Below the pieces are notes generated by a model that saw nothing but the letters and a program-made list of their open reading frames with translations, had not been told where the DNA came from and made no database searches. A stretch of 64,000 bases of DNA, taken from the NCBI RefSeq assembly GCF_037042905.1, contig NC_087251.1, forward strand, positions 24,182,001 through 24,246,000, in the 5' to 3' direction. Below are positions 1 through 64,000 of the stretch, in pieces (the first letter of the stretch is position 1; the number at the start of each line of letters is the position of its first letter). The position numbers were made by a program, and so were the translations under genes. Source of the DNA: Lytechinus pictus. Lineage: Eukaryota.

Positions 1-1974
1 CATAGCTTTGATTGATTCAGTAGTCAACCACACTATGAACAATTATTTTATCCCCCAACATACACAGATGAGTTGTCATAGCGATTATAGGAAATGTATT
101 ACCTATTCAAATACATTTAATTGGAGTACATGCATGAAAAAGGTTTTCCTTACATTATAATTTATTTCACATTTGATTCAGATAAGTTCATGCTAAAAGT
201 GAGAATATATATTTTCCAATCCTTATTATTTGGAAATAGGTATTATGTAATATACTACATTTACTACTTGTTTACTTATCCTATAACTTGGATATACCGG
301 TATTTTCATTTACCACAAATATAACAAATGAAAGCATCTTTGACACACCTTTGTGATAACAAAACTTAATCAAATCATGATTTTCATCTCAACAGAAAAA
401 TACTGTATATATGTACCAGTATTCAATTCTCGTCATTTGTCATGTTGTCGTGCAATGCCAGCTTCATTTTACAAATGATAGATATCAGAAAAGTAAAAAT
501 AATATAAACAATGAGCAACCACAATTTTTTTTCACTTTGTCCATATGGCAAGATTTTTTCTTGGCACTTATTCAATTCCATCAAACAATATCAATCTCTC
601 TTGATTCTAGACGTGTCATGGTCGTCAATTGGCAATACATAATAGATAAATCCCACTTCTCTAACATTTTAAAAAAGAGATACATATATATTCATTGATG
701 AATGATACCGGTGGTTGTACAATAATGAATTTTGTATACAGAAAGAAAATAGTTCAATGTGATAGAAAATAAGGTTCAAGTTGAAGTTACTATTGTAGCC
801 TGATTATGATCTTAATTTCATTTGATAAATTTTGTAAGACAAGATTTAAATTGAATAATTATAGGTTTTTCAAACTGCCCCACAGTTTTAGCATATTTTG
901 CACAAAATTTTTTTTATATCCCCAAATCATTACATCTCTTTCACCCTCTCTCTCACACATTCTAGAGCTTTGTAAATTCAAAGGTATACCTTGAAGAAAA
1001 ATAGTTAGTCCTTACAAGAACGAATAAAGGTGTAAGTTTTCATGTGAGAGAATGTGAAAACATTTCATGATTTTGGAAAGAAATTTGTAGCTTGGCTGAA
1101 CAAATAATATTCCCAGCATTTTATTTATAAAAAAAAACCCAAAAAACAAATAACTCTCAGAAAAAGTAAAGGGGTATCATTTAAGTTCAAAGCACTATCC
1201 CCCCCAAAAAAAAATATCAAAGTAAAAATACAAGTTCTAACAATATAATCATGAAGACCTGAATTAACGAAATTGGTGTCAAAACCAATGAATTGAGTTT
1301 GAAAAATAGTTTTTAGATATGAAGGGTAGGTTCTGCACTACACTGATAGTGCATGCAAGTGTTTGACAGAGGGAGCCTAATTTGCTCTTGGTATTCAGAC
1401 TACTGAAATAACCCGTGATTATTGATTTAAATAAACTTGTTTAAAACCAGAGCAAAAAAAAGCATATATTTAGCATCCAGGACATGTGTTCACATATAGG
1501 CCTACCAATGCATCCTTTTCTATCTATATGCTAAATCAAGCACAAATTTCAGTGCAAAAAATCTACAAGCATACTGCATATACCGGTACTGCATGGTTTC
1601 AAATGCCTTTTCAAAACCACCTTTGTGAATTCAAGCCCAATCATTGTGAAGAATCACAAAGGATTGTAGGGTTTCATGACCATCACGCAATTAATATGAA
1701 GCACTATATTATTAATGATTACAATTTTGGTTGGTCACAAACCTATGTCAAAGTATACTCCGGTAGTAGCTTAACTTGCTCAATGGCAAAAAGTGTGAAG
1801 AAATGTAATTATGCCAATTTTTTTTTTCTTCAAAGTGAACATTCTGTAGAATAAAAGAATCCCATGGTCGCAGTTTGACTGAACAATGATGAATATTATA
1901 ATCATTAAACAAACAACAGTTCATTAAAATCCTCAACCAAGAAAAGCCATGGTTACAGCTTGCCTGAAACAATA

Positions 1975-2833
1975 GGCGGTGCTGCACCATCCCGAGTTTG
2001 CTCAATCTCGAGATTTTAGCCCGATCAGCCCTCTTCGCGATTAATCTCGAGATTCAAGAAACCCCGTCTGCACCATCCCACGAAGAGCGATTCCTGCTCG
2101 AGCAAGGCAACAAGCCCGATATTACGAGCATGCGCACTTTCGGATCTTGGAGTTTCAACGGCCCGCGCTTTTGAATAACTTCCCGCGATATGCAAGCAAT
2201 GTACTCCTTTCACTAGCACTTTCGCCGAATTCAACCGGTGTTATGCAACAATCCTCTCAGCTCAGCGAGTGAAGAAGTGATGTATTCTTCGTTAAATATG
2301 ATGGCGGAGTAGGAGGCAACGACAGAGAGAGAGAGAGGGAGAGAAGGAGGAAAGAAATGCTATTTGCTCACATTTTGCGAAGGTAACAACACTGCTGAAT
2401 ATGACCATCGTCGATGAGCGCCCCCCCCCCCTTCGGTCTGGTCTCTCCCAAAATCCATTCACTGGTGGGACACCATCGTTGCTTATGAACGCTATTCGCA
2501 TGTATAAAGTTGACTTTCGCACGTGTTTATGTTTTGACCAAGGCGGAAGTGGAACGCGAATTGCATTATGGACTGACGTCATGAATAAATTACCCCGAGT
2601 CCAATCTCGAGTGCGTCTGCACCGACGAATTAGCGGGATAATTCGTAAAATAGCGCGCTATTTTGCAAATAAACCCGAGTTGACTTGGGATTGCAATCTC
2701 GAGATTAATCCTACGAACTAGCGCGATAATTGCGTCTGCACCGCCAACTATCTCGAGATTTTTCAGATCGGGATAATTTGCCGGATCAGAAATAGCGCGC
2801 TAATTTGAAAACTCGGGATGGTGCAGACGGCCC
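1975..2833. mobile_element. Non-autonomous TIR DNA transposon (PIF/Harbinger-like MITE)
   Basis: Terminal inverted repeats (ctgcaccatcccgagttt / aaactcgggatggtgcag), subterminal gtctgcacc and atctcgagat repeats, GC-rich relative to flanks. Superfamily is tentative. Confidence 0.75.
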
Positions 2834-5800
2834 TTGAGTAGATTGGTGGCCACAGTACTCTGACCTGACACCCCAGGGGCTCATTAGTACACCCACAACA
2901 GGAACAAGAATGGTTTAATTATCACCTTAAAGTTTAATTACTACAAGGCTAACTTGGGAATACAACACTCTTTAGAAATTTGATGCTCTTTTCCAGAGCA
3001 TGCAGGATACTAGTAGTATTTGTTGATTAGCCTCCAAGGTAACCATTGGTGCTCATTCACTAATGAAGATTCTACCTGGAAATGGGATGTCCACTTATTG
3101 TTGCATAACAAACAAGCTTCTTAAGTTACACATAATTCCTTGGAGGGACCTGGATGAGAAGAAATAAGATAAAAAATGATTTATTGGAAATCAAATGTTG
3201 GGTTTTTCCCCAATGGCTACACACAATATTTCTTCCTGATTTATTTATTTATTGAAGGGGGGGGGGGGGTAAGTAATAGATGAGAAATTGGATAGAGAAG
3301 GAGACAGATGGGGAGAGACAAGAAGAGGAGGGAATGAATAGGAGGAAAGGAGAACATTGCAGAGAGATGGGAGGGAAGGGTGGATGAGCAACAATGCCAA
3401 TATCTTGTATGGTAAAACAGAAGATTCAGAAGAATATCCATCATATTGAAGTCATTGAACTCTTTGTTATTACAAAGTAGTAAGAGGTTCACCTCTATTA
3501 ATCACTTTTTAAGAAGCTTAGAGAGATGCAAATAATGTCTATTATTAGTCACACATTGCTATTCAATCCTGTTATGCAATAAAAAAAATGTCACATGGCA
3601 CAAAGTTTTCTGAATCAGATTATGATAGCTTATGTGAATTTCAGAAGTTCAATAATCAATATGTAATATATCACAGATCAGGGAATGAAGAAGGCTTAAA
3701 ATTTTACTTCACAAAGGCGAGAAGCCGTCTATTTCATTACAGATCTTGTGATATACGTCAGATTAGCCAGTGGGCTGCATGCCTTTCCCTTCATAAGTAT
3801 CCTTGACAGGAACAGTTAAAATTCTCTATTCATTTTCTGTTTATGTATCTTATAATTTCTTTGGCTTATATATACATACATAAAACAACATGTAGAACAA
3901 TAATAACATTACTGTCTGATGCTAAAGAACTGAAAAATAATGCTCCAATGTTGATTTGGCTCAAAAGGTCCTGTGTGAGACTGTACTGAATGTCCATTAA
4001 CTGTTTAAGATTCAATTTCTGAGTTGACTTGTAATAACCCCACCAAACGACACAACCGAGTATTGAATCAAAACCGAGACATTGATAAAGGGATTTTAAT
4101 TTTATCAGAGTCCAACATCTCCCCATAGAATAACCTTTGACACCCATTAGTAGGGGCTATTAAGATTAAACATGGACATAATCAAGAGAAATATGTCAGC
4201 ATCAGCTGCTGAGCTTCTCATGAAGATTAGAATGCAGTCCCGGAAAATAAATAAAATCCAAATGTGAAACAGAGACTCAATGCAATTGATAAACAAGGAA
4301 CACGTTAATCTTCAGTTTCAAGTCACCAGTGTTACAAATTAATAACAGGCGGGAATGCTTATCAACTTGATTCACTGATCTTGGCTTCATGATTATTCTT
4401 TAATTTGACTTTCAGATTCAGTTATTAATTTTGTTATTTCTGTTTAAATGTGAATTGTCAATTAGCTACTTGGACATAATTATCATGACATTAATCTAAG
4501 AATGCTCTCAATCCATAATGATAATATTAATGGCTCTAACATTATGATCTATGAAAGAGCCCCATCTACTGGTGAAAAACAGACAACAGCACATGTTGAT
4601 TGTACAACCAAAAAATCCCAACTTGTATAAAACTATATTTACTCTATTTGTAAAACATGCTTGAAGCTTGTGGGGATCCAATGGTAGGCCATATTTACTT
4701 ATTTTGCATAATTATCAGTTATTGGCTCAGCCACATTCGTGTAAGAATGAAAAACTGTCCCGCGTTCCTGTCAAGTGTAAACAGACCAGACAAAGCTGTT
4801 TTAATTGAAATATAAACCCAGACGAATGTCCACATTAGTCTGTGTCCAAACCAGTGTAGATGTATACCATTTATGCACACTGCATTTCCACATTCTCAGT
4901 CTCAGCAGTCACTACCCCCCCCCCCTTTAACACTATTTGATAATTTGGCCATAGAGGAAATTTTGGAGAAGTTTGACTTGGCTTATCTGCAGAAGTCTGC
5001 CCATATTCAGAAATCAGATATACAAATCAACAAATACTTGCACAAAAGGAAGCCATCTGTATGATAATATAAAAGTATTGCATAATATTTCATAATATGA
5101 GTTCATCATACTCTACTGAAATCAAGAATTAATTGGAAATATACTAACGACTCTGGCATCTTAATTGGACAAGGACTGGGTCAAGGAAACATAATCGAAT
5201 CTGTATCTATTCATATCATATTTAGGCCTATAGTCATATTCATAATCTGAAAAATCTCCCCCCCCCCCCACTTACTTCATTTCATTCAGAATGAAGGAGT
5301 GGAATTACCTCTGGAGAATATAGCTTAGAGATACTAATTACATGTTATTTGGAGTGAATGTATGAACATAATCATTATAATTAGTTCATAGTCCTTAATG
5401 TAACAAGACCTGCAGGTGCAACGTAATTGGGCCCTGGAGAGCAACGTATGATGATTATCATTGGCACATGCTCTGTAATGGCTTTGAATGAAGCAGGACA
5501 AGGGAGAAATAATCTGAGATAAATGACCCTAGCCAAGAATAGTTCTACAAAGAAATGTTGTGCCAATGAGTTCATTATAGGGCAATGGGTATACACAAAG
5601 GTTTACATGTCATTAAATCTTGGAAGAATGTTATAGGTGTAATGCAGCAGAAAAACTGTTTCCTTTTAAGTTTTATAATGAAATATACAATCTGTATAGT
5701 AAGGATTACAATAATGTGCAATTTGACGAGTATATAGCATGCTAACTTTTCATTCAAGAGATTGTAGGATAATATTGTGAGCATATACACATGCTTTTTA

Positions 5801-6037
5801 AAAACCCACATTGGGATAAAATAGGCATATTGATTGAATTTATAGTTTCATTGTTCAAAAAATAATTTATTTTGATATTACAACAGAGTCCCTACTTCTC
5901 TGCAATATGGAAAACAGAAAAAATCACAGAATTCATAGAATATCATGAAAAACAGTCTTTCAGGCCAAACAATTTGAATTGTGGATATACAAAGTAAAAA
6001 TCATGAAAATCAAAGAAAAAGTTGTACTGAAGTGAAA

Positions 6038-6113
6038 AGTAGTAGTAGTAGCAGCAGCAGCAGTAGTAGTAGTGGTAGTAGTAGTAGCAGCAGCAGTAGT
6101 GGTGGTAGTAGTG

Positions 6114-6159
<46 letters not shown>

Positions 6160-6354
6160 CAGCAGCAGCAGCAGTGGTGGTAGTGGTAGTAGTGGTGGTA
6201 GTGGTAGAAGTAGTAGTGGTAGAAGTAGTGGTAGAAGTAGAAGTAGAAGTAGAAGTAGAAAGTAGAAGAAGTAGTAGTAGTAGTAGTAGTAGTAGCAGCA
6301 GTAGTGGCAGTGGTGGTGGTGGTGGTGGTGGTGGTGGTGGTGGTGGTGGTGGTC

Positions 6355-6424
<70 letters not shown>

Positions 6425-6480
6425 TAGTAGTGGTGGTGGTGGTGGTGGTGGTGGTGGTGGTGGTGGTGGTGGTGGTGGTG

Positions 6481-6535
<55 letters not shown>

Positions 6536-6632
6536 TAGTGGTAGTAGTGGTAGTAGTGGTAGTAGTGGTAGTAGCAGCAGCAGCAGCAGCAGTAGTACTA
6601 GTAAAAGAAGTACATGTAGAAGTAGTAGTAGT
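6038..6632 (+). repeat. Compound trinucleotide microsatellite (AGT)n/(GGT)n/(GCA)n
   Basis: Directly visible; produces spurious poly-S/V/G ORFs. Confidence 0.98.
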
Positions 6633-9600
6633 TGAATAATAGTTAATATTAGCAGATTGAAGCCATATTAGTGGGTCTATTCCCAGGGATACTGAGCAGT
6701 TCTGGTTTATGTAACAAACAAAATATATTGAAGTAGGTGATAAGCCTATTGATTTATCCCACTGTTTTCAATGCCACATCAATAGCACTTTATGAGTACT
6801 AACTAGTACACATGGTACATGGACCATATTGTCAACAATAATTCACTAGTAGTTTAAAAATATTGTATTTACTTTGTATCTTGTTTTTAATACAGTAGCT
6901 AAGTAAATGCTGCAATGCTGTTCTTTATGGAAAATATAGAAAAAAGAGAATAATATTTCAAATATTCACAACTATTGAAGAATATTAGGATAGGATTTTG
7001 AATCGTTGATATAAAAGCAACAAATTTATATTTTGATTCATTGATATTTTTTAAAGAGTGGAAAGGGTGTACTTTCACTCATTTTGGATTAATCTTTGAG
7101 TAATCCCTGAGGTAGTTTTAGAATGAGTGAAAATATTCACTCTAAATTCACTTTTCTTCAAATTCGCTTGTTTTAGGGTAAACGTTTTCACTAAATTTTA
7201 GGAGATATCGATCTTCAAAAGTAGTTTAATATCCAAAGCCCCAACTCTCCCACAGGCTCTCTAACTACTGATAATGCAATCAAACAGGACTCTGTATTTT
7301 ATAACCAAAAGATGAATGCTTAGTTTGAGTTCTAGTATAAAAATCTAATTTCAATTAGACGTATGTCATATTTTTTTTAATCATATGGTTGGAAGCAATC
7401 CTAAAGTGTTTATCATCTGCCAGAATGCTTATTTAGAACAACAAAATTTAATAAAAAACAATTCAGGCTTGATTGAAATTATATTCATTTCATCGCCACA
7501 TGCTTTTCCTGACGTAGCTAACAGAGGAAACAACATGTAGAGCCACACTATCAACAGGCAGGCATTTTTTCAGTAATTTATCTGATCTTCATTTGCTCAA
7601 TACTCTGCAATAATACATTTTCTTGAAAAATCATTTGGCAGATATCATTGATTTATAGTTGTTTTTTTTACAATGCTGTGTAAGTTTTGTTAAATACTGT
7701 GAACATTTCATTTTCTATTGTTTCCAGTACCAGATTTTATCTTTAATGTCACATCTTACTGTTCTTTTAGAAATGAAAGATAAATCTTGCCTATATCCTG
7801 ACAAACAAAGATAACTAATGATATTTCCATCCTCCAACTAACATTTTGAGGCTAATAAATTCAGGGAAAAGAAACAAAAGAATTACAAATGGGATAAACA
7901 TTGACATTCTAAAAATGTGGTTTCATGCACCACAAATTGAATATAAAAATGACACCTAGATTAACCATTTCCCACTCAAAACTGCTCGTACTTGACTCAA
8001 CGCAATCATCCCACGAGATAGCCTACGTCATAGTTGATGAACATAACACAAAGCTTCCTATATACTCCTTGATCAAAATAGGTCAATACAAACGACTATG
8101 AATGAACCAGAGGAAACTTCTGTCATGACTTTGGTCCTTGCCATAGCCTAGGTTTTAACCAAGTCATTAAAGTATGGAGAACACTCGCTCATAATCATCA
8201 ATTAAGATGGAACCATTTTGTTTCTAAAGAGTCTTGGAAGATCATGGGAGACTTCTATGGATCCTCCTAATATCTAAAGGAAATCTTTGCCTTGTTGCAC
8301 CATAACGATGGGCAAACATCATTATCACTCGGCAGCAGAAGAAATGCCTGGTACTGCATGCACTTAAAGGCATGGTTAAACATCTAATCTTGGAGAGTCA
8401 TCAATTAGCTACTATAATCAGTGTTGCTTAATTACATTAGCTGCACAGACAAGCGTTCAATTGGATGGTACTTGACTGTCAAAAATGAAGAGAGCCTTCT
8501 TCATTTTGTTTTGCTAATGGGTTTATAAACAATGGCATGCTATAAAGAAGGTTTTGAACCCCTACAACACACTTGCTTTAATTTTGAGGAAATGAGGCAA
8601 TTTGAATGATGGCTGAAAGATTCGCAATTATTTTTTTTTCTGATGTTAATGAATTAGTCAACTAATGCAAACACTTTAATATATTACCTCAATCACTTGG
8701 CATTCACTACCTTTCATTGGCATGCATAGCAAATTACCAAACCAAAATTGGTACTTGAGGGTTAATACAAAAATTGGTGAAGTTCCACATGAGCACCAAT
8801 CTAAGTATCTTGAATGTCCAATCTGCATGCAAGAAATTCATAATAAAAGTGGAATACCCCTGACAGTCTTGCGTACATTGTGCAATTTAAGTAAAGCAGT
8901 AGTGATGACTTTGTGAAAATGAAATATCAACCATTCTTCCTCTTTAATTCATCCTTTATACTTGTCACATTTCCCCACAAACTAAAAGGAATCAATGTAT
9001 TAATTGTGAAATTGGGGGAAAATATCAATTCTTATCAAACAGAATTTACAAATGACCTTGATCAAGTCACTTGTGATTTTACTCACATCAAATTGCTGAT
9101 ATATGATACAGGCCTGAACGTTAGACATGCTTGAAACACATTAAAACAAAGAGGATAAATACATTTCAAAATCTGAGAAAACTGTTTATTCTTTTAATAC
9201 AATCTAAATTCGTTGACCTCAAATGACCTTGACTTATCTTATTACATGTGATTTGCTATATTTTATGAAATAGCCATCTAATACAAGTTAGTATAAATTG
9301 TGAAAGTATAATTTTGAAAGTATACTTTTTTAATATTATATAAAGTAACCATACATATGGACATATCATTATTATTATTCCCTCATTCTAAACATTAATG
9401 AATAGGTTACCACAAACTTTTCCTGAAACTACTATTCTGAGCAATGCATAAAAAATCTAAAATATAAAATCCTCTTCACCTTCAACTAGGAAAAGATCTC
9501 TCTTTGTTACTATTTTAACCATCCCTACTTGTAACTTTTATATCTTCTTCATAGTGATGTCAAACAATCTGTTTCTGGGAAATACATGTGTAGTACTGTA

Positions 9601-9742
9601 TATGGGAATTCAGCTTTTATGTCAAAGACTTGTTACAGAAAAAGGGGAATTATTCTACAAAAAAGGGGCAATTAAAAATCTATGGGGAAACATAATACCT
9701 GCAAATTTTGACACTATGCCAAATATTATGAAGCTTTACTTT

Positions 9743-10245
9743 TATGCTTTTCACACTGTACTTTTTTTCCTTAACCCCGGGAAATTGGTGGGGCTAAGGG
9801 GGGCCTTAGCCCCACCAATTTCCCGGGGTTAAGCTTAGCCCACTTCGTTTTCACACTATGTTTTAGCAAAGTGGGCTAGCACGGTAAATAGTACGGTACT
9901 ATCTGGCCCTGCAAAAAAGCAGGGTTAGCCGCCTTACTGCGGTGCTAGCACCACAATTACGGTGCTGAGAGATGCAGTGTGAAACGAAACTGGGCTAAGG
10001 AAAAGTGGGGCTAAGCAATAGCCAATCACAGAAGTCGAAATTGCACTTTAATCACGCTCTGTATGGTAAAATCATCAATATTAATGAGCTGTGGGATAGT
10101 CCGGGGTTAAGGCGTTAACCCCGGCTAAGCAGATAGTATGGGGTTAAGAAAGACAGTGTGAATCCAAAAAAAGATAGTATGGGGTTAAGGATAGTCTGGG
10201 GTTAAGGATAGTATGGGGTTAAGGAAATGCAATGTGAAAAGCATA
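9743..10245. mobile_element. MITE (Harbinger-like) with internal ggggttaag repeats
   Basis: Termini tatgcttttcaca / tgtgaaaagcata; internal ttaacccc/ggggttaa motifs in mirrored arrangement. Confidence 0.7.
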
Positions 10246-10621
10246 TTTGATTATTATAGCCTGGATAATGAACAGAGTATATACCTGTAGGCAAATTGGC
10301 ATCATCATTTCTTCTTATATAGGCCTACAGCAAATAATACAATAAGTCACACACACATACATTGTAAGCAATCAGATCATAATATGAGAGACCTGCAACT
10401 GTATGGATTGCTTTATATATATATTCACACACAAACAAATTAAACCAACAAAAAATGTTAAATCATATGGGTTAGATATGTTTGAAAAATAAATTTGGAG
10501 AATATATTCTCCCCACAAGAGAAATTTAAAGCAGCCATTAGCAAAACTGGTTAATGATATCACTCATCATTGTTCTCAAACAATGGCTAAATACTTCCAG
10601 CGAATATAACATACAATTTAA

Positions 10622-11234
10622 AGGACAAGTCCACCCCAACAAAAAGTTTGTTTGAATAAAAAAAGAAAAATCCAACAAGCATAACACTGAAAATTTCATC
10701 AAAATCAGATGTAAAATAAGAAAGTTATGAATTTTTAAAGTTTCGCTTAATTTCACAAAACAGTTATATGCACATCCTGGTCGGTATGCAAATGAGGAGA
10801 CCGATGACGTCATCCACTCACTATATCTTTTGTATTTTATTATATGAAATAAGAAATATTCTAATTTTCTCCCCATTGTCAATTGAAACAAGGATTGATT
10901 CCTCCCGGAAGGCCGGAACATGTGGAATTAGCATTGTTCAGTACTATATGGTTCAGTCAAGTTGGTCCTCATTAATGTCAAATCTGTAAAAAATGAAATA
11001 TTGTATAATTCAAACAATAAAAAAAAAAGAAATGGTGAGTGATGGAGAACATAGCCTGACTCATTTGCATGTCACTGAGTTGTGCATATCACTGTTTTGT
11101 GAAAAATAAGAAAAATTTTAAAATGCCATAACTTTCTTATTTTACATCCGATTTTGATGAAATTTTCAGCGTTACGCTAGTTTGATTTTTCTCTATTTAT
11201 TCAAGTCAACATTTTTCTGGGGTGGACTTGACCA
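10622..11234. mobile_element. Kolobok-like non-autonomous DNA transposon, family A copy 1
   Basis: TTAA on both sides, AGG terminus, long imperfect TIRs (aggacaagtccacccc / ggggtggacttgacc). Highly similar to 57017-57619. Confidence 0.85.
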
Positions 11235-14104
11235 TTAAGACAATTGGACTGGGCTTTTAAACTCAGATGTTTATGTTATTTCAAAGAAACAAAACCAATT
11301 TTCTGAATATCTTAAAAGGAAATTGAAACAACCACTACAAGGGCCAATACAATATCATTTTGAAAAATCTGTTCAGGTTCTCACTCTCTAAAAATCATAG
11401 ATGAGACATATAGATCAGTATTTCTGAAATAATTTATATTTCTAAAACCATTTCAAACAATAAATTGTAGCCTTTGCGGTCTAAAATGTTAGCAAAAAGT
11501 ATTTCTGTTTCACAGTTGTTCAAACCAATATAAAGATCTTTATGAATGTCAGTGTTCACCTAGAGGGCTTTAACATATGCTTCACTGTCCAATTCTCCAA
11601 TTACAAGATACAATTGACACTGGTTTATTTCTCTTTGTTTTATTGTCAGATCCTATTAAGTCGTCTATACCTGATGTAATTCCTACCAGTAAAATCAAAG
11701 GTCAATGTAACCTTTGCAGAAGAGGTCAATTAAGGCACAATCCAGAATGCAAATAGATAACATTTGAAACGATTAGGTCATCTTAATAAACTGGAATTCA
11801 CAGGCCATTTATATCTGGAAGTTTAGTTTTACCAGGGGATATGGAAGAAACCTTGGTTTCACTTTTAATCAGAAATTGATGTTAATTAAAGGTGATGTCT
11901 ACCCTAATAACAAAATGATATGAATAAATAGAGTACAGTCATTGAACACAAGACTGAAAGTTTCATCAAGAATGAAAAAAGCTATGACATTCTAAATGTA
12001 AATGGATAACCTCACAACTCATTATTTCGTTTGTGTTTAATCATAAGAAATATCACTTCAATAATAAATAAATCCTTGAATGAGTCTTCAAAAGTAGGAA
12101 TAATAAAGGTTTATACGTTCAGAAGTCTGACATTGGTGGGAAAAATACTTCATTTTATATTGTGAACCTAAAAAATCAACAGCATATATTAAATGTGTGA
12201 CATCATTGGCTCTCTCATTTTCAAACCATGTTGTGAGGTAGAAAATTCCTTACTTTAAATTTTGATACTTTCTTATTCAACCTCCAATTTTGATTATATT
12301 GTCAGTGTTATTATTTTTTTAATTATTTTTTAAAATCAAATAATTGGTTTGCTGCTTATGCAGACCATTCATCCGTTCTTATTGAAAATTAGGAATGATT
12401 TTGCCTCATGAATAGGAGAGAAACAGTATTTCCTCCAAGATGCTAGAGTAAAGGAAGAGCTTGGAATAGTCAAAATTCAGATCCTTACACTGCAAAAACA
12501 GTGGTGTTAACACTACATTAACAGTGTTCACAGAGGATCACACCAAACAATCTACACCAGTCTTATGTTCATAGTGTTAATTCAACACTCATTGGTGATA
12601 TCATAGCACAATGTGTTTGTTATTACTTATTAATAACACCAAGCAATGTTTGGTGTTATTTTCAAACTCCATGGTGTATTTTTAACACCTGAGAGTGCAG
12701 TTCTCTCAGAACTCTGGATGGAATGAATGCACCTAAGTTTTTAAAGTGTATCTCTAAATTCAGCATAATTGGAGGATCTATAATTTCCTTATCCTTGATA
12801 CAAACTAGTCAGGCTTGAAAGATAATTAAACTTTTAACAACTTAATTAAAATCAGTAAATGGAATTGAGGTCTGGTCCACTTGCCCCATGGATAAAATGC
12901 CCTCAATCCTATAATTTCAAACATTATAATTCAAACAAATAAAAAACAGTAATCTTCATCCAAGCGACTCGCTGCATATGAGTGAAAAGGCATTGTGTAT
13001 TAGTGATTTGATGAACCTGTTGATCGAATTGATGGTGTATATATAACAACCTTTTAGAGCTTTTGTGTCCAGCTATAAAAGGGTTTATACTGCACGGGGA
13101 GGTGACCACGCCTCAAGCCGTGGCCCGTGGCTCCACGTGCCAACCAGAAAGAATAGGATGATTACGTTAAGAGATGTAGGCTTTCAAGCGACTAACGATG
13201 GCATCCTTCCGCCATTAGAGAGAGTACCATGCTGACGATTAACAACAGGTTCCTAATTTAAAAATGTGCATTTCTAAATGATGCTGAAAAAAGTTATAAA
13301 GATGTTTTGAAAATGAAGGATTTTCTAGGAATTCATATGGATGATAAATGAAGATGTGTGCGCTCGTGCATACTGGTGATGGGGAACAACAGGTTTTTGT
13401 AGTTTAATGGAAAATTAATTTTATTTGTGATATTGAAAAGGAGTAATAAAGGATGCATTGGATAGGACTGATTTTCCAGGGTTATCCATTTTCTGCATCG
13501 ATGCAAGTTTATGATTGGTAAGAGCTGAGTTATAGATCTTATCAGGAGCACTGGATGGAGTGAACCTTAATTAAAATCATAAAATTAATCTGAACATATT
13601 GTATCAAACTATTGTCAATTTTTATATGATTTTCATTCACTCGTATCACTATGATGAAGATCATTATTGCCATAAGCATCACCAACAGCAGCAGCAATTA
13701 TTTATTTATGAAATGAAGTATCACAATACTTTACTTCTTTATTATTCTTTTCTATGACACAACCATTCTCTAGAAGTAGGCTGTACAAGGACAGTTAAAG
13801 TATCCAGGACAATGGATCACAACCTTCAAACTTCTAAATTCAGGAGAACACCATATTCTTTCAAAAAAATCTAAAAGGATCCTAATAATTAAAATCAACA
13901 GCATATTCAACCTTGATTTCATCTTCTCCTCCCTCGTTCCTTCTGTCATATTATCCTTCCTTTATCCCTTCTCTTCCTCTTCCTCCTCTTCATCTTCTTC
14001 TTCTTCATCATCTTTTTATTTTGTATTTTAGTAACTATTATATGTAGATCGGGAAAAATATACAATCTATCTCTCTTTATTTACCACATTTTAACCAACT
14101 AAAC

Positions 14105-14657
14105 TGGGTTCCAAAAGAAACTTATCAAATTCACAAGCACACTACACAAATTCCACTCAGTCAAAATGAACAAAATTTTGACACAGGCTAGCTTTAATAA
14201 TCTTCTCTAAGCACATGTCAACCAATGAAAATGAGATGGGATTAAACAAACTTACCAGTTTATTAAAGTTCACAGTATGACCATTGGCATGTTAAATTGA
14301 TTGCCTCAATAACTAAGAAGTTAAAGAAGTTAAAATTAACATTTATAAACACACCTATTGAGGTCAAAGAAGCATAATGCATGAATGGACTCAATAGCAG
14401 TCAAGCAAAGAATGACCATTTGGTTTAATCGCATCTCATTTTCATTGGTCTTTCTTTTGCCATTTTGTGACTTTGGATTCCGGAACCAATTGATTTGAGG
14501 GGCTACAGCATCTTTGTTACTTAACCAATCTCTTAATTATTGACATGTGCTTAGTAAATATCATTGAAGCTATCCCGTGTCAAAATTTTGTTCATTTTGA
14601 CTGTGTGGAATTTGTGTAGTGCGCTTGCGAAGCTTGATAAGTTTCTTTTGGAACCCA
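14105..14657. mobile_element. Palindromic MITE
   Basis: TIRs of over 100 bp (tgggttccaaaagaaacttatcaa / ttgataagtttcttttggaaccca); TSD not clear. Confidence 0.8.
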
Positions 14658-15641
14658 CTTATTAACCATATTCTTTACAAAATTCCAATGACTCTTTGAC
14701 ATAAATCATCCTGACTGTGTCTAGAGAAGACAACATGGTGGTATCATCCTTGCATTGCTTAGCAACCAACTTGCTATCATGTAGTGAAGGCACGAGAACC
14801 ATGCACATCTCACTGAGACTATGGACTTGTAGTCACTTACTGCTGAGACAAATACCACTATCATACTGTGAGAATCAGCAACTGTGCACCCATCTTATAT
14901 TAACTCAACAAACCGATTCCTTTCTCTTAAAAGAAGTTTGAGGGTTGATTTGTTTGTGTTTTTCAGTGGGGGGGGGGGGGGTTCTAGGTATTTCGCCTTA
15001 TTCTTCTTTCCTGAATATTTGTCACTCAAACATTTCCTTCAAATATAACATTCACAACTTCTATAGGATTATCAGTGAAAACACCCGTCTTATAACTGTA
15101 ACGTGAAAAAAAGTAGCAACTAGTCATTTCCCACCAGTCTAATTTATTGTGATCAATTGGGGTCGTGGGCAGAAGCCATTGCTGTGGCTGCATCCTTTCT
15201 CATTTCTATACATATGCATTTGTAAACTAACAAAATTAAGAGAGCATAAACGCATCATTAATTCTAAATGCTTTGAAATGAAGTCATTACAAAAAAAAAT
15301 TCCAGTTGGAGCGAGATCACAACATAAGAATACAACAATTTTCGAAACACACGGCGTATTTTGAGCTCTCCTTACAGGTAAGGGTAACACGCGTCTGGAA
15401 AAAAAAAGAAGCATAAAACATTACTCCATGAAAGTGTGATTACGATGAGAGTTTCTGCTCATTTTTTAGTTTCCGAGCATGGAAGTATAAGTGCAAGCCA
15501 AGTTCAAATGTAATCTCAGTGAAACAGATCCCTGATATACTTACATGTAGGTGATTCCAGGGAAAAAAATGACATGGGGACTCAGGGCAATTTAGCCCTT
15601 GAAATACTCAAAACAGCACTGGAAACTAAAAAAGCAGCCCA

Positions 15642-15760
15642 GGAGCGTTTCATCAACATTCTTGTCTGACAACTTTCCTTGATTCTGATTGGCCGACAGT
15701 CACTGTTACTATGGTAACTGTCGGAGTAAATCTCCGACAAGTCCTTCATGAAACGCTCCC
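15642..15760. mobile_element. Short Harbinger-like MITE; related short elements near 17930-18092, 25395-25543, 40450-40583
   Basis: ggagcgtttcat / atgaaacgctcc inverted ends with cag/ctg flanks; internal gattggc and gttac motifs shared among the copies. Confidence 0.6.
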
Positions 15761-17391
15761 CTGGAAAATCCTCAATCATTGCAATGTTGAAGCTTATCCA
15801 ATGTTGCAGATGTAGGCAGTAAGTTGTGAAAAATTAATTTTTTGCCAGGAGGATTCTACCTTTAAATATTAGAGACATGGTATGATACCAGAAGCATCAA
15901 TCTCGTTACGTGTTTATTGACCCCTGGAGAGGAGGAAGATTTTTGGCAGTCCTGTCCCCTCCTATTCTTACCCCATTCATATTCATAAAATAAACAGCTG
16001 GGAATCAGGATCATCGCAGCTCAGGTTTTGATTTCATCATTATTTGGTAATAAATGATTTTAGTGCAGGTACTGAAAAATAATAACTCACTTTGAAGTAA
16101 GTACTTGACAAGTTCTTCATGCTCACAGATTGGATTTGATATTTGTTTTATGAATATCTAGTGATACTGAAATTCACTGCAATTACTAAACTGAAGAACT
16201 TGAATTAATAACATCCAAATTTTTTCATGCTCTACAAAATAGAGCAAACCTTTGTTTCTTTTTTCAAACAAATTATTAACACTAAACATCTAGAAGGTGG
16301 TATTAACTTTTCGATATGATTTCTTGACTTTGTGTCTTCCTTGAAGAGTACAGACCTAGTTTCATACTGGTTCAATATTCTCTTGATACCAATAAAGATC
16401 AAGACGGAATGCTTACGGCCCTTTATTATCATTCCAAGACTGGGTGGAATTCTATAGTTACTTATGTTTTTCAATATCATGCATTTGAAAGATAGGAGTG
16501 GAAGAAACGCATCCTGTTTGTCTCTCATGTGCTTCATCATACGAATATCAAGTAAAATAAGATTTGGTGTAGGAAGTCGACAATAAAATTGCAAGTTTCA
16601 AATTTCTTTAGCGAGATATAATGAGTTATCAACTTACTTAACAAAGAGATAAGTCATTGATTTAACACTGAATACCAGAGGAGCTTTTTCTGGTTATATT
16701 GACATTAATACATGTTTTCTTTGTGTAATTCAAAAATTCCATTCATTCATCTACATGTAGAGTAAGTATAAGAAGCAGTTAAATATTTTCTTTTGTTCAT
16801 TACTGGGGAAATTTCCAAGGGTTTCCATCACATCTAATAACCAATTATAAGACATTGTGAACAAAATCTAACCACAAAAATAACACGATAAATGACTATT
16901 TGGGAGTTATTTCAAGGGATGTTTTATCACATTAAATCATGAAACTCGGAGGGGGACTCATGTATAATGGCAGTATGAGTATGTGCACTAGCCCTTAAGC
17001 CTACCCCCCCCCCCCCCCCCCGTGTTCACACCTTGCCAGCAGTTCCCAAGCATATCTCTTTTACCCTTTTTCATTGACCATACTGCTTTTCCTAAGCCCC
17101 TTATTTCAGGTGTCAGTTCTCACTGACCCTAATTTCATGTTATAATTCCACTTCCCAAGCACCCCCATTTGCAAAGGGCCATTTAGTTCTTAGCCCCTCA
17201 TTTTAAAGAAATTTCAGTTCTTAATGGCATAGACTATAGTTTCAGATTTCAGGGATGCACGCCCTGCCTTTTCCAAATCTGAGTGCCCCCCCCCCCTCTG
17301 CAGCCACATGTCAAATCAACATACAAAATCTAACACCAACTATATAAAAATCCATCAAAACAATTTCCTTACTTGTATTATCAGTAGTTTC

Positions 17392-17463
17392 CTAGTGGCT
17401 CTGGAGTCTTGTTCCTCGGATGATCCACCCCTTCATCTTATGAAACATTTCCACGGCTCTTGG
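17392..17463 (-). CDS. FAM120B: FAM120B-like last coding exon (PRAVEMFHKMKGWIIRGTRLQSH*)
   Basis: Acceptor ttttccatatag, phase 0 compatible with exon 3, 24 codons ending TAG. Followed by donor CAA|gtaagg at 17373/17372. Not in the ORF track; found by reading the minus strand. Confidence 0.72.
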   Translation of the reverse strand, partial: PRAVEMFHKMKGWIIRGTRLQSH

Positions 17464-18139
17464 CTATATGGAAAATAATCACATTCATGGGAAAGAAAAT
17501 TATCAAATATTTATGGAAGAATGAAAATGTTCTTTACAGTTTGAGAAGCACCTCTACATACAGATTACATAAGAGAAACAGTGGACCTCTAATGAGGAAG
17601 CTAAAGGAACTGTATTTCTTTCTTCAGCAGCTCATCAAATATTGAACATATAGAACCCTTGAACTTGACCATAAAATTTATTTTAGTATATTAATTATCA
17701 TTATCATAAGATCAACAACAAACTTTTATGCTGTGTTCAATCAGCATTATTTTGATTTTAGTGAGTTTTCATTTGTTGTAAAATAGAGCTCTACAAAACT
17801 CAAATATTAAGTGGCAAAAAGAATGGGGTTTGAAAAGGGATACTGCAGTGTCAAGCACGTTAAAATTCAATTCTACAGTACTACAAAGACCTCAATCATG
17901 ATTCAATGATAGGACTTCTTCAAGTGCAGGGGCCTGTTTTATAAAAGTTGTTACAATAACAAATTTGTTTTGGTTTTTTTTTTCAATAACAGTTTAAAGC
18001 TACTGAAATCATTCAATTTGATTGGCTGATAGTAAACTTGTTATAGAAATTGTGCATTTGATATTATAACATGTCTTTATGAAAGGAGATCCAGGTAAAA
18101 TGCACTTCTTTAATATTACAATCCAAATTTACCTTAGCT

Positions 18140-18702
18140 TACTTCAAATATCAAAACTGTCCAGAAAGAGCATGCAAGATAATATTGGGAACCAAGTATC
18201 TATCATATGACATGGCTCTAAATACCTTAAATTTGACATCACTTGAAAGTCGAAGAGTAAAACTTGAAAGTCGAAGAATAAACACAGATTTCACTTTAAA
18301 GTTAGAAATGAATCAATTGTACAAAAACTGGTTACCTCCACTGAAAACAAACGCTTTCTATTTACGACATATGAATAAATTTAAGGAGATTCCATGTAAA
18401 ACAAAAATATTTCAGAACAGTGCTCTTCCAAGTCTGACAAGATTATTAAATTAGTACCATGGTAAATAAGTTTGCAATTTGTGAAATGAATGTGCAATAT
18501 TGTATTATCTATAATTTTATTTTTATCCATTTTAACTCCATTTTTAGCTGCACATATGTAATTTTAATTTGTATATTCATTGTTAATCTTAGTTATTTTG
18601 ATTATTTTTTATATATTGGCGTTGTGTAAACATGTACAATTCAGTCTGTGACTGCCAATCATGTTTTTTTTTTGCAATAAACCTAAATTGAATTGAATTG
18701 AA
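18140..18702 (+). mobile_element. 5'-truncated non-LTR retrotransposon (CR1/L2-like) 3' end
   Basis: Degenerate peptide QKRACKIILG..Y.SYD.AL..LNLTSLESRR...IPCKT..FQNS typical of a LINE ORF2 C-terminus, then an AT-rich UTR, AATAAA and a (TTGAA)n tail. Confidence 0.75.
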
Positions 18703-19533
18703 AGTGGGAAGTGGATGCATTTGAAATAATTGGAATCAATTTGAAAAAAGTACCAAATGTTTGGTCTTTAAAGTATGAAAATTGCAAAACAAAGAAATAG
18801 CTCATATTGCAAATGATACTATGGAGTAAAGATCCAATCATATTTCATGACATGACTCACATATTCAAATTGAATATCACTAAGTGGTAGATTTGTTAAG
18901 AATTTCCTCTCTACTATTGAAGAATGAAAGTACACTTTGAGCATGTGAATTTCCTGGTAGCTTTCTTTAAAAAGATCACAAAGCCGGATATCAGTGAAAA
19001 TCGGCAGTAAAAAGAGCACTAAACATTGCCCTTTGGTCCCCTAAGTGAAGAATGAAACATAAAAATAACTCTGAGACTGTACACTTTTCCCTGTTCACAC
19101 ACAGAGAAAACAACAACAATGACAGTGATTTAATAACATGTTTATGAGTAGGTTTGATGGACCAATTCCTGACAAAGTGGTCACATTGTGTGGTTTGGCC
19201 AAATAACTTTGGATTTCATCACATAAGAACGTAAAAACTTACTATGTCCACATTTATTGAATCATTAGTTCAGTATCTTTCATTCCATGTTAAAAAAAAA
19301 TCTAAAGAAAATTGATAATCGAAATCATTATCATGATCATCACATATTTTGAGATTCCTACAGGAAAATCAGTATTTTTTTTATTTTAGGAAGTACATAA
19401 ATGATTACTATAATTTTGGATGGTCATATTTTTCAGGAATACATGGAAATATTGGCATTTGATGAAATAGGCTCCATGTATCCTACTCAAGGTCACGCAA
19501 GATTGTATAATTATTTAATTTGCTGAATATTAA

Positions 19534-20110
19534 AGGGGTGGTCCGGGCTGAAAATATTTATATCTTAATACATAGAGTAGAACTCACTGAGCAAAATACC
19601 GAAAATTTCATCAAAATCGGATAACAAATAATAAAGTTATTGAAGTTTAAAGTTTAGCAATATTTTGTGAAAACAGTCGTCATGAATATTCATTAGGTGG
19701 GCTGATGATGTCACATCTCCACTTTACGTTTTCTTATGTTATTACATCAAATCATATTTTTTTTCATTATTTCATACTTGTGTGAATAATATGTCTCCCT
19801 TACATAAGTTGCAGCAATAAATATCTAACGCACTAAATCAGTTGTCAATCCAATTTTTCTAGCTCTTGGAGGAAAAAATTTGAATAAACCTAATTTCATA
19901 TAATAAAATACAAAAGAACAAGTGGGGATGTGACATCATCAGCCCACCTAATGAATATTCATGACAACAGTTTTCACTAAATATTGCTAAACTTTAAAAT
20001 TCAATAACTTTGTTATTTGTTATCCGATTTTGATGAAATTTTCGGCATTTTGCTCAGTGAATTCTACTCTATTTATTAAGCTATAAATACTTTCAGCGCG
20101 GACCATCCCT
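19534..20110. mobile_element. Kolobok-like palindromic MITE, family B
   Basis: TTAA at 19530-19533 and 20111-20114; AGGG..CCCT termini; about 170-bp near-perfect TIRs; shares aaaatttcatcaaaatcgga with family A. Confidence 0.88.
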
Positions 20111-20651
20111 TTAAAAGAAGAAGTTTTATTTAGACCAGGAGTTTGTAATGAGACTTTACATTCCATATCGTAACACAACAAATTGTTTGAAATACTGCAT
20201 AATATCACACTTACTCCCTCTGCTCAAGGGCTATAAAAAAATCAAATCTAAAACAATAGAATTATTAATGAAATAGCGTATGTCGTTAGGTACTCTACAT
20301 GTAGTTGACCATGGCTTCGGAGACCTTTTGTGACCCTGAGAAAACGGAAGTTATTTGATGATCCTGGTAATAAAAAGCATGGGAATTCACCCGATTGTTT
20401 CCTGTAATGACTCAAGTGATATGTATGCTCAATAATACTTTGGAAACAATCATGGGAATCTGCCTTGAAACAAACAAGTTTATCAGAATATGTTAGGTAT
20501 CCATTGTTTTGTTTTGTTTTGGAGCTTGAGTTAAGGTCATGAAAAGTAGTGGCAAGCTTTAAAATAAGGTAATAAAACTAGTCCTATTCAATAAGGGATT
20601 CTCTATCTGTCCAAGTTTGCACATTTTCAAGGTTTTAACCTGACTAATTCT

Positions 20652-21213
20652 CCCGGGGGCCCAGTCAAATATATTGCTGTACACACGCGTGACCCAAAAA
20701 ACGTGTTTAAAGGGGTGTTTTTTCAGTTTTGGACGAGGGCCGCACGTGCACTCTTTAAGTGTATCAAAAACAACGATTTAAAAAAAAGTGGTTTTGAAAG
20801 ACTGGTCAATGGTCAATCGCGGGGTCAAACTTATTTAGGGTATTTTTTTTCCAAAGCTTTTTTTTAAGACTAGCCAAACGTGTTTGGGGTATGTTTTTTC
20901 CTCAAGCTTTTTCCCCGGGGTTTTTCCTCTTTGTTTCTGAAAAGTTTTGGGGTTCTTCCCGATTGTAAGCAACGATCCTGCATGGGAACAGGCCTGGGAA
21001 ACGGGAAAACAGTCGTGAAATTTGTCAAACTTGTTTAGGGGTCATATTCTGGCGACAACTTGTTTAGGGGCCAAAATGTCTAAATGAAGCCCGCAAAAAA
21101 CTTGTTTAGGGGGTTATTTTGCACACAGAGAAAAACTCGTTTAGGGGGTGTTTGGAAATAATTTGGTCACGCATGTGTACAGCAATACATTTGACTGCCC
21201 CCCCCCCCCTTGG
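20652..21213. mobile_element. CCCGGG-ended non-autonomous DNA transposon, 8-bp TSD
   Basis: TIR cagtcaaatatattgctgtacac / gtgtacagcaatacatttgactg; duplication CTAATTCT at 20644-20651 and 21214-21221; internal tgtttagggg repeats. Confidence 0.82.
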
Positions 21214-22112
21214 CTAATTCTCCTAGAGATTAATTTCAGGATTCCAGAACCCCATTTTCATTGGCCATAGTGTAGGATTCCTGCTTGAGCCCAAATCATG
21301 GTCCATGAGTATAATGGGTTTCATGTTGAATAGCATGTGATGGTATGGTACTATAAATAAGCTATCTTATAAAGAATCTCAGCGTTTCATTCTGAATGGA
21401 AATTGCTGCTTGGATAATTTGATATCTTAAGGATGTTATGATAGAAATACTTTGGTATAAATGATATATATATTTATCTTTAGAAAGCTGAAGATCTCTC
21501 CTTTCAGAATATTGATATATTCCCATACTGTCATGGTTGTTGAGGTAACAGGTTACTTGTGACTATGGCTAAATCATTAAGAAATAAATTGGTCATGGCC
21601 ATTGAGAGGATAAGTGGCAGTAGAGCTAACATGAAAGTCTACCTAACTAATGGGAATTTTCTGAAATCACACGGTCTACTATATCCCATTAGACCACTAT
21701 TTTTATTGTTGCTTGATAACTTCCTGTGTTCTGAAGATAGCCCAATAATATTTCCTTTCACAGAGGTTTAATGTTTGGATTAAAAACATGGGAGATCTAC
21801 ATTTCTCATCGTAATCATGAGAGTTAAAATCCTTTTCTCACTTTAGGATGAAATGCTATTGATAATATTTTGGGCCGAATTTAGAAGCAGAAAGCCTTCA
21901 CACATGTATCTTTTACAAGGATGTGAATAATGTAATATTTCAATTCATTAAGATGTAAATCATAAAGTCATTTTTAAATATTTTATTTAAAAATCATTAT
22001 CAAGCTTTATCATTCATGGTGGTAGTCTTCTGCATTCCTTTTATTTGTCATTTTGTTTAATGAATAAATCATTTTGTTTCAATATTATTGATCCAATGCT
22101 TATACTAAAACT

Positions 22113-22664
22113 CCCGGGGGGGCCACTTCCATTGACGAGTGGAAACCATGCGCGACCATGGGGTCTCGAAAAGCACCCTAAACACGTATTTTCCATATTC
22201 TGAAAATGCACCCCTTAACAAGGATTGGTGTGTGAAACCCTACTCTTAACAAGTATTGGAAACAAAACAATACTCTTGGCAAGTATTCCCTGAATTGACC
22301 CCCTAAACAAGTAGAACGATACTTTTATTGTTATGTGCACTGTCGTCGGTTTTACCTGATTGGGTTTAGTACAGCCCCTGCACATCTCGCGCAAAATCAT
22401 ACTCTAAACAGTGTTGACTCTTGGGGCAAAAAGTACATCCTTTATAAAACATTTTAGTCTTAATTTTTTACACCCTCGCAAATTTGACCCTAAACACGAA
22501 GCTTTCCTAGCAAAAATAGATACCTTTTTTTCATTATTTTAGTGTTTTTGACACCCTTACTACGTTACGTACGTAACGTGCCCTATCTTGAAAAAGACAT
22601 CCTTTTTACATGTTTTTTTGGTTGCGCATGGTATCCACTCGCCAATGTAAGTGGCCCCCCCGGG
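22113..22664. mobile_element. CCCGGG-ended non-autonomous DNA transposon, 8-bp TSD
   Basis: TIR cccgggggggccactt / aagtggcccccccggg; duplication CTAAAACT at 22105-22112 and 22665-22672; internal ccctaaac repeats. Confidence 0.88.
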
Positions 22665-23337
22665 CTAAAACTACATTATTAATTTGTGATGTTACATTTA
22701 TATTACCCTGCGTATGCAGAAATTAAAAGTAATCAATCTTTTTTTAAATATGGTAAAATATTCACAGGCATACACATATAAATCGATCTCTGATATTTAT
22801 GCTTGAACCCCATGATGATTTCTGATACTGGATCATAGTAGAATCAGAGATACAAAAAAGTGGTACAAAGAATTTGCAATATTCTTATTATTATTATGTA
22901 ATTGTTTAGACTGAATTTTTTAAGGAGTAGTGATAACTATATGATTATTAGCATAAATGGAGTTTTGCAGTAACACCATGTATGTTAGTCCTGAAAAGGA
23001 CTGTTGGTTTATCTTTCTGATAGTAGCTATGAAAAGAACTGTTATTCTCAATGTTTCGAGCACATAAGCTTGATAATGAAGAGGAAAGCTTATGTGCTCA
23101 AAATGTCAAGAAAACCAGTTCTTTTCAGAGCTACTATCAGAAAGATATATCAACAGTCCTTTTCAGGACTAACCTACATGGTGCTACAGCAAAACTCTCC
23201 ATCCACTCTTACAAGCATGCAAACCTTCAATGCTCACATTATTGGCATAAAGTTGATCAAAAGTGGTCTAATATTGTCTATATTCCATGAAAACATCTGT
23301 GCAAAACATCATCTAACATTCTACTCATGTATTCTGG

Positions 23338-23961
23338 CCGGGGGGGGGGGGGGGGTACTTGGATTATGATTGGACGGGGGTGTGAGGCTCGGGGCTTAAA
23401 CCCTTACCCATTTCTGAGGGTCATTTGACCGTAAACAGGTTCCCATGTCTAAGGATATTTTTTCTCAAAATACAGACCCAAACCTAAGGATTTTCTTTAA
23501 CATAGACCCATTTTGCATCAGACCGGATTTACCCGGGAATTTCATAAATTCTAGGGTAAATCCTGGGGTAAAAACATGCATCCGTTGCATGCGTGCACTA
23601 TATATGTAAGGTACTGTATACAGTCGGCCGAGTGTGCCAGATATGCATAGAGTGACGTACCCCGTTGCCCATTGCTATCATACTAAGGTGTGGAAATACT
23701 ACAGGTAGAATCTACTCGTCAGGGGGTCCCGGCTACTCGTACTCTTGACCGGGACTTAACATAGACATTTCCGGGGGCTTTTACAGGGGATTCTTATAAG
23801 TATTTGTCTTTTTTCAGAAATGGACCCATGTCTAAGGATTATTCAGCTGAAAAATAGGACCGATGTCTAAGGATGTTTTTTTGTGCAAAAATCGACCCAC
23901 TGGAGCGTCACATCTCCGAATGCAATATACACGCGTGTACCATCCCCCCCCCCCCCCCCGG
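23338..23961. mobile_element. CCGG(G)n-ended non-autonomous DNA transposon, 8-9-bp TSD
   Basis: Poly-G and poly-C termini; GTATTCTGG duplicated at 23329-23337 and 23962-23970; internal cccatgtctaagga repeats. Confidence 0.78.
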
Positions 23962-26091
23962 GTATTCTGGTGACATTTTCACAAAAATTATGCATATCAA
24001 GAGTCACAATTTATCCAACATTCAGATGAATGTGCAGGGAGCTTTTTACATCAAATGTGCGCACAGATCATCAAGCAGGAATGAATATTAAATTTATGTT
24101 TTTTTAAGCTCAAAATTCAATGAATTATTTATTCATCATACAAATATATTCAAACCTTGTGTTAAAATGAGCAACAGAGAGTTGATCAGAGGAAAATCCT
24201 GTGCACATCTCCCAAACAAAGAAAGAGAATGGAAAATAAGATAGAGAAGGGGAATACACTGTAAGGGAAGGAGAAGAAATAAAAATAAATCAAGCAAATA
24301 AAGCTGCAAAATGTAAAAGGTGAGCTTGTGACATAGTTTGGTTGCTACAGATGATATAACAAAATTTTCTTTTAAATGATATTGTCTGCTTGAAACAATT
24401 TCTCTTACGTCAGAGTTCTCATCTCACAAGTTTTATTGCACTTTTGGAGCGCTTAGTAAATAAAAAAATTCATCGTTTACTCCGGAGTGGAATCATAAAA
24501 TTGATTTACACCTGGTTCATGAAGGCATTCATCATATTCCATCAACATGGCATGAACATCTATTAATCATCATGCTAGCTTACTCTGTGCACACTTGGTT
24601 GAAGTGACAAGCTCGTAGAAGTGCCATCACAGCTTCCGACCATAATTCATGGCTCAACATGGCAATATAGCGAAATCAGAACAATGACATTGACTGCTAC
24701 ACAAACCGGCCCAACTTTCTCTTGATTGTAATAATGGATGTATTTGAAAGACATGAGAAAGACAGTGATAGAACTCAACTTGTTGGCTTTTGTGGTGTAC
24801 TGAAGTTTCAATACACCGAAATGTGATTTGTTTTCTAATCATCATTTTTTATCTATATCAATGCATATTTTCACTTGGTCTTCATCTATTCATTTTCTCA
24901 CTCATCAATCCCTATCTCCTTTTTTTCCACAAGAATAAAAGTCCAAAAGGTGTCATTTATCATCCCAACCTGCAGCTGCTATCCCACACAGAACTGAAGA
25001 TCCATGTACATAGCAACCATATTATCTCTCAACTTCTTCAGAGATCATTTATCACTATCAAACATTTTACAAATATTTCACCCAAAAAAAATAACCTTTG
25101 TATTGATCTAGTGTAAGATTATCAATACAGCAGATGCCATTCAAACTATGCTCAGAAAAAACGATTTTATTTTTCTTTTGTCACCAAACTACTTGACCCT
25201 TCTTTTTATATTAATTTCTCACTTGCTTATCTGGTAGTATTGTATAATGCTTAACCAGAGGTGATAGACCTGAAAAACAAACATGTATAACAAAGTCTAT
25301 CACACCTTTTTTATTGACTGCCATATTTCTACATATATTTGAACAACTAATTGATAACGATTTAACTGCTTAGGCAGTAACATATTCACATCTGGGGTCC
25401 ATTTCATAGTAACTGCTGTAACTTTGCCATTATGGCAACTACCATGGTAACTTTGATTTTGATTGGCTGCTGAGCCCTGTTGCCAGGGTAGTTGCCATAG
25501 TGGCAAAGTTACAACAGTTGTAACTCTTTATGAAACAGGCCCCTGTTCAAGGTGCAAAAGCACAAGACTTATTGTTCTGAATTATTTTTTTGTTGATATG
25601 AATTAATTTGTTCAAATACATTACGCACAAGAACCAACTTTTTCAAAAAATATTTCACTAAGAAAGAACAGTCTGAACAAACATTCCGTAGGACTTTAAA
25701 GAATACATTACTGACCCTGAAACTATCCAGAAAAGTTTGATCTTATTTTAGATTAGGTTAACTGTGAGACAAACCCTTTCATTTAATTCAATGTATTTGT
25801 GATAGGAATGATCTTGAATATATGAACATGATATATTGCATCTTATGTCACGCTATTTTAGCTTATATTCTGTAATGTATTACCCAATTCCTTATATTCT
25901 CAGGGTCAATGTTGAATTATACTATATACGCCCTTTTATCTTACCCCCTAAATCGTAATTGTGTTTCATTTTCGATCTGTAACTATATCTCATATGTATA
26001 TTTTGCAATCTTTTCATATCATCTATGTTTTTATGGTGAATGGAAAATACTGAAACTGAAATTGAATGGAGGAGTAACAAGAATCTTCTAC

Positions 26092-26298
26092 CTTATGTTC
26101 ACAAAGCTGCTCCAGGGTACTTCCGTCCTCTGCCGCTATGTATTTAATGTGAAAGAGTTTGCCATCAAACGTGTACCATGGCATCAGTGATTCCATACGA
26201 AATGGAAGACAACAGGTTGAGTTGGCAAAGAGACCTGTAGTTAGGCCTCTCACAAAGATGGCTGCTCGGTGAACTCCCCTGGAACTTACTCTAGGAAC
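26092..26298 (-). CDS. FAM120B: FAM120B-like coding exon 3
   Basis: Acceptor cctgcag, donor AAG|gtagaa, 207 nt, phase 0/0. Encodes RGVHRAAIFVRGL...ANSTCCLPF...PWYTFDGKLFH, the conserved FAM120 C-terminal motif. Confidence 0.92.
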
Positions 26299-27002
26299 CT
26301 GCAGGTACAATAATTAGGTTACACACCAGACATCAAATATCATTAATATCATTATTACTATTTTTCATTAATTATTATAAATATCAACATTAACATCATT
26401 CTTAATGTTCTTATTATAAAGATTGATCATATAAAGGAGAAGTGATTTTTCCTATGTCATGGTATACAGCAACTAATTTCACTGTGCCAAATTTGTTGCT
26501 AAAAGTCAAAGCTGGATAATTGATGATCCGCGAGTGAGCAAAACGAGCGACTGAAAAGTTTTGTCAAATAATAATAATAGAAAGGCATACTTTTGCCATC
26601 AAAATTGACTCTTCACCTATGAAATATGCAAGTGATTGCTCTAACTTTAGCATTCGGGCTGAAAATAGAAAAAACAACATTACATTAGGTTTTAAAATAG
26701 CGGGGTCACACCCCCCCCCTCCCCCTTGGATCATAGCTGATTATTTCAGTTTACATATTCCTTTCAAATTTGAGATATTATGTAAGGAAGGGGCCACTGA
26801 ACACCGAACTTGCGAATTTAATTCACGCCCCCTTTAACAATTCACTCCAAAGAAAAAAGAAATGCCTTATCAATTATTACAATTATTAATGCACTTTGTG
26901 AATTCATCAAGCACTTTGCAGTGAGTAAACCAGGATGGTGACACATGCTCTCTTATGCCCAGACAGTGGGTTATAAACCTTTACTTCTACCCAAAACCTA
27001 TA

Positions 27003-27774
27003 CAGTGCGTCCCACAAAAAACGAAACCGAGATTTATCGATGATTTATCATAACTTAATCACAAATACAATAGACAAATGACCTACCATTGTAAAGCTTA
27101 GAATCTCCTCTTTCATCTGATATTACTTAGATTATTTCTCATTCACGCATGAGTGAGCAAAAACAATTTGAAGAGGGGATACCAAAAAGTCATTTGGCGG
27201 GCTGTATCTGGGTTTCAAAAAGAAAACCACATTTTTAAAAAGTTCAATATCTGCTCTTTAATTTGATACCTCAATTACAGAAAATGGTCAAGAAATAACA
27301 AAGTTCTGGTTATTTGAAATAAGGCTTGAATTTCAATAATTTCATAAAATGAAGAGGTTTTACAGGCTAGCGTCCAAACTCACTCGACACTGCGTTTTGT
27401 TGACGATCAGCCATGCATTAAGTCTTTTGTTAACCATGCGATAGCTTCTGTGGGAAACCGGTGAAAACACGTTTATTTTATGAAATTATGGAAATACAAG
27501 CAATCTTTCCAGGGAACATAACTTTTTTACTTCTTGACCATTTTTTGTGATTAAGGTAATAAAAGAGCAGATATTGAACTTTTTAGGCATGTGATTTTCT
27601 TTTTGAAATTCAGATACCCCCCGCCAAATGAGTTTTTGGTATCCTTTCTTCAAATTGTTTTTGCTCACTCATGCGTGAATGAGGAATAATCTAAGTAATA
27701 TCAGATGAAAGAGGAAATTCTAAGCTTTACAATGGTAGGTCATTTGTCTATTGTATTTGTGATTAAGTTATGAT
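27003..27774. mobile_element. Tc1/mariner-like palindromic MITE, right end truncated
   Basis: Starts TA|CAGTGCGTCCCA; about 270-bp inverted arms (27047-27315 vs 27515-27774); outermost right TIR absent. Confidence 0.8.
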
Positions 27775-27817
27775 ATGATATGATATGACACTTTTGAAAA
27801 CTAATAATCTCACAAAC

Positions 27818-28098
27818 CTGCAATTGCTTCAGTGATGATGGGCTATGACCCTGGAAGCATATGGCTTGTGCTATGAAGGCATCAATATCACATGACCTTA
27901 GAGTAGACTCTGGAGCATGGAGGAGCAGAAAATGGAGGATGCAGCAGAGCAGGATGTGATGATCTGGGATGGCATCCAAGATTCCATCTTCAAAGAGCTT
28001 GGTACAGTACATGCAGGAGAAGAAGACCCGAAGGCGTAACCTTTTAACATCATCTGTGATATCATCAACGCAAAGGTCTTCTAATCTGGGATGAGGAG
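27818..28098 (-). CDS. FAM120B: FAM120B-like coding exon 2
   Basis: Acceptor ttaaccag, donor CAG|gtttgt, 281 nt (phase 1 to 0). Continues the frame: APHPRLEDLC...RLRLRVFFSCM...LLCCILHFLL...DIDAFIAQA. Confidence 0.9.
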
Positions 28099-28505
28099 CT
28101 GGTTAATGATAGGAGAAGTAATATTCAACTGCCTCTACAAGAAAAAAATCATGATTTAATTTCTATTCTCCATGAACTTGAAACATTGAGATTTCACCAG
28201 ATACATGACAAGGAGACACTAAATGAAAAAGATTATGTTAAAATAATATAGCAAAATGGTAAAGAATGACATGTAGAATTGATATTGCAATCATAAAGTG
28301 AAAACTATAGTAGAAAACCATGTGAATATAACTTCTACAATGACCAAATGGCAAAAAAAAAATTATTGGCTTATCTTTTATCAAAGACAGCCCTCTGTGT
28401 ACTTGGTATTTAGTTAGAATTTTTATTCTTTCAAAGTTGGTCATTTGTTTATTATCATTTACCGGTAAATAAAAATATATCATGAGGTTGAAGATGAGTA
28501 TTTAC

Positions 28506-29838
28506 CAATATCTAGGGGCATCCCCTGAACAACATCTGGGACATCCATTGGATTTCCAGCATAAGCACACATTTCTTCCACAGTTCCAAACTGTACTGAA
28601 AGCCCTCCTGCATTCACTGGTCCAGACACACCCACCGCGCTTCCTTGAACAGGTGACTGTAGAAGGATGCCATAAAGGCGTTGGCGGATAGGTCTGTACA
28701 CGAGACCAGAGGAAGGTGTGGCAGTGTCAGTGTCGTCATCCATGGTCATGTTACTTCTGTACTCTTGAAGGGCTATGACCTGCAGAACAAAGTCAGTAAT
28801 GTCCAAATTCCTGTGATAAGAAGCAACCTTGTTCATCACAGACTGGTTTATGTTTGATGTACATGATGACTCAACAGGAGCTCTTGCTGGACCAGCAGCA
28901 GCACCACTTCTGGATGGGACATCGCTCCCTTGCATCTGGTCACAAGCATAGTCCTGGATGCACTCATACAAGTAATCATGTTGGAAAGCTCTTCCTACAT
29001 CATAGGCAACAGAATGCAGGCTTGTTTTTGACAGGTCTCGTAGCTGTAAAGATCTGATATAACCTGCTACACTAGGAACAAGTGGATCACGTTTGCCACG
29101 AGTCACTCTTTTGTGGAACTGAGAGAGCATAGGAAAAGACACTGTGTCACAACCTAGTAAACAAGCAAGGAGAGGTAAGAACTGTGGAGGAATACCAAGA
29201 TGGTGACAAAAGATATCTCTCCTGAACAGTTGCACTTCTCTGACATGTCCATTGCTGCAGGTTATGTATAACCACTGTGGCACATCAAAGATCATGAAGT
29301 CTGTGTCCCTACTGACAATTCCAAAGCTTTTACTATTCCTGCAATGGAGAAACAGTTCTCTATCAACCTCTATGGAAGAATTGTAGATGGTAACTCCAAG
29401 GCCCTTCATTGCAAAACGTGTAAGAGTGCTAAGACTTGTTGGGATGTGAAACAGCTTGTGGTCAGGATGCCGTCCTGAATGCTTGATGAAATCAAAGATT
29501 TTGGAAACAGATTTCCTTTCATTTTGCCTCCTATCAATCCAGGTTTTAAATTTCTTCTTTTCCACAACTCCGTCAAACATAACAAGAAGCTCAAATCCAG
29601 CATTTTGAAAGTATCTTATAAACTCTTTGATGTGTTCTAAATACTGAAGCCATTGCCCCCCAAAGGCAAACTCAAGTGATCCATAGATATCCCTGATGTA
29701 ACCATTGCAGTCAATCAACAGCTGAGGCTTGGCGTTGTACCTTTGATAATACTGGTCAGCTAGTCTTCTGAGATCCACACGTTCAAAAGCATCAGGACAT
29801 TGTCCTTGGACATAAGACAGCAGTCCTCTCACACCCAT
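28506..29838 (-). CDS. FAM120B: FAM120B/SAN1-like protein, coding exon 1 (PIN/XPG-FEN1-like nuclease domain); exon starts at the acceptor at 29893
   Basis: 452-aa ORF begins MGVRGL..CP and contains LIDC, GGQW, MFDG, WIDRR, TRFAMK.LG, EVD, DTDFMIFD and LLGCD, matching the FAM120B N-terminus as I recall it. Polypyrimidine acceptor (ttctctctccttccctag) before 29893; donor G|gtaaat at 28506/28505, phase 1. Confidence 0.93.
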
Positions 29839-30168
29839 TGTGTGTTGTTACAGAGCAATATGGTTGAGCACGTCTTTTTGCAGATATCTTTCCCTAGGGA
29901 AGGAGAGAGAACAACAAAAGTATATACTGTAATATTAAGGGAGACTTTCAAATATGACTAGATTCTTTAATACCCACCAGTCAAAAAAATTACTTTCATA
30001 TTGTAATTTACACCTTGATCAGAATATTGTAGGGGTATACCAATAGGGGGTAGGAGGTTACTCTGTTAGAAAAATATATGTTTTTTTTTCGTGAATCCCC
30101 TTTTTATTTTATATTTTCAATTGTTAGATTTGTTGGGAGGGATATTATGAGCATTTTTCAATGACCGT

Positions 30169-30947
30169 GGGTGGTATTCTGAGGTCATTTTATCTTTAAA
30201 ATATTCTATTTTATCTCTTAAAATGAAATTGGTATTCTGAGATGACATTTTATATCTCAGATAAAATTCAAATTTTATCTTGTGTATCTATAGATGATAA
30301 GCCTACGTAGATTTACCAATAGCATATTTTTTTTACCATTGCAACGTGGATGATGTGCTTGCGTCCATGTTAATTTGTAGAAGAAAAAAAAGTTAAAAGA
30401 AGGTAGCGGCTATTTTATCTCCGCGACGTTGATTTCATCAGTATTTCTAGGTGAACTCCAAATGTTGACATGAAAATGAAGAAAAATTATAAATTCATTG
30501 AGAATAACACCTTAACGTTATTCTTGTACAATCAGGAAATACTTAATAAGACTTTTCTTGACTAATATTGTCTTTGACATGATGCTTGAAAAGATGTGAT
30601 ATAGACTTAGAAAAAAAAATGAGAGTATTGTCATTTTTTTTTAAAGAAATCTCTGTAAAGACATGCAAGCATATGGTGCAAGCGTATTTGAAGTCAATAA
30701 CTTAACAATCTCACTCCTTTGCCACACCTCCTGGCGGAATGAATTTCCATTGGTTGAGTGAGATGAGAGAGCTATAAAAGCGTGTTACTCATTGGATATT
30801 GATTAAAAAATAGGTGTGTCTTACAGAGATAAAATTGTTCTCAGAAAACTAATTCAGAGAGATTTTAAGGGTATTTTATCTCAAGGATTTTAACCGAGAT
30901 AAAATATTTTATTTCATCTGAGATAAATGGATCTCAGAATACCACCC
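30169..30947. mobile_element. MITE (Harbinger-like)
   Basis: TIR gggtggtattctgag / ctcagaataccaccc with subterminal ttttatct/agataaaa repeats. Confidence 0.75.
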
Positions 30948-31968
30948 CACGCCATTTGATTGACTTTAAAAACAAATAAAGAAAAAAAATTGATGTATGA
31001 ATCCTTAATTTTGCAATGTTATTCTTACCTCCCTGCTATTACGCAAATACTGTCTCCTAATATCAAATAATATATTATTGGTAGAAAAATAAGTTTAGGG
31101 GTATACACAAGTAAATGTGTCCAAAATCACCCCCCCTTAAGAATAACCTACCCATCTCCTCATTTGCATGTCAACAAAGTTTACATGTACTACGAATGTA
31201 GGACCAACGAGTAAATTAAAATTCAAACTGCATCCTCCTACCCTATAATAGAGCTTGAAATACTTAGTATTTTGCCAGTGTTATGGTAGGCCTGCAACAA
31301 AATACTTGCATTATCCAAAGCATAAAAATAATGAAAATGTTTGCTTCAACTGTTCTAGCATGTGGATATTTTTAGCATCCAGATGAGATTCATGATATTT
31401 ATTGGCAAATGCAAATTTTTTAAATCTAGCACCGCTCATGATTTTGCCGCCCTCTATACGCGTCTGGTGGCTAGGCTACATAACAAAGAAGACAAGATGG
31501 CGACAATAACAGATTGTGAGTAAACGCTCACGCTCTTAATTATTTTTCAATATTGTTACACTTTTTTAATAAATACACTCACCATTAGTGCGTGCGGGGG
31601 GGTAAATATACTTGTAGCCCATTTACATAAGTTTGGGCTCAAAACCCTAAACCACTCATTTTATTGAACAAGGTTACGATAAAACGGGCCTAAACTAAAG
31701 TTTTGATTTTAACTAAGTTTAATCGGGGGAAATGGCATGCCGTCCCTGGCTCCATGGAGATTAATTTAATCTCTAGGAGCCTCCTGGCTACACTAGTGTG
31801 AGTGAGTCTAGATTAAAACTTTCAAGTTTTAAGATAAAAAATAATCAAAGCCAAAGGACAAAGGTCAAATTCAAAGCTGTGCAGAAATAGATTAAGTGTT
31901 AGTTTAGCTCTTAAATGCCAGGTGAAAAAAAAATCAGGTCATCTATTAAATCAATATTGGAGAGTAAA

Positions 31969-33260
31969 CAGTGGCGTACCGTGGGTCACGGCATTGGGGG
32001 GGCACCAGCAAAATTTCTTAGTCGCTTAGTGAGCGTGCGAAGTGGGCTCAGTTGCCAGGTATACTTACCTAATAGAGACATTTTAAGGACAGTGCCATTA
32101 AACGGATATGTATCTCACTGATCAAATAATGCGAGCGCGAAGCACGAGCTGAAAATTTTTGAAATCATAATAAGCATAAATAAGCAATAATTTTTGTAAT
32201 CATGATACGTACCTGTCTCGCTAAACAAACAATACGAGCGCAAAGCGCGAGTTGAAATTTTTGTATATATTGACCATAAACAGGGACATTTTAAGGACTA
32301 TATTTTAGGAATCAATTAAGAGTATACATATTTCACCATAGTCAAGTTCCAAGCGCTTGCTGATCTTGTTAGAATTACATCTAAACACATGAAGCACTTA
32401 TAGTAATTGTAATCATGATTAACATACGCATCTCACTAATCAAATATTGCGAGCACAAAGCGCGAGCTGAAAATTTAGGAAATTCAGACCTGAAGAGGGG
32501 TATTCTAAGGCTTGTTTGTTGGAATTCACTAAGACCATACGTATTTCAATAACCAAATGATGCGAGCGCGAGCTGAACATTTTCGATATTCAGATCAGAA
32601 AAAGGGATTTTAAGGACTGATTTTAGGAATTCATAAAGAGCAGACATATCTCACAAATCCACAAATGCGAATGTAAGCACTGACAGGAAATGTTTTATAT
32701 TAAGACCTTAAAATGGGGCATTCACTTTAAGTAGTCATGAAAAAGAATAATATGTCACTACATAAAACAATAACTCGAAGTGCGAGGAAATGTATTTGGG
32801 GCATTATCCTGGTTTAAGTCACAACTCCATTCACTGCCGTTCATTTCGTCAGCAGCGGTGACTTCTTTCATCTGCCATTGACTTTCTACACACAACGAGC
32901 GCACACACGAGAAGAGAGGTGACTTATTTCAGGATAAGGCCACATTTGGTGTAGGCTTATATTTACTTGAAAACAGGAGGTTATAGTACAACAGGATTAT
33001 ATATCTCGTTAAACAGACAATGCAAGAACCAAAAACAATGAAGACATAGGCCCTGAGCAAATTATGTTTCATAAAGTTATGAAAAAGGTGTTTCTTATGC
33101 AATATAACATAACTTAATTATAATAATGAACAATAATTTCTTCTTTCCCACTACATTGCTCTTCCTTTCTCCCTCTTTTTCTCCTTTTCCGGCCCCATTT
33201 TTTTTGCCAGCCAATGGGGGGGGGGGGCATGTGCCCCCCACCCCCGCAGTTACGCCACTG
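31969..33260. mobile_element. Non-autonomous hAT-like transposon (1292 bp)
   Basis: TIR CAGTGGCGTA / TACGCCACTG; exact 8-bp TSD AGAGTAAA at 31961-31968 and 33261-33268; internal ~110-120-bp degenerate repeats containing gcgagcgcgaagcgcgagctgaa. Confidence 0.9.
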
Positions 33261-33290
33261 AGAGTAAACCTGGATAAAATTAGCTAAAGT

Positions 33291-34442
33291 TAGTTCATGA
33301 AACTTGGGCATAAGGTTAATCAAGTATTACTGAACATCCTGCTCGAGTTTCAGGTCACGTGACCAAGGTCAAAGGTCATTTAGGGTCAATGAACTTAGGT
33401 CAAGTTGGGGGTATTTGTTGAATTACTATCATAACTTAAAAAATATATGGATCTAGTCCATGAAACTTGGACATAAGGTTAATCAAGTACCACTGAATAT
33501 CCTGTGCGAGTTTTAGGTCACACGACCATGGTCATTTAATGTCAATGAACTTTTGCCGTGTTGGGGGTATTTGTTAAATTACCATCCTAACTCTGAAAGT
33601 TTTATGGATCTAGTTCATAAAACTTGGACATAAGAGTAATCAAGTATCACTGAACATCCTGTACGAGTTTCAGGTCACATGACCATGGTCAAAGGTCATT
33701 AAAGGTCAATGAACTTTGGCCGTGTTGGGGGTATTTGTTGAATTACCATCCTAACTCTGAAAGTTTATGGATCTAGTTCATAAAACTTGGGATATAAGAG
33801 TAATCAAGCATCACTGAACATCCCCTGTGAGTTTCAGGTCACAAAACCAAGTCAAAGGTCAGTTAAGGTCAATAAACTTAGGCCATGTTGGGGTAATTGT
33901 TGAAGTGCCATCATAACTTTGAAAGTTTATGGATAGAGTGAATGAAATGTGGACATGGGTGTAGTTGACAGTCTTAAGTCTCTGTTCAAATGTCATTTAT
34001 GGTCAATGAACGTGGTATTATGTCATTATATGAATGATGTTTTTGTGAATGATTATTTTATAGTAGTTTTCAAAGTTAGCACTGCTGCTATATTAAATTG
34101 CGTAATGCAGGCGAGACTGCCAGAGGCGTTCCACTTGTTAAGTTATGATGTCATTTCAAAAACTTAACCTTCGATTAAGATTTTGAAAATAATTCTCCCA
34201 ACATGGTCTAAGTTCATTGACCCTAAATGACCTTTGACCTTGGTCATGTGACCTGAAACTCAGGCAGGATGTTTAGTAATACTTGATTGACCTTATGTCC
34301 AAGTTTCATGAACTAGGTCCATATACTTTCTAAGTTATGATGACATTTCAAAAACTTACCCTTAGGTTAAGATTTGATGTTGACGCCGCCGCCATCGGAA
34401 AAGCGGCGCCTATAGTCTCGCTCTGCTATGCAGGCGAGACAA
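33291..34442. mobile_element. Helentron-associated (HINE/DINE-1-like) element in two oppositely oriented pieces (33291-34139 plus; 34140-34442 minus)
   Basis: ~160-bp tandem monomers with ggtcaaaggtca cores; both termini match the intact copy at 61641-62492. Confidence 0.75.
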
Positions 34443-34444
34443 TA

Positions 34445-35262
34445 AAATGTGGAAACAGAAATTATGCACTTACCACGATTATATGGATGAAGGTCTATCA
34501 TGACACACAAATCCTGACATCGAGGCACAGACTGGAACCTCAAAAAAACAAAAAGTTCTGTCGCGATACCTCTCCTTCTTTCAAAATTCAAAACAAAATG
34601 GCCGATCGAGACCGAGGCTATATTTGGTTTTTTTGAGGTTCCAGTTATTAGCTCACTGCAACCATCCTGCCTGTGGGGAATCTACAGGTAGGACTATCGT
34701 ATGCCAATGCTATACAGAGCACACACTTTAAAAAATCTTTAAAATATCACTTTTGTGACCAAAATTACTAATTTCCATACAGTTGCAATTTATTTTTCAT
34801 TAGTAACTTGGGAATAATTTTTGTATTCACCAGAGCGCTCAAAACTTGAATTTTGGGCATATTTTTGTGTATGCCCTCTACTGGTGGAAAGTAATATGGC
34901 AAGAAAATTTTCATTTTTCAATCTCTATTTTTAATTAAGAAAAAAATAATTTAAAGAATCAAATTTACTTAAGAGCCAAGTTGTATGATGAATAGGTGTA
35001 ATGGAAACTGTCAGTGTAAAAAAATCAAGCATTTGTCCCAAAGAAAAAGAGAAAATAAGCCAAACATTGCCACCCTTAGCTTATTTTGCCACACATGGAG
35101 ATATAACAGAGAACCACTCATTCAATGAACAAGGTTATATCATAACCTTGTTCATTGAATGAGTGGTTCCAGCTCCAGTCTGTGCCTCGATGTCAGGATT
35201 TGTGTGTCACGATAGACCTTCATCCAAATAATCGTGGTAAGTGCATAATTTCTGTTTCCATA
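34445..35262. mobile_element. Diverged, interrupted relative of the palindromic element at 39516-40129
   Basis: 34452-34620 aligns with the left arm and 35173-35257 with the right arm (cctgacatcgaggcacagactgga; cacttaccacgatt). Confidence 0.75.
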
Positions 35263-35338
35263 TTCTATTAAGATTACTATTGAGACCCCAATCTTACCCC
35301 AGTCCCGTGTCTCCTTCGTTTTGCACGGTCGACTCCTG

Positions 35339-38300
35339 GGGCCCGTTTCTCAACACATGGACAAGTTAGTCATATCTTTATTCACCAACCACGGAGTTAG
35401 TTCCAATCTTACTAAACCTGTTTCTCGAAAGGCTTCCTAACTAGAATACCTTGATATCGATACTATCGGTAAAAAGAGCAGACGAGACGTAGCCTTAGTC
35501 ACAAAATAGCATAATTTTCAAAAAGAAAAATTATGACAAAATTGCAAATATTATGATGAATTGGGAAATTAATCTTTTCAAAATAATAGCACATGTGAAT
35601 TATGCATCATACATACTTAGACCATGAAGACTGGAGCATTCAATTGCAGAGAAAATTAAATTATGAATAATTCATTTCATGACTAAAAAATCACTTGTGG
35701 ACGTTTAGATGGGTACCCCTGGGAGACCCAATTTTACGAAAGTAAACCATAACGGTTTTCTTTGTAAAATGATAATTATACAGACTTTTATGATTCCAAA
35801 CGTCATCAAAATATAGTTTAACTAGACATTTTTAATCATTGATACCAAAAGATACGATATTGGACAAATTATATGCATAAATTAGATATAGAATTCATCC
35901 AACTGTTAATAGGGGTCTGAAAACATCAATACAAGTTCAGTTATGGATGGCATGACGTGGTAGAATCTTTATCAATTAAATCATTTTACTATTTCAAAAT
36001 GAATGGTTTTGTAGCGTTTACCAACACCTGAGTCGAATCGATTTTAAAATCGGTGTTCGATCGATGTCATCGAACACCGGTGCAGATTTTGCAAAATCAG
36101 CGCATCGAAAAAAAAAAGGAAAAAAATGTCGGCCGGCCGATTCGTTCAATGGTTCACACAATCAATTATCAAAATATCAGTTATGTCCAACTTGACTATT
36201 ACTTACTTGATTTCTATTGCCCCCAAAATGAAACCGATTGTGTAATTATGATGCTTATTCACCATTAATTTGCAGTTTATTTCGATCATAGTTCGAGTCT
36301 TACTCGTCTGCTCGTGCCGAGATAATTTATGCACGATGAATTCATGAATGGAAGTCATGGCCATCGATCGTGCATGCGCAGTAGGATGGGGGATCGGGTG
36401 TCCGGACAGTTTATATTTTTGAAGCCTTCTTTTTTGTCTTTGGATTACACTATAAATATGAATTCAATACTTGTAATCATCTTCTATTTTGTTCTTTATA
36501 ATATTTCCTAACATTTTGTACTAAAAATTGATGAAACTTCGCTTGTAATTTTTTCCAAATGACTTTCTAAAATTGATCGTCCGGACATACAACCTGTCCG
36601 GTCACACAACAACTGGGTATACTGTTCTTTAATCAAACCAGAAAATGGCCGGAAATTGACGCGATCAACGTAAAATAAATCTTGCTTTCATGAACAATAT
36701 TAATATCATGACCACAGAACATTATTTAATCATAATATTTAACTATAATTTGCATATGATAATCATTAATATGAATTTAGAGCTTGATGTGAAACGTTTG
36801 TATTTCGTTTCAATTTTCAATGGCGGACATCTCATGACGATCGACTTGAGTCGAGTGAGTGCACTTGTCTAAAAAAAAATAATTATCACGTCAGGATTGA
36901 TTCTCAAACATTGTCTACATGCAAAAACTCTTTTCAAAATCGTAATATCACCATATAATAACATTTTACATGACAAAACAGAGAAAATTGCGTTTTATAT
37001 TTTTTTCCCATCAATTTGAAGCTAGTTTGTACCCAACTTTGGGCTCTGATTTCATGAATGGAAAATATGTCATATGTCATCGAATTAACACGCATGCGCA
37101 TTATTCTTCTTTTCTCGGAGCTCGGAGACGTCCAGAGATGGAATAACAATAGAAATAATGCCAGTATTTATTCTTCCATATGAACATAACATACTTTGCT
37201 GACATTGTCAATATTCTTAGTATGACCATAAAATCTTGTTAAATCGTAATAATTTATATGAATCTAGGGCTCGATTCGAAACATTTGTATTTATTTCGAT
37301 CGCATGCTCAATTGTGTCTAAAAAAATGGGTTGTCAGTATCAGGATTAATTCTCGAACATCGTCATAACTCATATTCCACAATCTTTCCTCACAATCGTT
37401 ATATCAGCATTGAATAGCAATTGAAATGACCATCCAGAGAAAATTACGTATTTATTCTCATAAATTTATTTGGAACTCATTTTGGATCCATCTACACAAT
37501 CTCAAGCAAGTTACAGCGCTCTCCGTTGGTTGCACTTGTTTGCTGGCGCTGACAAGCACGCCTGTCATTTCGGGAGAGTGAGTGTAGACTACGGGGCTGC
37601 GGACGGGACTGGTGAATGCGAGTCTGGACTGCGAATGCTAGTCGACCGAAAATCATTCGGATCGACTCTGCGTGATTCATGTCTTTATTATTGTTTCATT
37701 TTAAACTTATATGTTGTCATCTGCAAATATCATTGTTGAAGATATTTTGGGAAGAATTCTGAATTGGTCCCCCGCCTTTTTTTGTGTTTTGTGGTCATGG
37801 AAAATACAAACGAACTTTGCTCTGTCATCACATACCGTCAGTGCGTATAATGCATACATTCATTTTCCCCGCCTTCAATATTCGATGCATCGATCGAATT
37901 AAAGCTGTCGAACACCGGTTTTCAAAATAATCGATATGACTCAGGCTTAGTTTTTATAGTTTCTTTGTATTACAATTATCATTGAATGCATTAGCCCCCT
38001 TGTTTTGTGATGTAATTTCAACCACTATGATTGATTACGTAAGATTATAATTTTAAAATTTCTAGGCACTTTCGCATGTCATAGTCTACCCACGTACACC
38101 CATGGGTTCATATTGTCTCGCGTGCGAAGGAATATCAGTCATATGCACGCGACACACACGACACATCCAAAATATACTGGGCTTTTGCCAACATAAAATA
38201 TCACGCATAATCTGGTATTTCACATTCTGCTATGACACTTACCGAATCATTTAGATCCCTCCGTGACTTCTCCTTGAAGTTTCTTTTAAAAAATATGTAT

Positions 38301-39293
38301 ATTTTCTTGATCTTTAGTGAAGATTTCACGGAGATAAAAATTGGTCAGCGTGGATATCAATTTTCGCCTGAAGAGGGCGTGCGATTTATATTCATATCAA
38401 AGACACGACAAGGGAAAGACAAGGCACCTACACTATTTTACACGCAAATCGACGCAAGGCATTACGCGAAGTCCGTGAAGTGTCCAATCTTTTCATCGTA
38501 TAGACTTTGGTATAGTGCCTTATTATTTGACATTCGTTAAAGCTTGTACTGCTGGTTTCGTTCCAGGCATGTGTATTTTTTTCATTTTTTTTTTTATTAG
38601 TCATCGTTTTAAATTAATTGCAAAAAAGTGTTATCATCGCCAATAGTAATCTTGAATTATGTTTTTGAAGGTATTTCATTTATTGGTGCCCATAATTAGT
38701 AAAGTCATTATAAGAATTGCGCATTCAAAGAATTTAGACACAGTTATAAAATTACCGAGGAGCTGAATCAAGGTTGTGAAATTTATTAGCGCCACCAACG
38801 GGCTTCCTTGTATTTCCTTAGAAGAGACAAACGAAGTCACTTGCTAGGCCGAGGTAAGCGAAATTTGCTCTTTTTGTAATGAAATTACTTCATAATCATA
38901 TATAGGCCCTATATGTATAATTTTTTGATGTATTGCTACTTACCGGAAAGAGCCCCGGTGCGTAGCGAGAAGGAGTTTCGGCAAATATTACTTCAGCACT
39001 GAAGCGATGTTTGCCGACTACTTCGAAATCCAGTGTCAAACACGGTCCCTTGTACAAGGTTAGTACCGGTATATACACTAACCTCGTATTAGTGTGAGTG
39101 ACCCACGTAATGCCAAGTGCTACGTCATTAAGAAAGAAGTTAAGACAGGTTCGGAGGTGTCATAAATATTTAGTGAGGTTGTTGTACCCGATCTTGGTAA
39201 AGAGGGCTTCGTGAAACGATTAGTGGACAAGTAGCTCACTATCTCCGATTTAGTCAAGAAGTTAGACTTATGACGGTGTTGAGAAACGGGCCC
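35339..39293. mobile_element. ~3.95-kb non-autonomous PIF/Harbinger-like element
   Basis: TIR GGGCCCGTTTCTCAACAC / GTGTTGAGAAACGGGCCC with CTG duplication at 35336-35338 and 39294-39296; no transposase ORF inside. Confidence 0.8.
36027..37945. mobile_element. Nested TIR element inside the Harbinger-like element
   Basis: Imperfect TIR cctgagtc..atcgatt..ggtgttcga / tcgaacaccgg..aatcgat..gactcagg; internal ~200-bp direct duplication (about 36865-37050 vs 37315-37490). Confidence 0.6.
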
Positions 39294-39515
39294 CTGGAGT
39301 CACCCAAGGGTTCATTACATGCCGCCGCGCACAGAAAAATCAAGCCATAGAAGTCGTGTGTTGTGGACCCAAGAAGTGAGATCCCAGCACGCGCGACCCA
39401 CTACTTAGAAATCCACTGCCAAACGTGGTTCGTGGTGCGAGGTTAGTATACGGGCTACTAACCTCGCAATACGTGTGAGAGCCTGGCTGGGCTCCGGCCC
39501 CTTCTTGGGTTACGC

Positions 39516-40129
39516 TAACCCAGAGAGCTCCAGCCCGCGTAGCGGGCTGGAGCCCAGACGCTCAGTGTGCAAACGGGCATTCAGGTGAGAGTACCGTGAA
39601 GTTTGGTCAAAATAATTTTGATAATACATAATTAAAACAGAAATTAAGCACTTACCACGATTGTATGGATGATAGTCTAACGAGTGGCAGTTTCCTGACA
39701 TCGAGGCACAGACTGGAACCTCAAAAAACGATCAGTTCTGTCGCGGTGGCTCTCCTTCTTTCAAAATTCATAGCAAAATGGCCGTTCGAGAGGGTGTAGG
39801 GCGCATGCGCGAATTTGACAAAGTCTATATGCGCTAGTGCTATACTAGCCTCGGTCTCGATCGGCCATTTTGTGTTGAATTCTGAAAGAGGAGAGCTACC
39901 GCGACAGAACTGATCGTTTTTTGAGGTTCCAGTCTGTGCCTCGATGTCAGGAAACTGCCACTCGTTAGACTATCATCCATACAATCGTGGTAAGTGCTTA
40001 ATTTCTGTTTTAATTATGTATTATCAAAATTATTTTGACCAAACTTCACGGTACTCTCACCTGAATGCCCGTTTGCACACTGAGCGTCTGGGCTCCAGCC
40101 CGCTACGCGGGCTGGAGCTCTCTGGGTTA
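39516..40129. mobile_element. 614-bp palindromic Mutator/MULE-like element with ~275-bp TIRs
   Basis: TAACCCAGAGAG / CTCTCTGGGTTA termini; arms essentially identical for over 200 bp; exact 9-bp duplication GGGTTACGC at 39507-39515 and 40130-40138. Confidence 0.9.
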
Positions 40130-43100
40130 GGGTTACGCCAAACTCAGATTACAGTACGTGGGACCATTATCATGAGTGCGTAAACTTAAGAGTACATTTT
40201 ATCAGTTACCACGTTCATTTATTTGGATTAAGGATTCAAGTATCATATCATGTTATCACAAAACAATGAAAGCACAAAATAAACTGGTTACACTTACAAG
40301 CATAAGCAAGCTAACAACAAATTTCACGTATAATACAGTATAATATCTTCTTCGATACAGATTTCGTCGACTGCTTCTTCCAAGTTACGGTATCTTCAAA
40401 GATACATGTCAAGTTGAAAATGTACATATACATCGTGCTTTGTGCGTTCAGGGTGGCGTGTCAAGAAATGACTTATCCGACGTTTTATCCGTCAAGTCCC
40501 ACTTTATCCGACAGTTACCATAATAAGGGAAAGATTTAAGATCTGACAACTTGTCGGACAAAAATGTTGATGAAACGCTCTCCTGCTCAGGCACAGACCC
40601 TGATTGACACTTTGATCAACAAGTGGGTCTCCACGCAAAGACTAGCACTTGCAAAACTTCGTGTTTCAATTCTGAGCGAGTAGAGATGGCCTTCAGTACA
40701 CAATGCGTTATAGGCTGCACATTGAGACCTTTAACACGAGTGAAGGGTTTGCAACTTTGCACAACAGACTATGGTTCATAAAGCTTTTCCAAATTAATTG
40801 ATTTTTTTCATAGGGTGGTTCTAAAATATTTTATCAATAAATTAAATAATCCAATTATCTAGAGGAAGAAGAAGAAGAAATCATTTTTTTTTAACACGAA
40901 AAGATGAAAAGGTTGTAAAGCCCAAGTTGTACGCATAATAAAGCAGGATAAATAATGATCACATGACTAAGACCTCTTTAAAAAAGTTTATATTATGTTA
41001 TACAGTAATATCACTACTGGATGTTGTAATCTTTGTGTGTGTGTGTGTGTGTGTGAGGGTGTGTGTCAATTGCTCAGCACTCGACTTCCGATAAAATTAC
41101 TAAGAGAAATAGTCTTTCAGTCATCTTAGTCGTAGATAATTACAAGAAATGCACATGAAAAAAAAAGAATTGTTATCGTTTTATGTAGGACTTTCATGCA
41201 AGCTAAACTTCCAATACCTACCCCCCCCCCCCCCTTATCTTTCTGAATTTCATCTCTATTTTAGGTGTTTCCTTTCCCGCCCATTTGTTACCAGCAGGTC
41301 GCTTAAGGGAAAGAATATCTGCGATAACACCATTTTAGTACAGTGATTTGGCGCACCCGCTGCTTTATGAATAGGCTTACGCGTTATTTATCAAACACAA
41401 TGTTAATACCTGCAGTATCATTATTAGGGCAGGGACAGGTGCAGGTAGTGATTTCACATCGAAAATTTGAACCAGATCTTTTCTAATTTCTCAACATCAA
41501 CTGAACATTATATCAGTAACAATGGATGAATCTATAAACACTCGGTCACTTTCATTTATTTTGCTCTGTCTTGTTTCAATATTTAATTTATATGACTGCA
41601 TGAGTTAGAGTTATGTTTACACGACTGATTTTTGCTCCTATCACACCTTGGTCTATGTGATTAACTCACGAGACATCAGACGAAACAAAAACAAAAACAT
41701 ACGTGTTGATGGCATAAAAAAGGGCGTAGGCTGGGGGATGCACTGGGTGCACGTGGCACCCTCCCGCTGAGGCAGAGGATCGAGTTCCGACACTGGCAGC
41801 AAAACGAAATTTGTACCCCTTCTGCTTTCAACAGCTGATTTTCCAAATTTTAGTTCCACCTCCCCAAGATGTGCACGCCCATACCACTTCACCTCACAAG
41901 GATGTGAACCTTCCCATGCTTTAACTGACATTACGTCCTTGGGCATTATGTGAACCTCAACCTGATTATACCCCCAATCTTGAATGGGCCTATAACAATT
42001 AGTTGGATTATAATACTACTAGTTTGATTATGTTGTTTTTAATTGTATGGAGTTATGGAGTTACATTTAGAAACTGTTTTTCAATTTTGAACTTGACAAG
42101 TATAGGTTGCTCCATGGTTTTAGGTTGTAATCTTGCAATGTAGCCTATTGTAGGCCTACTATCACATGTATTAATACTGTGACAAGAGAGGAAATTTGAC
42201 CAAAGTCAGATTAAACAAAATAATATATTCATAGTGCCTCGAGCATCTATGCCTATTGCTATCTCCTTTATTATAGTTAGTTGACAATAATTGTGTTCTT
42301 GTAAATATTGAGATTTATACCTATTTACTTTACAAATCGTTCGATTTACCTTTTTTTTCTTTTTTTTTAATACTAATTTCATTCATTGATTATAATGTTT
42401 TAGTGCTATATCAGATTAAATCATTAAAATTTACAAATTATTAGGAATTATAAAAAAAAATATTGTGCCCCATGTATGGTAACCGACATGCATGCAAGTC
42501 AGCAATCATTCATGCAGGCCTATTGGACATGCATGTATTTTTTCTAATGAAAAAAAAATCTATAGTTCGACTTTAAATAGATTCATTCGAAGTCTGGTCT
42601 TACTGTTACCAACAAACATTGACACGTGTCTCGCATAATGCTACAATCAAAGGATTTTAGCATGCTAAACGAGATAACAATTTTGTTCTTCACTGTGAGG
42701 TCAATTTCCATTCGACCCCTGCTTGCCACAACAAAGGTCTCTCTTGCGCAGGTCCCATTTTGTGATGCACCCGTCCATCGTTATGCCACAGACTGTGTTC
42801 GGGTAAGGGGGGGGGGGGGCGATTGGGAGAGAAAACGATATACAGACAGAAAGGTGAGAGACAGGGAGAGAAAATGAATGAAAATGAAGTCATTGGTGTA
42901 AATGGGAAATGTGTTGGTATAGCGATTGGCATGTCATGATTTTGGGCAAATGAATAGTTATGTGGAGGAGAGAAGGACAGAAAATACTGTTAGAGGAGGA
43001 GGAGGAGAGAAAGAGAGAGAGAGAGATAGAGGCGGAGGGAGAGAAGGGGGAGGCGACACGGATGTACGAAAGGTAATAGTCTAGTCCCTAAGTTGAGTTT

Positions 43101-46100
43101 CTTTTGGCGGGAAACTTTCTGGCAGCACCTGGTGAGATCGAAGTCGAAAAAGGGCGAAAAATAAATACCATAAATATCAAATGAGAATGAAAAAGGCAAG
43201 ACACCTGTCCACCCCTGGGAAGATGATGGAGGTTATGAAGAAGATAACAAACAAACTAGAATTATTGGACTTTGGCACGGGCATCATGCTAACAAAACTC
43301 CGGGTCGGTATTAAGAGCACAGTCCGTTTCACTCCGTGTGCGCTCCGCCTGTTGGCGTTTTAGGCCTACGATGTGTCGATATTTCATTTTTTTTTTTTCA
43401 ATTTGTTTCCCCTCCATCGATTCGTCTTCAAAAATTGTGTGTCTGAGGGAAAGCCATGTAAAATCACAATTGGAATTGAGAATCATATTAATGACAATAT
43501 CAAAATAACGTCAATAAATGCTTCCCTCACTTGTCTTATATTATCAAAATAATGATAAAAGTATACACCCGCTGTTTCATTGAGGCATTATCTTGGATCA
43601 TTCTGAACTTAAAATTAGCCGACTTGCTTGCAAATATGAGGTACAATGACAATTTAATGTGCTTTCCGATGTCTCTAAAAACTGAAGGACTGTGACATCG
43701 ATTTTAACGCATGATTAATTTCCCCATTGACTGTCTTCAATTAACTGGCCCATGGGTGCCTGGATCTGTCTGCAGACGATATCACATTGAGCCCTAATTT
43801 TGGCGCGCGCGATTTTGTTGGTCGCGTGCCAGAAGAGGACGGTGGCACACGCTCTTGCATGCATCGGGGCACGCCCCTTGTTAACGGAACAGAGGATTCG
43901 GAGTTTATGGACAGTTTGTATCGACTCGTTAGTAGACAGTCAACCTTCAAAGCAAACGATGTCCTCTCAGCTGCATCAACCATGGTTTAGGTACGGCCCT
44001 ATGGAAGGCCCACTTTGCTTCAAAACATATCACGAAACGGATACATTAAACATCAAATAAAAACAAAAACACTCTCCAAGGCAAAAATATTTTAACCCCC
44101 ACTAGAACAGGTATAATCATTCAGTGTACGATGTTTTCTCCATACATGGTTCATCATTTGTTTCGAATTTCATGTGTTATTATTAATTGATTGATTTATT
44201 TATCTATCTATTTATTTACTTACTTATCTATTTATTTGTTTATTAATTTGTTAATTTATTTATTTTCCTTTCCATTTTCTCTCTCTCTTTCTTATTTTCT
44301 TTTCTTTCCACCCTTCTCCATTTTAGGAGAGATGGGTGCATGCAATTAAGGTGTTGTTTTTGTGCTGAAGCAGACGTATTCAATGTGTTCATTCATGGTT
44401 GGTTAAATGCGCCTACTATTCGTTCCATTCAAATAAGACCGAGAGGAAATTCGAAGTGATCACTATTCTGCCCATTGCTATTTTAAAGGTAGCCCCTAAA
44501 TTTAAAATGAGAATAAAGTGATTAAACATCGTTGGTCAATTTTTTTTTCAATTTATTTATCTGGTAAAATCTAACCATTCCCTGACTAAAACTTAATTCT
44601 GGTATATGAAAAGATCTCTTGTCATAAAAGTGCTTACAGTTAATCTGTAAAACATCTGACAATGCAAATTCAGGACATATTCTTATCACAACATTTTTAG
44701 ATAAAATAATGACTCTATTTTGGCCGTCGTATACGATCTGTTTTTCTGGAGGGGGGCCGGGGGGCTTAAGAACCTCTATCACTGTAAAAGGAATATTGGG
44801 TAAATTTTTGATGGAATTTTTAGCATTTTGCTCTGTAAATTTTACTCTATTTATTTAGGTATAAATATTTTCAGACCGGAGTACCCCTTTAATCATGAAC
44901 TTAGGCGGAACAAATCAAGATCTTTGGGGGCACGAGTATATACCACTATTATGGTAGTAGGTCTATGTATACGGTATATGGCTAGTGATCTGAAAATTAC
45001 ATTAGAGACCTTGAACTAGTTTTATATATCCAAACGTGAACATAGCGATGAATATATCTCACCGGGGGATAAGCTATATTCTCTTCAGAATATTCTCTTT
45101 TGTACGAATGAAACTTATATGATAATAGAACAACCACTTCCTTGAAAGATAGATAAATTCAAACCGTAGATGAGGAGAGGATGCTATGGTGAGGGGGGGG
45201 GGGGGCGATATCCCTCTTCAAATTTAGTAATATAATGAAAGAGGAAATGAAATCAACAAAGACAATCATGCGTATTTCAAAATTGTTGCATATGTGCATG
45301 TGTGTGTATATATAATATTATGCCTACTTTTTTCGAAATTGTGAACAACACGTTTGTTTAACACTTAACATTCCACTTTGATTTGTATCGAAAAAAAAAA
45401 TAGATTTTCTTTTTCACATTTGAGATAATTTAAATAAAAGCCTTGCTTGGTGTGAGTGATTAGAAGTTATTCTACAGACACAATGCAAGTAGTGTTGCTG
45501 TTTTGCAAAGCCTGTACTACCAGCATTAAAAAGAGAATGAATTATTAATATTGTATCGATACTAAGTACAGTTGCACGAAAATGTGTCCGTGACATGCTA
45601 AGGGTTAAAATAGAAATGTAAAGTTTTGAAAATAATTTGGAAAAAAATGCATATTTATTCCTTACGGTATAGGACCCCAAAAAAGTACAGTATCAGCATT
45701 GCTGTATTGGGCTATCCTCCGATACGTTTTATTACTCATTTTGTATATCTTTTTTATTATATAGGCCTATTTATTCTTATCTGTTCGGAAATAAGAAAAA
45801 AAAAATAAGAGACTCTAAAATAGCAAAATCATCAATATAATTTTATGCAATTCATAAATCAATTCGAATTTATCTTAAAAAAAAAACAATAGCCGTGAGA
45901 AGTTAGATATCATTAAACATGATATCAGTTTGCATAATATTCAGAGGTAATGGAATAATACAAACACTTATTGTTCAAGCACTTTCAATTTATTCTGTAA
46001 ACAAATACATACACCGGTGAGTATATCATATTATTTTGCCGTATACTGCAACACGGAAATTGGTGTTTAATTTTACCAGACGTCCTAACCACAGTTCACT

Positions 46101-47264
46101 TACATCCCGTTTATCTTCCTCCGAAATTTGCAAAAAGTGATATTATTTGCAGCAAAGTTAAAACAAATTTTCCCACGGTATTTTGGAAAGTTTTGCAGGA
46201 AGAAGGTAGCTGAGTTTGGTGATTGGCCTGGGAATCTCCTAGGCAAGCCCCCTTATCGGCTGTCACCAGACGGTATCATAACACCAAGCCGGACCTGTTT
46301 AGTGCTCTTTGATTGGTGCCAAATGATGACTCCCTCCTCTACACCTCCAATAACCACTGTATCAACAACCACCCTCGTACCCCACCCGGGACCCCACCCA
46401 ACCACCCCTCCTATCTCCCTGTACGGGTCTTATGGCCCTTATTCGAAAGACAGGATTTACGATTGTACCTTTAGCATGTTTAGCTTGCTTTAATCCGTTT
46501 TTATTATTTCCTGTAGTGGTCCCATAATTCTATCGCCTAAATATGAACGCCGAAAGGAAGTAGTTCAATTAACAAAAAATACGAGCAGAATGCAATATAC
46601 TGTGTATCCACTGGAGAGACTGTCAGATCTCTGTTCTAACGTTTGTTTTTGTTCTTATTTGTCATAGTTTTATATATATATACCAGAGATTGAAGGGATA
46701 TATTTATGAAATGAACTCATCAGATGCAATAATAATCACAACACCTATGAATTTTATGTGTTTGTGTGGGTGTTTTATGCGAATATTCGATAAGATGTTT
46801 ACTCGCTCGAATTCCATCCTCGAATTAAATCATTTCGGACAAAGGTACAATGGAGAAATATATTATATCCCTATTAATTAGAATTTGATAATCAGGTCCA
46901 GCTTTATGTGGTGCTCGCCCGTACATATTGTAAATGTATAAATTGTCATTTCTCTAAAATAAAATTTTGTACATGTACATAAATAATCGGATATGTTGTT
47001 TCATACTTTTTTAATGGAAAATAACAAATTAAAAACAAAATGAAAAATGAAAAATTTATGATGGATCTGCACAACACAATGAGCGAGCAAGTATCAAGTG
47101 ACGTCAAAAAATTAAACTTTCAGATTATACCATTATCTTTCGATATTTTTTTTCACCAATCCTTCATTTCTATAATACTATTTCTTCCATGCATGCTTGA
47201 TCAGCCATTTTAGGTCCAATTACACCAATAAAAACACTCAAAACCTGCCGATGGTCATTAGAAA

Positions 47265-47446
47265 CAGGGGCCGCGGAACGGTTTTCAAAGTGGGGGGGCT
47301 GAGCCAAAAGTGGGGGGGGGGGGGGCTGACCATGCTTAAAATCACAATCATAGGGTAATTTTTACGTTTTTGTACACGGTTTTGGAAAAAAGTGGGGGGC
47401 TGAAGCCCCCCAGCCCCCCCCCCCCCCCCCGGTTCCGCGGCCCCTG
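47265..47446. mobile_element. Short hAT-like MITE; partial copy at about 60360-60422
   Basis: TIR CAGGGGCCGCGGAAC / GTTCCGCGGCCCCTG; no clean 8-bp TSD. Confidence 0.65.
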
Positions 47447-49439
47447 AGAAATAACGTAATAGATTTGGTCAGTCTGGATTCAATTTAGTGTCAGTGGAGC
47501 CAGTGTTAATGGTTGTGTTGTTGAATGAATTTATTGATGGAATCCTTCGATGTTATAAGTAAATAGGTACCGATTAACTTCTCGATACCTATATCAAACA
47601 AGGAAGCGATGCCACCTATTATTATCGGGAATGTTATGCATTTCAAGGAATACCTATACCATGCACGTCTCAGAATGCCGGTACCACGGAGTGGTATAAG
47701 GTCATTCTTGATAACATTATTTGCTGATGAAGCATGCTAACTCCAAAGGGGGGGGGCAGGGGCAGTTGTCCCATAAATTTTGAACTTACATTTTTTCACA
47801 GTAAATTTTTACAAAATTCATAAAAAAATAATTATGCAAGAAATCCTTCAATTTCACTTTACTAAATACAAAAACGCCCAAAATGACAAGTTCGGTCGCT
47901 TCGCTCCTATATATAGCTTTAGATTTTTTTTAAGTTTACGCGTCCTGCCCCCCCCCCCCCCCCGCAAAACAAATTCTGCGTTCGGCTATGCTAAACCTAT
48001 CCAATTATCCTCATCTCCACCGCCATCCTGGCCGATCCTCCCCCTCTTTATCTACCTATCTTATATCAATCCAGTTTCATATTTTTCACTAAATTTATAT
48101 AATTTCACTTTGCCGTAAGAGTCCGATGAACGGATGGTATTTTTCAATGACCAGACCACGCATCCTCAGAATTCAAAGTTGAACAAAGTAACATTAACTT
48201 GATAACAAAAATCATTCAAACACAATATTATGATTTCACCCAAATTATTCCAACATCTTGTCTTATCGCTGTAAAAATTATAAGACTATTTTTGGGGTGT
48301 TGTGTTGGAATGGTTCGGGCACGCTTTTTCAATAATAATCTCTTCCAAGTGTTCGAAAATGATGACAGACCCACATTTCTGTCGCGTGCCCGGCACATGG
48401 CCTCATAATTTGCGAACGCCACAAAGAAAAAAAATCCTTGTTTATACCCGTATTCAACAAATGACGGCAGTAGTTAGGTTATATAAACTTCAAAGAAACT
48501 GATGCTTAATAACTTGTGTTAATCATGATTATGTGTCCACTGAACAAACAACGCCTTTGAACCTTGAGGCCGTTTGATGATGGGGCTAATTACTCCAATG
48601 AACATGATGGTAGGAAGCTGAATGATTCGAACAATTCAAGCTAATCACAGCTACCAACCTCCACCACCAAAACGACAGATGGTAAAGGAGGAGTAAACTC
48701 AAGTATTACGTAACGGAGTTAATGAACATTTACTATACGTGGAGTTATTAATTAACACGTCGCGTGGGCTATGAGGCTACATCGCGTTCGCGTGGTGTAT
48801 ACAGATCGCGTCAAAACGTCGACATTTTGCATTTGCATGCAGAACTGGAAAAATGATGTATGCCTTCCAACAAGGAGGTTCAATAATCATTTGCACATGA
48901 ACAAAGCATACAGACATTTGCACTGGAAAGTGTGCTATATAATATAGTTATATTACGATTTGATTACCAAAACAACCATTATCAGAAGATTTTTTTGGTG
49001 GGAGGGGGTGTGGTAAAGACCATTTATTGTATCATATATACAGTGTTGTCTAGTCCATGTTGCATTGTCTCACTGCGTTGTTCTGATACATTTTGTTTTT
49101 CTGTGTGGGATATTTTGGGGGGATATTTCAGTTCCAGGTATTTTCTGATCGGGAAAAAAATTGTATGTTTATTACTACCTACAACTACAAAAACAATGCA
49201 GGAATAACTACAAAAATTAACTTGATAGAAGTCAGATCCATTTGAAAAAAAAAATCAAAACATTAGGCCTTGACAGAACAACAATGGTGGTATTTTACGA
49301 TTTCCTTATCAGTTTCCTCCAAAATAAAACCTTTGCAATCGACATTAATTTCACAAGGGACTCATATAATTCGGTATACGGGACAAATCTGAATCTTTAG
49401 TGACAAATTAACCCAAACATGAAAGAAAAGAGAAATTTA

Positions 49440-49980
49440 ACCATGGACATATATGATTTAACCAAGCTTAATGCTGAAATATTTATCACAAACGGATGTA
49501 AAGTGAGAAAGTTACGCTAAATTTTACAAAGCAGTTAATCCTGGTCGGTATGTAAATGAGGGAACCAGTATACGTCGCCCACTCACTATTTCTGTATGTT
49601 ATTATAATAAAAATAAAATATTCTAATTTTCTCTTCATTACAATGTGACACGACGATTGATTCCTCACAGATTGTGGCATTGTCATTGCTGTATAACCAT
49701 CGTGATTTGATAAAGAGTTTCCCCAATGTCAAATCTGCAAAACAAATAAATATTGTATACATGTCATTCAATAAAATACAACCTAAATGAATTCTTCATT
49801 TGCCTATCACTGCGTTGTGAATAATAATTATTATAACTGTGCTGTGAAATGAAAATAAATACAATTCTAAGATGTCATAATTTTCTTATTACTAATTCGA
49901 TTTTGATGAAATCTTCAGCATTATTATTTTTCTCTCTTTTTATTAATTTCTTCTTTTGGTGGGGGTGAATTTCCCCTTTA
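49440..49980. mobile_element. Degenerate Kolobok-like family A copy (another degenerate relative at about 11887-12350)
   Basis: Shares cctggtcggtatg.aaatgagg, cactcactat and gattttgatgaaat with 10622-11234; ends cctttaa. Confidence 0.6.
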
Positions 49981-52058
49981 AAGGGTAAACGTGGATTAGG
50001 CTATACTGAGGGTCGTCTTTCGACAGATTTGGTCTGACTTGCATGCCTGATGTATTCGTTTCAGTAGAACTTTTGCTCTTTATCAACAACATAACGATGA
50101 ATATAAAAATTTAAAGGTTTTTCGGGCTCTACAACTATTATAGGTTTCAAATCTCATTTCTATATAAATTGATTGACAATTAAGTTTTTTTTCAATTCAC
50201 TTTATGAATATTCATCATAATAGACATCATCACTCGAGTTTTATAGTAAAGATATAGAAAAAAAAGATATAGCATTTTATCCAAGAACAATATATAGCGG
50301 CTATAATTATGTCAGTGACAGTCGGTTTGTAAATTGGGAGTCGTAGATTGGAAAGGATTGACCCCATTTCCGCTATTATACCTCTCACCCATGACCTCTC
50401 ACGAGAATCTGAAGGAGAAAAGGAATGAATGATAAAGGCTTTTCGATATAAACCGAAAATACGATTTTTTTAACTTCTCAGTTTTCTTCAACACGTTGAA
50501 GCACGTATTATTGTTTGACAAAAACGAAAAAAATATAGGCTACTCGTATAAATGTAAATAATAATAGGACAGAATTCCTCATAATAGACATTTTATACTA
50601 TGTGAAAGCAACAGATGTTCTCCTCAAACTTGACCGTTAAAATGACTGTCCGCATGGGTTGGTCAAGATTAACCGCCCCTCTTCATTCGTGCTTTTGAAG
50701 ACCGACCCAAAATACTGGTTCATTGATCGATAACTGATCGATAATGCCTAATTTTTGTATTGTTCAGTGTTATGCTCAGTTTCGAAAGCACTTTTCCTAT
50801 TTCACACATCGTGCGTATAGTTAGCGATTAAAAAAAATAGCCTATAGACCTAGTGCACTTTGTATCAAAATAATAAAAATAATTACTCTTACTTGTGTAT
50901 TTTATTCTGAGCTGTTTACATAGTGGTTAAGTCATAAATTGCAATTCTAGGCTTAGTATGACAATGAAATAAAACGAAATAATTCCTGACAGATTTTCCG
51001 GGAGATTTTCTCTCCTTTCTCTTATTGAACAGGATGATAGAAATCCATCAAGGACCAAATACATCTTTCTGCAGGTGGAAATCTTGAGATGCAGCAACGA
51101 GCACGATACTTTGATCAGATCTATTTTGACATTCAGCATGAATGGTTCAAAGGTCAAGTGCAACGTCATGTCGACATGCTCATTCTGTTTACCTTGCACA
51201 TGCGCTGTACTCGCGTTCAATTAAGGGGTCACGACCCAAGGGTAGTTTAGATGTCTTATCGGCGAGTGCACATTTTGGCAGATCAATTTATAGGAATGTT
51301 GAGAGCGAAAGAGAGAGAAGGGGGGGGGGGGTTGAGAGAGAGAAGGGGAGTGGGATGGGGTGATGGTTGAGATTTTATAATGGAAGAACCAGTTTTACAT
51401 TGTTATTGGGCTGGGCAGGAGAGGAACTAAATTAACAGGTGGTTACTGGAGAACTACCAGCTACTATTTCGGAGGAATATTACACGTGTGCTCTAACTCC
51501 TATTATCAAGAAACCCTTTTTTTAATTCAGATATTTCTAGTCGAGCGGGGTTTCAAGAAGCAACATAAAAACGGAGAATTGACCAAAAGATTTACGAAAC
51601 AAAAAAATTACAGTAAAAAAAATGGAGCTCAATCTTCTTGTAAATAATTTGACCTTTTCATACTTTGTTTTGTATTATTAAACCAGAGAATCGTTAGTGT
51701 TATGGCGTTGAAGCATAGGACTACATGGTTTCAAAATAAGGTTTCACTCATTGAGAATGACCCAAAACACAGGATCATAATTCGTCTTTCCAATCCATAG
51801 AAAATATATTTCGGTTTACACCTCTCAGGTGTTAGAATTTGAAGAAGCAACCCTTGAGGTAGAGCTTAGAGAGAATTGGTCTATTTCGATGCAGTGGGTC
51901 TTTTGAAGAGTGACGGGCTACACCAGGGGGCTTTGTCTATCTCGACCTAGTCGTTGATCGTTTCTACGTGAGCGAGTCCCGAATGGAACAAAGCTAATTA
52001 CACTCAAATGTGGAGAAACAAAGAGACAGCACACGCTGTTGGTGTACGTCGTAAAGCC

Positions 52059-52966
52059 CTCGCGTGCCCCTCGCCCCCTCGCTCGTGCCAACGACAAAAC
52101 TACATTGTCGTAGAAGTCACTCAAACAATAGTCAGCTACTGTAAGGGCAGTGCCATTACACTTTGTTTATAAAACCAGCCCTCGCGTGCCTATTCTTAAT
52201 TTTATACCCTCCATTCTAGCATTAATATGCAGATGAGAAGTTAACTATCTCGGGAACTTATGCAGATGGTACCCAGCTCTATAGGTCTTAACTTTACGCT
52301 TGTTTGAATGGTTTCATTGACAAAAGTAGCCTTCCATCATTTATTTATTTGGGCTTCCAATGGTTATTGAATAAGACCAAAGAGCACAGATCGATAGTCG
52401 TTTTTAAGTCGCGTGCCCGGAGTAGATCCATTTTTTTTATTGACATGTTCTTTTGTCATGTAGATGTATTGATGCCTCCGGATGAGGATTATGACAGACG
52501 CTGACGAGAAGACGCCCCCTCATCAGCTCCTTTCTTGCCCTGTTGCGCAAACACCTCGTTCTATACGTCCTCAACCGACAACCATCATCAGGTTTTTCGT
52601 AATTACCAGTTAATCCACCATGTCCAGAGGACAATTGCCTCCAGCTGGACAAAGCAGGGGTCTTCGCGTGCCGTCGCGTGCCTAAGTCACTCCTTAAAAC
52701 AGCTTAATTAAATATTCATAAAGGGACGCGTGGGGATCGACTTCTGAACTGCCCATCCAAGAAGCTACTGAATTCCTACAGCTCCTGCAAGACCATATAC
52801 TGAGGATCTAGAGTTTAACGAGTTACTAAGTTACTAAGTCGCGTGCCGTGCCAACACTCTTGATCCCTTGCTGATCTTTAGAACGGGAGATGTTCTTTAT
52901 CTCTGTAATAATTTGTACCCCAGAGTGCAAAGGTATTTGTTCTTATCAGCAGACTTTATGCACCTG
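52059..52966. promoter_or_regulatory. Candidate cis-regulatory module: cluster of Hairy/Hes-type GGCACGCGA sites plus E-boxes
   Basis: Six TCGCGTGCC in 52059-52847, one CTCGTGCC, and E-boxes CAGATG x2, CAGCTG and CACCTG, all in unique non-tandem sequence. Confidence 0.7.
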
Positions 52967-53111
52967 TCGCACGCTTGTTGCTCCAATAGAGGTAAAATTG
53001 ACATCTTAAGATGAAAACGACGATAACCCGAATTGAAAATATAGGCAGTTGTAAGATGGTATACAGCAAAGTCATCCGCCTAAGATCGAAACCCAGTAGG
53101 GTTGATTTTTA

Positions 53112-53293
53112 GGAAATGTTATGGATTAGTGGATAAGTTCCCGGACTTTGAACCACTGTGTCCAGAGTTCGAATCCCACCGCAGTGTTGCCCTTTGCCGA
53201 GACGTTAATCATGTTAATCCACAGGTTAATAATAATAATAATCGTATGGCGCTGAGAAACATGAAGCAATATGCAAATGTTGCATATTATTAA
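53112..53293 (+). mobile_element. Degenerate tRNA-derived SINE
   Basis: A-box-like tggattagtgg, B-box gagttcgaatcc and an AT-rich tail ending tattatt; no intact cloverleaf. Confidence 0.65.
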
Positions 53294-53479
53294 GAAAATG
53301 AAAAAAAAATGAAAATCCCTAATATGTTGTTGGAAATGAAATCTGAAGCGGAAATAGAGCGAAAATTATTTTTGTCCAGTTGATCGTGGGCCCGGTAGCC
53401 ACTGTGCAGTGCAAGATCGATGTAGCACAATCTCTTGGATTTGTGAATGCCAAACATGGTAGCAGGCTACGGCAGCAAC

Positions 53480-54120
53480 TTTTTTTTTTCACTTTTTTTA
53501 AAGTTTTTATTGGGTTTTCATGATTTTATGTTTTTGTTTGCCATACCGGATGGTAAACACTCACCACATCGACCTCGGCTACCCGAAAACACTCTGTATG
53601 TATGATATAAGCATGATGAATATAAACACAGTACTGAAACCACTAACGAGAATGGGTGTATCGACAAAATAAAATATAAAAAATCTGACATTTAGAATGA
53701 AAATAAACTAGATATAGTCATAAGGGAAGTTTAATTACTTTGAAAATAAGCTTTCTTAGGTTTAGGATAGCACAAATCATTTTGGACGCAATGCCACCAT
53801 TTAGTTACATCCATCATCCATTTTGTCATTTGATTGAGAGCTCCAGTGTGAAACCAATATACATCCTACACATCAGCATTGGTTTGCTGTTACTGTATGA
53901 ATTCAATGAACATTCAAGTCGTCCCCGTATTGTAAACGGTCATAACTCTATGGTTATAGCCCCCATTCACATTATTGAATCAATTGCACAAGCCCAACTA
54001 CCATGCAACCATCTAAGGTGTTGTCCTAAGGGTTCGTAGCATGATTTATCTCATTTTCTCAAAATGGATGAAAACCCGGCTAACACGACAACATCTGGAC
54101 AAAAGATGAATCTATATGCT
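53480..54120 (-). mobile_element. Possible 5'-truncated LINE (L1/Tx1-like) remnant
   Basis: On the minus strand AATAAA is followed by an A-rich tail at about 53480-53511, with degenerate coding-like sequence upstream. Family assignment is weak. Confidence 0.35.
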
Positions 54121-54631
54121 TGCGTTTGATTAATTTCATTCTAGTCGCCACGAGGACATTATATTTGGGTTTATCTCATTTATTTCCATTACCAAAAGCA
54201 GAATGATAGATAGCCTTATGTTTTATTATCCTCTTTGTTATAATTTTACAATGAGCACGCGTTTCATTTTCTTGATGCACTAAAAATGGAGCATGGAAAT
54301 AACGAAGATTGATCGGTTGGAACTTCTGACACCCTCTCCAGTCTCTAGAACTAACAATAAACCCACACTAATCTCGAGTTCGTTCCATAGATTGGGTTGA
54401 CTATATAGCTAGATTCATGTATTACGTGTTTAAATCATAATAACACGGCAAAGCAAACAGTTATAACCGACTAGTTGATACGAACAGTTTACAAACTAGT
54501 TTACAAGGTTCCCTCTTTAGTTTTGTAAAGGCTCGGATAATAAGCAATTTTCGGTCAATTTATCATCTGTGAGTTAAAGAGAGAAGATGCGGATATTGGC
54601 AGGATAAAAACTCGGTAGCTCTGTCATGTCT

Positions 54632-54777
54632 GTAGCATCTTCTGCAGTCATGGTGTACAGTAGCATCTTCTGCAGTCATGGTGTACAGTAGCATCTTTTG
54701 CAGTCATGATGGTGTACAGTAGCATCTTCTGCAGTCATGATGGTGTACAGTAGCATCTTCTGCAGTCATGGTGTACA
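54632..54777 (+). repeat. Minisatellite, 5 copies of a 28/31-bp unit GTAGCATCTTCTGCAGTCAT(GAT)GGTGTACA
   Basis: Directly visible head-to-tail copies without spacers. Confidence 0.95.
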
Positions 54778-56011
54778 GTGGCTGTCGGTAAGAATGAGAC
54801 GTGTAGGATAATAATACCCCGTATTGCGGTACTATCTGCTTTTTTTTTTAATTCATAATTGCTACCACTGGCAGACAGATGAGGGACTTGAGGGCCATAT
54901 CGACCCCGAAATTTTCATGACTAAGGGAAAAAGGGATAAAAAGAAAGAAAAGGTAAGGGAAAATGTGATACATGATTATCACAAATTAGATTTTTGTATA
55001 AAAAGTAAAAGGTTATTTGGATACTAAACATTAATAGTTTTTCTCTTTTCTATTAAAAATATCTTGATATCTGGACCAATTTGAATTGATGCACGTAATC
55101 GTAATGTGTGCAATCTAGAACGTGGATTAAACAATCAAAATTTAACCACCCAGCGCGATGAATAATCATAATTATAATACCCATAAATCAAGCTTTGCCA
55201 ACATGCAAAAAAGTTTGTGGGTAGATCCAAAGCAATAAATCTCACTCCCTTGTCACCTACCGGAAGAGTAACACATTTTGCGGTATATAATCTGAATACC
55301 AGTAATTAAAATATGATTATTCACACACCAGAGTGTGTGTCTCTTCTAAATAAAGTCAGTGACATTCTTATTTCATCTAATTGTAAGTCAGTAACAGTAC
55401 TATCATCTTCTACAACTCTATACGCTTGTCTGTATTGCGATGCGTAGTTCAACATAATGAATTAATGTTTCCACTAAATCATAAAAAATGAAAAGTATGG
55501 AGTCGATTTCAACTTAAAATTTTACTAAGCAGGAAGCAGTAATATGAACTTAATTCTATAATTGTCCATGTGCAAGATCAATCTTCTCCAAATAAAAAAT
55601 AATAATCTGAATACCATCAGTTATTAAGATCACAGAATGAAATCATAAATCACGGTTACCCTTTACATTCATTTCATACATGTATGATAATGACCTTTGC
55701 ACGAACATTATTAAAGGCACACCTGTTCACCTGCTTCGGTGTTTAAAAAGAAAAACCCATTATACATTGTCGATTCACTTCATAAACCGACAAAATATCG
55801 TCGCATTATTTTATTACCAGGGTCGTCGCGTGGCGGCGTCGTGTATTGATATTGCGATATGGTATCTAGTTTTACAAGGCCTCAAGCAAAGTTTGTCTGT
55901 TTAATGCCCGTGTTTGCCATAAGTAAATTTCAGTGTGTCATGTAAGATAAATGTTTAGTTTCAGTGTAATATAGGACAAGATACTTCAAAATTTATCATA
56001 TTCATTTATCA

Positions 56012-56038
56012 TTACTACTACTACTACTACTACTACTT

Positions 56039-56084
<46 letters not shown>

Positions 56085-56089
56085 CACTA

Positions 56090-56120
<31 letters not shown>

Positions 56121-56204
56121 CACTACTACCACTACTACTACTACTACTACTAATGCTACTACCTCTATACCACAACAACTACTACTACTACTACTACTAA
56201 TACT

Positions 56205-56237
<33 letters not shown>

Positions 56238-56316
56238 GCTGCTACTATTACTACTATACCACTACCTTTACTACTACTACTACTACTACTACTAGTAGTA
56301 CTATACCACCACCACC

Positions 56317-56357
<41 letters not shown>

Positions 56358-56398
56358 CACTACTACTACTACTACTACTGCTACTACTACTACTATAT

Positions 56399-56467
<69 letters not shown>

Positions 56468-56483
56468 CACTACTACTACTACT
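56012..56483 (+). repeat. Compound (ACT)n/(ACC)n microsatellite
   Basis: Directly visible. Confidence 0.98.
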
Positions 56484-57016
56484 CGACACCATCATTGATT
56501 ATGCCTACGATACTCGATTGATTTGTATAGAATTGACAGATTTCTGTGGATCATTAATAAGACCATTAAGTCAGATAAGAGCTATCATCATTCATTTATA
56601 ATTTCATTTTTCTGCAAATTCATCGACTGCATTTTACCCAGTTACTTTGAAAAACATATGGTAAAGCAATGTCAAAGTTCAAAGTTACATAACTTAAGAT
56701 GATAATTCACATATGTTTTGCATTATATTCGTAAATAATTAATTAAGTAGTTCTCCTTCTAATAACGAGTTAAAGTCATACGTTCCTGAACACAGCTACA
56801 GCGACCGAGCAAATAACTTTTGACCCTTGACCCCCGGTCCCGTCTATTGTCTCCATGAAAATATTCAGCAAACAAAAGGCGCACGCTCGCGCACCTGCCC
56901 GCTGAACTAATAGCACATAAAGGGGCTTATGTTAAGTACTCAGGACTCGTGCCAAAATCGACCCTATGTTTACTCGACCAAGTCCAAACGCACAATTTTA
57001 TCGTTCTTCTACTTAA

Positions 57017-57619
57017 AGGACAAGTCCACCCCAACAAAAACTTGATCCGAATAAAAAGAGAAAAATTCAACAAGCATAACACTGAAAATTTCATCAAAAT
57101 CGGATGTAAAATAAGAAAGTTATGACATTTTAAAGTTTCGCTTCATTTCACAAAAGAGTTATATGCACATCCCGGTCAGTATGCAAATGAGGGAACTGAT
57201 GACATCACTCACTCACTATTTCTTTTGTATTTTAGTATATGAATTATGAAATATTTTGATTTTCTCGTCATTGTCATGTGAAATGAAGTTTTATTCCTCC
57301 CTGAATACGTGGAATTCCATTATTTTAACATTTTGTGGTTTAGGCAAGGAGATCCTAATTGTCAAATTCGTAAAAATTTAGATATTGTATAATTCAAACA
57401 ATAAAAAACAAAAGAAATAGTGAGTGAGTGACATCATCGACTCTCTAATTTGGATGTAACTGGCTCGTTCATATAACTATTTTGTTAAAAATAAGCGAAA
57501 ATTTGAAATGTCATAACTTTCTTATTTTGCATCCGATTTTGATGAAATTTTCAGCATTGTGCTTGTCTGATTTTTCTCTATTGATTCAAATCAACATTTT
57601 GTTGGGGTGGACTTGACCT
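57017..57619. mobile_element. Kolobok-like non-autonomous DNA transposon, family A copy 2
   Basis: TTAA at 57013-57016 and 57620-57623; long TIRs; close to 10622-11234. Confidence 0.88.
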
Positions 57620-57959
57620 TTAAAGAATTGAACTTGAAATCCGGCAGTTAAACCATAAGAACGCTTCTAAAGGGGCTACAGTCATGCTGTACGTTTTGTT
57701 TTTGAATGGCTCTCTCTTTCGTCAAATTTAAACCTACATGTTTGTTTGTTTATCTGAACGACAAAACACGATATAAACTAGAATGTAAAGAAATAGAAAC
57801 ATACTGAAACAGGTATTTTGTTTTAAGAGGAAAAAATGGCATAGGCATGATTTAAAAAGTTTATTGACAAACTTATTAATGCTCATTCAGTTCTATTTTT
57901 CAGTTCCTAATTTTTTTCAACAGGTTTATCAAAGCTGCGTAGCAACGATATTGATGAAA

Positions 57960-58180
57960 ATAATATTAATGGTATTATCTATAATGATGATGATAATAAT
58001 AATAATAACAATAATGATAGTAATAATAGCAATGATGGTAATATTAATCATCATCATTAGTAATAATAACAAGACTCTGAGAAGAAGAATAATAATAATA
58101 ATAATTATAAGATTATAAGTAACAACAATAATAACGATGATATTGATAATGTTGTTGACAGGGGTCATTATGATAATTAC
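57960..58180 (+). repeat. Degenerate (AAT)n microsatellite
   Basis: Directly visible. Confidence 0.9.
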
Positions 58181-61100
58181 AATACAAATGTTGAAAAATC
58201 ACAATTACATGATTTTCTGCTATAGGCTAGATCGACGCATGCGCAAACATTGCTTGGTAAAATATCTAATTTTCTCCTCTAATAGGAACTTCACCACATC
58301 AGTTCATAAATGAGTAACACATTATTGCGTATATTTATTGATTCACGGGGTCTAAATGCAATTTTATTGTGGTTAGAATTTAATACTTCCTCACTTCACT
58401 ACCCATCCATGAAAATTGTTTGTTTTCTAAGCTTTATTGTGGGAAAGAAAAACAAATATGAATCTAACAAAACATATAACTGCAAATCAAACAAAATGTT
58501 CCCCAATCTCACACCACAGAACAATAACTCTGAAATGGTCCGTCGAATTTTTTTTCCGGGAGTGAATGAAGCAACAAATGCCATATGCACGGACATTTCG
58601 AACTCACTTTTGAAGAAGAAAAAAAGGCTTACATCCTGTGTGCATGAGTTTGATGCGATTTTCAGCATTTTGATTAAATAAATTTTTAAAAACGGTTCAA
58701 AGTCCAACAGTAAAATGACATAGAAGACTAGTATACACACTGATATATGCCTATAACAAGCAAAGACTATATATAAGTGGACAATGTTTATCATCGATAT
58801 TAAACAAAATAACTCAATCTTGAATTGACCAGTTCGGTATTTATTACCTCATGGGCAATTTTGGTCAAATGACCTTTCATTTTTTTACATTCATATAATG
58901 ATAGGCAGATTTCAAATCAAGATATTATGCAAGCATGCCTTACATAGCAGGATGCATAAATTGTATAGACTAGCAGAACAGCACACCAATGAACACTCTA
59001 TGAAAGTACTTGTCACGTGTAGTTGCTGTAACGATGTACTTGGCCAACTGTGAAATACCAGTCGTTAGTGGACGCATTTTTTTTTTCTCGATCTAATGAA
59101 AAACAAAATTCAAAAGAATATAATGAATAATCAAGACATCAACATTGGTGCTTATCTCATTAGATATTAAACCACTATGTCACTTTTTCGTCCGAATGAC
59201 CTTCTTCTGATCATGCGCAGAATGGAACTCCGAACTGGCTTATTGCTTTTATTCATTCGCTCAACTTTGTTTACAAGGTACAGAGGGTTTCGACCTGTAT
59301 GAGATTCACTACTTTTTACAGCAGCGTTCGACCACAACCTCGCTGATGGGGGAAGTCATAATGAAACATAAACATAAAGACACCTCAGAAGATTACAAGA
59401 AAATATGGAAGATATAATAAGTTTGGTACACATTGCCATATTATCACTTTAAAGGATTAACTCTGAGCTCGGCAAGTGTCCGAAATGCTACAAGCTAAAA
59501 CAAGCACCAAAAACGTGCGTTAACGCAAGAAGAATGCTGGGATAAAAGAAAAATGTCCCGCGCACTCGCACTTGTCCCCTTCAAAACACGAAGATCACGT
59601 TGCTGCAAGAACGCACAAACACCTCTGATTATTCTTTAAAGAGGAACGCCGCCAAGTTTTCAAAATAACGCTCCTTGCTCTTAAACCAGAAATGTATCCT
59701 CACAAGAAAAAGACAGAAAAGGGGAGAACTGTCACGCGCCCGGGAGGTATGAAAGATGAATAAAGAAAAGTGAGAAGAAAAGTGAGTCCAAGTTCGTGTA
59801 ATATGAAGGGTTTGTCGATCGCCGCCCATCAAACTCAGTGCCCTGTTAACCAACCTGCTGTGTAGCTATAAAAGAACGCTCTTATTCCGTCTAATTGTGC
59901 TCAGCAGGAATCGTAATAATCATTTCCCATGCCACTATAAATATAACCGATGGGAATTATGAAAAGAAATAATAAATACATCACGGAACGAATCACTCAA
60001 GTTTTTTTTCACCCTTCAATGTACCGCAAGCAAGACTCCAAATAAACATGATCAGCGACTGAACCACATTATCGTGATTACGTCACCTATGTGATGGTGA
60101 TTAAGAATTATAATGAGACTGAATTGACCACTGATGGTATAATAATTTAGTAAACTTGTGGCCAAATCGTATATAAATGAATAAAAACAAATCTCACCAC
60201 CTTTGTTACGTTAAAATAATGTTCATCGAATAAATGAGTGTTTATAGGCCTTTCGTGGATGGCCCCGCTCATTCCAATTGCTGTTATTTACAATGGACTT
60301 ACATTTATTCTGATTTACTAATTAACAAACGTAAATCGTGATAAAGTTGGTCTTCGTTCAAAAAAGTGGGGGGGGGGGGGGGGGGGGGGGCTTCACCACA
60401 GCCCCCGGTTCCGCGGCCTCTGACTTTGACCGTATTATATATCTTCAGAGAAATTATGGTAGGATCTCTTGCAGGAGTCCAGGTCCAGATGTTGGGTCAC
60501 AAAGTTGGTGTTCTTTACTCACATGTATAAGCAAGCATCGACTTTAGAAAGAAATTTTAAAAATCACCCTAATTAACTATTTTACAGGCTAGACACGTGT
60601 CCGTGTACCTGTGTTTTAATTTATTACCAAGGGTTTGCCTGTCATTTGACTTGTCTCAGGTCATGAGAAAAGCTATATCCGCAAAGGAAATCAAGGTGTG
60701 TTGTAAGAAGGAGACCGCATGTCGCCGGATGTTCATTGGAGGTGTCGACTGCGGCAGCCCTTTTAGATCGGCTGCAGGCTACCACCACTAATTGCTCTCC
60801 AACCATGACCCAAACCCGTATGGAAGAAACTTAAAGAGAAAACACACCTAATATACAAAATTGTCAGAAGAGACCTGGGGTTGAAATTCGATTAAATATG
60901 AGACTTTCAAATACTGATTGCTCATCTCATAAAAAACAGCCCTCGAAAAATAAATCGACTCCCGGACCTTGTAACACCCTTAAGGATTCCACCTCTATAC
61001 ACACACTATAACATTCGAAAAGTTTAAAAACTCCGAACGAAAATGTATTTGAATAAGTTAATTATTAAATATTAGACTTTGTCAACTAAGTTAAATTACA

Positions 61101-61640
61101 TATTGCTTTGTAATAATCAAATATATGATATTGGACTACATACTATATCTTAAACACATAAATTGACAAAATAATTGTGCTGAGAGTCGACTTCGTGGCA
61201 GTTAACATGGTTAACTCAATGTCTCATTTTGTGACAACTAACATGACCGATGAAAATGGAACTTTAAATTTAAAGATAAAAGTTTTGATCGCAAACGTGA
61301 CCCCAACCAATCAGTATGTAATCGTTTTCATGGTTACAAAAAGAATGGGCTATATTCAATCACTTTTGCCGGATCCTTTCCAAGTTTGGTTGTCTTGTAA
61401 GGGTATCGTTCTACTATACCCCGCTATGAACAGATGAAATCGTGTTATTGCTAGGTTTCGACACCCGCCGGTTCACCTTATGATATATTTACTTGATACA
61501 ATTAAAACTTACTTGATTGGAACCCAAAGGCATGTATACTATTTGTGTAAATTAATCTTTTGACAATATTCAAAGAGTGAAATCGATTTGTGATGAATTA
61601 TGATATCCTCGATGTGAAGGGTAAAGGGGCAGTTAATTTA

Positions 61641-62492
61641 AACAAGTGGAACGCCTCTGGCAGTCTCGCCTGCATCACGCGATTCGATATAGCAACAGTG
61701 CTGACTTTCAAAACAGCTCATGAATAATAATTCACATAAGAAAACATTCATGATAATAAAATACTATGTCCATTGACCCAAAAAGACCTTTGACCATGAT
61801 CATGTGACCTAAGATGTGTACAAAACAGTCATTCACATTTGATTACCATTGCGTCTATGCTTCATGGCCTAGATCCATAAACTTTCTAAGTTATGATGCC
61901 AATTCAACAAATACCCCAACACGGTCAAAATTCATTGACCTTGCATGACCTTTGATCTTGGTCATGTGACCCGAAATGCGCACATGATATTCAGGGATAC
62001 AAGGCTGCTCATATGTCCAAGTTTCATGAACTAGATCCATACACTTTTAAGTTAAGATAACAATTCCACAAATGCCCTCAACATTACCAAAGTTTATTGA
62101 CCCTTAATGACATTTGACCTTGGTCATGTGACCTGAAACTCGCACAGGATCTTCAGGGATAATTGATTGCTCTCACGTCTAAGTTTAATGAACTAGATCC
62201 ATAAACATTCAAAGTTATGATGGTAATTCAACAAATACTCCCAACATGGCCAAAGTTCATTGACCCTAAATGACCTTTGACCTTGGCCATGTGACCTAGA
62301 ACTCATGCAAGATGTTCAGTTATACTTGATTAATCTTATGTCCAAATTTCATGAACTAGGTCTATATACTTTTTGAGTTATGGTGTCATTTCAAACACTT
62401 AACCTTCGGTTAAGATTTGATGTTGACGCCGCCGCCGCCGGCGTCGGAAAAGCGGCGCATATAGTCTCGCTCTGCTGTGCAGGCGAGACAAA
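61641..62492 (-). mobile_element. Intact Helentron-associated (HINE/DINE-1-like) element with central ~163-bp tandem array
   Basis: Read on the minus strand: T-run start, subTIR GTCTCGCCTGCA with nearby inverted GCGAGAC, (GGC)n microsatellite, about 4 monomers, 3' subTIR TGCAGGCGAGAC, end CTTGTT; no TSD. Confidence 0.8.
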
Positions 62493-64000
62493 AACGACTG
62501 TACAATACCTTGTTTCTTGTTTCGTTTCTGTCCTAGATTTCGAAGTTTTGTGGTTTGTTTTTGTACTGAATCTTGAATCGTGCTATCGACCTCCAAGCTA
62601 TAGGCCCAACATTGCATAGAGCTTGGGCGTCAACGGCTATGAAGAGAGGGGTATTAGCGAGGGAACGAAGCGAGCGACGCTCACGATCGAAGGGGAGGGG
62701 TGCAACACCCCATGGTAGCAATGGCGTAATGACCCCAAAATATTGAGGGGCCAAACATGGTGTATGGATAGAAAAGAAATAAAAGTCGAGAGCAAGTGAA
62801 GCGAGCGAGCAAACGCTTTGACCTTCGTGAAACGAATCGCTAATTTTGTGACAGAATTTACAGTATTCAAAAATAATATATGATACCTCTTTCCTGTCAG
62901 TTTATTTACTTTTTTTTCATATATTCCTCGGTGGTTTTGGGGGGTCATGTCCGCCCAAATCCCCCAACCAACCTAAAGGCAGTGCACAGTAAGTTGTTGT
63001 TGCATTTCTCATTCAAAATAATGCAATTTTATGCATATTTACATGGTCTTTTGTCTGAAAAGTGGGGTCAACCGTTAGCGACATGAGCGAGGGGGGGTGA
63101 GATCCTTTTGCATTTCTTGCTTGGAGTAATGCAATTTGGTGCTTTTTTCTACTTCAAATGCTTCTTTTTTTTTCTTTCAAGATACAAAGTAACTGACAGG
63201 ATACTTCTGATTAAAAAAATGAGGGACAAATGATATGGTGCCCCATTCCCCCGCCTGTTGACGCCCAGGCATGCAAAGAGCTATAAACAATGGTATAATG
63301 GTATACTCTGGGTAGCGTCATTCAAGGCAACGAGTGAGAAAAGAGAGTATGTTTCACCTGTTGACATCACATAGTGGACATTTCTAGTTTTAAATACGGA
63401 GTCCTGTTTTTTTTTATTTGGATAAAGCGAAGCGAGCAAGCAAGGAAAAATATCTTTCAATTCTGTCACAGACTTTGCCTTGAAATGAAGTAAAACAACC
63501 AGAAAGTAAATGAAATTTGATGACAATTATTGTTATGTTAAATAATCTAAATGATCTAGCCCCCCCCCCCCCCGCCCCCAAAAAAATCCTTTCAAACTTT
63601 CTTGGGCTGCTGACCAAAAACTGTACCCCGGTGGATTAGTTGTAGGAAAAGCTTTGACTTTCTATTTCATTTTTATTTTTAATTTAAATATCACCGATTC
63701 CTATCCTATACTGGCTTTTGTATGTAGGAAAATACAAGTAATTCATCACTCACAGAAGCCTTTGTCTTTAAAATCGTCAACCTTAATATTTATTTCCAAT
63801 CTAGGTTTACTTTGTTTCTATATATTTCGTATTATTTTATCTATTTATGTAATTTTGTTAGTGTATCATATTTGCTTCATTTAATTCTAATTTATTTATT
63901 TTGCATATGTATACTGGGCTCTTTTGTTAAGCAGGGCTTTTGGCACTGAAAAGACTACCCTGTTGTTGTTGTGTTTTGTTAATATCGATCGCCATTCCGG

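What the first reader, a model, noticed from the sequence alone, without database searches (positions are those of the whole stretch)
29894..64000. Predicted ancient FAM120B-Delta head-to-head linkage: the gene-free region may be the Delta upstream landscape
Seen: the gene is FAM120B-type and transcribed leftwards, and the 34 kb upstream has no credible host-gene CDS. All eight TCGCGTGCC copies I found lie right of 43.8 kb, and a CSL/Su(H)-type site TTCCCACG lies at 46170-46177. Established: human and mouse FAM120B sit divergently next to DLL1, and Delta genes are Hes targets. Inference: a + strand Delta gene begins beyond 64000, which would make this a deuterostome-wide microsynteny block. 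No Delta exon is visible in the window, so this is a prediction only.
Basis: inference. Interest (0 to 1): 0.75.

Follow-up and report, generated by a model that had tools for sequence, protein, structure and literature searches.

The report
Ancient FAM120B–Delta block with Hes-site cluster
In this sea urchin genome the Notch-ligand gene Delta starts 19 kb past the window, facing away from FAM120B, in a gene neighbourhood already catalogued as bilaterian-old, and the gap between the two genes holds a very dense cluster of Hairy/Hes-type motifs that is likely an undescribed distant control element of Delta.

Summary
The prediction holds. A + strand Delta gene (98% identical to Lytechinus Delta, not Serrate) starts 19.3 kb past the window, divergent from FAM120B. 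Corrections: RNA reads show that 29,894–40,297 is FAM120B intron 1, so the true gap is about 42 kb, and the CSL site is at chance level. The order here is TIMM50–FAM120B–Delta–CHAC1–INO80…FEZ. It is older than deuterostomes and already catalogued. Block 3020 of Robert et al. 2022 (supplement only, FAM120 rows unnamed) has FAM120-type genes beside Delta in a centipede and a brachiopod. This scan also noted Delta–ChaC(–INO80) before on other DNA. Vertebrate paralogues each keep one neighbour (DLL1–FAM120B, DLL3–TIMM50, DLL4–CHAC1–INO80); my searches did not find that partition in print. The eight TCGCGTGCC copies are real. Six lie in 788 bp of single-copy DNA, and 6 of the genome's 227 GGCACGCGAC Hairy-consensus sites lie in this gap (0.012 expected). 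The cluster is neither of the two published Delta modules I could map (R6, R11). It is likely a Hes-repressed distal Delta enhancer, but binding, activity and target are untested.

The parts
17392..29893 (-). FAM120B (CCPG) coding exons: 29893-28498 (ATG at 29838), 28099-27800, 26304-26092, 17463-17392 (stop). TIMM50 lies left of the window on + (about -19,216 to -5,865 in continued numbering), convergent with it
   Evidence: tblastn of the 630-aa Lytechinus protein; homologue names; stop codon; RNA reads; TIMM50
29894..40297 (-). FAM120B intron 1 (10.4 kb), repeat-rich, CpG o/e 0.88
   Evidence: spliced reads and contig, exact match of the loose end at 40298, GT donor and AG acceptor; CpG; repeats
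40298..40389 (-). FAM120B non-coding upstream exon (minimum extent; start site not mapped)
   Evidence: 92-letter loose end of contig X15, of which 30 letters were placed
40390..64000 (.). In-window part of the approximately 42-kb FAM120B-Delta gap; no Pfam-detectable host CDS; CpG o/e 0.79 against 0.28-0.37 in neighbouring housekeeping gene bodies. Beyond the window, in continued numbering: LINE 64,379-67,527; R6-like proximal module about 81,300-83,200; Delta (+) 83,253-97,150; R11 counterpart 111,142-114,063; CHAC1-like (+) 153,213-159,098; INO80 (-) at least 252,673-328,135; FEZ (-) 414,333-476,794
   Evidence: gap; Delta; R6 and R11; CHAC1; INO80; FEZ:
43822..43830 (+). TCGCGTGCC (GGCACGCGAC on - strand), isolated Hes class C-type site
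46170..46177 (+). TTCCCACG, CSL-type motif at chance frequency
48382..48390 (+). TCGCGTGCC (GGCACGCGAC on - strand), isolated Hes class C-type site
52060..52847 (.). Single-copy module with six TCGCGTGCC plus one CTCGTGCC; six Sox-type motifs lie in 51931-52654; candidate distal Delta enhancer/silencer

Best explanation
The region is the gap between divergently transcribed FAM120B and Delta in a bilaterian-old gene block, and its 52-kb motif cluster is likely a distal Delta enhancer that Hes/Hairy repressors would switch off. Shown: gene identities, order and orientation in this genome, FAM120B intron 1, the motif cluster and its enrichment. Taken from papers: the same neighbours beside Delta in protostomes and beside single DLL paralogues in vertebrates; ggCACGCG(A/C)C as the Hairy/Hes1 site. 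Inferred: Hes dimers bind the clustered sites and recruit Groucho in Notch-receiving cells; Sox-type or proneural activators drive the module elsewhere; the module contacts the Delta TATA promoter 30.6 kb away rather than the FAM120B promoter about 12 kb away; elements of this kind on both sides of Delta help keep the bystander genes attached; after the vertebrate genome duplications DLL1, DLL3 and DLL4 each kept a different neighbour.
For: Delta, not Serrate: 98% identity over 97% of a 272-aa query to L. variegatus delta-like 1; no JAG1 domain; a separate Jagged-like gene lies 15 Mb away. Order TIMM50(+) FAM120B(-) Delta(+) CHAC1(+) INO80(-) FEZ(-). Block 3020 of PMC8851819 has FAM120-type, Dl, ChaC, INO80-group, B52, FEZ in Strigamia and DLL, FAM120-type, TIMM50 with consecutive ids in Lingula. 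L. variegatus accessions run CHAC1 ...816/817, Delta ...818, FAM120B ...821/822 on one contig; D. antillarum has all three on a 2.03-Mb contig and Delta plus FAM120B on a 562-kb one. Vertebrates: DLL1, FAM120B consecutive at 6q27; DLL3-TIMM50 in turtle, coelacanth, Anolis; mouse Dll4, Chac1, Ino80 within 48 kb. Motif: 5 of 8 copies are the full Hairy consensus GGCACGCGAC; 6 of 227 genome-wide copies lie in the 42-kb gap, 0.012 expected. The module is single-copy and flanks of copies are unrelated (mean identity 0.23). The densest 2 kb for GGCACGNG in 414 kb is this module (7 sites); the next separate cluster is the Delta proximal region (5 sites), which matches R6, a module that responded to HesC knockdown.
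Against: No binding, chromatin, reporter or contact data; no second species' DNA to test conservation of the module. The nearer promoter is FAM120B's. All 8 copies share one strand (P=0.008), unexpected for homodimer sites and open to local duplication or a heterodimer. No CSL enrichment. Conserved order alone does not show cis-regulatory constraint. In block 3020 only 2 of 10 species list both a FAM120-group and a Delta-group gene, the S. purpuratus rows have no Delta, the orthogroup also holds FAM120A and no strands are given. Human head-to-head orientation is recalled, not checked.
Confidence: 0.62

Rival explanations
1. The gene order is ancient but kept passively, through slow rearrangement and Delta's large flanks. 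The cluster may still control Delta, but no regulatory tie holds FAM120B there.
For: All eight sites lie outside the FAM120B transcription unit. Many listed species keep only parts of the block, and vertebrate DLL3 and DLL4 do without FAM120B.
Against: The same order FAM120-Delta-ChaC-INO80-FEZ in a centipede and this sea urchin, while SUPT5H, a vertebrate neighbour of TIMM50, lies on another contig here. CpG-rich DNA extends into FAM120B intron 1, though that intron is repeat-rich.
Confidence: 0.3
2. The cluster is functional but is read by another factor or acts on another gene, for example an AhR/ARNT-type bHLH-PAS heterodimer (TNGCGTG, motif recalled) or control of FAM120B.
For: TCGCGTG fits the recalled xenobiotic response element; strand bias 8 of 8; the FAM120B 5' end is about 12 kb away against 30.6 kb for Delta.
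Against: The invariant GG flank and the A-C end in 5 of 8 copies match the Hairy consensus ggCACGCG(A/C)C and the Hes1 ChIP motif GGCACGCGCC. The same site class clusters at the Delta proximal module.
Confidence: 0.15
3. The cluster is a neutral by-product of local duplication or a decayed repeat.
For: Two copies are tandem (52664, 52674), one is followed by a partial repeat (52839), and all share a strand.
Against: Single-copy in the genome search (that search skips very common words), no tandem array there, unrelated flanks, two more copies 4 and 8 kb away, about 500-fold enrichment.
Confidence: 0.08

Closest known systems
Microsyntenic block 3020, 'Bilateria novel' (Robert et al. 2022, PMC8851819, supplementary file 4)
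   Same: Same gene families: Delta, FAM120-type, TIMM50, ChaC, INO80, FEZ; S. purpuratus rows list TIMM50, FAM120-type, CHAC1 and INO80 on one scaffold.
   Different: The catalogue is automatic, leaves the FAM120 rows of this block unnamed, gives no strand, has no Delta row for the sea urchin in the part held, and the main text has 0 hits for delta, notch or 3020. Here order, orientation and distances are resolved.
Vertebrate DLL1-FAM120B (6q27), DLL3-TIMM50, DLL4-CHAC1-INO80 (15q15) neighbourhoods
   Same: Each pair recurs around the single sea urchin Delta.
   Different: Here all neighbours surround one Delta gene. Vertebrate strand orientations are recalled, not checked.
S. purpuratus delta cis-regulatory modules R6 (proximal, HesC-responsive) and R11 (PMC3339872)
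   Same: R6's counterpart carries the same class of GGCACGNG sites.
   Different: R6 maps to about 81.3-83.2 kb and R11 to 111.1-114.1 kb; the 52-kb cluster is a third place, about 30 kb upstream. Whether it is one of the other R regions of the 2004 and 2008 papers could not be checked.
Genomic regulatory blocks (developmental gene plus bystander genes; Irimia et al. 2012, PMC3514665)
   Same: A developmental gene with large gene-poor flanks, bordered by housekeeping genes in conserved order (concept recalled).
   Different: No enhancer inside a bystander gene is shown here. The paper's main text has 0 hits for these genes; its supplements were not readable.

Membership tests
Delta (DSL ligand) | MNNL and DSL domains followed by EGF repeats, TM and short tail | tested here: met
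Delta (DSL ligand) | No Jagged-type cysteine-rich region near the membrane; short EGF array | tested here: met
   No PF23575 in the 98%-identical protein, present in hemichordate Jagged; 9 EGF-type repeats by pattern; criterion from PMC1965462
Delta (DSL ligand) | Orthology to experimentally studied echinoid Delta | tested here: met
   98% L. variegatus, 86% Paracentrotus, 75% Eucidaris Delta; no tree built
Serrate/Jagged | Long EGF array plus cysteine-rich region | tested here: not met
   These features fit the other DSL gene at C7:39.27-39.29 Mb
FAM120B (CCPG) | Closer to FAM120B than the genome's other FAM120 gene | tested here: met
   34% identity, 126 bits to human FAM120B against 25%, 69 bits for the C3 paralogue; names; no tree built
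Block 3020 (bilaterian Delta microsynteny) | Three or more of the block's orthologues with at most five intervening genes | tested here: met
   TIMM50, FAM120B, Delta, CHAC1, INO80 with no intervening host gene detected in the ORFs scanned; FEZ 86 kb past the INO80 DBINO exons; SRSF not searched
Block 3020 (bilaterian Delta microsynteny) | Head-to-head orientation of FAM120B and Delta in other species | not testable with these tools
   The catalogue and papers read give adjacency only
Hes/Hairy-regulated enhancer | Class C sites ggCACGCG(A/C)C clustered above chance | tested here: met
Hes/Hairy-regulated enhancer | Hes binding and Hes-dependent repression of a target | not testable with these tools
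   No ChIP, reporter or knockdown data for this element
Direct Notch/CSL target region | Enriched or paired CSL sites | tested here: not met
   Chance-level counts; 0 in the module
Genomic regulatory block | Target-gene enhancers inside bystander genes | tested here: inconclusive
   All 8 sites are intergenic; FAM120B intron 1 holds one CTCGTGCC at 36311 and is CpG-rich but repeat-rich

The most novel reading that the evidence does not exclude
The 52-kb module is an unreported distal Hes-repressed Delta enhancer, with the densest Hairy-consensus cluster among the genome matches I could see. It marks the regulatory landscape that has tied FAM120B head-to-head to Delta since the bilaterian ancestor, and vertebrate DLL1, DLL3 and DLL4 each inherited one side of that landscape with one bystander gene.
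Probability: 0.3. Interest if true: 0.7.

Novelty: new member of a known kind. Interest (0 to 1): 0.45.

Why it matters
[quoted passage not shown] A distal cluster of near-perfect Hairy sites outside the two mapped modules is a ready reporter and CRISPR target for asking how Hes repression reaches Delta. The intact block also gives the pre-duplication arrangement of the three vertebrate DLL loci, a synteny argument that the divergent DLL3 derives from the same ancestral Delta. The linkage itself is already catalogued, which caps the surprise.

Tried and rejected
RNA laid on 24001-44000 was dominated by repeats and showed no FAM120B joint among the rows printed; a narrow lay solved it. No RNA was laid on 44-64 kb, so non-coding transcripts there are untested. 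The run search listed no holder on record as RNA; this is no evidence on expression. Rejected: a CSL role; a CpG-based guess that FAM120B starts at 36-38 kb; Serrate identity. The representative search and cluster look-up gave FAM120B relatives from other phyla but no matching Delta accessions, so starfish, hemichordate and amphioxus adjacency stays untested. The supplements of PMC4729200 had 0 hits for six gene names. Smith and Davidson 2008 and Revilla-i-Domingo 2007 were not held. Nine weaker DSL matches on C3 and C5 were not examined. Look-ups of earlier findings near this place and for the Hes cluster returned nothing.
Full report
Setting. The window is G000:C7:24,182,001-24,246,000 of an 811.7-Mb genome. 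The nearest named proteins are from Lytechinus at 98-99% identity, so this is an echinoid. Coordinates beyond 64,000 or below 1 continue the window numbering into the fetched flanks.

The left gene. The 452-codon frame at 29838-28483 finds 59 proteins, nearly all named constitutive coactivator of PPAR-gamma, that is FAM120B. A 630-aa Lytechinus protein maps to four exons on the - strand. Its first 180 residues match human FAM120B at 34% and 126 bits, against 25% and 69 bits for the other FAM120 gene on C3. All 29 reads laid from run X21 have the first mate on + and stop at 29893. Three of them and one contig of X15 continue with letters that match 40298-40327 exactly, followed by a GT donor. 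The 5' exon reaches at least about 40389, and a further upstream exon is not excluded.

The predicted gene. The DSL family matches 11 places in the genome, the second best on the + strand at 87,986; the best MNNL match is at 83,587. A 272-aa piece of the large EGF/TM exon is 98% identical to L. variegatus delta-like 1, 86% to Paracentrotus and 75% to Eucidaris Delta. Nine exon-sized pieces of that protein map at 96-100% from 83,253 to 95,110. One more EGF exon fell below the filter but is visible. The protein has no JAG1 domain, and a Jagged-like gene lies 15 Mb away. Delta thus starts 19.3 kb past the window and about 42 kb from the FAM120B 5' exon. A TATA-like box lies near 82,636. Of 117 ORFs of 70 aa or more between 29,894 and Delta, 2 hit Pfam, both in a LINE just outside the window.

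The block. Left of FAM120B lies TIMM50 on + (NIF match; best solved match Tim50 at 5.9e-13 against 4e-7 for the next family). Right of Delta lie a CHAC1-like gene on + at 153,213-159,098, INO80 on - over at least 252,673-328,135 and FEZ on - at 414,333-476,794. Between CHAC1 and the INO80 helicase I scanned 48 ORFs chosen from the 38 and 140 candidates; 1 hit Pfam, an INO80 exon. As a control, SUPT5H, a neighbour of vertebrate TIMM50, is on C6. Accession numbers support the order in L. variegatus (816/817, 818, 821/822; 819-820 unseen) and linkage in D. antillarum, on contigs of 2.03 Mb and 562 kb. The L. pictus rows may come from the same assembly as the window, so I do not count them as independent.

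What is in print. I found it in PMC8851819, supplementary file 4 (cut when stored): block 3020, 54 rows, 10 species. Strigamia has FAM120-type SMAR003069-70, Dl SMAR003071, ChaC, an INO80-group gene, B52 and FEZ. Lingula has DLL g9083, FAM120-type g9084-85 and TIMM50 g9086-87. Only these 2 of 10 species list both FAM120 and Delta groups. The orthogroup also holds FAM120A, so the B assignment rests on the PPAR annotation. The main text has 0 hits for delta, notch or 3020. For vertebrates I saw passages only: DLL1, FAM120B consecutive at 6q27 (PMC3924830); CHP2-DLL3-TIMM50-SUPT5H in turtle, coelacanth and Anolis (PMC4524481); mouse Dll4, Chac1, Ino80 coordinates (PMC3435402); human 15q15 (PMC5325341); Chac1 as a Dll4 neighbour (PMC3874025). 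The human head-to-head orientation is recalled. Searches (listings only; 15 of 413 listed in 77) showed no paper on the three-way partition. Most subscription papers are outside the library, and the supplements of PMC3514665 may list these pairs (main text 0 hits; supplements unreadable).

The motif cluster. All eight TCGCGTGCC are at the stated places on +; six lie within 52060-52847. Markov models of order 1-4 expect 0.03-0.13 copies in 34 kb. The weakest P, 1.7e-12, stays near 2e-7 after allowing for all 131,072 nine-mers. Five of the eight read GGCACGCGAC on -, the Hairy class C consensus ggCACGCG(A/C)C (PMC449821, passages); the Hes1 ChIP motif is GGCACGCGCC (10.1101/336305, passages). 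That 10-mer occurs 227 times in the genome, and 6 copies lie in the 42-kb gap where 0.012 are expected. Among the 100 places listed, no other locus has more than 2 within 30 kb (read by eye; 127 not listed). The module is single-copy and the copies' flanks are unrelated. Sox-type words are 6 against 1.4 expected (2 of 300 shuffles; one of 8 patterns tried). Against: all copies share a strand (P=0.008), two are tandem, and the CSL site is chance-level.

Relation to known modules. PMC3339872 (passages; supplement 2, cells cut at about 400 bases) reports that the S. purpuratus module delta R6 responded to HesC knockdown. An inner 24-mer of R6 matches exactly at 81,567 and R11 primers match at 111,142 and 114,042; the two R6 primers and one inner R11 string found no match within 4 mismatches, and another matched only elsewhere at 4 mismatches. 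The proximal region holds 5 GGCACGNG sites in 2 kb, second to the 52-kb module's 7, in 414 kb scanned; the Serrate locus never exceeds 1. The 52-kb cluster is thus neither R6 nor R11. The original delta papers were not held, so prior description under another name is not excluded. PMC10322840 (passages) gave background on the Pmar1-HesC gate, and PMC8527612 only reference lines.

Mechanism and verdict. CpG o/e is 0.79-0.88 from FAM120B intron 1 to CHAC1 and 0.28-0.37 in the flanking housekeeping gene bodies. This fits an unmethylated regulatory domain around Delta, which is an inference. The likeliest reading is a distal Delta enhancer under Hes repression inside an old gene block. Gene order and motif enrichment are shown; binding, target and the cause of the conserved order are inferred. 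Interest 0.45.

Noticed in passing
G000:C7:24157519-24158376 (L024:5519-6376), - strand: Divergent chaperonin-family exon head-to-head with TIMM50. It looks like MKKS/BBS6 (recalled); human MKKS lies near JAG1 (recalled).
   Followed up: partly
G000:C7:39.27-39.29 Mb and 39.795-39.799 Mb: The Serrate-like gene and the genome's second ChaC gene lie about 0.5 Mb apart on the same contig as Delta-CHAC1, hinting at an old DSL-ChaC duplication.
   Followed up: no
extended coordinates 95107-97150 (L014-L015): The Delta tail ATEV is split by an intron; the last Val and stop appear to sit in their own exon at 97,145.
   Followed up: partly
L047:5273-6868, - strand (C7:24401273-24402868): A 532-codon Ser/Pro-rich open frame with repeated KSPV motifs and no Pfam hit; possibly the last INO80 exon.
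   Followed up: partly
window 52227 and 52260: ATGCAGATG twice, 33 bp apart, inside the module (picked by eye; 0 of 300 shuffles); an E-box overlapping an octamer-like word.
   Followed up: partly
window 33291-33934 and 61861-62394: Two arrays of a 163-bp tandem unit in opposite orientation; the first attracts many RNA reads from repeats.
   Followed up: no
G000:C3:33.28-33.55 Mb, 41.66-41.71 Mb, 47.03 Mb; C5:53.41 Mb: Nine further DSL-domain matches, mostly clustered, with at most one weak MNNL match nearby.
   Followed up: no
L025:1814-2281 and 5635-6093: Two tandem DoxX-like membrane-protein ORFs.
   Followed up: no
G000:C7:24125649-24131367: LTR-retroelement-type ORFs (gag-, RT- and integrase-like, judged by eye).
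   Followed up: no
window 40460-40520: Three CGGATAA words just beyond the FAM120B upstream exon, in the likely promoter.
   Followed up: no

Follow-up and report, generated by a model that had tools for sequence, protein, structure and literature searches.

A conserved non-coding block of Lytechinus pictus with a dense, co-oriented cluster of Hes-type sites: a candidate distal control module

A stretch of 64,000 nucleotides of the Lytechinus pictus genome (contig NC_087251.1, positions 24,182,001 to 24,246,000 of the forward strand; hereafter the window) carries a short segment in which one nine-base word, TCGCGTGCC, recurs again and again in the same orientation. This raises three questions: whether the segment that holds the word is functional, which factor would bind it, and which gene would respond. 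The arrangement of the sites suggests that the segment is likely to be a distal control module of a known kind, at which Hes repressors would silence a neighbouring developmental gene. For the whole chain, in which a functional Hes-repressed module probably serves Delta, we consider the chances to be evenly balanced; the individual steps differ in strength, and are taken in turn below.

The site cluster and the block that contains it

Six copies of TCGCGTGCC start at 52060, 52182, 52409, 52664, 52674 and 52839, within 790 bp and all on the + strand, exactly as listed in the original prediction for this DNA. That list overlooked two further exact copies, at 43822 and 48382 and likewise on the + strand, which bring the total in the window to eight. 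In 100 dinucleotide shuffles of the window the word occurred 0.02 times on average and at most once, and Markov models of orders 1–4 predict 0.04–0.20 copies per window; the figure of about 0.1 copy per window proposed originally falls within this range. The probability of finding at least six copies in 790 bp is at most 3.5e-19, and the word is thus far above both the shuffle and the Markov backgrounds of the window. To control for the post hoc choice of the word, we determined for every 9-mer of the window the densest cluster that it forms in 800 bp outside tandem arrays, and ranked the 9-mers accordingly. TCGCGTGCC came second of the 21 9-mers with at least four copies, after an A/T-rich word near 30.2 kb. 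The shorter word TCGCGTG occurs 14 times to the right of 38 kb and never to the left of it; we dropped this asymmetry as evidence because the left part of the window is depleted in CpG.

The features of the block, and two outlying sites, are as follows (a dot marks features to which no strand is assigned).

43821–43830, +: outlying full 10-base site, inside a patch of 50% GC at 43700–44000
48381–48390, +: outlying full 10-base site, with two more TCGCGTG words at 48760 and 48788
51725–53062, dot: candidate cis-regulatory module, a conserved non-coding block of ~1.3 kb with 43% GC and a CpG observed/expected ratio of 0.89; its limits are the extent of the contig from run X12 (organism B) itself
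51931–52654, dot: five ACAAAG words (51931, 51988, 52018, 52161, 52649), which we take to be Sox-like
52060–52068, +: class C Hes-type site 1, TCGCGTGCC
52082–52089, +: N-box-type variant CTCGTGCC (reverse complement GGCACGAG), which fits Hes and not an XRE
52182–52190, +: class C site 2, with 5 extra upstream bases in common with site 1
52226–52235, +: first copy of TATGCAGATG, in which the E-box CAGATG (52230) overlaps a presumably octamer-like word
52259–52268, +: second copy of TATGCAGATG, with E-box CAGATG at 52263
52408–52417, +: class C site 3, matching the achaete Hairy site at 10/10 bases
52642–52647, dot: E-box CAGCTG
52664–52682, +: class C sites 4 and 5, head to tail and 10 bases apart; site 5 is a 10/10 match
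52727–52732, +: seventh CACGCG core, inside ACGCGTGGG, which fits the HesC consensus and not TNGCGTG
52838–52847, +: class C site 6, a 10/10 match, followed by a repeated half site
52961–52966, dot: E-box CACCTG

The positions given earlier for CTCGTGCC (52082) and for the E-boxes (52230, 52263, 52642 and 52961) are all correct. Identical or related sites also form smaller groups at 43700–44000, 48280–48830, 38080–38180 and 55825–55834, which may represent further Hes-bound modules. We note that the three closest spacings between sites in 52060–52732 are 21, 10 and 52 bases, or 2.0, 0.95 and 4.95 helical turns, so that these close pairs would share one face of the helix; the comparison is post hoc and on few spacings, and the four longer spacings are out of phase. 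There is also a TATAAAA word at 52168–52174, eight bases before site 2, with no transcript downstream of it in RNA run X20.

A coding or RNA gene in the block was considered and rejected: three frames tested within the block gave no Pfam match, Rfam gave 0 matches, and a scan for exons under strict splice criteria to the right of 31 kb, block included, gave no candidate. Run X20 has zero depth over 51536–53082 (one library, of which about a quarter was read).

The block is single-copy and is not a repeat. It contains no TRF array, and none of its self-matches in the window exceeds 20 bases. One long contig in each of two runs (X1 and X12) spans it at a depth of ~60, as in the unique flanks; repeats reach depths of hundreds to tens of thousands, contig depth not being equal to copy number. 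A multicopy repeat, which would have counted against the original prediction, is therefore not what is found here, and its statement that the sites do not form a tandem repeat holds too, the spacers having no similarity to one another.

The block is also less diverged than its surroundings. The X1 contig (51310–53336) has 56 differences in 2027 bases (2.8%), against 145 in 2936 (4.9%) in four flank pieces (p 1.3e-4), three short pieces in repeats being left out. In organism B, the X12 contig (51725–53062) has 71 differences in 1338 bases (5.3%), against 183 in 1870 (9.8%) in its flanks (p 3e-6), which here are all seven pieces listed. Over 48000–54600, for the longest pieces listed, from close relatives only and with differences that are not independent, the block thus shows about half the divergence of its flanks in each of two further urchin data sets. 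With its lower divergence, its flank-like depth and no coding frame, it behaves like a constrained single-copy non-coding module, and is very probably a functional element.

Run X8 (13.3 Mb of contigs), which was picked for holding part of 50500–53500, has seven records in the region, four of them in repeats and three at 51810–51973, 51985–52329 and 52431–52700. These three non-repeat contigs cover four of the six sites at a depth of 4–6. An open-chromatin or pull-down library could give this pattern, and GC bias could give the same. A restriction-digest origin was rejected: there is no PstI or SbfI site in 51600–53100, and no listed enzyme accounts for all of the contig ends, as read by eye.

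The sites might also have a neutral origin, as what is left of a local duplication or an old repeat that has decayed around a GC-rich word spared by chance. Pairs of sites have 14 and 13 identical bases in common, 4–5 beyond the word itself, which suggests that local duplication may have produced some of the sites; short slippage duplications adjoin site 6, and tandem duplication would give co-orientation directly. Against a neutral relic, not only are the spacers dissimilar, but the 36–64 kb region contains eight exact copies of TCGCGTGCC and only three one-mismatch variants, all of them altered at the last two positions, which is not expected from decay. The word also turns up 4 and 8 kb from the block, each time with unrelated sequence around it, and the block itself is better conserved than its flanks and lacks the high depth of a repeat. 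We consider such a relic highly improbable.

The factor that would bind the sites

The Hairy consensus has been given as ggCACGCG(A/C)C, and the achaete probe that Hairy bound in gel shifts contains GGCACGCGAC (PMC449821, in the part available). All eight exact copies of our word match the first 9 bases of this consensus and five of the eight match all 10, so that these five are identical to the achaete Hairy site read on the opposite strand. The original identification of the reverse complement with that site is accordingly confirmed against both the consensus and the probe (PMC449821, same part). The match at the tenth base is itself more frequent than expected: a G precedes TCGCGTGCC in 5/8 copies, the background frequency being 0.196 (p 0.009), and precedes TCGCGTG in 8/14 (p 0.002); within the cluster alone the figure is 3/6 (p 0.09).

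Urchin HesC is listed with the consensus CACGTG or CACGCG (PMC5859501, supplement file 5, in part). The block contains seven matches to this consensus where 0.8 would be expected, and HesC is the only enriched set among the 12 published urchin factor consensus sets scanned there. The Hes-type sites of the block comprise the six exact copies and two variants (52082 and 52727), both of which lie outside the pattern TNGCGTG. The block contains no class B site CACGTG and no Su(H) site; the metal-response element occurs once, against 0.74 expected. Judged by the match of the sites to these consensus words, the factor that binds them is probably a member of the Hes family.

Several bHLH classes bind CACGCG, so that the sites might be read by another factor with this preference, such as Myc/Max/Mnt on a non-canonical box, a TCFL5-like protein or Hey, or else by a zinc-finger protein. 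Such a reading fits poorly with a block in which the canonical CACGTG is missing, and with a GG flank and tenth base that match the Hairy probe exactly, and we regard it as very unlikely.

The orientation of the sites needs separate discussion. All eight copies of TCGCGTGCC are on the + strand (p 0.008), for which binding by a Hes homodimer does not account; this is a point against the Hes reading. An asymmetric heterodimer site would make sense of it, and AhR/ARNT, a bHLH-PAS pair, has the consensus TNGCGTG, with the second position free. All six sites of the block fit this pattern. Moreover, the T at position 1 is invariant in 8/8 copies, no copy of the variants with A, C or G there occurs in 36–64 kb, and the Hairy consensus would allow a second base at this place. 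The cluster might on these grounds be an array of AhR/ARNT-type response elements, either alone or in competition with Hes. It would then resemble the XRE clusters upstream of CYP1A genes, likewise homotypic groups of TNGCGTG within ~1 kb; it differs from them in its invariant N and its Hes-type CC flank, and the window yielded no CYP1-like gene. The free position is in fact C in 14 of the 17 TNGCGTG words of 36–64 kb and in 6/6 of those in the block, the CC flank and tenth base follow the Hairy consensus, and the two variant sites are not XREs. We therefore consider an AhR/ARNT array decidedly unlikely. The earlier argument that the CC extension favours Hes over AhR is only partly right: the invariant C at position 2 and the two non-XRE variants are better arguments for Hes, and the invariant T at position 1 fits AhR as well.

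The Hes class C site (CGCGTGCC) and the AhR/ARNT site TNGCGTG overlap in precisely the invariant word. This would allow the co-oriented array to act as a competitive switch between a bHLH-PAS activator and Hes repressors upstream of Delta, a long shot to which we give very little weight, although if true it would give the sensing of ligands or microbes a direct link to Notch signalling in the urchin. A composite HES/XRE element reportedly exists in the mammalian HES-1 promoter; our literature search for a composite HES/AhR element gave no match.

Activating inputs and the target gene

Returning to Hes as the probable repressor, we asked what the block offers to activators. Class A E-boxes (CAG[A/C/G]TG) occur five times, against 1.42 in shuffles (p 0.02), and ACAAAG five times, against 0.99 (p 0.003); both p values are uncorrected, and neither excess survives correction for the 35 patterns tested. 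E-boxes of any kind (CANNTG) number eight against 5.25 (p 0.16), and the published Sox word AACAAT is found once, against 1.5 expected. The proneural-type E-boxes are thus interleaved with the Hes-type sites at the places reported, and are barely above chance in number. Activation of the module by Sox and proneural factors is on these motif counts a tentative proposal, somewhat less probable than not. The description of the block as a Hes-repressed, bHLH-activated enhancer fares likewise by halves: consensus matches and constraint bear out the first part, and enrichment for the second is weak.

The two copies of TATGCAGATG are 33 bases apart, each with its octamer-like word overlapping the E-box. 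The pair recalls the composite proneural/Brn logic that a 2006 study by Castro is said to have described for mouse Dll1.

The block has one Ets1 site, against 3.7 expected, and 0 Alx1 sites. This argues against a double-negative-gate enhancer of the micromere type, and favours a role that is neural, or later, or one of silencing alone.

The only gene identified in the window lies ~20 kb from the block, which is upstream of it.

17395–29838, −: FAM120B-like gene, with coding exons at 29838–28498, 28099–27800, about 26313–26092, and 17463–17395

Its product is 98.4% identical to a Lytechinus pictus protein, and 99.3% and 95.9% identical to the two other members of the same protein cluster. To the right of ~31.7 kb no convincing coding frame was found, and 16 frames, hand-picked from 283, gave no Pfam match at the curated cut-off. 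Delta was not found in the window, and literature matched by accession numbers near the FAM120B proteins gave no placement of it.

DLL1 and DLL4 descend from one Delta, and in the human genome DLL1 and FAM120B are arranged head to head. The two are neighbours at 6q27 (PMC3924830, in part). Because human DLL1 adjoins FAM120B in this way, Delta is a likely target of the block, and we consider this assignment somewhat better supported than not. Delta would most likely lie to the right of the window, with the block upstream of it.

The composition of the window changes between its two parts. The CpG observed/expected ratio is at most 0.45 in 12 of the 15 two-kb bins below 30 kb and 0.74–1.31 in all 14 bins from 36 kb, which suggests a boundary between methylated gene bodies on the left and an unmethylated, gene-free stretch from 36 kb. 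Between the two is a possible bidirectional promoter (31022–31586), with AAGATGGCG, presumably a YY1-like word, on the + strand at 31494 and a donor-like GTGAGT near 31516; on the minus strand there are donor-like words near 31022 and 31577, which would serve the FAM120B leader. A rightward transcript from this region is possible. Further right, 39505–40141 is a near-perfect inverted repeat of 637 bases (91.5% self-match), foldback or MITE-like, to which pieces at 34453–34620 and 35174–35270 are related.

The module might instead be Hes-bound and act on a gene other than Delta, whether FAM120B, a + strand transcript that begins near 31.5 kb or some unseen gene further right, or it might receive no activating input and be purely a silencer. 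The window shows no Delta, FAM120B at ~20 kb is the closest gene identified, a + strand ATG is followed by a donor-like word at 31494–31521, and the weakness of the activator motifs would suit a pure silencer. However, FAM120B and the neighbourhood to its left are CpG-depleted in the manner of methylated housekeeping gene bodies and 36–64 kb is not; this gene-free, CpG-retaining stretch of 28 kb is in keeping with a region upstream of a developmental gene, and human synteny favours Delta. Another target, or pure silencing, is in our view unlikely.

Taking Delta again as the probable target, we propose the following mechanism. Homodimers of Hes (HesC or a paralog) would occupy several class C sites at once and would recruit Groucho through WRPW, turning the target off wherever Hes is present; Groucho recruitment is established for the Hes family (PMC449821, in part). 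With strong sites in such number, repression would be dominant and would act as a switch, a behaviour required for lateral inhibition or for the double-negative gate. The weaker part of the proposal is that, in places without Hes, the ACAAAG words and E-boxes might be used by Sox and proneural bHLH factors to activate the module; this would imply neural or later expression of Delta and not the phase driven by Ets in micromeres.

Hes repression of Delta is a core link of both lateral inhibition and the urchin double-negative gate. HesC acts as a repressor of delta in both urchin and sea star, and most such network links still lack cis-regulatory proof (PMC7719182, in part); the double-negative gate itself is described in bioRxiv 10.1101/2022.03.03.482868 (in part). 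A compact block with six exact sites is a ready target for reporter and deletion experiments, and could show whether an upstream module carries the Hes–Delta link and whether the number of sites sets the sharpness of the switch.

Comparison with known systems

This cluster is not described in any of the literature matches listed, and PMC10322840, PMC11076791, PMC10970066 and PMC8527612 (with its supplement 2) contain nothing on these sites; an orthologue may be in Revilla-i-Domingo 2004/2007 or in Smith and Davidson 2008. The closest relatives that we can name fall into two groups, according to whether it is the site or the module that is alike.

The achaete Hairy class C site has the identical word of 9–10 bases, and its target, as is probable here, is a neighbouring gene of the neurogenic pathway (PMC449821, in part). 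Drosophila Hairy targets have 1–4 core sites per gene (one in prd, three in egh, four in stg; same source), whereas here there are six exact, co-oriented copies in 790 bp, far from any promoter seen. The gcm P module of S. purpuratus has one copy of the same 10-base site, and is the only match in the first 400 bases of the modules listed (PMC3339872 supplement, in part), against six in 790 bp here.

Among modules, the S. purpuratus delta modules R6 and R11 are alike in repressor class and probably in target gene, and R6 responds to HesC knockdown (PMC3339872, section 9, in part). With 3 mismatches allowed, nothing in the window matches the R6 forward primer, which is uninformative at such an evolutionary distance. 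R11 is said to be an Ets-driven micromere module downstream of delta; the candidate block differs from it in having few Ets1 sites and in that it would lie upstream of Delta. The CAN region of the Atoh1 3′ enhancer similarly brings together an N-box, class A E-boxes and a class C box, the last of these repressive, within a single module (PMC5655970, in part). There, three abutting boxes form one composite element, whereas here the boxes are dispersed and class C sites dominate. The mechanism that we propose is thus a familiar one; what is unusual is the density, the invariance and the co-orientation of the sites.
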